Shown here: positions 1 through 64,000 of the stretch, piece after piece
How the letters are laid out: the number at the start of each line of letters is the position of its first letter
Position numbering within the stretch: position 1 is the first letter of the stretch
NCBI GenBank assembly: GCA_964016885.1
Contig: CAXHJY010000967.1
Location: 124,001-188,000 of the forward strand
Length of the DNA: 64,000 nucleotides
Origin: Eledone cirrhosa
Lineage: Eukaryota
Direction of reading: 5' to 3'
Position numbers and translations under genes: made by a program
The notes under the pieces: generated by a model
What the model saw: only the letters and a program-made list of their open reading frames with translations
The model's database searches: none
Told to the model about the DNA's origin: nothing

Positions 1-136
1 TTTTTCAGTATAACAAAATTTTTTCAATCCCCGAGGTAATAACAAACGCTCAATTTATTTTGGTCAATCTTGTTAATTTTTTGTTACAACAAATTTTTTT
101 ATACCCCATGAATTCCATTATAACGGAATTTAATTG
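1..136. mobile_element. Partial copy of the 25.2 kb MITE, opposite orientation, cut by window start
   Basis: Reverse complement similar to 25199-25320; ends TTATAACGGAATTTAATTG-TA. Confidence 0.65.
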
Positions 137-2020
137 TATCATCATCATAAACGATGATGATAATGATGATGATATATATATATATATATACACATAGACA
201 CACACACACCACAATAATGTGATCCATCTGTTTATTAATGATCACTGTTTGGCTAATTTCAAGATTAAAAATAGAAAGTAATTCTTAAAAATACCCAAAT
301 AACTAAAATGCTTAAAAAATATTTACAGTTGTTGTGAAGATGTAATAGATTCATATTCACGAACTGTTGCAAACAAGACATCACATCCCTAATCAGAATT
401 GGTGCATGGGTCCAATGGTAAGACAAGTCAAGAAAAGTGATTTAAAAAAAAAATCCAAGTCTGAGTAGACGTGGTTTTCTATTGCCTTTTCAAAACAAAC
501 TAGTTTTTAAACTCAGCAAAGTGGGCCAACTTTGATCAAAGATAAACCACTATTTTGACAAATTGTCAACTTGGCCAGCTGTGATTTGTCAAAGCAATAT
601 GAAACATTTGAGCTTACATTAACTCAGTATCTAAACTAGTATATGGATACATCCTTATCTAATCAACAGATTAGTGGTTAAAATACAATACTAATAAATA
701 CATGAATCCCTAAATAAAAAAACAAGTTTGATAACACTTTAATAAAGAATAAATTTAAGAGAATGAACCTGAAAGTAAAAAGAAACAAAGAGCTTGCTAT
801 GCATGAGCTATGACATGACAAAAGGCAATTTCTGGTTTCACTGACTCAAACAGGATTTCTATGTTTAAAATACCATAGTTGATATATAAACTTTCTGTTA
901 CTCCTACTGCATTACTTAGTAAACTGCAAGATCATATATAATACTTTCATATTTCTCTACTATATACAGATATTACATTTAGCTATGATCTTGATATAAG
1001 TTAATATAATCAGTTGATATGTTTTGTAAAAAAGAAGAAAAAAAAAACATTTTACCAATAAAATTTCAAATTCTGTAAAATGTACTTAAAAGAGTAAAAT
1101 AGCCAAAGTTAAGTGAAGAAGTAAGATTTCTGAAATACTGGATTTTAAGACATGAAAGGCTGCATATAATAATAGGTGAAGGGACCACAGAAAAGAATAA
1201 TATATAGGTTTCACTGACTTACATGCTTTTTTATGTATGCTTTTTCATGCCTCGCATGAGTTGGACAAGACTTTTAAAGGAAGCTTTTTAACATCCGGAT
1301 GCCAACCCAATTTATTTTTTAAGTATGGTGTATACTGCTGAGTTTTGAGTCTATGATGAACTTAAACAAATGAGGATGAGTCAAAGAACTCAAAAGGAAA
1401 GTGAGTGGTGAGAAGAGTGGATTCTACATACACACAAACACCAACTTTCAGCTCAAAGTTGAGATATAAATAGTAACCTGGGCAGCAGAGGTAGGTTAGA
1501 GACAGAGGATAAAGGATATATATGGCTTGTATCATCATTATCATCATCGTTTAACGTCCATCTTCCACGCTTGCATGGGTGTAGCTGGAGTTAAGATTAA
1601 GCTCAAGTTCATGTATATTAACAGATGGACAATTATCTAACTAATGTAATGTCTTTCTTAATCATGGCAAATGTAGTTTTATAAGGAATGGAAGAGGAGG
1701 TGAAATGCTCTGGATGTGCCAATAAATGTGAAAGGAATGTTTTGGAGCAAAGAATTTCACCCCTTTCAAATCCATAATACACTGATTAAGGCACTAAAAG
1801 TGTTACGGTTTGCCATCAGCTTTTCAATAGTTTTAAGGTGGTAGTGCCAGATTCAGGATAAAATGCTCTCAGTACAATTTGGTTGGCATTAGAAAAGGCA
1901 TCTAGCCATAGAAACCGAGCCAAAAATGGAGCATATGAGCAAGATGTAGTCATCTGATTAGTCTATCCTCAGTATGTGACAGCCCATCTAACCCAGGCAG
2001 GCATAGAATATATATATTAA

Positions 2021-2227
2021 CCCTTTAATGTTCAAACTGGCCAAAATTCTCTACCTCTTTCTGTTGAAACTGGCTGTAACTGGGCGCTCAAACTGATGTT
2101 AAGGTATTGTTCTCAAAATAAATACTTTCAAAATCTCATAGATTCGATATTATGTGACATAATTATGTGAGGTAAAGACTTTACCATGAAAATACAATAG
2201 TTATAGAGTAATGTGAATGTTAAAGGG
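2021..2227. mobile_element. piggyBac-type MITE family A (reverse orientation, diverged)
   Basis: TTAA-CCCTTTAATGTTCA...TGAATGTTAAAGGG-ATAA; internal match to the 60960 copy. Confidence 0.75.
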
Positions 2228-4764
2228 ATAAAAGATGATGGTGATGATTATATTAAAAATAAATAAGTATTAAAAGTGTCTGAAAACTGAGATGGGTGTA
2301 TACATTGTACTTTGATAGAAAGAAAGACACATACACCAATGTGGCACATGAAAGTTTTCTAAATATCCTAGCATTTTCTCACTTGTCTCAAAAGATTACA
2401 ATACATATGCGGACCATACACAGCACACAAGGGTGCCATGGCACAGTGGTTGGAAATGCTTGCTTTAGATTACACACTACAAAAGGGAAATAGAAACATC
2501 ATCGTTTAAGATATGTATTATGAAGATGAATTGTTAATTAATAAATTCAATGTCATTTTAATTGATGTTAGGGATTATTATTGTTGTGCAAACTCAAGTC
2601 AACTCTGATCTGAAGACATATAAATCCATTTTTCAAACAGTAAAAGGTAAACTTTAAAAGGTATCTGGTTGCTAATTTTATCAGGCTGAACAGCTATTTA
2701 GCTCCTTCATTTGGCTTGGGATTAATTACTTAAGGGACATAAAATATCTATAAATACTCAGTCAAATACACTGATACTCTATTGTAAATCTTCATTTAAT
2801 GTTCCTTAATAAATTGATAGGATTTAAAAAAATTAAATATAAGAACCATAGTGCTTTTTTAACACAACATTAACAACAAAAGTTCAAAAGCTAACTAGAA
2901 GTAAACTTAGAAAACCAACATTTTATAATATTTAGCAATATCATTGACACCTGTAAGTAATGAACTAGTTACATAATTCTAAAACATCTGGTTTATTCTT
3001 TCTCTATATTATTGGGAGTTTAAAAGATTATTGTTATTTTCGGTTAACTCACACTAAAAGGGAATAATTGTGAAATTAAATGGGAAGATTGTCATAATTA
3101 ATTGAGCGAGAATCCACTTTGCCTTTCATCCTTCCAGTGATCAATAAAATAAAGTACCAATCAAGTACTGAGGTCAATATAATCAACTACAGCCATCCCC
3201 AACTATGAGGTTTTGTGCCTATGCTAGAGAAATTAATATTACTGTAATAAGAGATACAAATATAAATCTGAAGCCAGTAAAATAACAGATAATTTCTATT
3301 TCATAATCAATGGAAAATAGATTAAATTTTCTCACTATTACACACACATAAGTGCAAGTACACATACAAAATGCATCTATATCTATTTAATATTTATTTT
3401 ACTTTTTGATAAATGACTATATGCTATTAATACTAACTTGTTTAGCTTATCAAAGCACACTTGTTGACTTACTGTAAGCTATTATCTTATTGGGGGTTTC
3501 TGTAGTCAATAAAGTATACAAAAGTCACTCAAAATTAATAAGAAAAATATCCATATTGTATTAACTTGAAACAAAAAGAACTACATTTAAAAATCGAATA
3601 CTCAGACAGGAAATCCTGAATGGAATAAATATATCTCATACCGTGAATGCTATTTCTGTATAAGTAGGAACAACAACACCCTGTCCCACCTCCCAAAAAT
3701 GAAAGAAAAGAAAAATATCACTTACAAATAATCATAACACAAAACACAAAATTTTGCAAGCTTTACAACATAGAATAAATGATAATAAAAAAAACAACAT
3801 AAAGAAGACAAGCTAAATAAACTGCATAACAATGGTAGAAAATTAGAAATCTGACATAAAAATAAAATGACAAACTCCATTTCTTACAGCTAATATATTT
3901 TACTGTGAAAACAAACCAAAGCATATAGAATGTATTCAAAGTACTTCTTCAAAATATTCTCTATGAATACATTGGTGTAATCAGAAAGTAGAAAAAATAC
4001 ACTTTACAACAAGAATTCAAAAAGAGAGAAAGAAAGAAAAATCATATATGCAAATAAATAAATAAAAAAAAATGAATTTTGTTTTTACCCATGAAATAAT
4101 TCATTGAACTGAACAGAATAGTGTTATAAGTAATTAAGAGAAAGCTAATTAAAACATAATAGTGACAATACATAATGGAGACAAAAGACACGACTAACAA
4201 AGAAACACCACAAAGATAAAAAGAAATTTAGAAGAAAAGAAAAATCAACTCTTAGCAAACTGTAACAAACACCTTTGAATAAAGTTTTACATAATATAAA
4301 TAAACTGCCATTAATTTGGAAACAAAATACAAAATGAACCAAGAAAATCTAAAAGATATTTGAAAATATTATTCTTTTCTGTTTTAGAAATTATAAAATA
4401 AAGAAAATATAGCTGTACATAAATAGCAATTCATAATTCATTATCACTCACACAAGACCAAACTGAGTTGATTGAATCACCTCAGTATTCTACTTTACTA
4501 ATCCTGGCAGATGAAAGAATTTCAACTCAGAAGGATAAAAAGTAAATACTACAATGTATTTAGTCGAAACAAGTCTTTAATTTCAGCAATTTACTATTAT
4601 AACAATTATGATAATTTTAGTTATATATTTCTAAGATACACTTTCCAATGATATATGTTGTTTGTGTACTCATTCTTATCATTAATACATATAAGGCTGA
4701 CATGAATAATCTACAAATATTACATTTCTATTAATAATAATTGGGTTTAATATATATAGATAAA

Positions 4765-4949
4765 GGCGGTGAATTGGCAGTATCGGTAGAGGGTCGGACG
4801 CCATGCTTTCCAGCATAGTTACGTCCCTTTACTATCTGAGTTCAAATCCCGCCGAGGTTGACTTTGCCTTTCATCCTTACGGGGTCGATAAAATAAAGTA
4901 CCAGTAATGAACTGGGTATTTGCTGGCCTTGTGCCTAAAGTAGACACAA
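4765..4949 (+). mobile_element. tRNA-derived SINE, young family
   Basis: A-box-like TGGCAGTATCGG, B-box GAGTTCAAATCC, body GACTTTGCCTTTCATCCTTACGGGGTCGATAAAATAAAGTACCAGT; multi-copy in window. Confidence 0.9.
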
Positions 4950-6075
4950 ATATATATAGATAAAATATATAAGAACTTAGAAATTCAAATTTCATTAAGA
5001 AAGGTGTGACAAATATAAGAAAATGCCACCAAAATGAATTATTGTATGTACTTGAATATAAGCTGACCTCCTTATGTCTGATAAACAAGTAAAAATTCAA
5101 CCCTGTGTATAAACCAAGGCAGCTAAAGAAAGCAACACATAGTATTTAGCAAGGAAACACATAATATTTAGATAGAGCAGTTTATATTTATGAGGAGAAT
5201 ATATTTATGAAGTTTTAATATTTTGATATCTAAAATGTTTTAAGTGTCATTTAAAGTATAGTTTTTGTTTCACAATTCTGAACATAATGATTTTTTTTTT
5301 TACCAATTTCCAACTGTTTTGAAGACCATATTCATTCAAAATAAATTTCACCTCCTAAGTGAAACCGGTGTAATATTCACCTCAAAAGCAAAAATATTTT
5401 AGCACCACATTTATGTAGAATTTGGAGTTGGTGAAAATTGGCAAAATATTGACCTCCATTTTACAATTGATTTTTTGGGGTCACATATTTCTCAGCTTAT
5501 ATACAAGTGTATACAGTAAATAAACATGTGCAGATAGCAGATTAATCAGCTTAGGCTTACTGTCAAATTTGTTGATTGGGATAGTTAATAGTTTCTGTTA
5601 CTAAAATAATTTAACATATTACCACAGACTGGATAGATTCCAGTGTTTGGTAGAAACTTAGGAAAGTGTGTACTTTATTGATAACAATAGAATTCTTTGA
5701 TTAGAATTAGTTTTGAATCAGAAATCAGATGATGTAAGGTATTAACTCTTTTGATCACAAACTGCCTGAAAATGATCTTGGGTCTAAAATACAAGATTGT
5801 TTGTTTTAAAATATTTATATCTATCTAAAAATCATCCATCATAATTTTATGTTAAAAACATTACATCAAAAATGTGAAAGTTATAATACTACATGCCTCA
5901 AAATTCTTGACTATTTTCAAAATTATTTAAAAATCATAAACAGTGACATTCATTAGAAATATGGTAATAACTGCAAAGAGATATAGAGAACAAGTAAAGG
6001 AACAGAGAAGCATTGTCAAATATATGGCCTAAATATGAGTGAAAATGCATAACTGAGAAATATGTAACACCTTAA

Positions 6076-6296
6076 CCCTTTAGCATTTACATTACTCTAT
6101 ATTTACTATTGTATTTTCACAGCAAAGGCTTTATTTCACATAATTATCTCACATAATACTGAATCTATGAGATTTTGATATTATTTATTTTGAGAACAAT
6201 ACCTTAATGCCAGTATGAGCAGCTGATTACAACCAGTTTGAACAGATAGAAGTGAGAGAATTCTGGCTGGATACGGCCATTTTAAATGCTAACGGG
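6076..6296. mobile_element. piggyBac-type MITE family A
   Basis: TTAA-CCCTTTAGCATTTA...TAAATGCTAACGGG-TTAA. Confidence 0.85.
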
Positions 6297-9054
6297 TTAA
6301 GGTAAGGACTTTAATCTTCATGTAAGGGAAAATGTATTATGAATAGTGACAACTGATAAGGACAGCTATTCCAATTTGAACTAACATGGAAAGTTGGCAG
6401 TGAATCATTATCTTGGTGACATTATTTAAATCATTCTCATGTGCATCTATTTCTCAAATTGATCTAAATCTGAATTTTATCTTTTATACTAATGCTTGCA
6501 TACAGAAACATTTCTTATGTCTGACATCAGTCTGCATGTTTTAATAAAACCCTATTCAATTACCAGCAACATAAATTTAATTACTTTGGGTAAAGGCAAC
6601 ATTAAACCCCAGAACATATATGGAAAAAATGAAATGAGAAAATGATAAACACGTCTATTTAGGAATATTTTATGTTTTTGTTTGTTTTTTTTGTAAAAGA
6701 TATTAATGAAAAGTTTACATCAGAACAAATACAAGATTACAAAAAGAATGCTAGAACATTTTGATTGTCAAAAAGAAAGTAGCTTGCTTTATTATTCTAT
6801 TTACATTTAAAATAATTTTATAAACAGCAGGAAACTAAAGAAAATGAATCAATAACAACTTTCATTATAAGCAATTAATACTTATAAAAAAACAGAAGTG
6901 TATAATACTGCTAATTCTATCTTATTGCCAAATATTTTACTGAGGTTTTATAGAAAGATTTGGGAATAAATTATTATCTCTATATTTCTAGATAGAGTTA
7001 ATTGAAATATTAACCTTATGCTCTATATCATATCTACATTACCTTTCGATCAGAAACATCTTTACTCATCAGTTGATATACCTTTTTACCTATAAATATG
7101 GGAATGAATTCATAAACAATCTACAAAGTTTCAATGTAGCAGATAGGGGCATTAATACAAATGAATATAATAGAGCCTGTAGACAATCAGAGAACATATC
7201 GATAAAAAATATAATGTATTTAGAAACACAAAATAGAATTTTCTGTTCTATTGAACAATTCAATTCTGTATCAATATCATAACTATTTTCTCCCAGTAAC
7301 AAATTTGTTACATTGTCTAGGATTTATAAATCCACTTTACAAAGGCTAACCAATGTTGAAAATGCTCTGCCTAAGCATTCAATATTATCTCTACATTCAC
7401 ACAAATATATTTGCCAATAAGAGTATCACAAAGCAGCAAATTAGCAAAGTCATCAGTGCATTGGATTAATATATTTGCCACATTTGATCTGAACCTCTAC
7501 ATTCAAATCCCATTAAGGTCAACTTTGACTTTCATTCTTTCATGGTTAATAAATAAAGTACCAGCCTAAAGCAATGAATTAGTGGAATTGTTAGAGCATT
7601 GGACATGATACCTTGTGGTATCTCTTTCAGCTCTGTGTTTTCTGAGTTTGCCTGCAATGTACTCTGGTGCCAAGTTATGTTAGTATTTGCCTTTCTCTTG
7701 GACAGTATCAGTGGCATGAAGAGGAGAAACTTCCATGCACGGGCAATTACTGATCTCCTTCAAAAATACCTAGTCGAAGTTTACACCTTGGAGAGGAACT
7801 TCCCAGTTGCAAACTCATGATCAGCTATGGCCAAAAATATATGGTTACAAATATGTTTTTAATTACCTATAAATATACAATCAATTAGGAGTCTTATATT
7901 TGCTCAAATATAAATATATAGTCATTAGATGTGTTTCTAGTCTTACAATAATACAATGTTACTTGGATTATGTCAGCACTTACATTTTAATATATAGATA
8001 CTTTTAAGAAAGTGTAATTTAAAGCAATCAGAATAATGAAATTGATGATGAGGGTGATTGTCTTCTGAACCTTTTACTTATTTAATAGAAAAGTTGACAT
8101 TAAAATACATATCCACTGTAGAGAGGGGTATAAAAGGTCCTTAGAGGTAAACTCCAAGGAGACAGTTTTACTAGACATACACTTTACACAACTAAAACTC
8201 TGAGTCTCTACAAATGCTAACCTCCCAATACCATCATCTAAAACACCTGATTTCTTCCCCTTGCCACCACCATAAACCACATAATAAATACCTTGCTCTA
8301 CCCCAGCCCCTGCCTTTCTAAAACTCAATTTGTCCAGTCTCCTGCACACATCAATCTACAGAAATTCAAGATGAAAATCAACTGCATCAACCTCACCAGA
8401 ACTTGCAAATGCTATGAGCATTATCACTCAAACTAAACAGAATACTTTGTTTTCAACTGACCATTCAGCAACTATTCAGTATAAAAACATGAATAATTCC
8501 TGTGACTGCTTCAGAAAAAAACATTTCAATACCTACTTTTCTGACAATATGGGATATAATAAACAGAATATGCAATATGAGCTGAAGATTACGTTTTAAG
8601 AAACATTGGAAATGTACATTACTAAAAATGTGATGTTATGTAAAACTTAATAAAAACCTTTCTTTATAAGCAGAGTTAAGTCCCTATAAATATTCTTTAT
8701 CATCTCTCCTTGTTTATTTCATATTTATCTCCATCATTTCCTTTATATAAGAAATCTGTTGTTCAGCAGCAGGTCAACACTCATTGAGCAAATCTATGAT
8801 CAAAAGCATTCCAGCCATAACCATCCAGTATTTTAAGAGGTATGTAGGAATAAATTATCTAATGTCTCTTTTCCATGTTTAAAATAGTGAAGTGTGATTT
8901 AAGGGAAAGTTTGCTGTTATTTCTAGCAGGCTGATCAGAAATGTTTTTGATTTATTTCATGAACAGGATTGTCTAACTTTCTTCATATAAACAGGATTGA
9001 CATGCTCAGCCAGATTGGAAGCGGTATCACAACTGGTGAGTGTATAATAATGAT

Positions 9055-9428
9055 ATAATAATGAAATTATTGTGTAAAGTGCTCAGGTGCACCACAACTC
9101 GTCAATATAGTACATAGAATAATACACAAATATCAGGGAAGTACATGTGTGTATGTGTTAGCTGTAGTGTTGGAGGATCTCGGGAAGCATGGAGGCCTTA
9201 AAGGATGTAGTGTCTCGACAGCTAACAACTAATGCAAGTAGTTTGTTCCATGCTTCAGCAACTCTGAGCGTGAAAAAATGTTTCCGAAAGTCATGGGAAC
9301 TGTGCTGTTTTCTTACTTTGTGGGCATGTCCACGTGTGTTAGACACATGGAAATGAAAAAGGTACTCAGGGTTGTTGTTGGCAACATGGTGTAGGATCAG
9401 TTGGTTGGAATTTGCAGACAACATGGTA
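9055..9428 (-). mobile_element. 5'-truncated copy of the same CR1 family
   Basis: Highly similar to 62180-62560 (NTRGHAHKV...FFTLRVAEAWNKL plus 3' UTR). Confidence 0.9.
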
Positions 9429-9434
9429 TTATTT

Positions 9435-10225
9435 AACTCATCAGAAGGTGATCTCTGACATGTAGTTGATAGGTTGATGCTGAGTGCTGCACGACTGGAA
9501 TGAACATCAGTGCTATAAAGACTGAGACACTCGTCCTCTCAAGAAAGTCTGTACAGTGCACTCTACATGGGAATGGAGTTCCACAGAAGCCGGTGGAGAG
9601 GTTCAAGTATCTTGGGGCTGTGTTCACAAGTGATGGAAAGTAGAAGGCTGAATTAAGTGCAAGAATTGCAGGAGCTGGTGCAATAATGTGCCAGCTTCAG
9701 CATTTGGTAATCAGGAGAAGGGAGGTAGGTGTATAAGCTAAACTCACTATATTCAATTCAGTATTTATGCCATCACTTACCTATGGCCATGAATCTATTC
9801 CAACACTTACTTATTTGAAAGAACGTAATCGCAAATGAAAGTGGCCGAAATAGGGTTCCTCTGAAGGGTTTATGAATTAATATTACTCGATAGAGTTCAT
9901 AGCTTAGAGATGAGAGAGTCGCTCCAGGTAGAGCCATTACTTTTCTGAATTGAGAGATCACAGCTCCCATATTATGGTCATGTGATTAGAATGTCAAAAA
10001 GAATCACTGGACAGATTTTATAGGCAAAACCAACTGGCAGGAGACCCATGAAGTAGACCCCAAGCAAGATGATTGGATAACATCCATGAGCTCGGCTGGT
10101 CTCACTTGTGGATCCAGCTGGATCAAGTGAAGATGTTGCTTCTGACAAGACTCACTGGAAGGAGTGTTTGAGGACTCTGTCCCTCATGATTCACCCAGGA
10201 ATAAGTGGGCAAAAAAGAAGAGAAG
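9435..10225 (+). mobile_element. Degenerate RTE LINE 3' part (Expander/Rex3-like family)
   Basis: GMNISAIKTETLVLSRK...VERFKYLGAVFTSDG...SLTYGHE, then YGHVIRM-like motif; stops and frameshifts. Confidence 0.8.
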
Positions 10226-11779
10226 TCATTTCAATATTACAGCAGTGTAATCTGGAGTTATGAGGACTACTAACCCCATGATTATAAGTTAAGATCTTAC
10301 AAGAGAATGTTTACATCATTTCCTAACCAAATTTTGTTTGCTCCAATTTGCCTAGACAACTAGGAGGATCCAGTAAATGAAAACAGTTGCTCGGGCAAAT
10401 AAACAACCCCACCTATGTAAACATGACCAAATTGATATGAAGCAGATTAAAACATCTTTTATATTTAAGTTTCTATACATCTCTTGAACTGCATTTGATT
10501 TTAAGACTTTTCTAAATCTGTTGTATATGTTTAGTCAGGAAGTGTACGGCAGTGACCATGGCCCTTTTAAGGGCCTCGGAGATTGGGTAAGACATCCAAG
10601 AGACAGGCTGTGGTCATAAATCAGGCAAAAGATTAAAACTAAAACCTAAAATATGCTCTTTTGTAATGCGAACAGTTAATGTAAATTATCAGTTAGTATT
10701 ATAATAAAATACCTATGTCACACTAGGTAGCATAATATTAAGTACTTATTTGTAAACAGAGAACAGGCTGTGTGTGTGAATGTTTTAGTTAAACTACTCT
10801 GGGACAAGGAACATCATGATGAAATCACAAAAAGAATGGTAACACACCACCCTACACACAATATTTCATATACTGTTCTAATCTTAAATATCTTCAACAT
10901 CCCAAACTTTTTTCTCTTTAAACATATCTAGAGGATCAATGTAAATTAAATTACTCTATTACTAAATTTCATTTATTATATCAAAATGTTTAAACTTTCT
11001 AAAAGTGCTACAGGAACAAATCAACTACAGACATCTTAAATGATAACTTTTTGAGATAAGAAAAAAATATGCAATTTAAGAATTTGGTCTTAATTTGGAA
11101 ATGTAATTTCAAGCACCATTTATTTTATGAATTTTCCACTAAGTTATAGATAAATAATAAAAAATAAAAATTGAAAAAATTGAAATATACATCAAATATG
11201 AGAAGAGTGATGATATAAGCTGGTAGTTATAGCATGCATAAGCTGGTTAGTCTTGATACCATACTTTCTTTCAGATTAGCAAAATGATGCTAGCATTTCT
11301 TCTTCACCCCACCCTTGTTTTTTAAATCTCCTTATTAAGCATAAAAATTACTCATGAATTAGTAGTAAAGATACATGATACATGATAAAACAATAGAAAC
11401 ATTTAAGAGATACACAGCACACATATGTACATATATAAATATATATGTAAATATAAAGATTTTGCATATATTATAATGAAGGTGACCAAGTAAATTCGGA
11501 CAACATTTACATGATGCATTGTTATATGAGAGAAACAGAAAAGAAATTAGACATATATGTAAATATCATTTTCAAAGTTAAATACAATAACTTTGCATTA
11601 TCAATTAAAAATGTGAGACAAAAAAATATGAAATAATAATTATTGAAGAAGTCTGTTTGGTTAACAGTTACTCTAAGAATCTATTCCATCCAAAACAGCA
11701 TACAGACAAGACAAGGCTAAAGAGAGATCTAAAGACAGAAGAGAGGAAGGAGTATTAGGAATATAGAAAACGGTCTTAC

Positions 11780-11821
11780 AGGCATCTGCATATCCAAAAA
11801 ATTTGAGAGGCCAATCCAAAC
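11780..11821 (-). CDS. Candidate 42-nt internal exon of the minus-strand gene
   Basis: ttttcag|GTTTGGATTGGCCTCTCAAATTTTTTGGATATGCAGATGCCT|gtaaga; frame-preserving; in phase 1 reads (R)LDWPLKFFGYADA. Splice signals only, no homology confirmation. Confidence 0.35.
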
Positions 11822-12012
11822 CTGAAAATATTATTATGTCAAAACTAGAAAACTGGCAGCACTCACAATACAGCCCAGGTCATGTAATCTGAAGGAAAAT
11901 ACATTGGAGGCTAGCAAAACTTGTGTATGTTTGCTGTGTATTGTTTAAAATATTTGTAAATAACTCTTCAAAAAGTTAAAATATAAGGCAAACAATGAAC
12001 TTCAAAGTTTCA

Positions 12013-12015
<3 letters not shown>

Positions 12016-12064
<49 letters not shown>

Positions 12065-12179
12065 ATTATATATATATATATATATTATATATATATATAT
12101 ATTATATATATATATTATATATATATATATATATTATATATATATATATATATTATATATATATATTATATATTATATA

Positions 12180-12261
<82 letters not shown>
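12016..12261. repeat. Interrupted (TA)n microsatellite
   Basis: ~245 bp of TA with periodic TT phase shifts; shorter (TA)n or (GA)n tracts at ~41365-41430, ~42590-42640 and ~42758-42806. Confidence 0.98.
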
Positions 12262-12264
<3 letters not shown>

Positions 12265-15200
12265 CATACATCAACTGTATGCAAATAACAATGTCACAAA
12301 CATAAATATATCATACAAACTAAAACATGTTTAAAGAATGATATAAGCAAAAATGTAATGCAAAAAACAATCAATAAATGCAAAATAATAAAAAAAAAAT
12401 TATGTGAATATATATATATATATATATATTTGATTCCTATTTCTGATATTTTAAGTGTATGTGTACTGAAGTGCTAAACCACAATTGCAATTTCATCAAA
12501 AATTAAGCAGACAAAAGTTTATTGCATTACAACTAAAATACATTTTACTGGTCTATCAAATTTCTATTAGTTTATACATTAAGTCTTTATATCTCTTGCA
12601 ACAAAATGAAAATAAAAATTTTTCATTCATTATTCTCATTTTCTTTAATATTGTTTTTGCCTAAAAATATAATTATTCAGTTTCCACAACATAACTACAT
12701 CTAAATTCTGCAGATATTTGAAAATACTTAATTTGATATTAACATTTATAAACGAACTCCAGCAATACAGTGAATCAAATCTTTAACCAAAAGGCTTAGA
12801 GGAAAGCATCAATTTCAAGGTATGATTGAATTCAGTAGTCTAAATTTTGTGAAATTTCAAAATGTTTACTAATACTAGAAAGAGGGGAAGAAAAAGAGAG
12901 ATAAAGATTATAGTTAAGATAATTCTAAGATGAAATCTACATTACATCTACTTATTAATAGAGAAGCATTTTAAAATAATTATTTTAACATCTTAGATAA
13001 ATGATTAGCTTGGTATGAACTAGCTACAGAAGCAACATGTGGCCATTTTATATTAACTAAAAAATGAATGCAGAAGGAATGGCCTAACAGGTAAAAGAAT
13101 AATGGAATGCTTTGTGAGATGTACTTTGAAGTTTGTTTCTATGTTTAAATTTTGCTTTGACCAATGTTGCCTGTCAATGAATTCCTAAAACAAGATGTGC
13201 TTCTAATAAATCAAGCTCTATCTCTTCATAAAGGAGGGAGCACAGTCGTAAAAAATAAAATTGAGGGTGTGGCTTCAATATTGTTAATTCTATATCAATA
13301 TTCTCTAAATAAGCATTAAAAATATTTGGAATATTTTTGGCAAAAATTACTGGAGCCTGTATTTCACTTATATCTAAAAATAATGTTTAAGCTCTCTATA
13401 ATTATTTATGTGACAATATTCCCAAATCTAGTATTTATGTAAGAATTCTGTAAATAACAACAAATAAAAGATTGTAATTATATCCCACCAAGTTTATCCT
13501 GGTTTTCTTTGTTTAAAAAGCACCAAGCAAATTTGTTTCTTATTATTTTTCTCAGATTAATTACGGTCATATTAAACACATGGACCAACCTAGTGCAAAC
13601 TAGACTTAATGTAACTTAATTTCAGTAAAATTTCATATTAAGCACATAGACCATCTAAGTGCAAACTAGATTTAATGTAGTTTAATTTCAGTAAATAAAG
13701 TTAATATATATTTCAGAAATTTAGCAAAGACAAATATAATTTTGTTGCAGCCACTATTATAGAATTAAGCCAGCCAACAATGGAACAACACTCAAAGGTT
13801 TGCAAAATAAAAAAAACATTTGAAGAAACAAATAAAAATAAATAAATAGATAAATAAATAGCATACTTTAGTCAACAGTGGTACCTGACAATTTGAAAAA
13901 GCAGCAAGGTATTTGTATATGTGTAAGTTGAAACTTTGAAGCAATGACAGTAAAGTTTATTAGCGAAACAAGATATTCAGAACACATCAACTGAGAGGCT
14001 TTAAAGAATAAAAAAAAAAATAACAAGCCTATAAAGAATGAGAAACATTTAATATGAATTCTCTCTTCCAAAATCCAATAGTGTATCATTTTTGAAAGGT
14101 TGGTTTCAAGTATCTTAGGGCACAATACTTTGCAGGTATACAAAAAGAAGTCAGTTGAAGAAGTGAATTACACTGACTGAAGAAGCTGACTGATTGTAAG
14201 AAGTGTTATAGATGACATGACATTCTAGTAAATAAAACATATTTCAGAATAGCATCAAGGACAGCTAGAAACAAGAACAACAAACATCAGCAAATATGTT
14301 CTAATCAATAGTTAAAACAATAATGATATTAAAATAAAAAGATAACTAAGCAAGTGCCATATAAAAATGGAAGCCACACAACACCTAAGATAACTATACT
14401 AAAAATACAAAGATGTTTAGTTTGGGGATTTTCTTTCCTCATATTTATTTTTAAGAAAGAATCTATGCCAATAGCTGTTTCATTTTTTATACGGCTAGGT
14501 CTGCAGTTTCATACAAATAGCCAAGTATGTAGTTTCATACAAATAGCCAAGTATGTTTATGTTTTATTTAGTAATCATAACAAAGTTATATCCTATTAAA
14601 CATTTCTAAATATCTGTAGCATTTCATTGTAAATGACTGCAAGGATAAAAAATATATAACCTGTTAAATATAGTGTATAAAAGAAAAATGATTACAGCAA
14701 ATAGATTTTATAGGTTAGAAACAAGCTTTTATGAGCTACTGAATGCACTCAAAGGAAATAAAGAGGGGAAAAAAGACTGCATTATGATAATATGACTATC
14801 TTATAAAAACATCACATTAATCACATAATAGATCTACAAATTGTAGACCAATCTCTTATGACTATAAAGATATAAAAATATAAGTAATGAATAAACCCAT
14901 TGAAATAAATCTAGAAATGAATTTTCTCATACTGACACCATTCATTACTGGATATAATTTGTTGAGAATTTTTTCAAAGAATGTTTAGACTCTTCAACTT
15001 ATTTATTATACTATTCTTTACATTGCATTTGTATGATCTTTCTGCTTTTCTAGTAAATTCAAGGTTAATTGGCCAAGGCAACCCTGTTTTGTTTGACATA
15101 TATATATGAAGTAAAATGCAAAGTAGACAGGTGTAGATAAGAAATATTAATTATAGATACAGTTACTATTGGTATATGTAGTATCAAAACTATTCAAACT

Positions 15201-15366
15201 ATTTATTGACAGATAAGAAATTCTACATCTGTTTATTCCTCTCTAAGCACAGGCATGGCTGTGTGGTTAAGAAGTTCATTTTAGGACCACACTGGGAGGC
15301 ACCTTGAGCAAATGCCTTCTACTATAGCTCTGAACAGACCAATGCACACACACACATATATATATG

Positions 15367-15484
15367 TGAAAAATTCGGGACCCCCAACGGCTGAGCTCCT
15401 GCCGTTTCAACAGCTAGATCTGAACATTCAGATCTAGCTGTTGAAATAGCAGAAGCTCAGCCGTTGGGGGTCCCGAATTTTTCA
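15367..15484. repeat. Fold-back palindrome, 58-bp arms
   Basis: Arms 15367-15424 / 15427-15484 with 3 transition mismatches; the surrounding unit lies between CA/TA microsatellites. Confidence 0.95.
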
Positions 15485-16416
15485 TATTACCCACTTTACT
15501 ACCCCAAGTATCGAGTACTCTGTTTAATATAGAAATGGCTTTTACAGGACTAGAACTGTTTCATTCAAAAGAAATCATCATGATGTTTACAATCTACTAA
15601 TGTATTGAGTACCTTACTAACTGTGGTTACCTCCAATTGTACCCGACACACACACATACATATATAAATGTCTGTTTCAGTATTAACTGAATTTAGTTGT
15701 TCTTGTTTTACTAATGTTAATTGAAATATATCTCACTCCTTAAAGCCAACAAATAACCCTGTCTAACTTCCACTGCTATATGATTATAATAAGAAGTCTA
15801 TAATAAGATGTGCCTCACCCACATGTATCAACATTCACATGTTTTCACTTACTGCTTCAAAGATTTGAGATCTTGTAACATGTAATTTATATGAATTTGT
15901 TACTAACATTGCTGTCAGAAACATTGTAGTTTAGCACAGCCAGGCTACAAAATTACAAAAGTGACACCTCTGAAAGATTAAAACACTTTCATGTATAGAT
16001 TTCTTAAATTCTTTTTCCACTTAAACACTTGACTTTATAACTATCGCTACCATAAATGAAATGATAGTTAGTGTATACATTTATGTATGTATCCACTCAA
16101 GCATAATTAAAAATTTTGTACTTTATAGTTTGTCTATACTAATGTCATTGTGTATATATATGTATGTTTTAGTATTAGCACTTAACATCCTGTAATGGTT
16201 AAACAGAAAATATCTAACAGGTTTATCAATTCAAATGTTAATATTATCTTTACTACTGAACAGATCGTTGTGAAAATTTGCTGTATAAGAGTAAAGATTA
16301 CAATTGTTAATGTGATGCAGTTGTAGTGCTGTTTTATACTTTTCAAGAATGTCTTGCTAATGCAGTTTTATGTAGGGCAGGACATTAACTCAAATTAGTA
16401 ATTATTATATTACTTA

Positions 16417-16604
16417 GGACGGTGGAGTGGCAGTATCGGTAGAGGGTCGGACGCCATGCTTTGCAGCAAAGAGTTAAGGTCCTTTATGGTCCGAGTTCAA
16501 ATCCCGCCGAGGTTAACTTTGCCTTTCATCCTTACGGGGTCGATAAAATAAAGTACCAGTAATATACTGGGATAATTGCTGGCCTTGTGCCAGAAGTAGA
16601 AACA
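16417..16604 (+). mobile_element. tRNA-derived SINE, young family
   Basis: Same body; 13-bp TSD ATTATATTACTTA (16404-16416, 16605-16617). Confidence 0.92.
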
Positions 16605-17329
16605 ATTATATTACTTATGATAATTAAAATATCTCTCACTCCTTAAAGTCAGCAATTATTCTCTGCTGGCTTCAATCCCTAAAACATAGATACAGCAAGT
16701 CAAATAATGCTTGTTTTAGTATAAACTTAACTTGGCATTTATTGTTTTATTCATAATAATTTAAATACCTCTCGTTTTAAACCCAGCAAATGACCCCTAA
16801 ACGAGTTTACATTGCCATACCCCCCCCCCCCCCCCATCCTATCGCTCCCACCCCCCCTACACAGTAAAGGCATATTTTTATAAGCTCTTTTGGCAAGGCT
16901 AGTAATATTTAGACAGCCCCCTCCATTATTGTTATATGCTCTACTTATATATACATACATCTATGTATATGCATTTATATGTGCATATATCTCTTGACAC
17001 TCTTGTAAGCTTGATCCCTACTGCCTAATCTTAGGGCCAATAGACGATCCTAGAGAAACATTCCTCTCATTATCCTTTAGGTTAAGATAGATTACTTAGA
17101 GATCAGTGAGTAGCTTTGGCAAACTAAAATAATAATATATTATATGAAAATGTCTAACACGTGTGAGAGCTCCATAACCCACATAAATTAATCACACAAA
17201 CCCCCCTCCTTCCTCCTTTCAGGTTCAGAAAGAAGAAGACTACCTCGATGATAAATGACAGTAAGTTTATCATGGCTGGCACCGGAAAGGTGTTGCAGGA
17301 AGATGAAGTTGACAATCTGCAACAAAATG

Positions 17330-17620
17330 TAAGGCCTGCAGTAGTGCCATGTTAGAGGTGGATGCAGCGTGTGTTTGCAACTCCACCAATCCACCACTAG
17401 CACAGTCTTCCTCTTTCTTTCAACACCAAGTACTTGGTGTTATAGGCCTGCATGGCTTACTGACAATTGGCATTCTTATTTGGTTGCCAAAATATTTTAC
17501 ATGTTGTTGAGCTATGAACTGAATAATAGGCATGATATCAACCATCTGCCTGATATCTTTGTTTCTGACCTGGTTGCTTCTTGTTTTACCAGCAGTTCAC
17601 GAAAGACATCTCATATCACA
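17330..17620 (-). mobile_element. Old RTE LINE C-terminal fragment
   Basis: Minus strand reads DMRCLS*TAGKTRSNQVRNKDIRQMV...VKYFG, a typical RTE C-terminal region. Confidence 0.6.
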
Positions 17621-18184
17621 GATTGTGTGTTTTATAAATTTAGTTATTGTAAATTCATTATGTATTAAACATACTCTTAACTTTTACATGCATAGTCAGT
17701 TAAGTTATGATACTAAATTTACTTTACAGAGAAGCAGGCTACACTAAGGAATAGACCTCCATTAGTTTAAATGAGTGTTCCAGTTGTTTGATTAAAGGAT
17801 CAGTCTGCACCTGAAAACGTACCCTTAATGTAATTTTCAGGAAAATTCAGTGTGACAATGTGTGATACGGTTAGCCCTTTCAATTACATGTACACCACAT
17901 TCAATGTACTTCCAAACAGTTTCCATCTACCCAATTTCCCTCACAAGGCTTAGACAGACACTTGCCCAAGATGCCATGTAGTAGGATTGATCACTAGACC
18001 TAATGATTATGAAGTCAACTCCTTAACTATTTAGCCATGCTGTGGCTCTAGTACAAGATGAAGTTGGACAGTGAAACATCAGTCCACAACCAACCTAAAG
18101 TGTTTCTTTAGTGTTATCTTTTTCTTTATAAATCACTAAATTTTCTAATTTAGATTGATTTCACATTTTCTACATTATATATAA

Positions 18185-18392
18185 CCCTTTAGCATTTACA
18201 TTACACTATATCTACTATTGTATTTTCATGGTAAAGGCTTTACCTCACATAATATCGCTTCTATGATATTTTGATGTTATTTATTTTGAGAACAATACCT
18301 TAACATCAGTATGAGTGGCTGGTTACAGCCGGTTTGAACAGAAAGAAGTGAGATAATTCTGGCCGGAAATGGCCAGTTTAAATGCTAAAGGG
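18185..18392. mobile_element. piggyBac-type MITE family A
   Basis: ATAA-CCCTTTAGCATTTA...TAAATGCTAAAGGG-ATAA; internally similar to the 6076 copy. Confidence 0.85.
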
Positions 18393-21300
18393 ATAAACAT
18401 TGCATACAATAATTTAAATGTATGACATTCATTTATTAAATTGATGTCCAAGTATGTTGCTGAAACTCCAGAATATTTATCACAATTGTCATACTTTTAA
18501 CTACACCAGTTTGTTAACAATTCTTTGGAGAAATACAAAAAATGTATAATTAATCTAACAGTAATTTCATAACGCCCATTATGATTTTATTCATTATGTT
18601 GCTGATAAAGACTGAACATCAATGCTGGTAATCTGAAGTGGTCACTAGAGCAAACAATCCCAGTCATGTTCATACCAAGTACTTTTACAATCTTTGATAG
18701 ACCTAACTGCTTCAGCATCATCATTTTACATCCATTTTCCATGCTGGCATCAGTTGGACAAGTCATCACAATTCAAGATTAGACTAGTGGAAGAACCACG
18801 TCTTGTTAATATATTCCATATTTGGTTTGGTCTCTACAGGTGAACATCAATCACTTTGCAGAGTTTACTGGATGCATTTTATCATGACACCAGCACTAAA
18901 ACATTACGGAATGCACTGGGTGCACATTATCATGTCACCAACATGAGAGAGTTGTCAAGTACGTCAAGATTGAAGAGTTCTCCCTATGCTATATTATCTC
19001 TGCTCAATTGTCAATGAGTGTACTGGGTGCATTTTATCATGGTATCAACACTAAAGAGTCCCCTCAATACTATGTTTCTCAGTTTGTTCATCCTCCACTT
19101 TACACAGGATATTGAGTGTGTTCCATTCTGAAACCAAAACTAGAGAAGCTATCTCAAACACTGCAAACTGAAAGGGATGACCTATTCATTCCATGCAGTC
19201 TCTGATCTCTCTTTATATGTACTTTTAGCAACAGAAAGAAATATAGGACCAGTGGTCACTGATAATATATTATCTATCTTATATTATCACGATTAACTCT
19301 TAATGTCCTGTACTGCATGAAACTACATTAGCAAGACATTATGCAGATCATAAAATAGCACTGTGACTGTATCACATTAAAAATCTATGTCTTTATTTAG
19401 TATAATTCAGCAAAGTTTCACACAATCTGTTCATTACCAAAGATGCTACAAGCACTTGAATTATCAAAACCTGTTCTTTGACATTTTCTGCTAAATCCTT
19501 AGAGAATGTTAAGAAGTAATACACTGGTTTTATCTTCTTAGAAGTACATCACTTTTACCTTCATAAGTGATAAGAATAACATTACTCATAAAAAGTAATA
19601 AATACAGCTCCTTCACTGAAAAATATAAACAGGCATGACTAGGAGATTAAGAGATTTGTTTCAGAACCATCTATTAGCTAACCTCAGGTTAATTAATATC
19701 TTATGAGTAGAATTTGGTAAACAGAAAGTGATCGTAAGCTTGTTTTGTACTTATGTATCTTTATCATCCTCATCAACATTTAACATCTGCTTTCCCTGCT
19801 TTGCTATCAAGAGTTGCATTTTATCACAGCACCAACACTAGGAAGGTTGTTATATCTCTCAACCCTTTGTTTGGAAAATTTTCTACGGCTGGATACCCTT
19901 CCTATCCCCCAGCCACTTTACAGAGTGTATTGGATGTGTTTTATCATAACCACACCAAAATTAGAGAGATTGTCATACACTTGACACAACAAAAGAGTCC
20001 TTTCATTGCTTTTTGGCATAGTTTCTACAGCTCAGTGCCATTCCTATTACCAACCATTTTACAAGATGTACTAGTTGCATTTTTTATGGCAATATAGAAA
20101 TTGCTGTGTGGTGACTGAAATGTACTCTCTATACTATAGGGAGGATATGATGGGGTGTGTAGGGAAATAGGATAGTGGAAGTAAGAAGGATAATAGGTAT
20201 ATGTCATAGGTATATGACAGGTGTTGTGGGATTCAAATGGGGATTGATGTGGAGAAAAGAGTGATAAAGTATTCTACTGGCTGATGACAAGTATGGTGGG
20301 GAGTAGGAAGGGTAGTACTCTGATGAATGCATCAGTTACTAAGGAGTTTATGACTGGTTAAGATTTCAATATGGTAGGTTGGGGGGAGATCCTTGGAGGG
20401 AGGTATGATAGTGAAAACAGTTATTAAGAACCGGTGATTGACATGTATGTATGTTTGAATGTGTATATCTTTCACCAGTGTATATTGACAAAGGATATAA
20501 ACACAGCAAGAAATGCAATGTTTACAAATTAAATTCCTTGAGATATTTGTTTCATACTGAATAATAGACACTCCCTTGCCACTCTCACTGTCAAAAATGC
20601 AGTGAATCAGAGATGTACTTATTGGAAACCAATAACTAATGATGCTGTAGTTTACAAATTATAATATCAAAAAGAAAAATTAATCTAAGAATCATAAAAA
20701 ACTGAAGATGATGATGAGAATTTATATTCTAAAATATAATTAAAATTATTAATTTCTATAATAAATAAAAAAGAAACAAAATGAACGTAGAAGTTTAAAA
20801 AAACTCAAATCATAGCCAATGAAAAAAATTAATTGAAAAATTGTTTAACTTTGAAACACACTAAATATACTAACTAAATGTAAAGAAACAAAATAATTCT
20901 CTCTTTTCCATTGAAGAGAAATTGACTGTAAAACCAAACCGAGCTAAATAGCTATCTAATAATGTAATATAATAATATATAAATAACACTGCTGCAAATT
21001 TTACAATAAAGTTATTTCTCTGGGAAACCTTTGTTTCATGCTGCCTGCTCCTTTCGAAAAGATTGTGCCAAGAAAATATACATTTACTGCAGTGGATTAC
21101 AAGAACATACCAATTCATCAAAAACATTTCACGGAGAAATGGAATGAATTTACAGTGAAGAAAATAAATAAAAATAACCCTAAGAATTGGAACTCAAAGA
21201 AAAAAATAATCACAACCCCATAATTTTGAGAGTTGTTTTGATCAAAAAGTAATTAACTCAACAGACATGATAGAAATTTTCTTTTTTCATCTAAAAATGC

Positions 21301-22698
21301 AATAAATATTTAAAGTTAAGAATTAGAAAATGAAAAAAAAAAAAAGATTACAAAAAGTATAGAAATATAGAATAGTAAAAGAATGATAATGCTTCAATAT
21401 ATTCGTCTAACAAGCAACATTTAAAAAAAAAAACTTTTATGAAATATTTTCGAATTTTAAAGGGAGCATGTACATTTGTGTACAGAAATTTGATATAAAT
21501 TGAAATAGCTCTAAACAGTCATGATTTACATAATGAATCATATACAAATGCAATAACTGACACATGAAGATTAACAAAACATAAAGAGATCAATTGAGGA
21601 CAAGGACTAAACAATGCCATGCTAGAGAAAATAAATACTCTAAGTAGGAAATAATATACAAGCAAAGCATATTCTAGACACAAGGACATCTGGAATTAAG
21701 GCAGCAAAATAAAAATAAGTTCAAAGAAAATATATCAAAGGAGATTGATATCATGGACATTGTATGTATGTGCAGCCTAATGGTTGGAGAAAAATGTTTC
21801 CAATAACAAACGAAGCAATCCGATCTTAATTAACAACTGAACATTCTAGTAAGTTGTTAAGTAATAAACCACCTATCAACAGGTGAAACACGAAAAAACT
21901 ATATATACATCAAAACTGAAGAAGATATGAACACCAGATAGTCATCATTTTTACCTAACAATAACTGAAAAATTTTCAGCAGAAATAAAACTGTCATACA
22001 AGGCATTATAACAAATAGCTTTTCAATTTATTGAAATTTCATTTGAAGTATTTTTTAAAGAGCTAATTTTCTTTTTCTCCCTCCACTCTCTCATGCACAC
22101 ATTCACACTCCCTTAATAATAATAATAGCAATATTCTATTCTATTCAACTACGTATTTTTTGTGGGTTTAAAAAAATGCTTATTCCAATGAACTGCATCT
22201 CCTACAATTAAAAACTTACTAACTAAATCTGAACAGACTAGCAAATGCAATGATCTGAATACAAGTTCAATTTCCTATTAAACATATATGAAAATAGTAA
22301 ATTCTGACATACAACATATATATCATCTACCAACAAAATTTACTAATGAAAATTTCATATAACTAAATCTATAAGTAAATAATCAGCATTTAACATTATT
22401 CTCTAGTTAATTTATTCTTTTAATGAGAAGCCATGATGTAAAGTAATTACCCTAACCACTTCTATAATATTTGATATAACTACTTCAAAAGTACTTACTA
22501 TTTTCTGTAAAAGTTTTATAAGGACAGTGTGATATATAAGATATTTAGTAGTTGATTTTAAATCAAAAAACTAATTGTTTCAATTCTGCTTTCATTTGAA
22601 TTTTAGACCCAATTAAATAAAATAATATTTTATTTGGTATTTTTGTAAATGTTAATAATACAACTAATTTGACATGGTAAAGTATATTTGGAATGAAG

Positions 22699-24958
22699 TC
22701 ATCATCATCATCAACGTTTAACGTCCGTGTTCCACGCTTGCATGGGTTTGGACGGGGGTAGTCCACTTGAGGCAAGAGTGATTGTCTTGCTCGCATAGGA
22801 CTGTCTGGCAGGTTTTCTACAGTTGGATGCCCTTCCTAACACCAACCACATTTACAGTGTGGGTCTGGGAGGTTTTTACCGTGTTGCCTACACGGCCACA
22901 TTACAGCGTGGACTGTGTGTTTTTTTGTCGTGGCACCTACACGACCTCATTTGTTTTGGCCTGGATGGTGTGGCACCAACATAACTTTACATAGAACGGG
23001 GTGGTGTGGATGGGGTGGTGGTGGTGGTGGGACGGGGGGGGGGTATTTTGTTAGAGATGCCTACTGGCTGTAGTAGGTTTTACTATGTATTTAGGTAAGG
23101 CGGGTCTTCTCTGTTACTGAGTACCGCCAAAGGTCTCGGTCCAGTGACATTGTCTTGGAGAGGTGTAAGTGTGTGAGGTCGGAGTTTATCAGCTCGTCCC
23201 AGGTTTTTCTAGGTCTGCCTATTCCGTGGCTACCGTCTATCTTTATTGCCCTGCACTTTGTTATACAGCTATCGACTTTCATGCGCATCACGTGTCCATA
23301 CCAACGTAGCCTTCTCTCGAGTAAACAACATCTGATCCCTCTTATTTCTAATTTTTTCCTTAGTTCGTTTATGCTTTGCCGTTCACGTATATTACTGTTA
23401 CACATCCAGCGGAGCATGCAAGCTTCGTTCCTCTCTAGTCTGCGTATATCTTCTGCACACAATGCCCAGGTCTCACTGCCATGCAACATTGCTGTTCGTA
23501 TGCAGGCATCGTACAACCTGCCTTTCATTTTTAGGGAGAACCCTTTAGCAGCTAATAGTGGTATAAGCTCTCTGAACTTTTTCCAACCAGTTCTGACTCT
23601 AGCTACTGTACTTTCAGAGCACCCTCCCCCACTGCTGATTTTATCACCCAGGTAACGGAAGCTGTCCACTATTTCTATAGAACCCTCTGCGCAATTGAAA
23701 GAGCTAGTATTTTGTGGGCACTTGCTGCTACTTACTGCACCAGAGCACCGGCCACATGTAAAATCTATGTTCTTAGTTAGCTTACCTGTGATCCCACTAC
23801 ATCTTTTATGCACCCATACTTTGCATTTAGGACATAAAATGGAGTTTCTACCTACGCCTTTCCTACACACCGAGCACGACCATTTCCCAGAAGGGACCGC
23901 TGCCTTATTTTCTTTCCTACAAACTAGAACTTTAGTCTTAGCCAGGTTAATTTTAAGTCCTTTTGATTCTAGGCCGTGCTTCCATGTTTGGAATTTCTTC
24001 TTTAGCTCGGCCATTGATTCCGCTATGAGTGTCAGGTCGTCTGCGTATAGGAGTTCCCATGGGCAGCCGGTCTTGAACTCCTCTGTTATAGCCTGAAGGG
24101 CAATAATAAATAGTAGGGGGCTGAGAACAGAGCCCTGATGGACGCCAACTTTTACGCTAAACTCTTCACTATATTCGTTGTTAATTCTAACCTTGCTGAC
24201 TGTTTCTTTATACATGGCTTGTATAGCTCTCACAAGCCATTCGTCAACGCCTAGTTTTCTAAGAGCCCACCAGATAATGGAGCGGGGGACTCTGTCGAAG
24301 GCTTTCTCCAAGTCGACAAAAGCTAAGTAGAGGGGTTTACCTTTAGCTAGGTACTTCTCCTGTAGTTGTCGTACAATGAAAAGAGCGTCTGTGGTACTTT
24401 TGCCTGACACAAACCCGAACTGCATTTCATCTAGGTGAATTCTCTCTCTGATTAGTTGTGCTATTACTTTTTCCGTGACCTTCATGACCTGGTCGGTTAA
24501 ATTAATGCCTCTATAGTTACTCCTATCTAGGGTGTCTCCTTTACCCTTATAACAGTTAACGATGATGCTGCTATGCCAGTCCTTCGGAACAACCCCATTC
24601 TGTACGACTTGGTTAACTATGCGGGTGACCATGGTGTGTCCCACCGTGCCAGATGCCTTCAGCATCTCAGCAACTATTTCCGAAGGCCCAGCCGCCTTAC
24701 CCGTCTTCATATCCTTGATTGCCTTACTTATTATACTCCCCTCGACTAACACTGCTGGTCCCTCTATTGGGTCGATATGGGGGAGACTGTCTTTCTCCCA
24801 TTTATTCTCCTCATTTAGTAGCCTTTCATAGAGACACTTCCAAGCTACCTTCTTATCAGCGTCGGTGATGGCAAGTATGCCGTCATCGTTAAGTACACAC
24901 TTCTCCCCGACAATATCACGGTTTTCCTTGACGCATTGCCTAGCAATCCTGAAACACC
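22699..24958 (-). mobile_element. RTE-clade LINE, 5'-truncated, young
   Basis: Uninterrupted RT ORF, ~390 bp 3' UTR and (GAT)n tail (TCATCATCATC at 22699 on +); CpG-rich relative to flanks; no clear TSD found. Confidence 0.95.
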
Positions 24959-24968
24959 AATGAGACAA
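23091..24968 (-). CDS. RTE LINE ORF fragment: reverse transcriptase with internal C4HC3 PHD-like finger; endonuclease missing through 5' truncation
   Basis: RT motifs NYRGINL, QFGF, FVDLEKAFDRV, GVHQGSVLSPLLF, LLYADD, GLKINLAKTK, FRYLG; RTE C-terminus RRLRWYGHVMRM...GRPRKTW. The predicted start is not the true initiator. Confidence 0.9.
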   Translation of the reverse strand: MSHWCFRIARQCVKENRDIVGEKCVLNDDGILAITDADKKVAWKCLYERLLNEENKWEKDSLPHIDPIEGPAVLVEGSIISKAIKDMKTGKAAGPSEIVAEMLKASGTVGHTMVTRIVNQVVQNGVVPKDWHSSIIVNCYKGKGDTLDRSNYRGINLTDQVMKVTEKVIAQLIRERIHLDEMQFGFVSGKSTTDALFIVRQLQEKYLAKGKPLYLAFVDLEKAFDRVPRSIIWWALRKLGVDEWLVRAIQAMYKETVSKVRINNEYSEEFSVKVGVHQGSVLSPLLFIIALQAITEEFKTGCPWELLYADDLTLIAESMAELKKKFQTWKHGLESKGLKINLAKTKVLVCRKENKAAVPSGKWSCSVCRKGVGRNSILCPKCKVWVHKRCSGITGKLTKNIDFTCGRCSGAVSSSKCPQNTSSFNCAEGSIEIVDSFRYLGDKISSGGGCSESTVARVRTGWKKFRELIPLLAAKGFSLKMKGRLYDACIRTAMLHGSETWALCAEDIRRLERNEACMLRWMCNSNIRERQSINELRKKLEIRGIRCCLLERRLRWYGHVMRMKVDSCITKCRAIKIDGSHGIGRPRKTWDELINSDLTHLHLSKTMSLDRDLWRYSVTEKTRLT

Positions 24969-25198
24969 ATGTGATAGGAGAAATTCAAATAAATGATAAT
25001 GCTATCAATGATCACAATGTAGAAAAAGAAAATGCGTCACCAGCGTGATCAAGGATAAAATTTAGTGAACAATTTATAGACAGAACACTTTTCATGAAGA
25101 GTTGAGGGGAGGATAAATTAATTAATCAGATTCTTAAAACTTTGTTGCAGCTGGCAATAAACTTAACCTACTTATACCTGGTCCTCACCATATAAATA

Positions 25199-25357
25199 CA
25201 GTGAAGTTCCGTCATAACGAAATTCATGGAGTATAAAGTGAAATTTGTTGTAACGAGATCGGCCTAACACATTGAGCGTGTGGCCGAAGATTAAAAAAAA
25301 TTTTGTTATACTAAAAAATTCATCATAATGGTATTTGTTATAACGGAATTTTATCTG
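25199..25357. mobile_element. Tc1/mariner (pogo/Tigger-like) MITE
   Basis: TA-CAGTGAAGTTCCGTCATAAC...GTTATAACGGAATTTTATCTG-TA imperfect TIRs. Confidence 0.75.
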
Positions 25358-25878
25358 TATATAAAAAATAGGTAACCCAAGTAATTTTCATGGTTTCACC
25401 TGTCTGTACCTAACAATTGATTACACCTATCAGAACCTACATTAAATTAACCTACACATGTCATTACTATAATTACAGACTATAACATTCAGTATTTAGG
25501 ACATTAAGTGTCATATTGTGTATATTTTTAATAACTAAAAAAAAATATCTTACTTTACAGTAAAGAAGAAAAGGTATTTTGGGTCTTTTCATTTACATTC
25601 AAGCAATTAAAATTAGTGTCTACAGAAATAAAACCACAAACTTAAAATCCTTAGTAATTTATGAAAAATATATGTAAAAAATACTTGATAAGTACCAGAC
25701 AAATTAAAATTCCTATATACTGTATATACTCATATTCAAGTCACATTGCTTTGCATTTATAATATTGTGACTTTAGGCTTTAACCCATACATAGTTACAA
25801 TTAGCTTTTCATAAATACTATCAGCAACTTCGCATGCAGGTGCATTTAAAAAAATGCTGAGATAATCCAAATCATTAG

Positions 25879-25995
25879 AAATACAGTCAACAAAGTCCTG
25901 GAACCATAGATATCATTAAATACAGTCAACAAAGTCCTGGAACCATAGATATCATTAAATACAGTCAACAAAGTCCTGGAACCATAGATATCATT
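25879..25995. repeat. Perfect tandem triplication of a 39-bp unit
   Basis: 3 x AAATACAGTCAACAAAGTCCTGGAACCATAGATATCATT. Confidence 0.95.
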
Positions 25996-28154
25996 GCCAT
26001 GTGTTTCTATGATCTATACCTGTAATGAACACATTAACCAATGCTTTTAAATTACAACTCCTGATTCACTCACAATAGATGTAACATTGACAGTGTTGGA
26101 TTTAGGACAAATGAGGCCCTATGCTAGTTAAGTTGAGGTCCCTTACTTGGGGCCTGAAGGAGGTAAAAAATATTTTTGGCAAGAAGATGGGTCTCCTGAC
26201 CAACAAGGCCCTGTGGTTAAGTACACCTAAGCACAATGGTAATTCCAGCACTGAACATTGGGTAATAGGATTACAGCTGACTGATAGAGATTTGTGCATG
26301 TTTCATACACATGGAAAATGTGCATATATAAATTCATGAGACTACATATCATAGGTGCATTTGTTTTGTAGCAGAATTGAATTCTGCTTGTCATTTCAAT
26401 AGAAGACGTTATTAACATATATTCGTTTACAACGCTGATATTCATATAGACCGAGGAGTGATGAGATCAAGCCTGCCCTACATTTCCAATCATTTGTCAG
26501 TATATGTATGTTAGCACATGATGCATATTTTGAGCCCAGAGTAAGGTTCAATAGATAAGTCATATGAGGTTTTTGGTGTTTTATCTTCAAGTATATACAG
26601 TAAATAGAACACATACTATAAGATTTATTATCTTAAATAAGTGATATTAGTTACTGGATATCTAGACATACTTTTCAGTTTATAAATTTTAGATGAGATA
26701 CTCTATAGTGCCAATTAAATGTATAACATTAAAAAAAACATAATTATAAAGATAATTAACAAATTTGGGTTATGTCACGCATTCATTTTTGGTTTACCTT
26801 TAATGATAATATCGATTTATAAAAAACTTTTTGGGGGGGAGGGGGTTCTTTTATGATCTTAATGCAGAAATGAGAAGCATTGAGCTAATGACTAAAGTAT
26901 TTATTACAACTTACTACCATCTAATAATCCCACTGATATTATAATAATTATGATATCCTTGCCTAAACATAAAGTGTTTTTTACTTTAGTAATGTTGCTT
27001 GAAGTATCCTCAGTGTACTATTTCAATTATTTTAAGTACTGAAAGCAAAGACAACCTCTGTGTATTATTTGAACTCTGAACAGCAAAACAGTAGGTTAGA
27101 TATTGCAAACCAAGTTTAGCTTCCATAGGTTTTGGCTATCTCCAATAATAATTTATATATTAAGCAAAAGGTAGCACATGAATAGGTGATGTTAAATAAC
27201 CCGTTGGATAATTGCGGCACCATCAAAAACTGTGTGTGCAGTGTAGCTAAGGCAAACTGAATGTAAATAATAATAACAATAACAACATCAACATTGTTCT
27301 AATGTGCATAAAATATAACAAATCAGCTTTAATTTTTCATTTGCTTACATCAAGTGCTTTAGCAATTTAAAAAGGAAAATTAGAAACAAGTCACAAAATT
27401 AATTAAACCCTTCCTAAATGAAGTTAATATTTGAGAATTTGAAGAAAAGAAATGAAAACACCAAAAATGCCAATACCAAATCACCACTTGACATACACTG
27501 AATGCTTAATAAATGCTTAATCAACAATATTTTTAGCGAAATAATAAGAACTACAAAAATAGAATTGTTCAACAGCCGCTGAAAAAAGCTATATGATCTA
27601 GAACTTTCTAAGAAATAATCACAGAAAGATGAAGACAAGAAAGAAAAATGATGAAAATCAGAAATTTCCAATAGAAATAAATACACCCTGGCTTGTGCTC
27701 ATGCTGGAATAAATATAATGAAGCCTGTGTATTTGTGTGTTTGCTAAGGCATATTGAACATGGGACATTTGGCTGGTTACTGGACTTGCAACATTGAGAG
27801 CTAAGTTCAAGCCAATCTATTGCTGCTATGTGAGTGGTACAGACCTTGGGCAAGACTATCACAGCTCCCTCGCCGATGGAAGTTAGTAAGACTGCAGTCA
27901 TAATCCCATTTCACTGGTAAAGAAAAAATAGAGACAGCATCTTTCCATCATTCTAAACATACTCAGCACTTTAATGTAACCTCAGAAATTGCATTACATG
28001 AAGCTGTGCAGTATTTCAGCCAATCAGAAAAAAAGAAAATTTCATCTGATAGGCATCATGTGATGTAGTGAAAACAGGGACAAAGCTGTGTTTACATTTA
28101 TAATTATATAGTGAGAAACAATTGCAATACTGAATTCTCAAATGAAGTCGGATT

Positions 28155-32488
<4,334 letters not shown>

Positions 32489-33885
32489 TTTTAAAATGGA
32501 TTGAGATTACTTTTTCAATACTTTCTGAGGCTAATGAAATGTACCAAAAACCATACATTAATATACTGAGTCAACTTTTCACTTAATACTTAATATTCTG
32601 ATGCAAGTTAATAAATAGAGGGAACATTAATTATTCCGCCAAATTTTGATCTGCCAACAAAAAGGTAGAATGGCAATATTGGTATGATTAATTGAGATTA
32701 ATTTGAAAAGTATGTTGTTGTTTTTCTTTCCTATAATGGAAACATTCTACATTTCAAGTTATTTTACACTTGGTTATAAATATGAGATTGGTAAAACATT
32801 AAATCTTTTTCACAATTAATATATAATTAATTTATTAAAGTATAATGATCTTAAACAAACTCGGAAACACAAAACTTGCCCTGCAATTGGGTGGAATTTA
32901 ACTGGAAGGCAGAAACTGGAAACACCTTGAAATAAATATGAACAAGAGAAAAGGTAAGAAAAAGGGAAGGTGGCACTTACTTGTTAGAATTCAATGATGT
33001 GAAGTGTCTGGAGAGGTGAAATTGATGCCAGTAAGGGGCAGTAGGTGGCAAAAGGTGAGAGAAACAAGACAAAAAGGAAAGAGAAATGAAGGGAGAGAGA
33101 GAGAGAAAGAGTGAGAAAGGTGGGGTGGAGAGAGAGAAAAGTATAAAAAACCCAGCAAGATGCAGCAATTGACAAACCTAGTATACAGTTGACAGCATTT
33201 TACCGAAAACTATTAGTAAGTAACCTCAAAGTTTAAAAACCATGGCTACTTAATTCTAAAAACTAAATATTAATCACAATGCACCTATATATGTGTGTGT
33301 ATATATATATACAGGATGCTATTTTTCCATATTTAATGAATTTAATATATAAAGATACAACAGTGACCACATACAAGCTCTCCAATATTTCAATTCTATT
33401 AATGAAATAAGGAAATACAAAGGAATATCAGCATATCTACTACTAAAGTAATAGCAAGAAATTATTTTTATAAATTTATGAAGTCAACACCAAGTTGCAG
33501 ATAAATAGTTTATAAAACAATATTATGAAATTATATTCAAAAACAAACTGACTCCACAAACCCAAACATAATCTTGTTTTAAGAAAACATTTCATGAAAT
33601 GAAATTCCTAGAGTTCCTTTAGATAAGTTGAAGATGATATAAAATATTTTCTTAATGCTTACAAAATATACTAGAAAATTTGCTAAGATATTTTTTATTA
33701 ATATGTCTATTAAATTGAAAACAGCATATTTATTGATACAAATTTGTGGAATATTATTGTTTGTTTTTTGATGAATTTTATAACAAATTTTCATTAAATC
33801 TGTTTCAAAGTTGAATTTTTTTTGTGAAGGCTTTATGTTGGTTGACTATTTCGATGACAAGAGCTTTGTAATGACAGCTACACCA

Positions 33886-33955
33886 CACTAATGAAGAACT
33901 GCACTACACTGTACTAGTTACACTAATGAAGAACTGCACTACACTGTACTAGTTA
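33886..33955. repeat. Perfect tandem duplication of a 35-bp unit
   Basis: 2 x CACTAATGAAGAACTGCACTACACTGTACTAGTTA; a similar 26-bp duplication lies at 14505-14556. Confidence 0.9.
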
Positions 33956-35126
33956 AACTTGCTTTTGTTTTAAAAGTTTACAGATTAAATTATTTGTTTT
34001 AATAATATGGAGAACAGCCTAAGCAAGAATAGTGATAATTATAGAAGGTAATTTTTTACATATCTTTAAAAATGAATATGAACTTTTCAAAACATCCTTT
34101 TTCTTAAATTAAAAAAACGACCAAAGGACTAAACCAATTTATTTCTTTGTTAGACTTTTCAATATAACTTCAAGATACAGGGTCTGACTAGTGAGGATTC
34201 TTCAAAGAAAAGAATAGATTTGGTTCTAAATGTAAAGTATATTAAATAATTAAATACAGAGAGAATACCTTACATTAAAATTGACACAATATCCAATACA
34301 TATAACTGAGATGCGATAAGCAGCAATATTTTCTCTAGTGGCAACCTGGTGCATTTGGTAAAGACCCAGGTTTCATTGCCCGACAAGTTGAAGATAGCAG
34401 GCTGTTGTTGTACCAGCCACTTTTTCATAGATTTGTTGTTGAAACCTATATGGGTGTAGACTTCTGGTGCTTTTGGTCCCCTAACTACCTCTCTACACAC
34501 TGTTATTGGGGGAAGTAGAAGGGGGAGATTTGGCAATCAACAGGAGTAAGCCCCAAGAGTTGGAACATTGCCCTCGCTATCCTCTGGGGTAACACTATTC
34601 TGTTCGCTGAAACCATGAAGCAGCATGCACCTCAGGTTCTGGGTGTTGGAGAAGGTTTTCCCACATTGTCCAGAGGAAAATAATGGAAATATATTGCACT
34701 GAAGTGTAAATCTTCATACATAAATTCTGTTCCCTTATATAAAAAAATAAATCAAAATTATGAGCTTTTGATGTTAAAGTATATAAAAAAAAACAACTGT
34801 GATAATGATAACAAGGGTTTAATCTTAATGACATCATTAACAACCTTTATTATCATTATTATTATTATTAAATGTGCTCTCTTATATACACTTTTAATCA
34901 TAGTTATTATCCAATCTAATTGGCTAAAAGAATTATGTAAAATAATTAAGTTATTAGCCATGAAAGGAATGAACTGGAAGAATTTTGAAGAATTGCAATT
35001 AATAGTTTTATTATATTCTGAGAACATAATTTTTAATATATTGGATAACAAAAGATTAAATGTTGAAAATTGATTTTATAATCTACACAGGATAATTTTA
35101 TGTATTTCAGGTTAGCAATTATTATT

Positions 35127-35307
35127 GGTGGATTGGCAGTATTGGTAGAGAGTCGGACACCATGCTTTGACGCATAGAGTTACGGCTCTTGCCATTCTGA
35201 GTTCAAACCCCGCCGAGGTCAACTTTGCCTTTCATCCTTACGGGGTCGATAAAATAAAGTACCAGTAATGTACTGGGTAATTGCTGGCTTTGTGCCAAAA
35301 GTAGAAA
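35127..35307 (+). mobile_element. tRNA-derived SINE, young family
   Basis: Same body; flanked by CAATTATTATT repeats (35116-35126, 35308-35318). Confidence 0.9.
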
Positions 35308-35602
35308 CAATTATTATTTTTGTTGTCCTACTTTAATAAATAATCAGGTTTATAAAAGGCAATGAACTTTAGAGTTTTCTCGAAAGAAACAAAAACCAGA
35401 ATAACTCATTAAACTTAGCCTACTATCAACTATTACTAAAATTATTTAAAAATAAACAATGAACCTCATATATCTTTCATTTTAATTCTAATTTAAAACA
35501 CTGTTGATGTCATACCTTCATCATCATTTCTATCTTCCCTAGTATGAAAATATCTGTTCATAACTCAACTTTTGTCAAATATGTCAATATTGTTATTCAG
35601 TA

Positions 35603-35772
35603 TTGTTAGAGTCGGACGCCATGCTCTGCAGCATGGAGTTACGGGCCTTTATGATCTGAGTTCAAATCATGCGGAGCTTAACTTTGCCTTTCATCCTTAC
35701 AGGGTCGATAAAATAAAGTACCAGTAATACACTGGGATAATTGCTGGCCTTGTGCCAAAAGTAGAAAGAATA
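35603..35772 (+). mobile_element. tRNA-derived SINE, slightly 5'-truncated
   Basis: Same body; TSD GTTATTCAGTA (35592-35602, 35773-35783). Confidence 0.9.
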
Positions 35773-35866
35773 GTTATTCAGTAGCCTCAGTAATAGTTGT
35801 GTGAGATGTAGTATGACTGCCTATATTGCATCTGTTTTGCTGTCAAGTCAATTCATATATCATTAA

Positions 35867-36084
35867 CCTTTTTGATACCAAACCACCTGAAACCAAGTCA
35901 TGTGATACAAACAAGTTATCTTCAAGTGTTTACATTTATCTAAAAAAACAAACTTTGTAGGAACCTTTGTTAAGTTATGCTTCAAACACTAGCTAAATAA
36001 TTAGAGCATTATATTGCTAAATCCCTCCATATTCTTAATTATTTGAAAATCATAGAGTGTCTTACAAATATGGTAACAAAAAGG
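35867..36084. mobile_element. piggyBac-type MITE family B
   Basis: TTAA-CCTTTTTGATACCA...TGGTAACAAAAAGG-TTAA; diverged relatives at ~5745-5980 and ~37955-38185. Confidence 0.75.
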
Positions 36085-36544
36085 TTAAAGATTCTAGTAG
36101 AGGTTTTCACAAAGACAAGTGAAGTAAATTGAATTCAGAACAGCCTTACTGGGCAGCTCAGGATAGAATTAAGACTCAGTGTAGCAAATATTACAATGTA
36201 AGCATCATCCTAATTTTTACATCTGCATTTCCATACTGGCTTGTGGAAAAGATGTTTAGATACATTGTTTTACAGCTGGATGTCTTATCTGCCATCAAAC
36301 CTTTTAGTTTGCCTCCTGCAGTCATTTTATTAAATATGGTTATTTTATATTCATGGTTAATAAAAGATAGTATTAGTAGTAGTCTTCTGAAGTATCACTG
36401 ATACATTTAGAAGTGTGTAGTTGGTGGCACATGTAGTTGTAGGAATTATATAAGTTGGAACTGACTCTACCATGAACTATGACCTCTGAATTTGTAAATG
36501 GTTGTTATTATGTATGTTGTATATAGGTAGAATGAGTAGTATGG

Positions 36545-37720
36545 GCTTACATCAGAGATGGTCACTGAGATGCTAAAAATATCTAGCAAAAAAAGAGTGA
36601 AGTTAATTACTCACGCCATCAACCAGGTAATACATGATGGTATCATACCCAATGACTAGATTAGCAGTATCATAATAAACTGCTACAAAATAAAGGAGGT
36701 ACTCTGGAAAGAAACAACTATAAAGGCATCAAACCATATTTTTAGTGAGACAACTAGAAAAGAAGTTCCTAGCTAAGAGTAAACCACTAAATTTAGCTTC
36801 CATTGATCTGAACACCATGAACTGTAGTTTGAAAACTAGATGTAGATTAATGGCTTGCGAGAGCCAAGCCATGTACAGAGATGTCAGTAAAATGAGAAGT
36901 AGTATTCAGTGTCCATCAAGACTCAGTTCTCAACTTGCCCCTGTTCGTTATAATTTAGCAGGCTATCTGTGGATACTATGGAGAAGAAATTCTAAACATG
37001 GAACCAAAAGGCCTGATTAAAATTAGCAAACATCAAAATGTTGTGAAGTAGGAAAGATAACAGGACCCTACTGTTATCAAAGAAATGGCCTTGCTCAATG
37101 TGCAGAAAAGAAATAAGGAGAAATTCCATAAGCTATAGTTGTACAAGAGGTGTAATTATATCACAAGCTGACTAATAGAAAAAAAAAGAAAGTGTGTGGT
37201 GGTAGATGCATGAAGGTAATTGATTAGTATTTCCCAATCCAAGGAAGGGTCCATAGAGGTAGCTGATAGCTTCTGTGGCGTAGGTGACCAAATTAACAGT
37301 AGAAGGTCCTCTGAAAGCATAGTTGGCAGGCAAAGAACAAGGTTTAAAAAGTTCAAGGATCTATTACTTCTGTTGGCAATGGAGGGATTCTCTCTTCATG
37401 AGTAGGGTAGATTGTATGATGTCTGTGTGCATAGAGCAAAGTTGCATTGTTGTGAAATGTATGAAACGAATGCAGAGATAATGCAAAGGCTTGAAAGAAA
37501 TGAATGAAGCATGCTCCATTCAATGTGCAATACTAAATATGCATGAATGATAAAGCACAGATGAGTTAAGAGAAAAACTTGGATTGAGAGAAATCAGATA
37601 CAGTGTGCAAGAGAAAGAATTGCACTGGTACGGGCATGTAATGTGCATGGATGAAGATCAGTGGGTGAAGAAATACCAAGAAAATCAACATAGTGTATAC
37701 ATTAAAAAAAGAAGATCTGG
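36545..37720 (+). mobile_element. Degenerate RTE LINE fragment
   Basis: Broken frames matching the 23 kb ORF (RQLEKKFLAKSKPLNLASIDL; EGSIEVADSF; LHWYGHVMCM); many stops and deletions. Confidence 0.85.
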
Positions 37721-39665
37721 TGATAGCTAAGAAGATTAGGTCAAAAATATAAAGTACTGCAATATATGCAACATTTTTTAAAAATTTTCAGTAGATATTT
37801 GACTTTGGAAAAAGATTGTACAACAATATCCTATAGATGTTTGAAGTCGAGCTAAATGTTACTAATGTGTATAAAAGATGAAAATTATATGAAATATAAT
37901 AGACTCTCAGATTGACACGACTAACAATAAATGGACACTTTAAGTACATTAACTCTTTTGATACCAAACCACCTCTCTTTCAATGATACAAAACTGTTTG
38001 TTTTAAAGTATTTATATTTATCTCAAAACCTCCAATCATGATTTTATGCAAGAACCTTTAAGTTATATTCCAAACAACAGAAAGTTAATTGTATTACTAA
38101 ATTCCTCAAAATTGTAGATTATTTTCAAAGGGACTTGAAAATCATAGGCAGTGTCTTTCATTAGAAATATGATGAGATAAGAGTTCAATTGTAGCTGAAA
38201 GTTTGATTTTATGGTTTGTTTGATGAGGTAGATAATCTTGTCTCTTGCAAGATTAAATCAACAATGTGGTGAACCAACAATATTTCTCTCAGAGAAAATG
38301 TTTGTAGTGACTAAAAGAACTTTAGGGACTTTTTGAGTAATAGTAACAGATTCTTTCTGATCATAAAACAATGTTTATAGTATCAGAAGTGTGATGTCAA
38401 ATGGCAGTAAGATATGACTACAAAAGATAGATTATTAATTGCTGTTGAGGAATCGGTTGAATATAATTTTCTGAGTGTAGGAAGAGAAGCTGCATGGTTT
38501 AGTGGTTAGGGTGTTCAGCTTATGGTCATAAGGTCATGAGTTTGAGTCCTTGAGCAAAACACTATCCACATTACTCTAGTTAACTCAGGTGATTGAAAGG
38601 GCCAACCTTCACAGACTGCAGCATGCTGAATGTCAGTCACGTGTACATTAATCTGATGAGCAGGTTGTTCTGTTGATCAACCAGTGGAAGACTCATTGTA
38701 AGAGAGGTCCAACAACACAGAAAGACAGACTGAGTAATAGATAAGTTAGGAAAAAATATATGAGAGTGAAGCAAATTTGATGTTTTGGAACAGTGATACG
38801 TATGGATTAATATGGATTAATACATGCTAAAAAATGGAGGATGAACTAGTCCTACTTTTTTCTGTCTCTAGGGGCTTATATGCCCAACTTATTAAACTGA
38901 TTTTCATAGTTGAAAAACGTGTTGAAGTCATTAACTCTAAGTTGACCTAATATTCAAAAATTTGTAACTCACTCATTGGTTCTAAAAATAGATGGTTTAT
39001 TTACATTTGTGGCTGATTGAAAAGCTTAAAAAAGAGAAAGGTGTGGCCACCTCACTTTGGTGTAATGGAAGCACAGCTACATGGCATACAGCAGGTATGA
39101 GTTTGAGTCATACAGGTGACACTGTTCATTTTTTTCATCTCCCAGGGCTTACACGCCCAATTTATTAGACTGTTTTCCATAGTCTAAAAGTGTGTGTTGA
39201 AGCTGTTAACTCTGAGTTAACTTAATATTCAAATATCTGATTTTCTCCCTAAGGATCAACCCATCCTACCCATGCTAGTATGGAAGATGGATGTTAAATG
39301 ACAATGATGATGATATATATATGTATATATATATATATATGATGTGTGTGTGTATATATATATGTATATATATATTATGTTGGTACCATAAAACATCCAG
39401 CCCACACTGTAAAGTGGTTGTGTAGGTGTCACGTAAAAGCACCCAGCCCACACTGTCAATGTGGTGCGCGTTAGGAAGGGCATCCAGCTGTAGAAAACCA
39501 GCCAGAAAAGTCCTATATGAGCGAGAGATGGTCACCCAACCCAACTTGCCTCTAAATGGGACAAACCTGTCTAACCCATGCTAACGTGGAAGACAGATGT
39601 TAAATGATGATATATATATATATATATATTAATTCAAAATATTAATAAATATAGACATTCACGTA

Positions 39666-39750
39666 ATCAAAATATATTTTATTATATATATTTCGGAGGT
39701 ACTGTGCTTTTTTTCAGTACGTCCTCATCAGATAAAATATATAAATTGAT
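39666..39750 (-). ncRNA. Minimal type I hammerhead ribozyme fold (Penelope-like element type)
   Basis: Minus strand: ATATATTTTAT-CTGATGA-GGACGTACTG(aaaaaaagca)CAGTACCTCC-GAAA-TATATA-TA^ATAAAATATAT; 11-bp helix I, helix II with one mismatch, palindromic helix III, intact core. Confidence 0.8.
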
Positions 39751-39984
39751 GTACTGAAAAAACAGGACAGTACCTCCGACATATATCATCATCATCATCA
39801 TTTCATTTTACGTCCGCTTTTTCCCTGCTTGCAAGGGTGGGGCGGGAACTGATTGTGGCTTGATTTCTACAGCTTGATGCCCTTCCTAACACCAACCTCA
39901 TTTACAGTGAGTGCTGGGTGTTTTTTGCCATGGCACCTGCACGATCACTTTGCAGTAGAATGATATGGACCCCAGTCCCTATCA

Positions 39985-40128
39985 TCTCATTTCTACAGCT
40001 GAGTAAACTGGAGCAATGTGAAATAAAGTGTCTTGCTCAAGGAAACAACACATCACCCGGTCTGAGAATTAAACTCACAACCTTTCGATTGCAAGGCCAA
40101 TGCTCTAACCACTAAGCCATGTGCCTCC
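39985..40128 (-). mobile_element. Second tRNA-derived SINE family
   Basis: Minus strand GGAGGCACATGGCTTAGTGGTTAGAGC (A-box)...CCTTGAGCAAGACACTTTATTTCAC; relatives at ~38490-38710 (+), ~44815-45075 (-), ~17750-18040 (-), ~15250-15345 (+). Confidence 0.75.
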
Positions 40129-40495
40129 ATTGTCTATATTTATTAATATTTTGAATTAATATTAATAACTCAAGAAAACTTTTTTGTTGAGTGCTTCTAA
40201 TCTATTGTAAAACTATATTCATTGATTAATCAATGAACCTTGTTTAACTTTTGGTTATATATATATAATGAGAGGTACACACATATGTGCATACATACAT
40301 ACACATGTATATATACACATATACTTTTTCACAAGTATGTGAGATTGTGTGTTGTCGACCTTAACCAGTGTTGCTCTATGATTATGAGAGACAAGATAAT
40401 CGAAGTAATTAAATTGAATCGATATCAGAGCTATGTAACAATTATAAAGTAAGAAGAAATAGTAGACACAGATATATACCTATTCTTTCTTCAGA

Positions 40496-40734
40496 AATCC
40501 TAGTCATTTAGAACATTTAGGGTACATAATTCTTGTTAGTGTCATAGGTAACATGTGGAGAGTCAGGAGTTAAAAAGATGTTCTGCTTAAAAGAACACAA
40601 TTACAGGCAGCACTGGTTGAAAGTGTGTGCTGCCTGTAATTGTGTTCTTTTAAGCAGAACATCTTTTTAACTCCTGACTCTCCACATGTTACCTATGACA
40701 CTAACAACAATTATGTACCCTAATGACTAGGATT
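40496..40734. repeat. Fold-back palindrome, ~110-bp arms
   Basis: Arms 40496-40613 / 40627-40734, near-perfect apart from one ~10-bp indel and one substitution; 13-nt loop. Confidence 0.95.
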
Positions 40735-40760
40735 TTAGTAACATGTTTCGACATTCCCTA

Positions 40761-40813
40761 TGCTCCGATGATTCCAAACTTCCCTCTGGAAGAAACAATT
40801 GTCAGCAAATAAA
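40761..40813 (+). ncRNA. Minimal hammerhead ribozyme fold with one core change (CCGATGA)
   Basis: TGCT-CCGATGA-TTCCA(aacttccctc)TGGAA-GAAA-CAATTG-TC^AGCA followed by AATAAA. Confidence 0.65.
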
Positions 40814-40847
40814 TGTTCTAAACTAAAATTTGATCGTTTTAACACTT

Positions 40848-40886
<39 letters not shown>

Positions 40887-41390
40887 AAATGAGGAGAAGA
40901 ATACTGCATGGTTGCACATGGATAACATGTTATAAAATGAGTCCCTGATCAGTGATTTACCAACGGTCATAGGTATTTCATTGCATTAAAAATCATATAC
41001 CTCACGTTGGCGCAATAATAACTAAAATAAGTTATTAGGACAATTAAAACGCGTAAAGCGAGTGAGACAAGTAAACAACAAAGAGGAAAGCTAACCGAAG
41101 ATAGGAAAAGACACAAACTACATAGTTATTCTATCAGTATAAGCTGGGTGAATATATGAGCGAGTAGAAAATAGACCTTTCGAGATGAATCCGATGTAAG
41201 AAAGAAGGAATCGTTAACGTCGCGAAAGGGGGGAAGTGAGAAGGGGAGAAACAGTGAGTGAGTGAGTGGAAGTGTGAGGAAGAGGTCAGTAGAGAGAAAG
41301 TGTTAACTGACATGACAGAGGGGACGAAAGAAAGTAAGTGAAACAGAGAGAACGAGGGAGCAGTAAGAGAGAGAGAGAGAGAGAGAGAAA

Positions 41391-41434
<44 letters not shown>

Positions 41435-41443
41435 CTTTCAATC

Positions 41444-41683
41444 CATTGAGTGTTCTGTGATTGCCTCAAAACAAATCAAATTGTACATGCTATATATATA
41501 TATAGATAGATATCTTTCTTTATTTGCCACAGGGGCGTACAAAAATGGGACATTACAAGACGTGATGGCGTCTTGTAATGTCACATTTTTGTATACCCCT
41601 GTGGCAAATAAAGAAAGATATCTATCTATATATATAGCAAGTACAATTTGATTTGTTTTGAAGCAATCACAGAACACTCAATG
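41444..41683. repeat. Fold-back palindrome, ~117-bp arms
   Basis: Arms 41444-41562 / 41569-41683; 6-nt loop TGATGG; a few mismatches. Confidence 0.95.
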
Positions 41684-41685
41684 TT

Positions 41686-41716
<31 letters not shown>

Positions 41717-41929
41717 GAAACCAGTAAAAGAATAATCTTAATATGTAGAAACAAAATAGTGTGTTGAGAGAAATGTATATATAAGTGAGATGCAGGCCAA
41801 CAGCCCATTGACACACCCAATAGAAGCGAGATGCAGGCCCCTTGCCCATTTGAGAAGCCAGTAGCTTTACATGAATACTGACCGAGTCTGTGACTTTACT
41901 ACCAAGGAAAACAGATGTTAAATGATAAT

Positions 41930-42115
41930 TGTTTCTTTTTTGGCATAAGGCCAGCAAGTATCCCAGTTCATTACTGGTACTTTATTTTATCAACCCCGTA
42001 AGGATGAAAAGCAAAGTTAACCTCGGCAGGATTTGAACTCAGACTGTAAAGGGCCGTAACTCTATGCCGAAAGCATGGTGTCCGACCCTCTATTGATACT
42101 GCCAATCCACCGCCA
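41930..42115 (-). mobile_element. tRNA-derived SINE, young family
   Basis: Reverse copy; TSD GTTAAATGATAAT (41917-41929, 42116-42128). Confidence 0.92.
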
Positions 42116-42216
42116 GTTAAATGATAATGTTGATGATCATCATATGCTGGCTTTGCCATCAGAAGCAATCAGTTCTCAAGTTCTGTTGCATGTCTATCAT
42201 TTAATATAATAATAAT

Positions 42217-42327
42217 TGTTTCTACGTTAGGCACAAGGCCAGCAATTACCCAGTGCATTACTGGTACTTTATTTTATCGACCCCATAAGGATGAAAGGCA
42301 AAGTTAACCTTGGCGGGATTTGAACTC
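42217..42327 (-). mobile_element. tRNA-derived SINE, 5'-truncated
   Basis: Reverse copy; TSD AATATAATAATAAT (42203-42216, 42328-42341). Confidence 0.9.
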
Positions 42328-42587
42328 AATATAATAATAATGATCTTGTAACTTTTTATAAAATCTAAGTTGGCTATCTCTTATTTGCTCTCTTTCTCCC
42401 ACTCTCACTATTTATTTATTTCTAACTCTTACATCTTTACTAATAAATCCTCGCTTCCTGTTCCTCATAAATGTTCTGCTGAGAGAGAAAGGGAGAGATG
42501 ATGCATAACAGAATACAATTTTTATGACCAGCAAGATAGAGACTGAGAGAAGAAAAGCAGAGAGTTTGATATATCAAGTACTAGAAA

Positions 42588-42646
<59 letters not shown>

Positions 42647-42751
42647 CGGGAGATGCATGGAAAGAGAGATTGAAAAGATGTAGAAAGTGGTTTATTTAAC
42701 ATTTGAACCAGCATTAAATTAACTTTGTTGTTCAGACAACAGTCATATTTC

Positions 42752-42808
<57 letters not shown>

Positions 42809-42811
42809 CAG

Positions 42812-43445
42812 CATCATCATCATTTTTATGCCTGCTTTTCCATGCTTGCATGTGTTGGATAAGTTCTTCTCAGCATAGCATCTTTCAACTTGTCGCGTTC
42901 CTTCGTCATCTCCGCTACCAGTGTTAGTGATTTGAGGCCCACTCTCACAACCTCTTCCCAGGTCTTTCTTGGTCGTCCTCTACTGCGGCGTCCTTCCACT
43001 GGGATTTCCTGACATTTCTTCACCTATCGGTCATTGTCCATACCAACAGTCTTCTCTCCTGCACACCATATCGGATTCCCCTTAAGCCCAGCTTCTCTCT
43101 CAGTCTAAGCTCTGCCTTTCTCTCACATTTACATTGCACATATGACTATACAAGGTTGCGTCATTTTTCTCCAGACTACACATATCCTCTGCAGTCACAG
43201 CCCATGTTTCACTACCATGCAGCATTGTGCACCTCACACAGGTGTCATACAGCCTTCTCGTTGTACGTAGGGAATAACCTTATATTGTCAGCAATGGGAG
43301 TAGTTCTCTAAACCTCTTCTATTCTGTTCTAAATCTAGCTATTATACTCTCAGTGCATCCTCCTCTGCTGTTAATTAGGTCACCTAGATAACAGAAGCTG
43401 TCGACCACTTCTATGGATCCTCCGTGACTGGAAAAGGTTTATATC
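42812..43445 (-). mobile_element. RTE LINE 3' fragment, short-tail subfamily
   Basis: VEGRRSRGRPRKTWEEVV C-terminus running directly into the CATGCAAGCATGG stem and (GAT)n tail. Confidence 0.85.
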
Positions 43446-43464
43446 ATTAGACGTCTTCCTCTCG

Positions 43465-44027
43465 ATTTCCCCTGTGCAAAGTTGATGGAAGCTATGGAGT
43501 AGGAAGATCCATAAGACTTGGGATAAGGTAATAAAAGCTGACCTTGCACAATTGTACCTCTCAAAGGCAATGGCACAGGACCAGGATCTCTGAGTACAGG
43601 CTGAAGCATACATATAATATTCACCTCCAGCCTCCCTTCCAGAACAGTCTGAAACATACATCTGGTATGTACCTCCATCACCTTCATCCCCACTTCCACA
43701 CACTTTCCATGTCCTAACACTCCGGCCCTCACACACACCCATACACCCACCTCCCTAATCCCCATTAAAACCGCCAGCCCACACTGTAAAATGATCGTGA
43801 TGGAGACACAACAAAAAGTGCACAGCTCACACTGTTAGGTGGTTGTGTAGCACAACAAAAAGCACCCAGTACTCACTGTAAATGTGGTTAGTATCAGCCA
43901 TAGAAAAGAAGCCAAAATCGGTTCTGTATGAGCAAAACATGGTCGTCCGACCCCAACTTGCCTCATATAGGACAACCCGTCTAACTCATGCTAGCTTGGA
44001 AAATGAACGTTAAACGGTGATGATGAT
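43465..44027 (+). mobile_element. RTE LINE 3' fragment, long-3'UTR subfamily as at 23 kb
   Basis: KVDGSYGVGRSHKTWDKVIKADLAQLYLSKAM matches the C-terminus of the 23 kb ORF; followed by a similar UTR and AACGTTAAACGGTGATGATG tail. Confidence 0.75.
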
Positions 44028-44319
44028 ATATATGTCATATCATCATCATTATTTAATACCTGTTTTCCATCTAGCAAGAGTTTTGCTATACATATAGACT
44101 GGCAATATGCAATACTGGACTCACCTACCAGCATAAAAACATTACCTTGTCAAATTCCACTACATCTATCATAGATATGACATATTTTCTTACCTCTTCT
44201 TTCCCTGCCACACCCATCATATGCCCATGGCAATACACTTGTTATCCTCCACACATATTGTCCCTTACCAGTGACATACTTCCTTCCTCACACTCCCCAT
44301 TCAGTAGGGAGGGTTTTTC

Positions 44320-44780
44320 AGTTGAGTCAATAATCAGCAACCTCCCTAGTACTGGTGTCACAATAAAATGCATCCATTACACTCTGTAAAGTGGTTGGTG
44401 TTAGGGAAGGCTTCCAGCCATAGAATCCATGCCAAAGAGTTGAGAAGATCCTTCTGTCGTGAGTCATGACATCACTAGAGAGGTTGCCGTGTCATGAATA
44501 TTGACACAGGAACCTCTCTAGTGCTGGTGACACAAAAATGTACCCAATACACCCTAGAAGATGATTGGTGATAGGAAAGGCATCCAACTAAAGAAGCCAT
44601 GCAAAAAATGGGTTGAGAAGTCTTGAGGCACATCAATGACATGACAACCTCCCTAGTGCTGGTACCAAAATGAAATACAATTGGTGTACTCAGTCCATAT
44701 GAGAGGTCAATAGCTCTGATGAAGTACTGACATGGTGTGTGACAACCCATCCAACCCTTGCTAGAAGGAAAAATGATGAA
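44320..44780 (+). repeat. Tandem array of RTE-UTR-related ~130-170 bp module
   Basis: About three copies of CTAGTGCTGGTG.CAC..AAAATG.A.CCA.TACAC...GTGGTTGG...GGAAGG.C.TCCA.C..TAGAA; similar arrays at ~57540-57845, ~50930-51090, ~19815-20090 (-), ~18850-19060 (-), ~39380-39610. Confidence 0.7.
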
Positions 44781-47700
44781 GATTATATATATATTATTAC
44801 TGAACCTCTATCACTTCCAACAAGTGCTCCAATTGATTCAATCAATGGAACAGCTTGCTGGTGAAATTAACATGTAAATCGCTTAGCATTCTACAGACAC
44901 GTGCACTTTTAACAGTTCTCAGGGAGAGTCAATGTAACAAGGATGGTCCATTTAATTACAGATACAACTAATTTTTGCGAGTAGAGTGGACTGGAGCAAA
45001 ATGAAATAAAGTGCCTTGTTCAAAGACACAATGCACCTCCCACTCCAGGAATCAAACTCGTGACTTTACGATTTCTCATATGATTTGTACTTCTGCTTTG
45101 AAGAAGCTTAGCAACTGATCTAAGCTGAAATTTGTCTGGCTCTAAAGAGAAAGCCTAACCTTTGAAATTTGAATTTGGCAATGCAGATAAATGTAAGACC
45201 ACAGTAAGTGAACATCAGAGATTTTGAAGGCCTTTTATCTGTATACTGTCCATGGTTATTAAAGTGGGTATAATGCAAGACTGTTTCGTTGATATTTAAT
45301 GAGATTGTGTTTTGTAAAAACAAGATTATCATGCTCTACTGAAGGTTTTGGATATCTTTATTTACAGAAGTTATGCATCTCTAGATTAAAACATGTAGGT
45401 TTCACATGGATGATGCATGTCTACAGAAGTTTGAGGTATGAAGAGTATCATATGCAAAGAAGTGTGTATAGTTAGAAGTAACTGCAAGCAAGTCATTATT
45501 GTATATAGGAAAGAGTACAGAAGACATAACTGAACCCAGAATACATCAGGTTGATAGAGTGTGGTCCAAGAGAGTTTTATTAATACAGGTTGTGATGCAG
45601 CAGTCCGACAAGAAGCTTCCAACTGAAGGAAGGTTAAAAACAATCAAACACTTCACTGATTCCAAGGGCAACAGCATTGCTTTTACCAAAATACTTTAGA
45701 TCGAGAGACCAGAGGTGAGAAAGTCTGGTTGATCCAGCTCTACAGAAACCATACTAGTTATTAATGAGAAGGGAAAAAGACTCCTGGTGATAAATGAGAT
45801 GATTGATTGCAACAGTTTTCAATACTGCTAAAATCTTATTTCTTATTTTAATAAATGAAAAGCTACGGCAAATGACCTACTAAGAAAATTATATATGTAG
45901 TTCCAAATCCTGATATAATCCCAAACTTAATGTTAACTATTTTGTATTTGCTTGGCTATAACTCTCCTCTTCCTCCTTTATTGTTTTACATGAGTTACTT
46001 ATGACAAAATGGAATCCTATATAGGTGAAAATTTGTATAATCATTTATCACCACAGAGTTAAAAAGTTAATATCAATCTTATGAACTCATAGTTTATACA
46101 AGCAGATATAGCGAATATTCCACTTTTACACTACTAATAGATTATGTTCCTTTCTTTCAGTTTGTAAAAAACATATTTTTTTAATATAATATATGACAAT
46201 AACAAGTAGATTCTGTGGGTTTGAATCAAGTTGTTATGAACTGTTTACAGCTGAAATTAAACTTCTCGTGAAAGCATACCAACGTTCTTTAGTTTACATT
46301 ATCTAATTTGAAGTGATTAATAGAGCCTCATCCAACAATTAATATTATAACGAATGGGATCCAATAAATAACCAGGTAATAACGAGGAGAAAATAGATCA
46401 AAATACACCTTAGGAGAGTATATGAAAGCTAAACAACAAGGTAATTATAAACTAGAACGACAGATCATTTCCTTCGAACTTTCAGACACTATTAGATTCA
46501 TGAATAAACAAAATGCTCAGTAAACAGCTACTACCGTCCTTAAAACATCACCCCGAGAAAATAAGTTTATGGGTGGAATATCAACATCATAGTGGTCAGC
46601 TTCAGCTAAATGAAAAACACGTTAATGGTCTCTTACTAGATGTTTTACTATTTGTTACTACGATTAAAGTTGAAATGAGACTTCTCACGGTGGATGAAAA
46701 AGACTTATGAGATGTTCAAGTAGCTTCGCATAATTGAAGCTAACGAAAGAAAAACACCTAGACTGTTTATTATCATACAAGTATTATTATTGTTTTTTTT
46801 TTAATATCAGTTTTTATAGGATAGGCATGGTTTATTTATTGAATAGAAAGTCTACAAAATACTAGGGGAGGACATTAAACTAGAGGTGTAGAGTCGCTCC
46901 CCTTGATTGGAGCAGTCGCCATTTGTAAATACGCGTTGAGCAAGCTAACTAGACTAATCACACACAATGCAAGAGCAACAACAAAACATAATAAAATAAA
47001 AAAAGGACAAATTAGGAAAAAAAAAAGAAAAACTCAAAGACAACTAAAAGAGAGAAGAGAAACAAAAGATAAACATAAAGTTCCCACTGTCCCCTCCCAC
47101 ATCAAAGCCACGGCACTATCACAGCAAATGTCTCCAAGTTGTGTAGCATAAACTATAAGGCAAATCATTTATGGTCAGTCACTTACATTCTGGTAAGATC
47201 ACACATTCAGACACGCAGCCAGACATATGGTTACTATGTGAGGAATCAGATCATTCAACTTTAGTTCTCATAAACAATACAAGACATTTCGTTTGAAAAC
47301 AACTCGAAACCAACAATTAAAAAAAAATTAGGGCAGCTTTTAAAAAGTTATTTTGTAACAAAGAAAGAATCCTTCGCAAACAATAGGATAAGGTGATTAA
47401 TTACAACAGGTTAGATTCATTTTAAATTTATTTTTCTTTAATTTTCATTTTTTTAAAAGCTTTATATTTCGAATATTAGAGCCCATTTTAAAAATATAAT
47501 TACTAGATGTTTATAAATGGGGGATAATGATATTTTATATCTCAAATATTAATTAATGAAGTGGGGAAGTATAATTTTCCACAGTCAATACACCGATTCC
47601 TCACTTGGTGACCAGTGTGTTGGTGCATAAATGTATGTCCACACCCACATCAATAGGCACGGTAAAACCAAGAGGCCGCTTAAATCGCCGAAGAGTTCTG

Positions 47701-48308
47701 TAAACGAAAGATTGGGAGCCACTAGGACCACCAACCGTTGTTTGCAGGAATTAAAAGAGATGATGATGATAGTATTAGTAGAAATAGTAGTAGTGGTGGT
47801 GATGGAAATAATAATACAAAAGTAGCATGTTAACAGTTTAAGACATCAATGAATGTATTCATTGAATGGTGATGATGATGATGATGTCTGAAGCTAAACA
47901 ATCATGATGGGCAAAATCTCCAATAAACAAGGATTAGATGAATACAGCAAGTGGTGGAAGTTCTAACAAGTCTTCTCACATTAAAAGACTTCCAGAAGTT
48001 GTGACCAACTTAATACAAAATTTCCCATCGAGTTATGGCTATTATCATTATTAATTCATTAATACTATTATGAGAGGTTAGAGGGGGGGATGCTGATGAT
48101 TGATAGAGAACTAAAGAAATAAACAGCAGGGGAATTAACAGAAAATAATTACTGCTGCTGCTAATAGAGAATTATAGAGAAGGTGGCGATGGTGGGGATG
48201 GATTTTTTTTTTCTCCCCAAAACCTCATTCGTACCGTGCCGTACAGTTTATACTCATGAGAATCACATTGGGTTTTTAAATAAACAAAAATCAAACAAAA
48301 AAACTTAC

Positions 48309-48441
48309 GCCGACTGGGTCTCCGAGGACCGGAAGATGAGCCGGGGTCAAAATTCCTTGCTCGATCCCTTTCTCTGGAACTATTTTCCTCTATCAATCTC
48401 CGTTCCAGTTGGTTCAGCTTGTTTTGTATTGAAGTGGACAT
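48309..48441 (-). CDS. MAP2K7: First coding exon of a probable MAP kinase kinase 7 (MKK7/hemipterous) gene; rest of gene lies towards lower coordinates
   Basis: ATG in CAAC-ATG context; encodes MSTSIQNKLNQLERRLIEENSSRERDRARNFDPGSSSGPRRPSR, resembling the MKK7 N-terminal coiled coil (human MAASSLEQKLSRLEAKLKQENREARRR...PQRPRP, recalled); ends at a strong C|GTAAGT phase-1 donor (GT at 48308-48307); lies in a locally CpG-rich zone. No kinase-domain exons seen in the window. Confidence 0.7.
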
Positions 48442-48452
48442 GTTGAAGCGCG

Positions 48453-48464
48453 GGTCACATGACC
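48453..48464. promoter_or_regulatory. E-box/M-box-like near-palindrome GGTCACATGACC
   Basis: Immediately upstream of the exon-1 ATG; matches the TCAYRTGA class of bHLH-ZIP (USF/MITF/TFE) sites. Function is inference. Confidence 0.35.
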
Positions 48465-49039
48465 GTAGCATACAAATATAGCAACATATTCAGAGCCACA
48501 GATTAAAGTTGTTACTACCCCCCCCCCTCACCCTAATGTTTTTAACCATATATTTTTAATAAAGAATTTTATATTTGGATGACACAAAACAATATATATA
48601 TATATATATATATATTATATTTATATTTACATAGTAATATGACTGAGAATTAAGAAATAATCAAATTGTTGTTTATATACAAGTAAGGAATGCCGAGGGA
48701 GTTTTTCTTTTTTAATCTGTATGTACTCTATGTGGATTAATGGGATTTATATTAAACGCGTAGTTTTGAGATTTTGGTCCATTTAGAAAATTAGAATTAA
48801 ATTAATAGCAAAAATTAGTTTAATGTAAAGTTTATCCCAACTACTATATGTGTGTTTTTATATGTATTTGTTAATCTGGGGCTGAAGGAACAGAACTTAG
48901 AACATTTTAGGCCTTTCTAGCCTACAGGATTGAAAGTTGTGATCAATATTGAGAGTGGAATGAATGAGGTTTTTCTACATTTACTATTCAGAATCAATTG
49001 AGTAAAACTAATAGAGGAACTTAAACTATGTAAGATTAG

Positions 49040-49168
49040 TGAACTTTGTCTTTCATCCCTCCGAGGTCGATAAAATATAATCTCAGTTAAGTATTGGGGG
49101 GGGGGTCGATATAAACGACTCACCCCTTCCCTCTAAAATTGTTGGCCTTGTGCCTAAATAAGAAACTA
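49040..49168 (+). mobile_element. Older related SINE 3' half
   Basis: AACTTTGTCTTTCATCCC.CCGAGGTCGATAAAAT...GGCCTTGTGCCTAA; similar decayed copies at ~3116-3230, ~7430-7565 and ~61310-61460 (-). Confidence 0.7.
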
Positions 49169-49549
49169 TTTATGCTTATTAATATTTGGTAGGGCGCTGT
49201 GGTTACCAATCAGGAACAATTTGTGCCGTTTTGGCAATTGATGTTGCGAGATAAATTAAAAAGATTAGTTAGTACAAGTAACATTTAGAGATAACAAGAT
49301 AGTGCGGTTACTGGCGAGTGTGATCTGTGTCCGTGACCAGATTCAATTCTCAGCTGAGATGATTTTGTGTGCATGTGGATTTTATCACATATAAATATCT
49401 GCTATAAAAGTAAATGTTTGCTACATGATAGGTACGTTATATAGTGTTATAGTTAAAATACGAAACGGCTGTTATGAATAAACTCCTCTTTATAAAGCAA
49501 TATTTACATACATATACAGTAACATAGGTGTGTGTGTAAATATATATAT

Positions 49550-50200
49550 GTTGGAGGTGGGGGACGTGATGAGAATGGAGGACTGTAAGTTACCCAAACA
49601 ACTGTTTATGGTGAGCTGAGGGATGGCAAACATCGACCTGATAAACCCAAGATGCTGTTCAAGGACTGTGTGAAAACATCTTTGATAAAAGCTGGCATTT
49701 CCGATGGAGATTGGAAAGAAGCTGCCAATGGTCGAACTCGGTGGAGAGAAACTCTATATAAGTACACTTTAAAACAACCCGAAGAAATTATGAAAGGTTA
49801 AAAAGGGATGTGAGGAAGGTCTTGAAAAAGAAACTGCCAGGAAGTGTGGGAGAGCCTGCCTCAGCAAAGCTGGATTAAAGAGTCACAAAAGGAGCTATGT
49901 AAAAAGGGCTGGTGCAGATTATATTGGTGCGTATAGTATAACAACCTGCCATTAATATAATTGTTTCTACTTTAGACACAAGGCCAACAATTATCCAGTA
50001 CATTACTGGTACTTTATTTTATTGACTAAGTCTGCCAATCACCAGGAGGCCTGAAGCAATACATGGCAACCCATTCCTGCTGTCAAAAGCCATGTCTGTA
50101 ACATCTGTGCTAGAGAATGTTGGCCTAAATAGTCACAGCCATGCTATACACGCAGTCTTTGAAAATTCAAGCCATAACTATACTCGAGCCCAAGGTGGCT
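49550..50200 (+). mobile_element. RTE/BovB-like LINE 3' fragment interrupted by a SINE
   Basis: VMRMEDCKLPKQL..GELRDGK...FKDCVK..L...W.E.A..R..WR followed by C2H2-like remnant CGRACLSKAGLKSHKRS. Confidence 0.7.
49960..50044 (-). mobile_element. Internally deleted copy of the same SINE
   Basis: 3' body joined to head remnant CTGCCAATCACC. Confidence 0.7.
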
Positions 50201-51179
50201 GCCATCATATATAGATATATGTGTGTGTCCCCTTCTGCTAGCATTTTCCAGCAGCTATCCCCACCACCATTGCACCCCTACCTATGTTCCCTCCAGTGCC
50301 ACTCCTTAGCTACTACCCCCTCTTATGCATCTTAGCAGCTACTCTTCCTATCTCCTGTACACCCCCTCCGCTATCACCCCTATTACACCCCACCTACACA
50401 CTATTGATCACATTATCCGCACACACACACCAATATATCCCCTCACCCTATAAACAATCAGTCACCTCATCCCCTTGCCAAATCACTACATACACCTATA
50501 ACTTCATACCTATCTTCCTCCCATGTCACCTGTCCGTTCCCCACACACAGAGCAGAGAGAGCTCTTCAGTGGGGACTATAGCCAATAACCTTTCTAGTGA
50601 TGGTGGCAAGAAAATACACCATGTACACCACCCGAGGTGGTTGGCAACAGGAAGGGCATCCCACTGTAGAAACCATGTCTAAAAGAGTTGGGAGGATTCC
50701 TCAGTTATGTCAATTGCACAACAACCTCTCAAATGTTGGTGATCTACTGGGGTGATGAAAATATATATATGTTGGAGTAAAAGAAAAATATAGGAGGATC
50801 AGTTAATTATAATTTTATTCAACATGTTCCCAGATTCACACACTTATTGCAGCTGTCCTACCTTCCCTGTAAAGGTAACAGCTCCATCCTTTCCTGATAC
50901 CCTTAAGCCAAGAAATTTTCAGCACCATGTTACACAATAAATGCATCCAGTACATGCTGTAAAGTGGTTGGAAATAGGATAGGCATCCAGCCGTAGAAAG
51001 CTTGCCAAACAAAAGGTGAGGTCCCTCCAGTTGAGTCAAAAACATGACAACTTTAGTGCTGGTGTCACAATAAAATGCACTTGGTAGAACATGGAACATA
51101 TGTAAACCAGATGTGAACCCTTGGTCAGATTAGTACAGACTTAGTCTGTGAAGACCCGTCCAATCCTTGCATATTTCAG

Positions 51180-52960
51180 TAACTTGCAGCTATAATAGCC
51201 TGGAGATCAGTCAGAGATGACCTGTGCGAAACACTAAACTCTGTCCAGCTCAGAGTGGGAGTCAAATGTGGATGTTAGGCAACTGCCCATGTGGCCAGGC
51301 ACTACATATAGCACATGTCCCCTTTGTTACCTTGCCTCCTAGTGAGGCTAGACATGAAAATCGCTTTCAGCAGCATTAGGCTGCATCACATTTTTAAGAT
51401 GTATCTAAGAGCTGTTCCATCGTTACTTCCCCTTACCTCTCCTATGCACAAACAGATCATCTCTGCCACAGGTGTCCACTCAGCCCACTCCTCTTTGTGC
51501 TGGCTGTTGATGATATTGCCCACTCAGTCCACTTATTCTTCAATTGGTACTTGAAAAACATGATGCTAGGTGGCTCAATTGAGTGTGTTGTTGAGGACCT
51601 TCAGAAAGTTATCCCAGCCCTAAAGCTCCTAGGACTTAAAATCAACCCGTCCAAGTCTGAGGTCGTAAATGTGGGCTACAGCAAAGCTGAATTCCAAGAC
51701 ACTATATACAGCCTGTCCTGACTGGGGTTCGGCTAATGCTGTAAGACACTGTCTACATTCTCAGCTCTCCAATCCTCCCAAAAACCATATGGAGACCAAG
51801 CATGCAGACCTGACAAAGATGAATAAGAAATTGTGCTACATTGATGTGCACCTAGTACTATTCCTCCTGATGAACTGCTTTGCTCTCCCTAAACTCCTTT
51901 TCATGTTGCACGGTACACCTTGTTACCCTTTTGCAGATTGCCTCATCAAATTTGTTGCCACCATTTGATGCTGTGCTGTACTCATTTGCAATGTTAGCTT
52001 CGACAGTGACAGCTGGCAAAGCTCCTGGGAAATTCTGTGGCATTGACTTCTGATCCTCTTCAGACCTGGCATTGCCAGCTTATCTCTCCTCAATCTCCTC
52101 CAGTCAAACTCTCATCAGCAAGGTCCTCCGCAAGACAACAGAACCTGACATAGCCCAGGAACTGGAGTCAGCTCTGACCAATTGGAGCAACAAAGGCTCG
52201 CCGTCCTCCAGTATACCAAAGTCAAATGTAACTGGGACGACATCATGTGCAGTTCTTCCTGAGTATGCCTTGGACCAACACTGTCTCGCATACTGCTTTT
52301 CTGCCTCGCAACCAAACTGGCGTGTGGCTCAATTCAGTGCTCTCCTCATTAACTGGTACCCTTCTTGATGAGTACACTCACATTGGAGTAGCCCAGCACT
52401 TCAGCTTCCACATGTGCTAGCAATACAAATGCTGTTGTGGAGCTATTGTTGATGAGTTCAGCATGCACTTGCTATTATGCCAACTTAGCACAGGCCAGTT
52501 ACCCCGACACACCACTCTGAATGACATCATCAAGAGGAGCCTTGATGCAGTCAGCTTCCCGTCACAACTGGAACCTAATGGCCTTGACCATGGTGATTGT
52601 AAGCACCTCAACAAATAATCCTCTTCGCATTCAAGGGAGGTAAATCCCTAATCTAGGATGCAACATGTGACTCATTATCTGATTCCAACCTTGTTGCTTC
52701 AGCCACAAACCTAGGAGGCACCACTGACCCCAATGCAGAGGAGAGGAAGATAACTAAATACTGGGGCTTGACTGACCACTTCCTTCTCATACTGGTTACC
52801 GTCATGACCTCTGGTATCCTTGGTCCCTGCACTGCCGATTTCACCCCACCCCATGGGACTCCTTCCATGGGGTGGGGTGGGGGGCTATTGCAGCAGGTCT
52901 CACTGGCCATTCTCTGGCAATGCCTTTGCCATTATGTCAGCAGGGCACAGCTGAATCATG
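51180..52960 (+). mobile_element. Degenerate CRE-like non-LTR retrotransposon (RT plus restriction-like endonuclease)
   Basis: QLRVGVKCGC*ATAHVAR; LDMKIAFSSI; WYLKNMMLGG (WYLDDG equivalent); GLKINPSKSE; CFALPKLLFML; CCGAIVD...RHTTLNDIIKRSL...LEPNGL..GD.K.(P)D...DATCD. Confidence 0.8.
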
Positions 52961-53179
52961 GTTCAATCAGAGGTGTAGAGTCTGGCCCTCTCACCCCTCT
53001 CCATTTCTTTCGTTGCTTAATTCTCTTTTTTCTATTTTTTTTGCTTCATTTAAATAGTATTATTTTATAATTGTAAATATTATTGAATAAATTGTTAAAG
53101 TATTGTGTTATTTATGTGAAACTGAAGTAATTACATTTTAGAAGATAGCTATTTAAGAACACACAAAAGCCACTGTGGT

Positions 53180-53850
53180 ACTGTGGTCAGATGTTGCCAT
53201 TCTTATCTGAATACTGCCCTTTGTGGCACTGACTCTTCAGCCTGTCCTAACCATTGTACCAAAGCAGTACCTCACTATACTGCTAGCATCACACCTTTCT
53301 CCAATTTGGGAGCACTTCTTCAAACATGGCCTTCATTCTGCAGCAGTCTTTCTCCACAATCCAATTTCTACTCAGCTTATACACAACTCTAAAGAAGTGA
53401 CTCACGTTCCACTTGACAAGCATATTTTTAGGCAACTCTGAATAAAATGCAGCATTGTTGTCCATCCAGGAATATTTCGTTCAGCATCTCTGGAAACTCC
53501 ATACCAATTTCCCTCCCTATTGCTATCCACCTTAGTCTGCAGTCAATCATTAAGAGATACACCCCTTGCTGAAAGTGTTCTACATTTACTGCCAACCCTT
53601 TCTAGTTGTCTTTTACCCCTATCTTCCCAGTCTTATGCACTGTTGGTAGAGGGTTGAAGGCCTGACATATGTCACAGCTCCTGACCATCTTTCAAATGTT
53701 CTCTCTGTGACATTTGAGTCAACTTTCCTGGTTAAAAATTGGGTCCTATCCACTCCCTTATCGCATGCTGTGCTTCTCCTTAACTCTGGATACCCAACCA
53801 ACACACTATAGCCACCATCCTCATAGAAACCTCAAGTACACCCAACCAAT
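53180..53850 (-). mobile_element. Degenerate Gypsy-type integrase fragment
   Basis: Minus strand GVDRTQFL...VRSCDICQ (HHCC remnant) and MDNNAAFYSE...WNVSHFF..YK.S.N.IVEK..RMK (DDE core), then WYN...VPQRAVF. Confidence 0.75.
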
Positions 53851-53864
53851 TATATATATTCTTA

Positions 53865-54290
53865 CCTAAGTACCTCACTAGGAAGATGGAATTAGTGGTG
53901 CCTTTGACGAGCTAAAAACCAAACTGCATCTCACTAAGATTAATTTTGTCCCTAATCAATTTTGCTATCACTTTCTGTAACCTTCAGAACCCGATCCAAT
54001 AATTTGATGCCATTGTAATTACCTCTCTCTAGTGCATCTCCTTTTCCATTATAACAGTTTACAATTTATGTTACTACCTGGTTACTATTCAAGTGACTAG
54101 CCTGTGTCATGCTTCACTTGATAGTTTCACAATCTCAGCAACTGCCTTCTCTTCCTTCATATATCCTTAATCACTTTATTTATCATACTGTTGCCAACTT
54201 TAATAACTGGTCCCTCAGTTGAGTCTACTTGCGGTAGACCCTCATTTTCCATACATTCTTCTCATTCAGCCAACTCTTGTAATAAATCTT
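53865..54290 (-). mobile_element. Degenerate RTE LINE internal fragment
   Basis: Minus strand reads IVNCYNGKGDALERGNYNGIKLLDRVLKVTE...SEMQFGF, homologous to the 23 kb ORF. Confidence 0.8.
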
Positions 54291-54599
54291 TCCAGTATCT
54301 GTAAGGCTAAGTGAACTGCTGTTATTCCTTGCACTATTCTCCTTATGATGTATTGGTTCTCTCTTGTACACTTGTAAAATATATATATGGGATAACAAGT
54401 TATCATTTTAGGTAATCCAGTTAGAGGTTGCCAGTACTCTGTATGGATAGTTTTAACGTACGGCGTTGTTTGACTCAACAAGAGGTTTCCTTAGTTAGGT
54501 AGCGAGTTTGCGAGAATTCCCATGCAGGTCATTCTTGGAGTAATAGTAGTGAAAGAGTGAAGAATAACATGGTCGGCTGTACAAAAAGGGTTTTATTTA

Positions 54600-54714
54600 C
54601 AGTATTAACAATTGTTTCATTGATCAGGTGAGTCTAAAGGCCGCTGATCACTCGAAATTGTGTCACTCGACCTTAAATACAGTGTGCGTTTCTGATCAAA
54701 TCATCAGAATACTG
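54600..54714 (-). ncRNA. Hammerhead ribozyme fold with long loop II
   Basis: Minus strand: CAGTATT-CTGATGA-T-TTGATCAG(64 nt)CTGATCAA-T-GAAA-CAATTG-TT^AATACTG followed by AATAAA. Confidence 0.7.
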
Positions 54715-54971
54715 GAGTACTGGAGGGTATAACACATGGCATTGGAGAAATCAAGTGAATGAAAACAATAACATCAATAATAAAAGATAATAAACAATAA
54801 TAAAAGTATAAAGAAGTTAAAATGAAAATGATATGTATAAATATATATAGATATGTTTCTTTATTAACCACAGGGGCACGAAAGAAGGGGACAAATACAA
54901 AGGGAGAAGTTTACATACAATAAAAACGTGTAAAATACTATGACAAATGCAATTTAAAAGATAGATAGATA

Positions 54972-56956
54972 TGTAGTGGTTGTCTCCCTTGTTGTGACTC
55001 ACAACCCCAATAGATTAACAACATCTAGACGGGAAGTAGAACCCTTTCTGTAACTTCCGGCAGAGCCCTATAAAACGAATAGCCTTCGGCTCTCTCCCTC
55101 TCATTTGCCCTTCCGGCGCCTGGCCTTCGCCAGGCATCTCGCGTTTGCCTGGCAATCAAAACGGTAACTACTAACTTTGCTTCATTCTTTCGTTTATTTC
55201 ATTGACATGTCAACTATACTGTTAGATTGTTAATTAAATATTATACACACAAACCATGTCTCCTTGTTACATTCATACAACCCAGTATCTTCGCTATATT
55301 GGTAACCCTGACGTGATACCAACACGCAGCCGTTCATCGCCATAAGTGGTCACCCCGAAAAAAGAAAAAAATAGCATAATCTGGTGTTGTGTGAGTAGCA
55401 TTACGAATACACAGCAAATTTATTGACAAACTATGAAAATACTCAGTAAAAGAAACGAACACACCACGCACATGTGAAATTTTCGAACAGACAGACTTTT
55501 TCTCTCACGCATCAACTAACTGTCGCATTTCACGATATATATATATGTTTCTCGTTTCTTACAACGAACACTTTCAAAACAAAAAAGAAAAAAAAAAAAG
55601 AAATTTGATATTCTTTAAAAAACATTTCAACAGGAACATTTATTTTCGATGAACCATTGCCTTTTTTTTCATCATTTTCTTCATCGTTCAAGTTTTTTTT
55701 TTTTTTTTTTTTTTTTCAAAAGTTCACACCAATAATTATGCTGAGTGAAGCCTTTCTTTTTCATCATTGTCACTTTCACACTTGCACTATCATTTTCTCG
55801 CGCGTTAGAAATATTATTTTTTCAACCTAGCTTAACCTTGTATTGGCACATGTAGGCAGCACAAATTCTCAACTCACGGAGATATCTCGACTCACAGAGA
55901 TAGCCGCACGCCAGAGATAACGTTTCTCGCCAAGGATTCTTCAGCCTTAAGCTATATTCTCCTATTTGCCAGTTTAAAAATTTACCACGTAAATTTGCCG
56001 TTGAAAACTGCGCATTTATTCAGAATGCTTATTTCTTTGGTCGCTGGCCTCTTGACCCTTCCAGGTCAACGCATTCTCAACATCGACCATCAACTTCGGC
56101 TGTTATTTCTAGCGCTTTGCGCAACTCATTTTTTTCCGAAAAAAATTTTTTTTACTGTGAATTTAAACACCGAATACGCCCACTCAGCGAGACAACAACA
56201 TCAACACAGCTTCACCAACAACCAAGACCAGCAGAACAAGCCAGAGAATTTATTTTTGCAGCACTCTTCCTGTGAGAAAATCCATTCGGAGGTTGGAAAT
56301 TTCACGATATACCACAGAACAGAAACCACCTGCATTCATTCTCTGGAACACACTTTCTTTCCTGCTGTCATGTGATTGCACACCTGTGAACTATATTTTG
56401 TACATTTGAACGTTGAGCTCTTCTCTTACTTTATTACATTGTATCTTTGGGTGATGGATAGATAGATGTCCAGTCGTTCTCTGGCCAAGAGCGGTTGGCT
56501 ACCTTGATATCTATCATTGATTTTTGCAAACATTCTTTTGTCGTAATTTTCATGCCTGTTACAACATTCTCGCCAACTTGCTACAGATTTCATTCGATTT
56601 TTATATTCTAAAATTCTGGCGGGAGGTTATGTGGCAGTTGTCTCCCTTGTTGTGACTCACAACCCCAATAGATTAACAACATCTAGACGGGAAGTAGAAC
56701 CCTTTCTGTAACTTCCGGCAGAGCCCTATAAAACGAATAGCCTTCGGCTCTCTCCCTCTCATTTGCCCTTCCGGCGCCTGGCCTTCGCCAGGCGTCTCGC
56801 GTTTGCCTGGCAATCAAAACGGTAACTACTAACTTTGCTTCATTCTTTCGTTTATTTCATTGACATGTCAACTATACTGTTAAATTGTTGATTAAATATT
56901 ATACACACAAACCATGTCTCCGTGTTACATTCATACAACCCAGTATCTTCACTATA
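54972..56956 (+). mobile_element. Complete non-autonomous LTR retroelement (~1985 bp)
   Basis: Direct 327-bp LTRs (54972-55298, 56630-56956; about 8 differences by eye); GATA TSD (54968-54971, 56957-56960); PBS TGGTAACCCTGACGTGAT (55300-55317, tRNA-Trp-like); purine tract GGCGGGAGG before the 3' LTR; no pol. Confidence 0.92.
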
Positions 56957-58049
56957 GATAAATAGACGTTAAACGATGATGATGATATATATATATATAT
57001 ATATGGCAAACCAAAGATGTGGATTCGTGGCCCATGTACATCAATACTCATCCCTTTTTTCCATTCAGAGGTTTTTTTAAAATCCCAACTACCAGACTAA
57101 TTCTATGTAGTCAAATACAGTATAAGTACATGTTACTACTTAATTTTCAAGTTTGTTAGCCATTTATATACAAAGCCTGCTTTGTGTCTCCCTATTTATA
57201 TATATATATATATTACCAGCATAAATTGTGACTTGACCCACCTTATGTTGCTCTTTAGCTCTTCTCATCACTGTACACCCTTACCCTTACTCTGGCCAGG
57301 ATCACCAAGCTTCTAAAATCCTGACACACCAGTCATAACCCCTTAGCTGTTTATTAAAAAAAAACCCAAACACTATTGGAAGTCATCCCATCCCCTCCTA
57401 CTCATCACCCTCCCAAATCCCACCACCCCACTACATTTGTCATACAGCCATAACATCATATCTTTTCTGCTGGTCTTATTCCCCACCATCCCCCATAGAA
57501 TAGGGAGGGCTATTTAGTTGAATCAATGACCCTCAACTTCTCTAATGCTGATGCCACATAAAAATGCACCCAGTACACTCTGTAACATGGTTGACAATAT
57601 GAAGGGCATCATACTGTAGAAACCATGCCAAAAAATGAGCAAGAGGACTCTTAAGTTGTGTCAAGAACATGACAATCTCTCTAGTGTTGGTGTGGACATG
57701 ATAAATGCATCCAGTACATTCTGTAAAGTGGCTGGTGACAGGAAGAACATCCAGCCATAGAAAATTAGTCAAACAAAGGTTTGGGAGGACTCCCCAGTTG
57801 TGTCAAGGGCATGACAACCTCCTTAGTGATGGTGCCATGATAAAACATATGACTTACAGAACCTTGAAGGGAATCTAGGGACATAAATGGCCAACACCTT
57901 CACATTTTTTTCTGTTAATTTAAAGAAGAATAGCTAATGTTGTGATAGATGCAGTTGAAAATAGATTTAAAGGAAAAATTCCAGAATGTTGCTTTAATAT
58001 CGATGCTCCAGGAGGATGTTGAAAAACTTATTTAATGAATATAAGAACT

Positions 58050-58490
58050 GAATATTCATTTTATTAAGGTGTAACCGTCAACATAATATTACAAATAGAA
58101 AGAGAAAAAAAGAAAAGGGAAAGGAAAAAACGCAGAAGTGGTTAGCACATACAACAAAAGGTAGGTGAAAGGGGTGGACAAACGAACTGCTGCCAGAAAA
58201 AAGATAATAATATCTCGAGGAGTACTGGGAAACCTCTCTAATAATTTTTGAGGCAAGTCAGCATGCTCGCAGCGTTACCTCAGGTGATTCCGAGGCTGAT
58301 GCACTGGAACAACCAAGTGCCCTCATGAGCATCACCAGTTAACTCGGTTAGGCGACCCACCAGTGAAGATATGAATGTCGCAGTCAGTGGCCCAACTCCC
58401 CACAAACGTCTTGAATGCCACAGATCATTTCTCGTCTTAGAAACAACAACTTGAAAAGTGGATTAAAAAATATGACTATGATGATGATGA
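58050..58490 (-). mobile_element. Unclassified insertion in Helitron relic, probably retroelement 3' end(s)
   Basis: Separates helicase motif I from motif Ia; AATAAA near 58060 on - strand; (GAT)n at right end. Confidence 0.4.
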
Positions 58491-59215
58491 TAAACAAGTG
58501 CTGCCTGGATAGGTACTGCTGCCTCATACCTGTTAGGTGGTAAGATATTATATAGCTTGTTTAGATTACCAGTACCTTTAATTAATATAAGTATTTCTAA
58601 TATATCTATATCTACATCTAAGCAAGCCTGTTTCTTAACAGATCAAGTTAATTTCATTCACGTTGACAAAGCATCCATGACACTTTCTTTCACCTTTGGT
58701 ACCATTGATAAATATCATCAGGATCTTACTGATATCAATAGCATTTTTGGAGTGAAAAATCATCTTATTGTTAGGAATTGTAGACAAGTGCTACCTATTC
58801 TTCCAAAAGCAACACAGACTGCTACTATTGATATCATCTAAAACAATCTCACTTCTGGCAGTATTTGAGACAATATCACCTAACTTGAAATTTGAGGGCC
58901 ATAGAAGAACAAAAGGACTATGCAGATTGGTTGCTTCTGCTTGGAAATGGAACCGCTCCAACTTCTTTGGTTAATATTAGAGTAAGTATGACACATCCTA
59001 TACCAGGATTAACATCAGATGATGTCCAAGTACTATCATTTTCATATATTTCTTTAAATGAGGAGATTTTAAAACTACTGCCAGGAAATGTTCAAACATA
59101 TTTTAGTACAGATCAAATTGTTTGTGAGAATTATTTAATTAATCTACTCCATTAGGAATGCCTCAATATAAATTGGATTTAAAAATCAGATCTGTTGTAA
59201 TATTATTACGTAATA

Positions 59216-59458
59216 CAAGGTGAGTCATAAGTAACCAGACAGTCCAACATTTATATTCTAAATGATAATATTTACCAAAATTCTGATTATATGCTACAGA
59301 ATTATAAATGCATCAAACAAAAGTAGTTACAAATTAAAGTAAATATTCGGAAAGCTGACTCTGTTCCTCAATACATTTCGAAGCAGATGTTCAAAACGTT
59401 ATCTGTGAACCTTGCAATAAAAATGCATTGACAACCCAGTTAATTATGACTCAACCTG
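59216..59458. mobile_element. Tc1/mariner-type MITE inside Helitron relic
   Basis: TIRs CAAGGTGAGTCATAA / TTATGACTCAACCTG with TA duplicated on both sides; splits the LLRN...GLCNGTRL helicase motif. Confidence 0.85.
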
Positions 59459-59611
59459 TATATAAATTCAGCAAGGGCTTTGTAATGGAACTAGGTTAGA
59501 AATTGTTAACTTATATTGTAATTGCATTGAAGGTTTATTAATAAGCAGGTAGGTGAGCGTTAGCACCTAGAGTTAAACTGACACCTGATGATTCAAATTT
59601 AACATTTAAAT

Positions 59612-59670
59612 AATAATAATGAAATTATTGTGCACAGTGCTCAGGTGCACTACAACTCATCGAAGGCGCA
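59612..59670 (-). mobile_element. CR1 3'-end stub inserted in Helitron relic
   Basis: AATAATGAAATTATTGTG.ACAGT.CTCAGGTGCA.TACAACTC shared with the ends at 9055 and 62180. Confidence 0.8.
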
Positions 59671-60034
59671 CATTTTCTTTACAAAGAACTCAATTTTCAG
59701 TTAAATTAGCTTATTCAATGACAATTAATAAAGCAGGGATTTACTTACCACGATAAATGTTTAGTCAGGGATAGTTATATGCTGCATATTCTAGAGCTAG
59801 GACATTAAATGATTTTTTGTTTAAGTAGTTTGTACCAATAAGCAAAAAAAAAAAAAAAAGCTATCACTAAAAACATTCTATGTAAAGAAGTATTAAGTTA
59901 ATGAATTAACATTTTGATAATGATATTTAATAGTAAAATTATTCAAATGATACAATAAATATATTGATACAACAGTGTAATGATTGTAATTCTTATCTAT
60001 ACATGCAAAGGTAATAAATTACATCAACAAAATT

Positions 60035-60818
60035 GTGTGCTTGTACAAATATGTAAATTTTGGATACACAAGAGGTGCAGTGGGATAGCAGGCAGACTAA
60101 CAAGAAAGGAAGACTTTGTGTGTAATAAATACACAGGGGTTATCGACAGTATGAGCATCAGTGATATAAACCTTTTCCAATTACATGAAGGATCCATAGA
60201 AGTGGTTGATAGCTTCTGCTACTTAGGAGATCTAATTACCAGTGGAGGAAGGTGCTCTGGGAGCATAATATCTAGAATAAGGAAAGGAAAGAAGTTTACA
60301 GAGCTACTTCCTCTGTTGACAACAAAGGTCCCTACAAATAAAAAGATAGCTGTATGACACCTGTGTGCAAAGTGCAGTGCTGCATGGAAGTGAAACATGG
60401 GTAGTAACTGCAGAGGACATGCATAGGCTGGAAAGAAATGAAGCAAGCATGCTTTGATGGATGTGCAATATTAATGTGATAGATCAGCAAAGCCTGAATG
60501 AACTGAGAGAAAAACTGGCTTTAAGAGAAATCAGAAATAGTGTACAAGAGAGAAGACTGCATTGGTATGGACATGCGATATACATGGATGATGATCGCTG
60601 AGTGAAGAAGTGGCAGGAAGTGTCAGTATAAAGAAGCTGCAGCAGAGGAAAACCAAGGAAGACCTAGGCAGAGTTGGCAAAAGCTGATCTCAAATCATTG
60701 ATACTCACAGAGGAGATAAAGAAGGAATGCAATGAGTGGAGAGATGCTGTGCTGAAAAGGATCCATCCAACCCATGCAAGCATGGAAAAGTGAACATAAA
60801 AACAATGATGATGATGAT
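60035..60818 (+). mobile_element. RTE LINE 3' fragment
   Basis: CKFWIHKRCSGIAGRL...EGSIEVVDSFCYLGD; LHWYGH; ends CATGCAAGCATGG...(GAT)n. Confidence 0.9.
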
Positions 60819-60959
60819 AATGTCAGAGTAATTATTGTGCCTTAGTTGCCAACAAACAGAATTTCCATGTAACTAGCTAGTTATTAATTATTTCATTACT
60901 AAGACAGTAACTTAATATATAGTTCTTATATAAAATTATGTTGGGAAATTTTAATTTAA

Positions 60960-61169
60960 CCCTTTAGCATTTAAACTGGCAGTATCGGCCAGAATTCTCT
61001 CACCTCTTTCTATTCAAACTGGCCATAACCAGCTTTTCATACTTATGTTAAGGTATTGTTCTCAAATTAAAATCTCATAGATTTGATATTATGTGGGATA
61101 ATTATGTGAGGAAAAGCCTTTACCAAGAAAATATAATAGTAAATATAGAGTAATGTAAATACTAAAGGG
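60960..61169. mobile_element. piggyBac-type MITE family A (reverse orientation)
   Basis: TTAA-CCCTTTAGCATTTA...TAAATACTAAAGGG-TTAA. Confidence 0.85.
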
Positions 61170-62169
61170 TTAAATAGGAACACTTAAATGTACAGTTTTG
61201 TTATATAGAACCGGAGCCAGTTTTGGTCAGATTTGTATTGAAAAGGTTAATGATAATGATTTTTATATAATGTTACAAATTTAAAGAGTTTGAAGTACAA
61301 TCTATAAAATCAATCCCAGTGTATCACTGACTCATTTTATTAACTGATGAAAGGTAAAGTCAAACAAAGCTAGATCTGAACTTGGAATGTAAAAATATCT
61401 TAATATATGTATTACAAGACATTTAGTCTGGCACTCTACTGTTTCCACTCCTCCATCACCCCTGACTTAATAAATATTATTGATAACAAAAACAACTACA
61501 TCTGTAATTATATGAATTACATGGGTAATGACTAGTGTAATAAGCAATTTTGATTGGTTTCTTAACTTTGCTAGCTGATAAAAACAAGCTTCATGATTAA
61601 CGGTCTTGATCTTCTGGCAACTTTACCAACAGTGATACAGAAAAATAATATAATGATTAAATTATCCATATTCTCTAGCCTGAACTATTTTGCCAAATGT
61701 TGATGGATATATGATAATTTGAGAAATAGTATTTTTCTAAACTGTTCTTTGTTTACTACAAATGCTCTAAATTAATTGAAATACTATATATTATCTCTAT
61801 CAGTTTCATATTAATAATGTCAATAAATGTTATTTTGTTGCTTTGATCTTTATTAACAGTTACATGTTATATACAATTCAACTAAACTTAGTCTTCAATA
61901 AAATGAAAAACATGGCATAATATAAAGTCTTTGATAGGAACGATTCTGTTCTTTTAGAATAAAACATTCAGTTTCGGTAAATACAATCATTTTGTAAATG
62001 TAATTAATAGTAGCATTGGCCTGGAGATAATTTATCTGTCTATTTCCAGAACTAATTTTCATCAATATGTGTATGTGTTTGGGTGTTCGGATATCTATAT
62101 CTATATTTATGTGAGTATATACATATTTGTATACATTTATGTGTATATATCTATATCTATATAATAAAA

Positions 62170-64000
62170 TAATAATGAATAATAATGAAATTATTGTGTA
62201 CAGTACTCAGGTGCATTACAACTCATTAAAGGTGCATGTATAGTACATAGAATAATATACAAATGTCAGGGAAGTGAATAGTGTATGAGTCATGATATAC
62301 ATGTGTGTGTGTGTATGGAGGGGGAATATTAGGTGTAGTGTTGGCGAATCTCAGGAAGCATAGAGGTTTTAATGGATGCAGTGTCTCGACAGCTAACAAC
62401 TGATGCAGGTAGTTTGTTCCATGCTTCAGTAACTCTGAGCATGAAAAAATGTTTCTGAAAGTATATGGGAGCTATGCTATTTTCTCACTTTGTCGGCATG
62501 CCCACGTGTGTTAGACACGTGGAAATCAAAAAGGTACTCAGGGTTGTTGTTGGCAAGATGGTTAATAATTTTGTGGGTGTTTACCAAGTCAGTTGCCAGA
62601 TGTCAGAGCTTCAATGAATCCATGCCCAAGGAAGCAAGGCGTTCAGAGTATGGTAGATGCTTGATGGAGGGTATTCGCTTGGTTGCACATCTCTGAACAG
62701 TTTCCAGGCGGTCAATGTTCTGAGCAAGATAGGGGTTCCAGACTGGTGATGCAAATTCTAAGTGTGGCCACACCATAGCTATATACAGCTTTAAATAGAT
62801 AGCTGGAGAGCGGCTGACAAAGGTCTTGCTGAGTGATGCTAAGACACCCTCGGCCTTCTTGACAATTTTAGAAACGTGCTTCATCCAACGCAAATCGCTG
62901 CTGACTGTAATGCTCAGGTCACGCTCACAAGAAGACTTCTTGATATTAGTGTTGTGGAGAGAGTATGTGAATGCTGGGTTTTTACTCCCAAAATGCCTGG
63001 TGGTGCACTTGTCCACAGCTAGATTGAGTTGCCAGTCTGTGATCCATTATTGCATTGTATCCAGGTTAGATTGCAGGCAAGATCTATAGTGTTCAGGATC
63101 TGTCCTTTTTATCTCAAGGTACAGCTTGATGTCATCTGCATATTTCAGTACTGTGGCATTCTTTAAGTTGGCATCTATGTCATTAATATATGCCACAAAC
63201 AAAAGGGGGCCAAGAGCAGATCCCTGTGGTACACCAGATGACATCTCATATGGTGAGGAATGCTGTCCTAGAACCGTGACTTCCTCTCTTCGACTGAGAA
63301 TGAAGGACTTCAACCGGTTAAAAAGATCATCCTTCACACCCATTGCAGAGAGTTTTGCCATAAGTCTTTTGTGTGGTACAGAATTGAAAGCTTTAGCAAA
63401 GTCAAGGTAAACAACATCCACCTATGCGCTGCCATCAGTGATCTGGGTGATGTCTTCAAGAAACTCGATAAGTTGATCACAGCAGCTGGAGTTAGGGATA
63501 AATCCAAATTGCGAGAGCCGGATAAGATTGTGAGAGTTCCAGAAGTTCCAAAGCATTTCTCTGACACAGGATTCCATCAGTTTGGCGATGCAGCCAGTAA
63601 GACTGACTGGACGATAGTTCACAGGTGATGTGCAGTCACCCTTTTTGAACAGAGGAATGACACTGGCAGTTTTCCACTGTTCTGGAGTAGCACCGTTGTT
63701 CAGACAGAATTGGAAGAAGCGTGATAGCTAGTGCAGAAGGAAGTACCCACCACGTTTAAGAAGCAGGTACGTAACACCATCAAGACTAGGAGAGGCATCG
63801 TTGCATTTATTTTTAAGGTGACATCGTAGCATTGCAGGTGTAAATTCCATAGTTGTAATAGAATCCGATGTCCCAGGTGCTGGAGATGGTACACTCTGGT
63901 CTTCAATAGTGAAAATGCCTGCATAGCATTCAGCAATGAGTTCTGCGCATTCCTTGGGGTCATCAGTAATCTGGCTTGTGCGGGGATTGTGAAGAGGACC
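62170..64000 (-). mobile_element. CR1-clade LINE, degenerate, runs off window end
   Basis: NYRPVSLT, QFGF, DVVYLDFAKAFNSVPH, SGVPQGSALGPLLF, KYADDIKLY, PHLEFASPVWNPY, YSERL; (ATT)n-type 3' tail; several stops and frameshifts. Confidence 0.95.

Follow-up and report, generated by a model that had tools for sequence, protein, structure and literature searches.

Endonuclease-bearing Penelope-like retroelements leave insertion units composed of a pseudo-LTR, an inverted 5'-truncated copy and a tail, and the available sections of two reports describe for them a palindromic head-to-head 5' junction, strong 5' truncation, solo ends and AT-rich targets (PMC3846280; PMC8557442). In the available portion of the latter report, the Hydra clade combines (TA)n targets with a type I hammerhead near the 3' end, Naiad elements favor (TA)n, also insert in inverted form, lack a canonical hammerhead and have left remnants in cephalopods, and the route by which Penelope-like elements make inverted insertions is termed undefined (PMC8557442). 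Its File S1 documents the (TA)n preference, an Octopus Hydra family and a 5'-truncated inverted copy. The minimal metazoan hammerheads of Penelope-like elements, as far as the accessible text describes them, have a short palindromic helix III, are mostly single and reside on truncated elements, some of them on opposite strands 100-700 bp apart (PMC4209133). Animal non-LTR retrozymes are likewise described, in the accessible parts of two sources, as small, non-coding and Penelope-related, with a type I hammerhead, and they form tandem repeats of 150-450 bp that yield circular RNA (PMC7229834; 10.64898/2026.07.22.740005). The main text of an octopus repeat annotation makes no mention of hammerheads or palindromes (PMC13282606).

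We compared these systems with a window of 64,000 nucleotides of Eledone cirrhosa DNA (the whole stretch analyzed), in which a first-pass annotation had described five short units, at 15.4, 39.7, 40.6, 41.5 and 54.6 kb, sharing TA-rich flanks, a fold-back arm, a hammerhead and AATAAA (Table 1). Each of these parts is real, but none of the five units holds all four intact. In the sequence itself, hammerhead motifs have a poly(A)-like signal and then (TA)n downstream of them, and arms are joined head to head at 39.7, 40.6 and 41.5 kb. We consider it quite probable that the hammerhead units are 5'-truncated 3' ends from several families of endonuclease-bearing Penelope-like elements, the hairpins being by-products of insertion. 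Most of the units likely represent a described kind of insertion scar in TA repeats rather than pointing to a new mobile element. They resemble the Penelope-like insertion units in junction, truncation, solo ends and targets, and differ from them in being stubs of 100-450 bp with no coding sequence. The stubs would be unannotated members of a described class, mostly of little consequence. Among the options raised earlier, that of truncated, TA-preferring Penelope pseudo-LTRs is borne out, since in other animal DNA the same layout goes with Penelope-like elements that carry an ORF, and it is also published. Ordinary 5'-truncated ends of catalogued Penelope elements had been named as the outcome that would contradict a poorly described system; the units correspond to such ends in kind, but not by way of named families of this genome.

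Table 1. Positions in the window of the hammerheads, fold-back arms and TA-rich tracts discussed in the text.
Position	Strand	Feature	Details
15345..15367	+	(CA)n(TA)n left flank	recurs at 15647-15671, 88% over 25 nt, E 0.16
15364..15487		symmetric fold-back, 124 bp	both ends at TA; fold z -21.5
15543..15580	-	decayed type I hammerhead	R2 21.1 bits, E 0.00077; partial
39610..39629		(TA)n at stub 3' end	47 nt past hammerhead
39672..39742	-	intact type I hammerhead motif	descriptor score 22; R2 39677-39737(-) 24.1 bits
39748..39786	+	inverted copy, hammerhead stem II to stem III, head to head	35/38 identical
40495..40613	-	inverted arm of stub	ends before hammerhead
40627..40735	+	direct arm, continues into hammerhead	108/109 identity with other arm
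40750..40817	+	type I hammerhead, one core change, bulged stem I	R2 40759-40809(+) 20.9 bits, E 0.0005; fold
40850..40881		(TA)n tract	40 nt past hammerhead
41394..41431		(TA)n directly outside left arm of 41.5-kb unit	
41444..41683		head-to-head fold-back without hammerhead	110/115 identity, spacer 6; no R2 match
54379..54388		(TA)n tract	212 nt past 54.6-kb hammerhead
54600..54714	-	type I hammerhead, 7-bp stem I, T.T at stem II base	descriptor 17; R2 54601-54713(-) 26.4 bits
54841..54900	-	lone relative of 41.5-kb core	75-77% identity; not folded back, without 50-nt extension

The hammerheads were identified with a covariance model (R2) built on Penelope-linked hammerhead motifs from other animals, one of whose 20 rows (locus L067) came via a window-derived pattern; both sides change in 10 of its 13 pairs, in an alignment fitted to the model. 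The search of 1-40200 and 40400-64000 returned nine matches to E 3, four of them at E < 0.001 (the E-values are rough), and the best match after these scored 11.9 bits (E 0.22). Four of the five units (54.6, 39.7, 15.5 and 40.8 kb) carry the hammerhead ascribed to them, at R2 E < 0.001, and the unit at 41.5 kb does not. With a type I hammerhead descriptor, score 15 was reached in none of 40 shuffles; the motif at 40.76 kb scored only 9, a level met 0.5 times per shuffle and not significant alone. The decayed motif at 15.5 kb was also the best match of model R1 in 1-40200. Rfam gave 86 matches to E 1, none to a hammerhead family and none at the gathering score, and overlooks the hammerheads of these stubs. 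AATAAA follows the hammerhead at 39.7 kb (overlapping stem I), 40.8 kb (40808-40813) and 54.6 kb (3 nt after), but only ATTAAA is found at 15.5 kb, where the unit ends 177 nt past the motif. The proposed TA flanks hold at the 3' side, where a (TA)n tract lies 40, 47, 177 and 212 nt past the four hammerheads, a non-specific trait common to Naiads, and fail at the left end of the 40.6-kb unit, which does not abut a TA tract. As had been claimed, the units are unrelated in sequence to one another (28 pairwise comparisons, best z 2.0).

The link to coding elements comes from comparator loci in other animal DNA. A pattern derived from the 40.8- and 54.6-kb units matched 109 metagenome loci, of which 108 were dropped for lack of a hammerhead fold. 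The remaining one, L067, has its hammerhead 316 nt past a 429-aa ORF with a YRDD RT, a CxCx5C linker and C-terminal endonuclease motifs, in agreement with the Hydra description in the available part of PMC8557442, and a protein search yielded ten further hammerhead/ORF loci like it. Of the Hydra-clade protein marks (DKT, the CxCx5C linker and no CCHH), DKT and the linker were present in the comparator proteins only. Among 16 comparator hammerheads, (TA)n lies 25-53 nt downstream in five, 97-112 nt in five and nowhere within 260 nt in six, and AATAAA or ATTAAA adjoins 11. The window tails at 39.7 kb (47 nt) and 40.8 kb (40 nt) match the 25-53 nt class, whereas those at 15.5 kb (177 nt) and 54.6 kb (212 nt) fall outside both classes. 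The window hammerhead units share no nucleotide similarity with the comparator loci, and none of the four has the tail hairpin box found in the latter. Stubs comparable to those of the window also occur in comparators. L113:3507-3824 is a 317-bp solitary unit flanked by TA; each of its two head-to-head arms carries a hammerhead, and a second unit of this type lies about 400 bp away. Over 206 nt, L113:3507-3824 shares 96% identity with L118:4566-4771, where a Hydra-type element with a 513-aa ORF in the same assembly has its 3' end. A fold-back at L118:4790-4951 starts at (TA)n and enters Penelope-like coding sequence.

We hypothesize that a full-length element elsewhere in the genome would provide the RT and GIY-YIG endonuclease, that a (TA)n tract would be nicked and the cDNA would start downstream of the hammerhead, at a distance of a few dozen to roughly 200 nt, and that synthesis would halt early (aborted target-primed reverse transcription). 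The free cDNA end would then fold back and copy itself over a variable length, repair would ligate the folded-back cDNA to the other target end, and the resulting stubs would be dead on arrival. We propose that the units cluster because the same TA tracts are used repeatedly. The claimed terminal inversions were recovered as fold-backs at 15.4, 39.7, 40.6 and 41.5 kb, but not at 54.6 kb; direction, and with it head-to-head inversion, is given by the hammerhead at 39.7 and 40.6 kb and by AATAAA at 41.5 kb. At 39.7 kb, the arms 39686-39723/39748-39786 are separated by a spacer of 24, and the inverted copy stops near the predicted cut site. At 40.6 kb, the arms 40495-40613/40627-40735 differ further by a 10-nt indel (spacer 13), the inverted arm carries a 13-nt patch matching 40810-40822, and no R2 match to a hammerhead was found left of the arm or within 40883-41393. 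The distance between arm starts is 2-24 nt in the window units and 7-60 nt in comparators, as expected if a single strand folds back. Alternatively, both target strands could be nicked in (TA)n, each priming its own cDNA on Penelope RNA, with the two cDNAs joined head to head. The anole Poseidon protein, according to the accessible part of its description, cuts and extends both strands, with two start sites bounding the tail (PMC11167929). L113 has a long tail in one arm, and its short, inverted arm (L113:3703-3807) shares its terminal base with another stub (L118:2822), a coincidence that suits second priming better than free fold-back. Two independent cDNAs, however, would rarely end within 2-24 nt of one another, the inverted arm at 40.6 kb ends upstream of the hammerhead, and the arms at 41.5 kb hold post-TA sequence missing from the relative at 54.85 kb, so that we regard double priming as rather doubtful. 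Genome-wide, arms containing copied target flank would discriminate it from fold-back.

The 41.5-kb unit deserves attention in this respect. In each of its arms (41444-41562/41569-41683), about 60 nt resembling a retroelement 3' end, including an outward-facing AATAAA, are accompanied by a TA-rich tract and about 50 nt beyond this tract, and the core matches 54810-54900 at 77% over 91 nt (E 1.6e-14). Judged from this pair of sequences, the inverted arm seems to extend beyond the element end into flanking DNA. It is conceivable, if somewhat unlikely, that the arm was copied from DNA (new cDNA, TA target and 50-58 bp of flank) and not from a second RNA; if true, head-to-head inversions at TA tracts would stem from cDNA snap-back able to duplicate host sequence into palindromes, even for retroelement ends devoid of a hammerhead. 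The available sections describing inverted copies include no inverted arm entering flanking DNA (PMC3846280; PMC8557442), and the literature matches listed for fold-back cDNA or inverted duplication held none with the term Penelope-like, a weak basis for absence. The unit is comparable to the Naiad elements in the traits given above, and by this analogy Naiad is a possible home for it; a 14-nt motif of the unit had no exact match in the supplement of PMC8557442, where line breaks could hide it.

At 15.4 kb, two insertions are likely. The palindrome, whose arms (15364-15424/15427-15487) are identical at 57 of 61 positions with a spacer of 2, likely represents an insertion separate from the neighboring hammerhead, which points at it, the palindrome lying 3' of the motif. 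Both this palindrome and the 41.5-kb unit likely arose by the same fold-back step as the hammerhead-bearing stubs. The recurrence of the left flank (Table 1) bears a weak resemblance, at low complexity, to a split or duplicated target.

Fold-backs could also arise where the host repairs breaks in fragile TA tracts, and their coincidence with hammerhead stubs would then reflect nothing more than shared (TA)n sites. In three of four cases the hammerhead has a fold-back no more than 100 nt away; a post hoc test gives P 7e-5 for this with random placement, but only P 0.018 with placement beside TA tracts. This weakening favors host repair, and so does the lack of a proper hammerhead in both the unit at 41.5 kb and the palindrome at 15.4 kb. 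In yeast, breaks are reported to yield fold-back inverted duplications, and the events described in the available text are mostly of 5-34 bp, against arms of 38-115 bp in the window (PMC11724301). The position of the fold also coincides with the element's 5' truncation at 39.7 kb, at 40.6 kb and in three comparator units, and we consider host repair quite unlikely.

It had further been proposed that the units are small non-autonomous, retrozyme-like ribozyme retroelement families copied in trans. The stems are kept in three motifs, and animal retrozymes, monomers included, are proposed in the available part of a recent work to stem from Penelope pseudo-LTRs (10.64898/2026.07.22.740005). The window units share the small size and non-coding nature of retrozymes but are single and inverted: none of the 21 tandem repeat rows of the window covers a hammerhead, and no second copy of any hammerhead unit is present among the window self-matches listed. 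The junction is different in each unit, two of the five lack a hammerhead or a fold-back, and in comparators an element with an ORF ends in the identical layout. The inverted arm at 39.7 kb is predicted to trap the ribozyme fold (24 kcal/mol penalty), and predicted monomer folds cost 4.7-8.7 kcal/mol. This proposal is thus disfavored, and we judge it highly improbable. A search of sequencing runs with the units returned eight runs from four studies, none with half the words and no RNA run among those listed, which is no evidence either way, and the viral contigs scanned held no relatives.

No ORF with a Penelope RT and GIY-YIG was found in the window in cis with the units, as reported before and as expected for short stubs; RTs as such are not absent, since LINE-type RTs (RVT_1) match at 23094-25001, 51398-51718, 63050-63421 and 63425-63727. 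Profiles of 120 Hydra-type proteins (best E 0.35) and 34 Neptune-type sequences (best E 0.23) detected no coding remnant in the window, and the 293 frames scanned gave no Pfam match of note to a host protein, so that the proposed placement of the units in introns stays putative, as do the proposed dsRNA hairpins. A decayed GIY-YIG suspected by eye in the arms at 40.6 kb, on the strand opposite the hammerhead, was rejected: it had no homologue and no Pfam match, it scored -0.1 bits against a narrow Neptune-type endonuclease profile, and a frameshift-aware scan placed it at about rank 250 among 854 blocks.

Regarding family assignment, the window motifs are similar to the minimal hammerheads, with a palindromic loop III at 39.7 kb, but G10.1-C11.1 is retained only in this motif and a core base is altered at 40.8 kb. 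With the Hydra clade they share (TA)n targets and the type I hammerhead near the 3' end, and they differ from the Hydra-1_Obim motif of Octopus. Hydra-like traits are the T.T at the base of stem II at 54.6 kb and at 15.5 kb, where stem I and the first core base are lost, and a T-rich upstream stretch at 54.7-54.8 kb; T.T is absent at 39.7 and 40.8 kb. This mismatch, which 14 of the 26 Hydra rows of File S2 of PMC8557442 show, is common and not defining, and the accessible text of PMC7229834 reports it also in an axolotl retrozyme. The 54.6- and 15.5-kb units are probably of Hydra-type origin. The region downstream of the 54.6-kb hammerhead, considered as a whole pseudo-LTR, showed no similarity to four comparator regions (best z 0.8). 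In this motif, 82 nt separate the core halves, against 11-31 nt in comparator motifs. Core spacers of 7-17 nt, and half cores at 35-50 nt, were searched according to the available part of PMC8557442; the stem II region at 54.6 kb exceeds these, and such motifs may be undercounted.

The four fold-backs of the window are real, with nearly identical arms and short spacers (table), and hammerhead motifs lie beside most of them. No hammerhead was present among 86 Rfam matches in the window, and a type I descriptor returned two strong motifs together with only a weak one at 40.76 kb. A covariance model derived from 20 Penelope-linked hammerhead motifs of 11 other loci gave nine window matches up to E 3, four of which stood out at 20.9-26.4 bits (54.6, 39.7, 15.5 and 40.8 kb), the next reaching 11.9 bits. 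The first-pass annotation had described five units sharing subsets of terminal inversion, hammerhead core, poly(A) signal and microsatellite flanks; the parts exist, with a hammerhead motif in four of the five and a fold-back also in four, but only three carry both. The co-occurrence that it expected exceeds chance in a post hoc test (P 7e-5), much more weakly when TA tracts are given (P 0.018). Comparison among the units revealed no relation to one another, as the annotation had noted. At 15.4 kb the palindrome sits 3' of a decayed hammerhead motif and TA touches both its ends; therefore, it is likely a second insertion.

Features of the window, with coordinates
Feature	Position	Strand	Description
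Fold-back	15364-15487		arms 57/61 identical, spacer 2 nt
Fold-back	39686-39786		arms 35/38 identical, spacer 24 nt
Fold-back	40495-40735		arms 108/109 identical plus 10-nt indel, spacer 13 nt
Fold-back	41444-41683		arms 110/115 identical, spacer 6 nt
Hammerhead motif	39672-39742	(-)	type I descriptor, beyond all 40 shuffles
Hammerhead motif	54600-54714	(-)	type I descriptor, beyond all 40 shuffles
Region between hammerhead core halves	54622-54703	(-)	82 nt; 8-bp stem and weakly folding insert
Single-copy segment	40883-41393		510 bp, bounded by two long (TA)n tracts
MITE-like elements	6069-6303, 18185-18392, 60954-61175		related, 200-235 bp; terminal inverted repeats 14-21 bp; TTAA at ends of two
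Similar pairs	35859-36092, 59213-59461		like the MITE-like elements
RT open frame	23094-25001	(-)	636 aa; Pfam RVT_1 (E 5e-33), PHD finger after RT
RT-related fragment	59968-60354		related to the 23094-25001 frame
PIF1 helicase fragment	58494-58838	(+)	Pfam, E 2e-10
TA-rich compound satellite	28166-32486		4.3 kb; higher-order units ~24-47 nt
LTR-type element	54970-56956		2 kb; direct repeats 329 bp, 321/329 identical

We conclude that the features are real and the system is not new: the units are likely stubs (5'-truncated 3' ends) of uncatalogued or unmapped Penelope-like families. Passages of PMC8557442 already report inverted 5'-truncated copies, tails, a preference for (TA)n, hammerheads in Hydra elements and a Hydra family from Octopus; in an excerpt of PMC4209133, truncated elements are the source of single minimal hammerheads, some of which lie on opposite strands. 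Retrozymes are defined in parts of PMC7229834 and 10.64898/2026.07.22.740005 by tandem units and circular RNA; the window units fail the tandem test, and the suggestion that they are retrozyme-like is not supported. Their supposed intron location likewise finds no support in the window. Since 31 recently active Penelope-like families appear in a portion of PMC13282606 on Octopus vulgaris, donors would be plausible if the host is an octopus. The annotation's "without any RT" is correct in that the window yielded no coding remnant of Hydra or Neptune type, but too wide because LINE-type RT is present: this RT, its PHD finger and PIF1 were the only clear Pfam matches in the frames scanned (144 + 149 stop-to-stop frames, of 411 counted at at least 45 aa).

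Family-level tests were run on DNA of other animals. Searching metagenomes with a pattern built on two window motifs gave 109 loci, of which only L067 showed a hammerhead fold. In L067 the hammerhead follows a 429-aa ORF of Penelope type, and the linker and endonuclease of this ORF agree with the description of the Hydra clade in passages of PMC8557442. This protein has 3,751 relatives at E 1e-10, and an alignment of 26 relatives led to 10 further loci (L110-L119), contigs of prokaryote genome bins with animal-type Penelope-like elements, which we interpret as host DNA that ended up in these bins. These loci display the same architecture as the window units. L113:3507-3824, a head-to-head unit flanked by TA, has a hammerhead and AATAAA in each arm and shares 96% identity with the 3' end of the L118 element, which bears an ORF and comes from the same assembly; a second, unrelated head-to-head unit lies ~400 bp off (L113:4213-4632), and a fold-back at L118:4790-4951 starts at (TA)n and runs into Penelope-like coding sequence. 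The distance from hammerhead to (TA)n is 25-53 nt in five of 16 comparators and 97-112 nt in five, with no tract within 260 nt in the other six; in the window it is 47, 40, 177 and 212 nt. Against a close tie count the lack of nucleotide similarity between window units and comparators, and the hairpin box of comparator tails, found in 0/4 window units. In L111-L119 this small box (GCTC...GAGCAC type) recurs downstream of hammerheads; Hydra-type elements have one or two copies between the hammerhead and either the start of the ORF or the end of the tail, and the box could be a protein-binding or RT-start signal.

Motifs, polarity, arm geometry and TA flanks, with the ORF link seen in other genomes, form the observed basis of a likely mechanism. 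A full-length element would nick (TA)n, reverse transcription would begin just past the hammerhead and halt early, and the cDNA end would fold back, copy itself and then be joined. Sections of PMC11167929 report cleavage of both strands at AT-rich sites, a tail bounded by two internal RT start sites, and hammerhead cleavage that is dispensable in vitro. Head-to-head palindromes are interpreted in part of PMC3846280 as self-priming on an antisense template, which we suggest is the cDNA. A cDNA fold-back is favoured by arm starts that almost coincide and by variable arm ends: at 39.7 kb the inverted arm extends to near the cut site, at 40.6 kb it ends short of the hammerhead, and at 41.5 kb it continues beyond the TA tract. 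Double priming, instead of a free fold-back, predicts the L113 pattern of a short arm ending where another stub ends, which counts against the cDNA fold-back. A 13-nt patch in the 40.6-kb inverted arm occurs once more in the window, 75 nt past the point where the direct arm ends; this suggests template switching, although loss of sequence from the direct arm is an alternative explanation. A further lead is that inverted arms may copy target DNA. In read-through RNA, folding predictions have the ribozyme at 39.7 kb trapped by the inverted arm (penalty 24.1 vs 4.7 kcal/mol).

Read outward, each 41.5-kb arm comprises ~60 nt of a 3' end that includes AATAAA, then a TA-rich stretch and ~50 nt more, and eight further bases match, directly on the left and beyond a 29-nt microsatellite on the right. 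On the left, a long (TA)n tract then follows within 4 nt; the right side runs on without boundary. A relative at 54.85 kb has different sequence after its tail. The simplest reading, from this one relative of 75-77% identity, would be an insertion into (TA)n with the fold-back extending into the flank. Candidate families are Naiad, which passages of PMC8557442 describe with no hammerhead, TA targets and cephalopod remnants, or a LINE. The segment at 40883-41393 has a pyrimidine-rich minus strand terminating in a T run then TA, and neither hammerhead nor noteworthy Pfam match; it may be the 3' end of another retroelement.

The window is AT-rich (33% GC), with many TA tracts, and is populated by short dispersed repeats, which we take to resemble octopus SINEs, LINE-type RT remnants and the PIF1 fragment, perhaps a Helitron remnant. 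The LTR-type element, with no Pfam match among its longest frames, is likely young and non-autonomous; a primer-site-like stretch, presumably tRNA-Trp-like, follows its first repeat, and a purine run precedes the second.

Follow-up and report, generated by a model that had tools for sequence, protein, structure and literature searches.

We consider it very probable (about 85%) that the hammerhead-bearing sequence at 39626-40263 of the window, the whole 64,000-nucleotide stretch of Eledone cirrhosa DNA analysed here, is what remains of a Hydra-clade Penelope-like element (PLE): a truncated insertion with two arms, now dead, likely copied by reverse transcriptase (RT) from both ends of an endonuclease-cut (TA)n run, with its ribozyme predicted to be silent in an intron of MAP2K7.

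The hammerhead motif and the insertion that carries it

Motif inspection and folding revealed a complete type I minimal hammerhead on the minus strand at 39742-39672. Helix I (39742-39732 / 39682-39672) has 11 bp and leads into the CUGAUGA core (39731-39725). Helix II (39724-39715 / 39704-39695) has 10 positions with one C-C mismatch, and the GAAA (39694-39691) runs into the palindromic AUAUAUAU of helix III (39691-39684), followed by A17 at 39683. The core bases C3-A9, G12-A14, A15.1-U16.1 and H17 are present together with helices I and II, and 11/11 core bases are intact. All these parts had been listed in the initial annotation, down to the single mismatch, and the cut it predicted between 39683 and 39682 matches the position of A17. 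The hammerhead scan that it had proposed gave a divided result. A motif scan of the fetched, partly overlapping sequence (1.02 Mb) returned 241 matches and none in the same sequence reversed, whereas no Rfam hammerhead model matched the window motif at the gathering threshold or at E<=10. The Rfam models may not cover minimal hammerhead forms.

The motif resembles the minimal hammerheads of metazoan PLEs described in Cervera and de la Pena (2014, PMC4209133) in its type I topology, long helix II, G10.1-C11.1 pair and palindromic 15.2-16.2 region, and in its occurrence as scattered single copies and as opposite-strand pairs 100-700 bp apart. It differs from the hammerheads in the available text of that paper in the length of helix I (11 bp vs. 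4-5) and in the absence of an extra base between A9 and G10.1. Across many families, 128 of 146 distinct motifs, many of them close kin, have a self-complementary helix III (92 with Watson-Crick pairs, 36 with G-U). The strings of helix III include AUAUAUAU, AUAUGUAU, AUGCGCAU, AUGCAU and ACUAGU, with changes such as AUAUAUAU to AUGCGCAU. The earlier view that this minimal hammerhead is of Penelope type, its palindromic helix III being of the dimer kind, is supported, as is an origin by retrotransposition.

As an element-level trait, the ribozyme is under selection: helix III keeps its self-complementarity, and in 65 arms from searches that were not conditioned on the core the rate of all substitutions is halved in the core (0.021 vs. 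0.042 at other positions, p=0.005). The inserted copies themselves give no clear sign of selection: in the same arms, the rate of rare substitutions is 0.011 in the core vs. 0.018 elsewhere (p=0.23), so that core loss is not significantly below that at other positions. The whole core is kept in 48 of the 65 arms, and a core base is damaged or absent in 17. The copies of the subfamily are very alike, and as covariation only the G-C to G-U change in 18/65 arms stands out.

The window copy is a truncated head-to-head pair in (TA)n, whose minus-strand arm covers positions 110-238 of the parent element and whose plus-strand arm covers 142-340. On the left flank, the (TA)n target run (39610..39629) adjoins the 3' tail of an older SINE. 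The short arm (39626..39752, minus strand; parent pseudo-LTR 110-238) contains the whole hammerhead and ends at the first of two fixed 3' ends; it is 94% identical to a natural full-length copy and has one base deleted in comparison with another locus (L005). The long arm lies on the plus strand in two pieces. The 5' piece (39751..39786, parent 142-178) retains helix II and a changed GAAA without the CUGAUGA, and the 3' piece (40131..40263, parent 207-340) carries a tail of ~100 nt and reaches the second fixed 3' end in (TA)n. Between them, where helix III of the long arm has its TA run, lies a tRNA-headed SINE of 343 nt with a (GAT)n tail (39788..40130, minus strand), and ~28 nt of the arm (parent 179-206) are missing at this site. 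The SINE is near full length in 15 of 43 BLAST matches among the loci, a count that includes itself and some duplicated places. Its head has a weak Rfam tRNA match (40062-40119, E=0.014), and ARAGORN found no tRNA gene there. Of the architecture proposed earlier, the inverted partial copy (39751-39786), the reverse-complementary outer arms (39621-39657 / 40131-40167, 95% complementary) and the (TA)n on either side were recovered, whereas the "two SINE-type insertions" between the arms proved to be this one SINE. Comparison of four contig sets with 39050-40265 gave repeat-derived cover only, with no piece across the whole locus.

Other inverted sequences lie close by. Related SINE copies at 39435-39507 and 39853-39925 stand in opposite orientation and are 84% complementary. 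A near-perfect 97-bp fold-back (40517-40613 / 40627-40723) occupies most of 40495-40723; this interval represents a young member of a different repeat family, its fixed end being at 40495 (1,411 candidates, 95-98% identity). It is possibly another two-armed PLE stub and possibly forms a strong double-stranded RNA in MAP2K7 intron 1. Together, the opposed SINE copies and the fold-backs may offer several candidate substrates for A-to-I editing in that intron. The TA palindrome of helix III (parent 176-188) is itself a recurrent break site (L001, which is the window locus, L014, L079, L101, L215, L216 and L217), with a later insertion responsible in several cases, and elements that seek TA sites may use this ribozyme helix as a target.

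The parent element

The stretch around the hammerhead is repetitive, with 1,254 first-look candidates in the 3.0-Gb genome and 93-99% identity in the best copies. Exact subfamily patterns occur at 137 and 307 places. The 5' half of the motif has 7,166 exact matches, a figure that is not the copy number of the subfamily: the core pattern is common to sister subfamilies, and most of the 30 loci returned have a different helix II loop. Upstream within the longer copies lie a 3' UTR and then a broken RT-endonuclease ORF, and the same hammerhead flanks remains of this ORF in many loci. One locus, L092, is a natural full-length copy in the order pseudo-LTR, tail, ORF, 3' UTR and pseudo-LTR, with an inverted arm in front and the hammerhead recurring past the 3' UTR. 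The pseudo-LTR is continuous with the ORF in L092, L111, L117, L118, L120, L123, L126 and L127. In the parent, a TATA box (33-40) and an Inr-like TCACT (63-67) precede the hammerhead (core from 131, cut after 181), the two 3' ends (end 1 at 238, end 2 at 340) and the ATG at 390, after which follow RT and GIY-YIG, the 3' UTR and the pseudo-LTR again.

The single ORF joined to the pseudo-LTR encodes RT and GIY-YIG, as identified from motifs and the relatives P0001/P0002, and its pieces are colinear with residues 8-696 of an intact 707-aa relative. Profile searches with the parent ORF gave a weak Pfam match to RVT_1 (E=0.002) and none to GIY-YIG, and a PDB search returned a retron RT alone (E=4e-4) with nothing for the endonuclease part. 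All long copies examined have a broken ORF. The marks of the Hydra clade given in section 11 of Craig et al. (2021, PMC8557442) are a CxCX5C linker, the lack of CCHH, CxxC/CxH near the end, a DKT motif and TA targets. The translations of L092, L093 and L101 show the CxCX5C linker, no CCHH, and CxxC and CxH around E and N. L092 also has RLRW and SDKT at the Hydra RWK and DKT motifs, the residue past RW being variable. These motifs and a by-eye comparison with published sequences assign the parent, a Penelope-like retrotransposon that encodes RT and a GIY-YIG endonuclease, to the Hydra clade, and the window sequence is its pseudo-LTR. The distinct non-autonomous element of the initial annotation is not supported, as Hydra-clade copies with an ORF have this very sequence as their pseudo-LTR.

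Judged by its hammerhead, which differs, the family is distinct from the published octopus Hydra-1_Obim. In File S2 of PMC8557442, Hydra-1_Obim and five other Hydra hammerheads have a 4-bp stem-loop helix III, in contrast to the loopless palindrome here, and the 17-nt core string of the window motif was not found in the available part of that supplement. The tail is also longer, ~100 nt compared with the 30-40 bp stated for the Hydra clade in the same paper. A literature search that covered neither Repbase and Dfam nor most subscription papers did not find the family described. Its general features have precedents: a one-sided tail, an inverted copy and a TATA/TCACT promoter are all described in the available parts of PMC8557442 and PMC3846280. 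The Penelope elements of Adineta vaga (PMC3846280) share a pseudo-LTR in which an Inr-like TCACT comes after the TATA box, as well as a head-to-head inverted pseudo-LTR, an optional tail and an asparagine-rich stretch in the ORF. Unlike the window family, they are low in copy number, and the authors favour self-priming. Non-LTR retrozymes (PMC7229834; bioRxiv 10.64898/2026.07.22.740005) likewise have a type I hammerhead derived from a PLE pseudo-LTR. They consist, however, of head-to-tail tandem units of a non-coding monomer, whereas the window insertion is a stub left by a coding element, with its arms head to head.

Several related elements were seen in the same loci. A second Penelope-type element is nested in the parent 3' UTR at L032:756-2316, and a different Hydra-like family lies beside another parent copy at L101:2712-3514. 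Many further hammerhead families with other helices, some with a stem-loop helix III, lie within 1 Mb of fetched loci (L008, L010, L011, L012, L017, L021, L064, L083, L088, L091 and others).

Insertion ends and the origin of the two arms

With L092 as a ruler, 205 distinct arms of at least 29 nt and at least 84% identity were mapped in loci L001-L221, after internal palindrome matches and arms at locus edges had been dropped. The loci are best matches or the first by position rather than a random sample, and many came from core-holding queries. The 3' ends concentrate at two sites ~100 nt apart, 232-246 in 91/205 arms and 322-346 in 75/205, and TA repeats adjoin 146 of these 166 fixed ends, in agreement with the (TA)n targets of the Hydra clade. 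Among 47 head-to-head pairs, 33 combine a long and a short arm, one has two short arms and none has two long arms; the other 13 are unclassifiable, several having an arm broken by a later insertion. One end of each kind is thus used in 33 of the 34 classifiable pairs (p=4e-8 against 0.55). The two arms overlap by at least 20 nt in 26 of the 33 long and short pairs, so that two templates or strand displacement would be needed. The 5' ends also pile up: 50 of the 129 arms that start between 13 and 230 do so at 61-74 (mode 65), at the Inr-like TCACT 30-32 nt past the TATA box, a start site placed from DNA ends alone. Arms crossing the cut site number 140/161, a share inflated by the core-holding queries, and 11/161 start at 172-186. 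An ORF-bearing copy at L101:4772-5138 (C4, 62.49 Mb) has its 5' end inside a 3-nt microhomology where the ribozyme is predicted to cut, and some templates may be cleaved before copying. As in EN+ Penelope-like elements, there are also partial copies, tandem or inverted and truncated at the 5' end, with a tail on one side only.

In the mechanism that we propose, the endonuclease of the element would cut a (TA)n run, and RT would prime internally, from position 238 at one of the DNA ends and from 340 at the other. Synthesis would proceed toward the RNA 5' end, often as far as the start site at about 65, with microhomology joining the two cDNAs. In the window, the SINE would have been inserted later into the TA-rich helix III of the long arm. 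The ribozyme of the parent would act as a dimer between tandem pseudo-LTRs, or with the help of protein. The two 3' ends, the pairing of one of each and the 5' pile-up fit internal priming on mostly uncut RNA.

A comparable scheme is described for Poseidon of Anolis (Frangieh et al. 2024, PMC11167929). In that element each of the two DNA strands is cut and then extended, the tail lies between two internal start sites of RT, uncut RNA serves as the principal template, and the hammerhead requires protein in order to cleave. The ends of the window family fit this scheme, and the AT-rich targets are alike. Poseidon belongs to a different clade, and its RT start sites lie in the ORF ~30-40 nt apart, whereas those proposed here precede the ATG and are spaced by ~100 nt. 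The near-strict pairing of one of each end and the 5' pile-up at the Inr are features of the window family and are not among the Poseidon results in the available text of that paper. A more specific reading, which we hold tentatively and at somewhat less than even odds, is that the stubs record a PLE integration intermediate, in which a dimeric RT-endonuclease, priming at either end of a cut (TA)n site, works on two uncut RNAs, one subunit always starting from 238 and the other from 340, and each copies back to the transcription start. If so, the long-noted one-sided tail would become a near-obligate rule and the promoter would be mapped from DNA alone. The hammerhead would then be bypassed in most insertions and used for a few unit-length ones such as that in L101.

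Other origins of the short copies were weighed. It is improbable that they form a non-autonomous family of SINE or retrozyme type that relies on the pseudo-LTR promoter of stubs for transcription and on Hydra protein, in trans, for mobilization. Such a family would account for their youth (93-99% identity over the matched part vs. 83-95% for ORF matches) and for the sharp 5' end near 65 in many of them, and a long-armed stub does retain the Inr and both end sites. However, the TATA box is missing from arms that start at 61-74, copies vary in their 5' ends and junctions, no long tandem arrays of the unit were seen in the loci examined, and the sequence is continuous with the ORF in the eight loci listed above. 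Quite improbable is an inverted structure generated by fold-back self-priming, by DNA-level duplication or as a miniature element (MITE) with terminal inverted repeats. The head-to-head arms and the sequence common to both arms in most long and short pairs agree with it, and self-priming has been proposed for Penelope inversions (PMC3846280), but the ends differ between the arms in 33/34 pairs, single arms are common, and the arms are pieces of the pseudo-LTR of an RT element. A MITE in particular was ruled out, as the copies have neither fixed terminal inverted repeats nor a uniform length. A non-LTR retrozyme does not fit the window, which has one motif in a head-to-head pair instead of head-to-tail units.

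The ribozyme in the MAP2K7 intron

The host gene was identified through its first coding exon and neighbouring stretches of the contig. Between 48441 and 48309, the reading frame matches the beginning of a cuttlefish MAP2K7 with 93% identity, which places the first coding exon at 48309..48441 on the minus strand, with a GTAAGT donor at 48308. A small second exon is probable at 11781..11819 on the same strand (a weak match, E=0.02), and no kinase motifs were found within the window itself. The remaining exons lie on the same strand at 101.2-81.3 kb of the contig, outside the window, and those tested match MKK7 best. The MAP2K7 exons and the hammerhead share a strand, so the hammerhead is sense in intron 1, ~8 kb past the first coding exon. 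The exon 1 match and the downstream exons thus bear out the sense orientation claimed earlier.

Three further features of this region were recorded. Successive 10-kb stretches at ~4-34 kb of the contig (L046-L048) are ~99% identical, which from their sequence would be a tandem duplication or an assembly artefact. An open RT frame of 636 aa at 23094-25001 (minus strand) is presumably RTE-like, and the RT fragments at 62606-64000 (minus strand) presumably come from another LINE. The stretch 28001-32000 is extremely AT-rich and C-skewed (GC 8-12%).

Secondary-structure models at equilibrium put the cost of the active fold at 1.7 kcal/mol for the motif alone vs. ~19-23 kcal/mol in context. The antisense arm, which on the minus-strand RNA is the 5' piece of the long arm (39751-39786) and is transcribed first, pairs in these models with helix II, the GAAA and helix III, and the ribozyme of the window copy would be trapped in this fold-back hairpin. 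Forcing helix III in a monomer costs 2.8 kcal/mol, and the AUAUAUAU duplex contributes only -3.2. Across the family, the modelled block has a median of 78 kcal/mol in 31 arms with an antisense partner vs. 5.9 in 61 arms without one. No second compatible motif was found in the window and the contig stretches spanning MAP2K7; a loose match at 58721 was rejected as a partner, lying upstream of exon 1 and having no compatible helix III. Similar minimal ribozymes did not cleave as monomers in the experiments available from PMC4209133, and a Penelope hammerhead did not cleave without the protein of its element in those from PMC11167929. The initial annotation had suggested that the hammerhead could cleave the pre-mRNA. 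Because of the block by the antisense arm, the unstable monomer helix III and the lack of a partner motif in the gene, cleavage of MAP2K7 RNA by the window copy is predicted to be unlikely, and the models make an inert copy most likely.

It is very improbable that the window copy is an active or co-opted ribozyme that cuts the MAP2K7 pre-mRNA, for example after its hairpin has been opened by an RNA-binding protein or by A-to-I editing. The intact core in a sense motif of intron 1 would suit this role, but an intact core is expected in a young copy (48/65 unselected arms keep theirs), and thousands of related motifs genome-wide make a sense intronic copy unremarkable. The window arm has the weakest block of the 31 antisense-partnered arms (18.9 kcal/mol), and a Penelope hammerhead can be activated by its own protein (PMC11167929); still, the antisense arm is made first and a dimer partner in cis is absent. 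A search of the literature, most subscription papers excluded, found no report of PLE stubs cutting host pre-mRNA. Were the window copy, against the odds, to cut MAP2K7 RNA, a stress-kinase gene would have a switch derived from a transposon.

As one among hundreds of copies in the subfamily and thousands of related motifs, the single copy in the window carries little weight. The family as a whole is a natural data set on Penelope-like integration and on the role of the hammerhead in it. With its two fixed ends, the pairing of one of each and the pile-up at the start site, it supplies precise coordinates with which a second clade could be tested in vitro.

Follow-up and report, generated by a model that had tools for sequence, protein, structure and literature searches.

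A family-wide C4 hammerhead core at a probable Penelope-like element insertion with an inverted end in Eledone cirrhosa

Introduction

A long, nearly perfect hairpin followed by a minimal hammerhead motif in the genome of Eledone cirrhosa is probably a 5'-truncated insertion made by the machinery of a Penelope-like element (PLE) into a (TA)n tract, in which the inserted sequence is the 3' end of a high-copy repeat bearing the hammerhead and the hairpin derives from an inverted second cDNA. The analysis covered a 64-kb window (the whole stretch of DNA under study, 64,000 nucleotides of contig CAXHJY010000967.1), and all positions refer to it. The locus resembles a PLE end with a minimal hammerhead ribozyme (min-HHR) and its architecture is likely an ordinary, known one; the new point is modest, namely a family-wide U4C, U10.1-A11.1 core which strict descriptors would reject. 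The features of the locus are as follows.

40496 to 40626, minus strand: inverted 5'-truncated element copy (left arm and 13-nt 'loop'), whose reverse complement matches 40627-40738
40627 to 40850, plus strand: direct 5'-truncated copy, the 3' end (pLTR-like part) of a high-copy repeat
40718 to 40724, plus strand: right-arm position at which 10 nt were deleted, with a short direct repeat on either side (arm alignment)
40761 to 40807, plus strand: minimal type I hammerhead motif with a C4 core, U10.1-A11.1 and palindromic stem III; predicted cut after 40803
40761-64 and 40804-07: stem I
40765-71: core CCGATGA
40772-76 and 40787-91: stem II
40792-95, GAAA; 40796-801, CAATTG; 40802-03, TC; 40808-13, AATAAA
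40795 to 40802: 8-nt palindrome that could form an intermolecular stem III (computed energies)
40808 to 40850, plus strand: AATAAA and 3' tail to the (TA)n junction
40850 to 40882: (TA)n microsatellite, the likely insertion target

The window and its long hairpins

The window is AT-rich and carries many microsatellites, SINE-like repeats and broken reverse transcriptase (RT) frames, as in an animal genome. A stop-free frame of 636 aa, encoding an RT domain and a PHD-like finger, occupies 23091-25001 on the minus strand and is presumably RTE-like. A PIF1-like helicase fragment (58494-58841, plus strand, E 2e-10) is possibly a Helitron remnant, and a tRNA-like Rfam match below the gathering score (40062-40119, minus strand), located within a repeat with several copies in the window, is likely a SINE head. 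A compound microsatellite of 4.5 kb, rich in TA and CA, extends over 28100-32570 with a GC content as low as 8%.

The arms of the hairpin (40517-40613 and 40627-40723) measure 97 nt each, are 99% complementary and enclose a 13-nt loop. The left arm has a 10-nt bulge, past which about 14 bp more of stem extend to 40496/40738; the whole hairpin comprises about 111 bp. The near-perfect palindrome of 110 bp reported in the first-pass annotation is real, with a folding z of -22.6 and none of 100 shuffles equally good. Rfam miRNA matches at 39500-41000 all fell below the gathering score and were rejected as generic hairpin matches.

Five long hairpins occur in the window (765 nt in total, 1.2%), and the other four show 3-5 mismatches between their arms. 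Three of these others lack a hammerhead match, among them a 240-nt hairpin between TA runs at 41444-41683 (110 matches, 5 mismatches, 4 gaps); a linear relative is found at 54810-54893, which suggests that this hairpin may also be copy-specific. Further long hairpins lie at 15364-15487, MITE-like in look, and at 44470-44526.

The hairpin as an inverted copy of a repeat

The repeat family was characterized with reads and contigs from four of nine listed runs, aligned to 40600-40861 only at a likeness of at least 80%. X1 (contigs) and X7 (RAD reads) represent organism A, X5 organism B and X6 organism C. At this threshold 1028 contigs of X1, 729 reads of X7, nine contigs of X5 and one contig of X6 were aligned, and the best runs contain 0.30-0.35 of the sampled words. 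The segment 40627-40850 plainly belongs to a large multi-copy family in three organisms, depth not being equivalent to copy number. X7 read ends at 40638, 40709, 40800 and 40827-30 coincide with AATT sites and are accordingly read as RAD cuts.

At position 40627, 23 X1 contigs leave the reference into a common upstream sequence (agreement 0.84). The last 13 letters of this family upstream consensus are identical to the reverse complement of 40614-40626 at 12 of 13 positions, so that the 13-nt loop corresponds to the tip of an inverted copy. As judged from these alignments, 40496-40626 is the element written backwards and 40627-40850 the element written forwards, joined head-to-head with a 13-nt offset. 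The left-arm bulge had been considered as an insertion templated from the tail; this was rejected, as the segment is present in family members and was lost from the right arm. The inverted copy retains it, and the missing 10 nt appear as insertion rows behind 40721 in X7 (55 and 36 of 225 reads) and in two X1 contigs. A 13-nt tail word (40810-40822) recurs inverted at 40507-40519 and represents an internal family repeat, also lost from the right arm.

Both arms carry four letters (40651, 40689, 40691 and 40695) at which 88-99% of X1 depth differs from this copy. The arms themselves are distinguished by one substitution and one 10-nt deletion, that is, one derived change per arm: C>G in the left arm at the partner of 40708, and the deletion in the right arm. 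Independent ageing would predict 9.2 differences, against the single substitution seen (P = 8e-4), which indicates that the arms came from one template or were homogenised.

Within 40600-40861 no fold-back joint was listed for X1 (4 joints in all), which is weak evidence because short-read contigs can collapse hairpins; the joints between 40626/40627 and 40743 are read as effects of the inverted tip in the reference. None of the 17 listed pieces spans the 40626/40627 junction, and 40738, the end of the inverted arm, is absent from the best 18 loose ends listed, with 106 more existing. The hairpin is likely a by-product of the insertion of this one copy.

The 3' end and insertion by PLE machinery

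The order of AATAAA and (TA)n given in the first-pass annotation holds, except that the tract begins at 40850, 36 nt past AATAAA, and does not follow it directly. The predicted cut lies 47 nt from this recurring 3' junction: other family copies enter (TA)n at the same place (records 7, 8 and 16), and 16 contigs (14 from X1, one from X5, one from X6) run past 40850-52 into shared element sequence. Since some copies continue and others enter (TA)n, the insertion end is probably internal to a longer unit. A possible second insertion end is marked by five contigs that depart from the reference at 40823, 27 nt before the first (agreement 0.64). No target-site duplication (TSD) was found, the best shared word being a 7-nt TA run more than 15 nt to the left of the junction.

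PLE insertions are described as 5'-truncated, often with an inverted 5'-truncated copy at the 5' end, and as having an optional one-sided tail, a (TA)n bias and no visible TSD (PMC8557442). Their ribozymes have a helix I of 4-5 bp, a palindromic helix III and weak, dimer-only cleavage (PMC4209133), and the PAc protein nicks and extends both strands, with reverse transcription initiated at an internal RNA site downstream of the ribozyme (PMC11167929). At the present locus, the hammerhead motif is situated near the 3' end of the insertion, an inverted 5'-truncated copy stands directly at its 5' end, and the target is (TA)n with no discernible TSD, all as expected of a PLE insertion.

A plausible course of events would begin with a PLE GIY-YIG/RT protein nicking both strands of AT-rich DNA. 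cDNA synthesis would then be primed on both target ends, starting inside the RNA, one cDNA beginning 47 nt downstream of the ribozyme and the other at the equivalent of 40738. Both would stop early and be joined head-to-head at their truncated 5' ends, giving arms which were identical at birth and which may each have gained one change since.

A single direct copy is present in the window, with neither a direct pLTR pair nor a tandem, as expected for short truncated copies. GIY-YIG domains were not detected in any of 16 scanned window frames (picked from 69) and no PLE coding sequence could be linked to the locus; the four RT matches among the scanned frames lie at least 10 kb away. Six probes of 10-12 letters gave no true match to Naiad, Chlamys or Hydra consensus sequences, in which line breaks can hide matches; one probe match to a Naiad consensus, inside coding-like sequence, was discarded as chance. 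Further points against a PLE origin are that the inverted arm ends 112 nt short of the direct copy's end, not 30-40 nt as in a typical tail, and that the core departs from the consensus in the literature both at position 4 and in the 10.1-11.1 pair.

Alternative origins

A monomer or fragment of a non-LTR retrozyme, an element whose short tandem units are non-coding, bear a type I hammerhead and are mobilised in trans via circular RNA, would account for 226 nt devoid of an open frame and for family sequence that goes on at both sides, the hairpin being again specific to the insertion. Retrozymes stem from PLE pLTRs and exist as solo monomers, as reported in 10.64898/2026.07.22.740005. This origin is nevertheless rather unlikely: the window holds no tandem copy, the read alignment has no joint that goes back (though the stretch may be shorter than one unit), and helix I has 4 bp, like PLE min-HHRs, versus the canonical 6.

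A plain linear insertion that acquired its inverted arm afterwards, through template switching during replication, or whose arms were homogenised by conversion or cruciform repair, would directly explain the private letters of both arms, which stand at 1-2% of X1 depth at three sites, and other long hairpins do occur in the window (three with no hammerhead match). A further observation concerns the 10-mer at 40475-40484, 11 nt before the left arm, which is family sequence from just upstream of the inverted tip and occurs twice in the window, on both strands. It would suit a later inversion, and may represent the trace of a template switch, a stretch of microhomology where the 5' junction formed, or mere coincidence. 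A history of later inversion seems improbable, as the switch would have to fall 10 nt away from the truncated 5' end and would leave an 11-nt spacer unexplained, and as both good hammerheads of the window adjoin head-to-head inversions, like PLE insertions. Late conversion is compatible with insertion by PLE machinery, and the two can coexist.

The first-pass annotation had proposed a second family with the same architecture. Such a proposal can be taken to mean a dedicated family in which hairpin and hammerhead are fixed parts and the long double-stranded RNA is functional. Two unrelated elements 0.7 kb apart, each with hairpin and hammerhead, and arms that are 99% complementary speak in its favor. 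A dedicated family of this kind is not supported and is very improbable: the family is linear through the tip in 23 contigs, with no listed fold-back joint in X1, the loop consists of family sequence in inverted orientation, two-sided changes between the arms could not be demonstrated, and the ribozyme takes a different position relative to the hairpin in the two elements.

A fold-back artefact of library preparation or assembly, to which the word content of only 0.30-0.35 in the best runs and the lack of a listed piece across the junction could be ascribed, is hardly credible given that each arm has its own derived change relative to the family and that the other four hairpins differ by 3-5 mismatches between arms. 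A MITE or palindromic DNA transposon was rejected on account of non-terminal arms, a family that is linear through the tip and the lack of a TSD.

The hammerhead motif

The letters of the motif as first annotated were confirmed at 40761-40813. Two descriptors were used, a loose one tolerating one core mismatch and a strict one demanding a palindromic stem III with stems I and II of at least 4 bp. The loose descriptor gave four matches in the window versus a shuffle mean of 0.43, while the motif at 40761-40807 is the sole strict match, and none of 30 shuffled windows produced one. Scans of further sequence collections returned 0, 1 and 0 matches; the single one (L001) was dismissed as chance, being located in a bacterial chemotaxis operon and lacking both stem II and the palindrome. 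No match reached the Rfam gathering score over the 64-kb window, and none of the 49 matches obtained for 39500-41000 up to E 10 belonged to a hammerhead model.

Compared with the PLE min-HHR consensus CUGANGA...GAAA...UH, 12 of 13 core positions fit, the misfit being the C at position 4, and the closing pair of stem II is U40772-A40791 in place of the consensus G10.1-C11.1. An ATG inside the core opens a frame which stops after 14 codons. According to the computed energies, a dimer in the hammerhead form reaches -15.0 kcal/mol versus -3.8 for two monomers in that form (about 11 better). A competing rod, in which the core pairs with loop III, is more stable (-10.8 as monomer, -24.8 as dimer), and the cofold optimum of -24.8 thus differs from the hammerhead form at -15.0. 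Cleavage is predicted to take place only in dimers, within tandem transcripts of source elements and by means of the palindromic stem III, and would be weak because of C4. The copy at 40761-40807 is probably inert, as it has no partner in the window, has lost one stem II pair and can adopt the competing rod fold.

A second ribozyme on the minus strand had been suggested by a half-core, which lies at 40740-40750 rather than at 40739-40750 as annotated. The half-core is there, but the suggestion was discarded: no 5' half-core was detected within one mismatch, and the letters vary in the family. Five 5' words with two mismatches were found, the nearest suitable one lacking stem II; the fold z is -0.44; and C or T stands at 40740 in 74% of X1 depth, with 40749-50 also varying.

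The C4 core as a family variant

The CC core had been ascribed either to decay of this copy or to a family variant, with the consensus of genomic copies (CUGAUGA or CCGAUGA) as the proposed check. When the family copies were aligned the majority proved to be CCGANGA; as C4 is the majority letter in the reads, the core is a family variant and not decay of this single copy.

Position 40766 (C4) has no variant row among the 40 rows listed, while copy-specific letters elsewhere do surface, at 88-99% of X1 depth. All six C>T places of X5 lie away from 40766, X6 has no C>T place, and two variant loose-end consensuses (11 X1 contigs, and one group of 99 X7 reads) also read C4. A minority of copies with T at position 4 is possible, because the 31 variant rows beyond those listed include C>T places of at least 5% (one in X1, three in X7) and 40766 is one of three CpG sites. 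Unlisted variant places were judged by tallies per kind of change; an assumption that all of them were below 20% was dropped, since eight X5 places are unlisted though X5 has few contigs.

Across the 13 core positions, the rows listed contain only changes at N7 and one at A13, the latter in the single X6 contig, in which one stem II pair is also broken. The tallies for X1 include no unlisted G>A, G>T, A>G, T>A or T>C place at 5%, and the core guanines and U16.1 are therefore steady at that level. Stems I and III show no variant among the rows listed. At 40777-40786 the main family has a G-C pair, which a subfamily replaces by A-U; this two-sided change was derived from matching depths in X5 record 14 and from the 11-contig loose end of X1 before 40787. 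In one group of 99 X7 reads, probably representing one locus, GATC replaces AATT in loop III and the palindrome is kept. Although few independent records carry them, the stem II and loop III changes suggest that the fold is under selection in source elements.

The A at 40777 is private to this copy, G being present in 98% of X1 depth and giving a sixth stem II pair; this copy has therefore lost one pair. Only 42% of X7 reads differ from this copy at 40695, and 54% at 40777. One contig each in X1 and X5 skips 37 nt within 40747-40785, which removes the 5' half-core (X1 depth 690), and possibly represents a ribozyme-less subfamily.

Comparison with known systems

The architecture had been described as shared with an element at 39.7 kb. 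The match is partial: both combine a hairpin and a hammerhead, but the inverted arm of the 39.7 kb element duplicates stem II of its own ribozyme, and at the present locus 22 nt separate the hairpin from the ribozyme outside it. The element at 39683-39786 (minus strand) carries a canonical CUGAUGA hammerhead with a palindromic stem III and an 11-bp stem I, and its inverted arm would sequester the ribozyme; it looks like a further PLE-type end that has an inverted copy. It matches only the loose descriptor, as without gaps its stem II amounts to 3 bp. That the present locus belongs to a second multi-copy hammerhead-bearing family of unrelated sequence was borne out by the read alignment, and blastn found no match between the two elements at E 10.

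The motif agrees with PLE min-HHRs in its 4-bp helix I, a helix II of 5-6 bp and a palindromic helix III suited to dimers, and in that these occur mostly as lone genomic copies from truncated elements within large, variable families (PMC4209133). It differs from their consensus, CUGANGAH with G10.1-C11.1, by C4 and U10.1-A11.1; the core change that this source reports is U3-A8 (PMC4209133). The insertion is comparable to those of (TA)n-targeting EN+ PLEs such as Neptune (Craig et al., 2021, PMC8557442) with regard to 5' truncation, an inverted and likewise 5'-truncated copy next to it, a terminal (TA)n, the lack of a visible TSD and a ribozyme near the 3' end, and unlike them it has neither an ORF nor a direct pLTR pair, and its one-sided extension is 112 nt instead of 30-40 (PMC8557442). 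In Poseidon PAc of Anolis (Frangieh et al., 2024, PMC11167929) the insertion end lies inside the unit, as is probable here, and the target is likewise AT-rich, whereas the cut-to-end distance is 85-92 nt (from positions at 26 and 111-118 nt) versus 47 nt here, and the PAc ORF starts at stem II, where the core ATG of this locus leads to a stop after 14 codons. Non-LTR retrozymes (PMC7229834; 10.64898/2026.07.22.740005) are also non-coding and PLE-derived, with a type I hammerhead and a weak palindromic helix III, the difference being that no tandem array exists at this locus.

The same core change is known from a viroid U4C variant (cited in Perreault et al., 2011, PMC3088659), whose in vitro activity was considerably lower and still permitted infectivity. 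There it concerns one variant, and here it is what most copies of a high-copy genomic family carry, across three organisms. U4 has been treated as invariant, one survey rejecting any core change (PMC3088659), and the PLE consensus has U4 (PMC4209133). No report of a PLE family with C4 was found in the literature on hammerhead cores and on octopus or cephalopod Penelope ribozymes, a weak claim of absence.

Implications for PLE biology

A tentative and rather doubtful extension is that a high-copy PLE lineage fixed the U4C/U10.1-A11.1 core, which would cleave as a dimer and be kept against CpG decay to the canonical core, and that two-ended priming would be a steady source of near-perfect hairpins and thus of ADAR substrates. 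Loci that form long, near-perfect dsRNA have been described as making up an unusually high share in octopus (PMC5625713), which is relevant here only for an octopus host. If this extension is true, strict descriptors miss such families and genomic hammerhead counts lack a class; if the ribozyme is dead, the locus would be an ordinary repeat fragment. In vitro, PAc insertion was not prevented by mutations in the ribozyme (PMC11167929), and a natural high-copy C4 family with covarying stems would constitute a test of whether PLE hammerheads must cleave well. The locus also records an inversion junction with young arms, which bears on how the inverted ends of PLEs form.

What the first reader, a model, noticed from the sequence alone, without database searches (positions are those of the whole stretch)
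54490..54770. Third hammerhead with U-U closing helix II, 64-nt loop and GUU site
Seen: minus strand 54714-54600 has a 7-bp helix I, an intact CUGAUGA/GAAA core, an 8-bp helix II preceded by a U.U pair in place of the usual G10.1-C11.1, a 64-nt loop containing two TCGAGTGA repeats, the same CAATTG helix III as at 40.8 kb, and a downstream AATAAA. The decayed motif at 15559-15581 has the same U..U closure. Inference: a lineage-specific hammerhead variant that standard descriptors could miss.
Basis: partly seen in the sequence, partly recalled or inferred. Interest (0 to 1): 0.72.

Follow-up and report, generated by a model that had tools for sequence, protein, structure and literature searches.

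The report
Triple-variant hammerhead in abundant animal retroelement
A real hammerhead (self-cutting RNA) fold sits near the end of a very abundant animal repeat that is likely a Penelope-type jumping gene; most other copies carry a C at a core position that is normally U and likely share this copy's U·U mismatch and long loop, so it is a family-wide variant that library searches miss, though each core change has a precedent and cutting is untested.

Summary
Laying four public runs on the stretch shows a very high-copy repeat. Two corrections follow. First, the 'intact' CUGAUGA core is this copy's own change: 78-98% of the depth in each run has C at core position 4 (CCGAUGA, U4C), the same core as the unrelated hammerhead at 40.8 kb. 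Second, U·U at 10.1/11.1 and the GUU site look like family majority states: no listed difference falls there (inferred; 118 rows were hidden). Ends in (TA)n, inverted joins, the palindromic helix III and AATAAA fit the 3' end of a Penelope-like element, but no RT or GIY-YIG gene could be linked. Natural U·U (phage PaP3) and U4C (a viroid) are each published; GUU is common in Penelope hammerheads (15 of 56 published examples). C4 plus U·U plus a 64-nt loop in one high-copy animal family I did not find in print, but one key catalogue was unreadable. Most likely a slow, dimer-dependent ribozyme; a dead vestige copied en masse is the main rival. New variant of a known kind; interest 0.45.

The parts
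54388..54835 (-). Whole insertion, about 450 bp: 5'-truncated 3' end of a high-copy retroelement (edges approximate), between short (TA)n runs at 54380-54387 and 54842-54849
   Evidence: TA runs; repeat depth from 54439 to 54818 (which did not cover positions below 54420); decayed LINE fragment beyond the lower edge, another repeat beyond the upper edge
54715..54835 (-). U-rich leader upstream of helix I (53% T); this copy appears to carry an 8-nt tandem duplication next to helix I that other copies lack
   Evidence: loose ends at 54717 and an 8-letter gap; 'U-rich' upstream is part of the published Penelope hammerhead consensus
54708..54714 (-). Helix I, 5' strand (7 nt)
54701..54707 (-). Core C3-A9: CUGAUGA here, CCGAUGA (U4C) in most other copies
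   Evidence: row 54706: 7781 of 7933 depth (X2), 91.6 of 109.8 (X1), 76 of 97 reads (X5), 8916 of 9364 (X4)
54700..54700 (-). U at 10.1 (or the extra base after A9 in the published Penelope register)
   Evidence: no listed difference, and run X1 has no A>C place at all
54692..54699 (-). Helix II, 5' strand (8 nt)
54628..54691 (-). Loop II, 64 nt, with two TCGAGTGA octamers (54670-54663, 54655-54648); weak internal hairpin; most sequence differences between copies fall here but none of the listed ones inside the octamers
54620..54627 (-). Helix II, 3' strand (8 nt)
54619..54619 (-). U at 11.1
   Evidence: no listed difference in the deepest bin of the motif; runs X2 and X4 have no A>T place at all
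54607..54618 (-). GAAA, palindromic minimal helix III (CAAUUG) and the GUU site; predicted cut after 54607
   Evidence: two copies of 54615-54608 form an 8-bp duplex, -6.6 kcal/mol
54600..54606 (-). Helix I, 3' strand (7 nt)
54592..54597 (-). AATAAA directly after helix I
   Evidence: same position in the 40.8 kb motif
54547..54550 (-). Place where many other copies end and run into (TA)n, about 59 nt past the predicted cut
   Evidence: loose ends in X2 (43 contigs), X4 (45), X5 (300 and 172 reads)
54388..54546 (-). Extension past the first family end, to about 219 nt beyond the predicted cut; repeated in many copies, variable between subfamilies; a 61-codon frame from 54570 with 5 stops has no database support
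40761..40807 (+). Second hammerhead of a different family: CCGAUGA core, U-A at 10.1/11.1, 10-nt loop, CAAUUG, GUC, then AATAAA and (TA)n 47 nt past the cut; next to a 207-bp inverted repeat
15559..15581 (-). Decayed hammerhead-like motif with U..U closure, no helix I or III found; near a 124-bp inverted repeat

Best explanation
This is a type I hammerhead fold with a minimal palindromic helix III near the end of a 5'-truncated copy of a very high-copy repeat that is likely a Penelope-like retroelement; most other copies have C at core position 4 and likely share the U·U closure and long loop II, and the ribozyme is predicted to cut slowly after GUU only when two tandem copies pair through CAAUUG. 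Shown: the anatomy, the high copy depth, C4 as the majority letter, family ends in (TA)n, inverted joins. Inferred: U·U and GUU as majority states; Penelope identity; that the insertion arose by reverse transcription begun 60-220 nt downstream of the ribozyme at an AT-rich nick and stopped early; that U4 in this copy is a CpG-type decay of the family's C4; that selection has kept the fold. Untested: cleavage, dimer dependence, help from the element's protein. This solitary copy has no partner and is probably silent.
For: Anatomy and shuffles. Family data: summed contig depth 218,725 at 54610-54628 in X2 against 6-10 for contigs that look single-copy; row 54706 gives C4 at 0.98, 0.83, 0.78, 0.95 in X2, X1, X5, X4; C4 lies in a CpG. 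No row at 54700, 54619 or 54607 among the 40 shown; the 16 shown rows I computed, chosen to include the weakest-looking ones, all reach 0.48 or more in some run, so hidden rows are probably below that; X1 lists no A>C change anywhere (so G10.1 is under 4% there) and X2 and X4 list no A>T change (so A11.1, A10.1 and GUA are under 4%). Listed differences: 1 in the 51 stem-and-core positions against 8 in the 64 loop positions (Fisher p 0.04) and 24 in 160 tail positions. An element with no BLAST similarity (40.8 kb) shares C4, U10.1, CAAUUG, AATAAA and a (TA)n end. Penelope traits in print: minimal palindromic helix III, 7-8 bp helix II, extra base after A9, dimer cleavage at low rate (PMC4209133); inverted truncated copies and (TA)n targets (PMC8557442); reverse transcription starting downstream of the hammerhead, AT-rich targets, protein-assisted cleavage (PMC11167929). 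At least 8 of the 15 joints shown are between opposite strands. U·U and U4C are each compatible with activity (PMC3088659).
Against: No RT or GIY-YIG sequence near the motif (0 Pfam families in six frames of 53900-54960) and no genome to look for full-length elements; the candidate ORF start found no real relative. 118 of 158 difference rows were hidden, including 5 A>G and 1 A>C places in X2, so a G-C minority is not excluded; only sequences at least 80% alike were counted. No covariation could be measured. Depth falls about 50-fold from the 3' half (218,725) to the first core half (4,054), so most related sequence lacks a whole ribozyme or diverges there. The p 0.04 contrast mixes this copy's private changes with subfamily differences. 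U4C lowers activity considerably in vitro, and two weakening changes together have no tested precedent that I found. Cleavage is not needed for insertion in vitro in the one element studied. The distance between the two family ends (about 160 nt) is longer than the published 30-40 nt tail.
Confidence: 0.58

Rival explanations
1. Dead vestige amplified by founder effect: a non-autonomous master copy whose hammerhead was already crippled (C4, U·U, a long insertion in loop II) was copied thousands of times by Penelope enzymes, which do not need the cut. The variant is family-wide by descent, not by selection.
For: Insertion does not need cleavage in vitro (PMC11167929); Naiad elements proliferate without canonical hammerheads (PMC8557442); no coding sequence found in the repeat; the first core half has about 50-fold less depth than the 3' half; two weakening core changes at once.
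Against: Stems and core show fewer differences than loop and tail; the unrelated 40.8 kb element has the same C4, U10.1 and CAAUUG; a subfamily with a diverged loop (loose end at 54624, 19 contigs in X4) still aligns across 11.1 and GAAA; both substitutions are among the better tolerated ones.
Confidence: 0.27
2. A retrozyme-like non-autonomous tandem repeat (170-400 nt unit with a type I hammerhead) rather than the end of an autonomous Penelope element; this copy is a stray monomer.
For: Length about 450 bp, no ORF, very high copy depth; animal retrozymes are described as non-autonomous derivatives of Penelope ends (10.64898/2026.07.22.740005; PMC7229834).
Against: No tandem copy in the window; depth declines steeply toward the 5' side and many copies end in (TA)n instead of running into another unit; described retrozymes mostly have canonical helix sizes.
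Confidence: 0.09
3. U·U is private decay: the family has G10.1-C11.1 and this copy changed both bases (11.1 would be a CpG change).
For: G10.1-C11.1 is highly conserved in Penelope hammerheads; 118 difference rows were hidden; this copy differs from the majority at six listed places.
Against: A majority change at 54619 would lie in the deepest bin of the motif and should have been listed like 54706; X1 has no A>C place; the one CpG that could be read (position 4) is retained in 78-98% of depth, so a C at 11.1 would also be visible.
Confidence: 0.06

Closest known systems
Minimal type I hammerheads in the pseudo-LTRs of metazoan Penelope-like elements (Cervera and de la Pena 2014, PMC4209133)
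   Same: Type I topology, U-rich upstream, helix II of 7-8 bp, an extra base after A9, palindromic minimal helix III, GUU site (15 of 56 published rows), mostly solitary truncated copies.
   Different: None of the 56 rows of Fig. S3 has a CCGA core or U·U at 10.1/11.1; their loops II are at most 9 nt against 64 here; helix I is 7 bp here. One row has an extra A before GAAA (the PDF text does not keep which), so an extra base on that side is not without precedent. Link to an RT gene not shown here.
Phage PaP3 hammerhead with a U10.1-U11.1 mismatch (Perreault et al. 2011, PMC3088659, section 8 and Fig. S6)
   Same: Same mismatch at the base of helix II; listed among active natural core variants; U-U is said there to be the best tolerated mispair.
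   Different: Phage intergenic ribozyme with a stable helix III; not a retroelement, not dimer-type, no C4 reported with it.
Viroid hammerhead with U4C (cited as ref. 30 in PMC3088659)
   Same: Same core substitution; reduced in vitro activity but enough for function in vivo according to that paper.
   Different: A variant in a plant RNA pathogen, not the majority state of a high-copy genomic family; no U·U reported with it.
PAc, Poseidon-clade element of Anolis (Frangieh et al. 2024, PMC11167929)
   Same: Hammerhead near the pLTR-ORF junction, copies ending downstream of it at two positions, AT-rich targets.
   Different: Canonical core; ORF starts in stem II; the two ends are 30-40 nt apart against about 160 nt here; protein and activity shown there, not here.
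Naiad elements (Craig et al. 2021, PMC8557442)
   Same: (TA)n targets; no hammerhead found by canonical descriptors; some have only core or half-core matches.
   Different: The term GAAACAATTG has 0 hits in that paper's supplement, and the shown end of the Octopus Naiad_Obim consensus has another arrangement; no evidence that this family is a Naiad.

Membership tests
Hammerhead ribozyme, type I | Three-way junction with C3-A9 and G12-A15.1 boxes, U16.1 and H17, open helix I | tested here: met
   0 of 60 shuffles
Hammerhead ribozyme, type I | U at core position 4 | tested here: not met
   met in this copy, but C in 78-98% of depth from other copies; a published tolerated variant
Hammerhead ribozyme, type I | Paired 10.1-11.1 (usually G-C) | tested here: not met
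   U·U here and probably in most copies; published tolerated variant
Hammerhead ribozyme, type I | Match to an Rfam hammerhead model | tested here: not met
   no hammerhead among 86 matches at E<=1 in the window
Hammerhead ribozyme, type I | Covariation in helices I and II | tested here: inconclusive
   no individual copies available; only fewer differences in stems than in the loop
Hammerhead ribozyme, type I | Site-specific self-cleavage | not testable with these tools
   needs an in vitro assay or end-mapping RNA data
Penelope-like element | ORF with Penelope-type RT and GIY-YIG endonuclease | tested here: inconclusive
   absent from this truncated copy; no genome held; candidate ORF start unsupported
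Penelope-like element | Minimal palindromic-helix-III hammerhead near the 3' end | tested here: met
   against PMC4209133
Penelope-like element | 5'-truncated copies, inverted or partial-tandem joins | tested here: met
   depth gradient and opposite-strand joints (8 of 15 shown)
Penelope-like element | Insertion at AT-rich or (TA)n sites | tested here: met
   loose ends at 54547-54550; TA runs at both edges
Penelope-like element | 30-40 nt optional tail between two ends | tested here: inconclusive
   two ends about 160 nt apart; the outer end lay outside the stretch laid
Non-LTR retrozyme | Head-to-tail tandem units each with a type I hammerhead | tested here: not met
   single copy in the window; arrays elsewhere in the genome not testable
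Naiad clade | N-terminal GIY-YIG, CxC motif, RT | not testable with these tools
   no protein linked; supplement term search gave no match to this end

The most novel reading that the evidence does not exclude
A lineage of Penelope-like elements in this animal has fixed a working hammerhead with C4, an unpaired U·U (or U-A) base of helix II and, in this family, a 64-nt loop II that carries its own conserved octamer repeats, possibly promoter or protein-binding sites; the ribozyme is tuned down so that it fires only in a dimer loaded with the element's protein. [quoted passage not shown]
Probability: 0.25. Interest if true: 0.68.

Novelty: new variant of a known kind. Interest (0 to 1): 0.45.

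Why it matters
Hammerhead censuses in animal genomes use descriptors that demand CUGANGA, a paired 10.1-11.1 and a short loop II (PMC3088659 rejects core changes and mispairs next to the core; PMC8557442 spaced the two boxes 7-17 nt). A high-copy family that breaks all three would be missed entirely, which bears on the open question of whether Penelope-like elements need their ribozyme and whether clades said to lack one really do. It also offers a natural double core variant for a simple test of how far a protein-assisted dimer can tolerate core changes. If the ribozyme is dead, the family is still a clear example that cleavage is dispensable for amplification. Either way the class of element and each single core change are known.

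Tried and rejected
Rfam scan: no hammerhead model matched. No whole genome. Candidate ORF start 54570-54388, suggested by a recalled resemblance to Penelope N-termini: 0 hits among 12 candidates; 1 hit among 1.84 billion proteins that is a repetitive sequence with no local alignment; left unsupported. Pfam on six frames of 53900-54960: nothing. Naiad identity: not supported. Host lineage: a search with the LINE ORF at 23091-25001 gave no organism label of use; the host is an animal by repeat content, and my impression of an octopus is recalled, not tested. No RNA holder listed, which is no evidence on expression. A conserved structure in loop II: the predicted hairpin weakens with the majority letters (-14.8 to -12.2 kcal/mol), so not supported. 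A link between the hammerhead and the neighbouring LTR-type element: rejected, the ribozyme lies outside both repeats and the element has its own 4-bp target duplication. The 15.5 kb motif as a copy of this family: rejected. Literature searches: hammerhead + Penelope, G10.1 + C11.1 (22), U4C (27), octopus (30), stem III/dimers/variants (34), Penelope + octopus genome (47), U10.1/U11.1 (70), CCGAUGA (71): none of the listings or passages read describes this combination; Lunse et al. (doi 10.1080/15476286.2016.1251002), which catalogues Penelope hammerhead variants, is not held and may contain it.

Full report
Observation. TCGAGTGA occurs twice in the window, both in the loop. A descriptor of this stringency finds 1 motif in the window and none in 60 dinucleotide shuffles. 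The fold is not exceptional in energy (z -1.38), and the lowest-energy monomer pairs part of the core with the helix III region, as expected for a ribozyme that is not active as a monomer. None of the 86 Rfam matches at E up to 1 in the window is a hammerhead.

Surroundings. The window is AT-rich, repeat-dense animal-type DNA with LINE remnants. No tool named the host; my impression of an octopus is recalled. The motif lies in a stretch of about 450 bp (about 54388-54835) bounded by short (TA)n runs, with a U-rich leader (53% T). Upstream lie another very abundant repeat (54857-54960) and an LTR-type element with two 329-bp repeats 97.6% alike; the ribozyme is outside it. Two more hammerheads are in the window: 40761-40807 (+; CCGAUGA, U-A at 10.1/11.1, CAAUUG, GUC, AATAAA, (TA)n 47 nt past the cut) and 39742-39672 (-; CUGAUGA, G-C). 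The 15.5 kb motif has U..U and is absent from 60 shuffles but lacks helices I and III by my scan. None of the three shows BLAST similarity to the focal element.

Other copies. No genome is held, so I used the one read-laying run: 4 of the 7 listed runs (three contig sets from one study, two of them one sample, and one raw RAD-seq run from another study) on 54420-54960 at 80% likeness. Summed contig depth in X2 is 218,725 at 54610-54628, 33,000-35,000 in the loop, 18,927 at 54686-54704 and 4,054 at 54705-54723, against 6-10 for contigs that look single-copy. The tool warns that this is no copy number; it still indicates thousands to tens of thousands of related sequences, most of them short at the 5' side or diverged there. 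Many copies end at 54547-54550 and run into (TA)n (43 and 45 contigs, 300 and 172 reads), others continue past 54442, and 8 of the 15 joints shown join opposite strands.

The core. At 54706 (position 4) the other letter is C on the ribozyme strand in 7781 of 7933 depth (X2), 91.6 of 109.8 (X1), 76 of 97 reads (X5) and 8916 of 9364 (X4): shares 0.98, 0.83, 0.78, 0.95. So the family core is CCGAUGA, as at 40.8 kb, and the canonical-looking U in this copy is most simply a CpG-type change (the C precedes G; inference).

The U·U. The table showed 40 of 158 difference rows. None is at 54700, 54619 or 54607. The 16 shown rows whose shares I computed, including the weakest-looking ones, reach 0.48 or more in at least one run, which suggests that hidden rows are below about a half. 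The per-run tallies add direct limits: X1 has no A>C place, so G10.1 is under 4% there; X2 and X4 have no A>T place, so A at 10.1, 11.1 or 17 is under 4%. X2 has 1 A>C and 5 A>G places that I could not see, so a G-C or GUC minority remains possible. I conclude that U·U and GUU are majority states (about 0.9), by inference. Listed differences number 1 in 51 stem-and-core positions, 8 in 64 loop positions (Fisher p 0.04) and 24 in 160 tail positions; this mixes private and subfamily changes and is only suggestive of constraint. None falls in the two octamers. A subfamily with a diverged but recognisable loop leaves a loose end at 54624 (19 contigs, X4), so the long loop is older than one subfamily.

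What element. The anatomy matches the hammerheads of Penelope-like elements: type I, long helix II, extra base after A9, palindromic minimal helix III, low activity and only as dimers or with an extended helix III (PMC4209133). Two copies of 54615-54608 form an 8-bp duplex. Truncated and inverted copies and (TA)n targets are described for these elements (PMC8557442). In the one element studied in vitro, reverse transcription starts 111-118 nt into the ORF, downstream of the ribozyme, at AT-rich nicks; the ribozyme cuts only with the protein and is not needed for insertion (PMC11167929). Family ends 59 and about 219 nt past the predicted cut fit this in kind, though their spacing exceeds the published 30-40 nt tail. 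The defining gene could not be linked: six frames of 53900-54960 give no Pfam family, and a 61-codon frame from 54570 with five stops found no real relative. Membership therefore rests on non-coding features.

Mechanism. Most likely (0.58): a tandem element is transcribed through two copies of this end; the CAAUUG palindromes pair to build helix III between copies; the RNA is cut after GUU, slowly and probably with help from the element's protein; new copies arise by reverse transcription begun downstream of the ribozyme and usually stop early, leaving solitary pieces like this one, which has no partner and is probably silent. Shown are the anatomy, depth, C4 majority, (TA)n ends and inverted joins; inferred are U·U majority, Penelope identity and selection; cleavage is untested. 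The main rival (0.27) is a dead ribozyme fixed by descent from one master copy; against it stand the spared stems and the sharing of C4, U10.1 and CAAUUG with the dissimilar 40.8 kb element, which is however a single copy that I did not check against its own family. A retrozyme-like tandem unit (0.09) and private decay from G-C (0.06) are less likely.

Comparison with what is known. A natural U10.1-U11.1 hammerhead is published and listed as active (phage PaP3; PMC3088659), and U4C is known from a viroid, with reduced activity in vitro but function in vivo. Earlier notes of this scan report U4C repeatedly in phages (unchecked). Among the 56 representative Penelope hammerheads of Fig. S3 of PMC4209133 I counted 15 with GUU, none with a CCGA core, none with U·U, and no loop II above 9 nt; one has an extra A before GAAA. 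Eight literature searches showed nothing on this combination, but the main catalogue of Penelope hammerhead variants (Lunse et al.) could not be read and its supplements may hold it. What I saw of each paper: PMC4209133, parts 1-2 of 4 of the text and parts 1-2 of 3 of the supplement; PMC3088659, passages, section 8 and the text of Fig. S6; PMC8557442, passages and term searches in the supplement; PMC11167929, PMC6765202, PMC7229834 and PMC13282606, passages (supplement of the last listed, not read); 10.64898/2026.07.22.740005, part 1 of 5; all others, search listings only.

Verdict. Real, family-wide and more deviant than first reported (C4 plus U·U plus a 64-nt loop II), invisible to Rfam, but a variant of a known kind whose single core changes are precedented, whose parent gene is not linked and whose activity is unknown. 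Novelty: new variant of a known kind. Interest 0.45; 0.68 if it proves an active, protein-gated variant typical of a whole lineage (probability about 0.25).

Noticed in passing
window 54970-56956 (+): Non-coding LTR-type element: two 329-bp repeats 97.6% alike, about 1.3 kb interior with no ORF of note, a primer-site-like stretch after the first repeat (tRNA-Trp by recall, not tested), a purine-rich stretch before the second, and an apparent 4-bp target duplication.
   Followed up: partly
window 39672-39742 (-): Hammerhead with canonical CUGAUGA and G-C, palindromic UAUAUA helix III and an AUA site, inside an inverted repeat 39686-39786; not matched by Rfam.
   Followed up: partly
window 40517-40723 and 15364-15487: Long near-perfect inverted repeats (207 and 124 bp) right next to the 40.8 kb and 15.5 kb hammerhead-like motifs, as expected from inverted truncated Penelope copies.
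   Followed up: partly
window 54745-54760 (-), other copies: Loose ends and a joint suggest that other copies carry a TATA-like box about 40-45 nt upstream of helix I that this copy lacks; a second TATA-like stretch lies in loop II at 54679-54672. Either could place a transcription start at or inside the ribozyme.
   Followed up: no
window 54570-54590 (-): A pyrimidine run ending in CAG followed by an ATG in good context lies 25-40 nt after the ribozyme, like a splice acceptor before a start codon; the frame closes after 13 codons in most copies.
   Followed up: partly
window 54857-54960: A second repeat with summed depth up to 819,506 in X2, related to 41469-41552.
   Followed up: no
window 23091-25001 (-): Open frame of 636 codons with a reverse transcriptase domain and an embedded PHD-like finger, about 50-56% identical to many LINE proteins; decayed relatives at 53.9-54.3 kb.
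   Followed up: partly
window 28100-32500: About 4.4 kb array of mixed TA/CA microsatellite with higher-order units of 39-47 nt.
   Followed up: no
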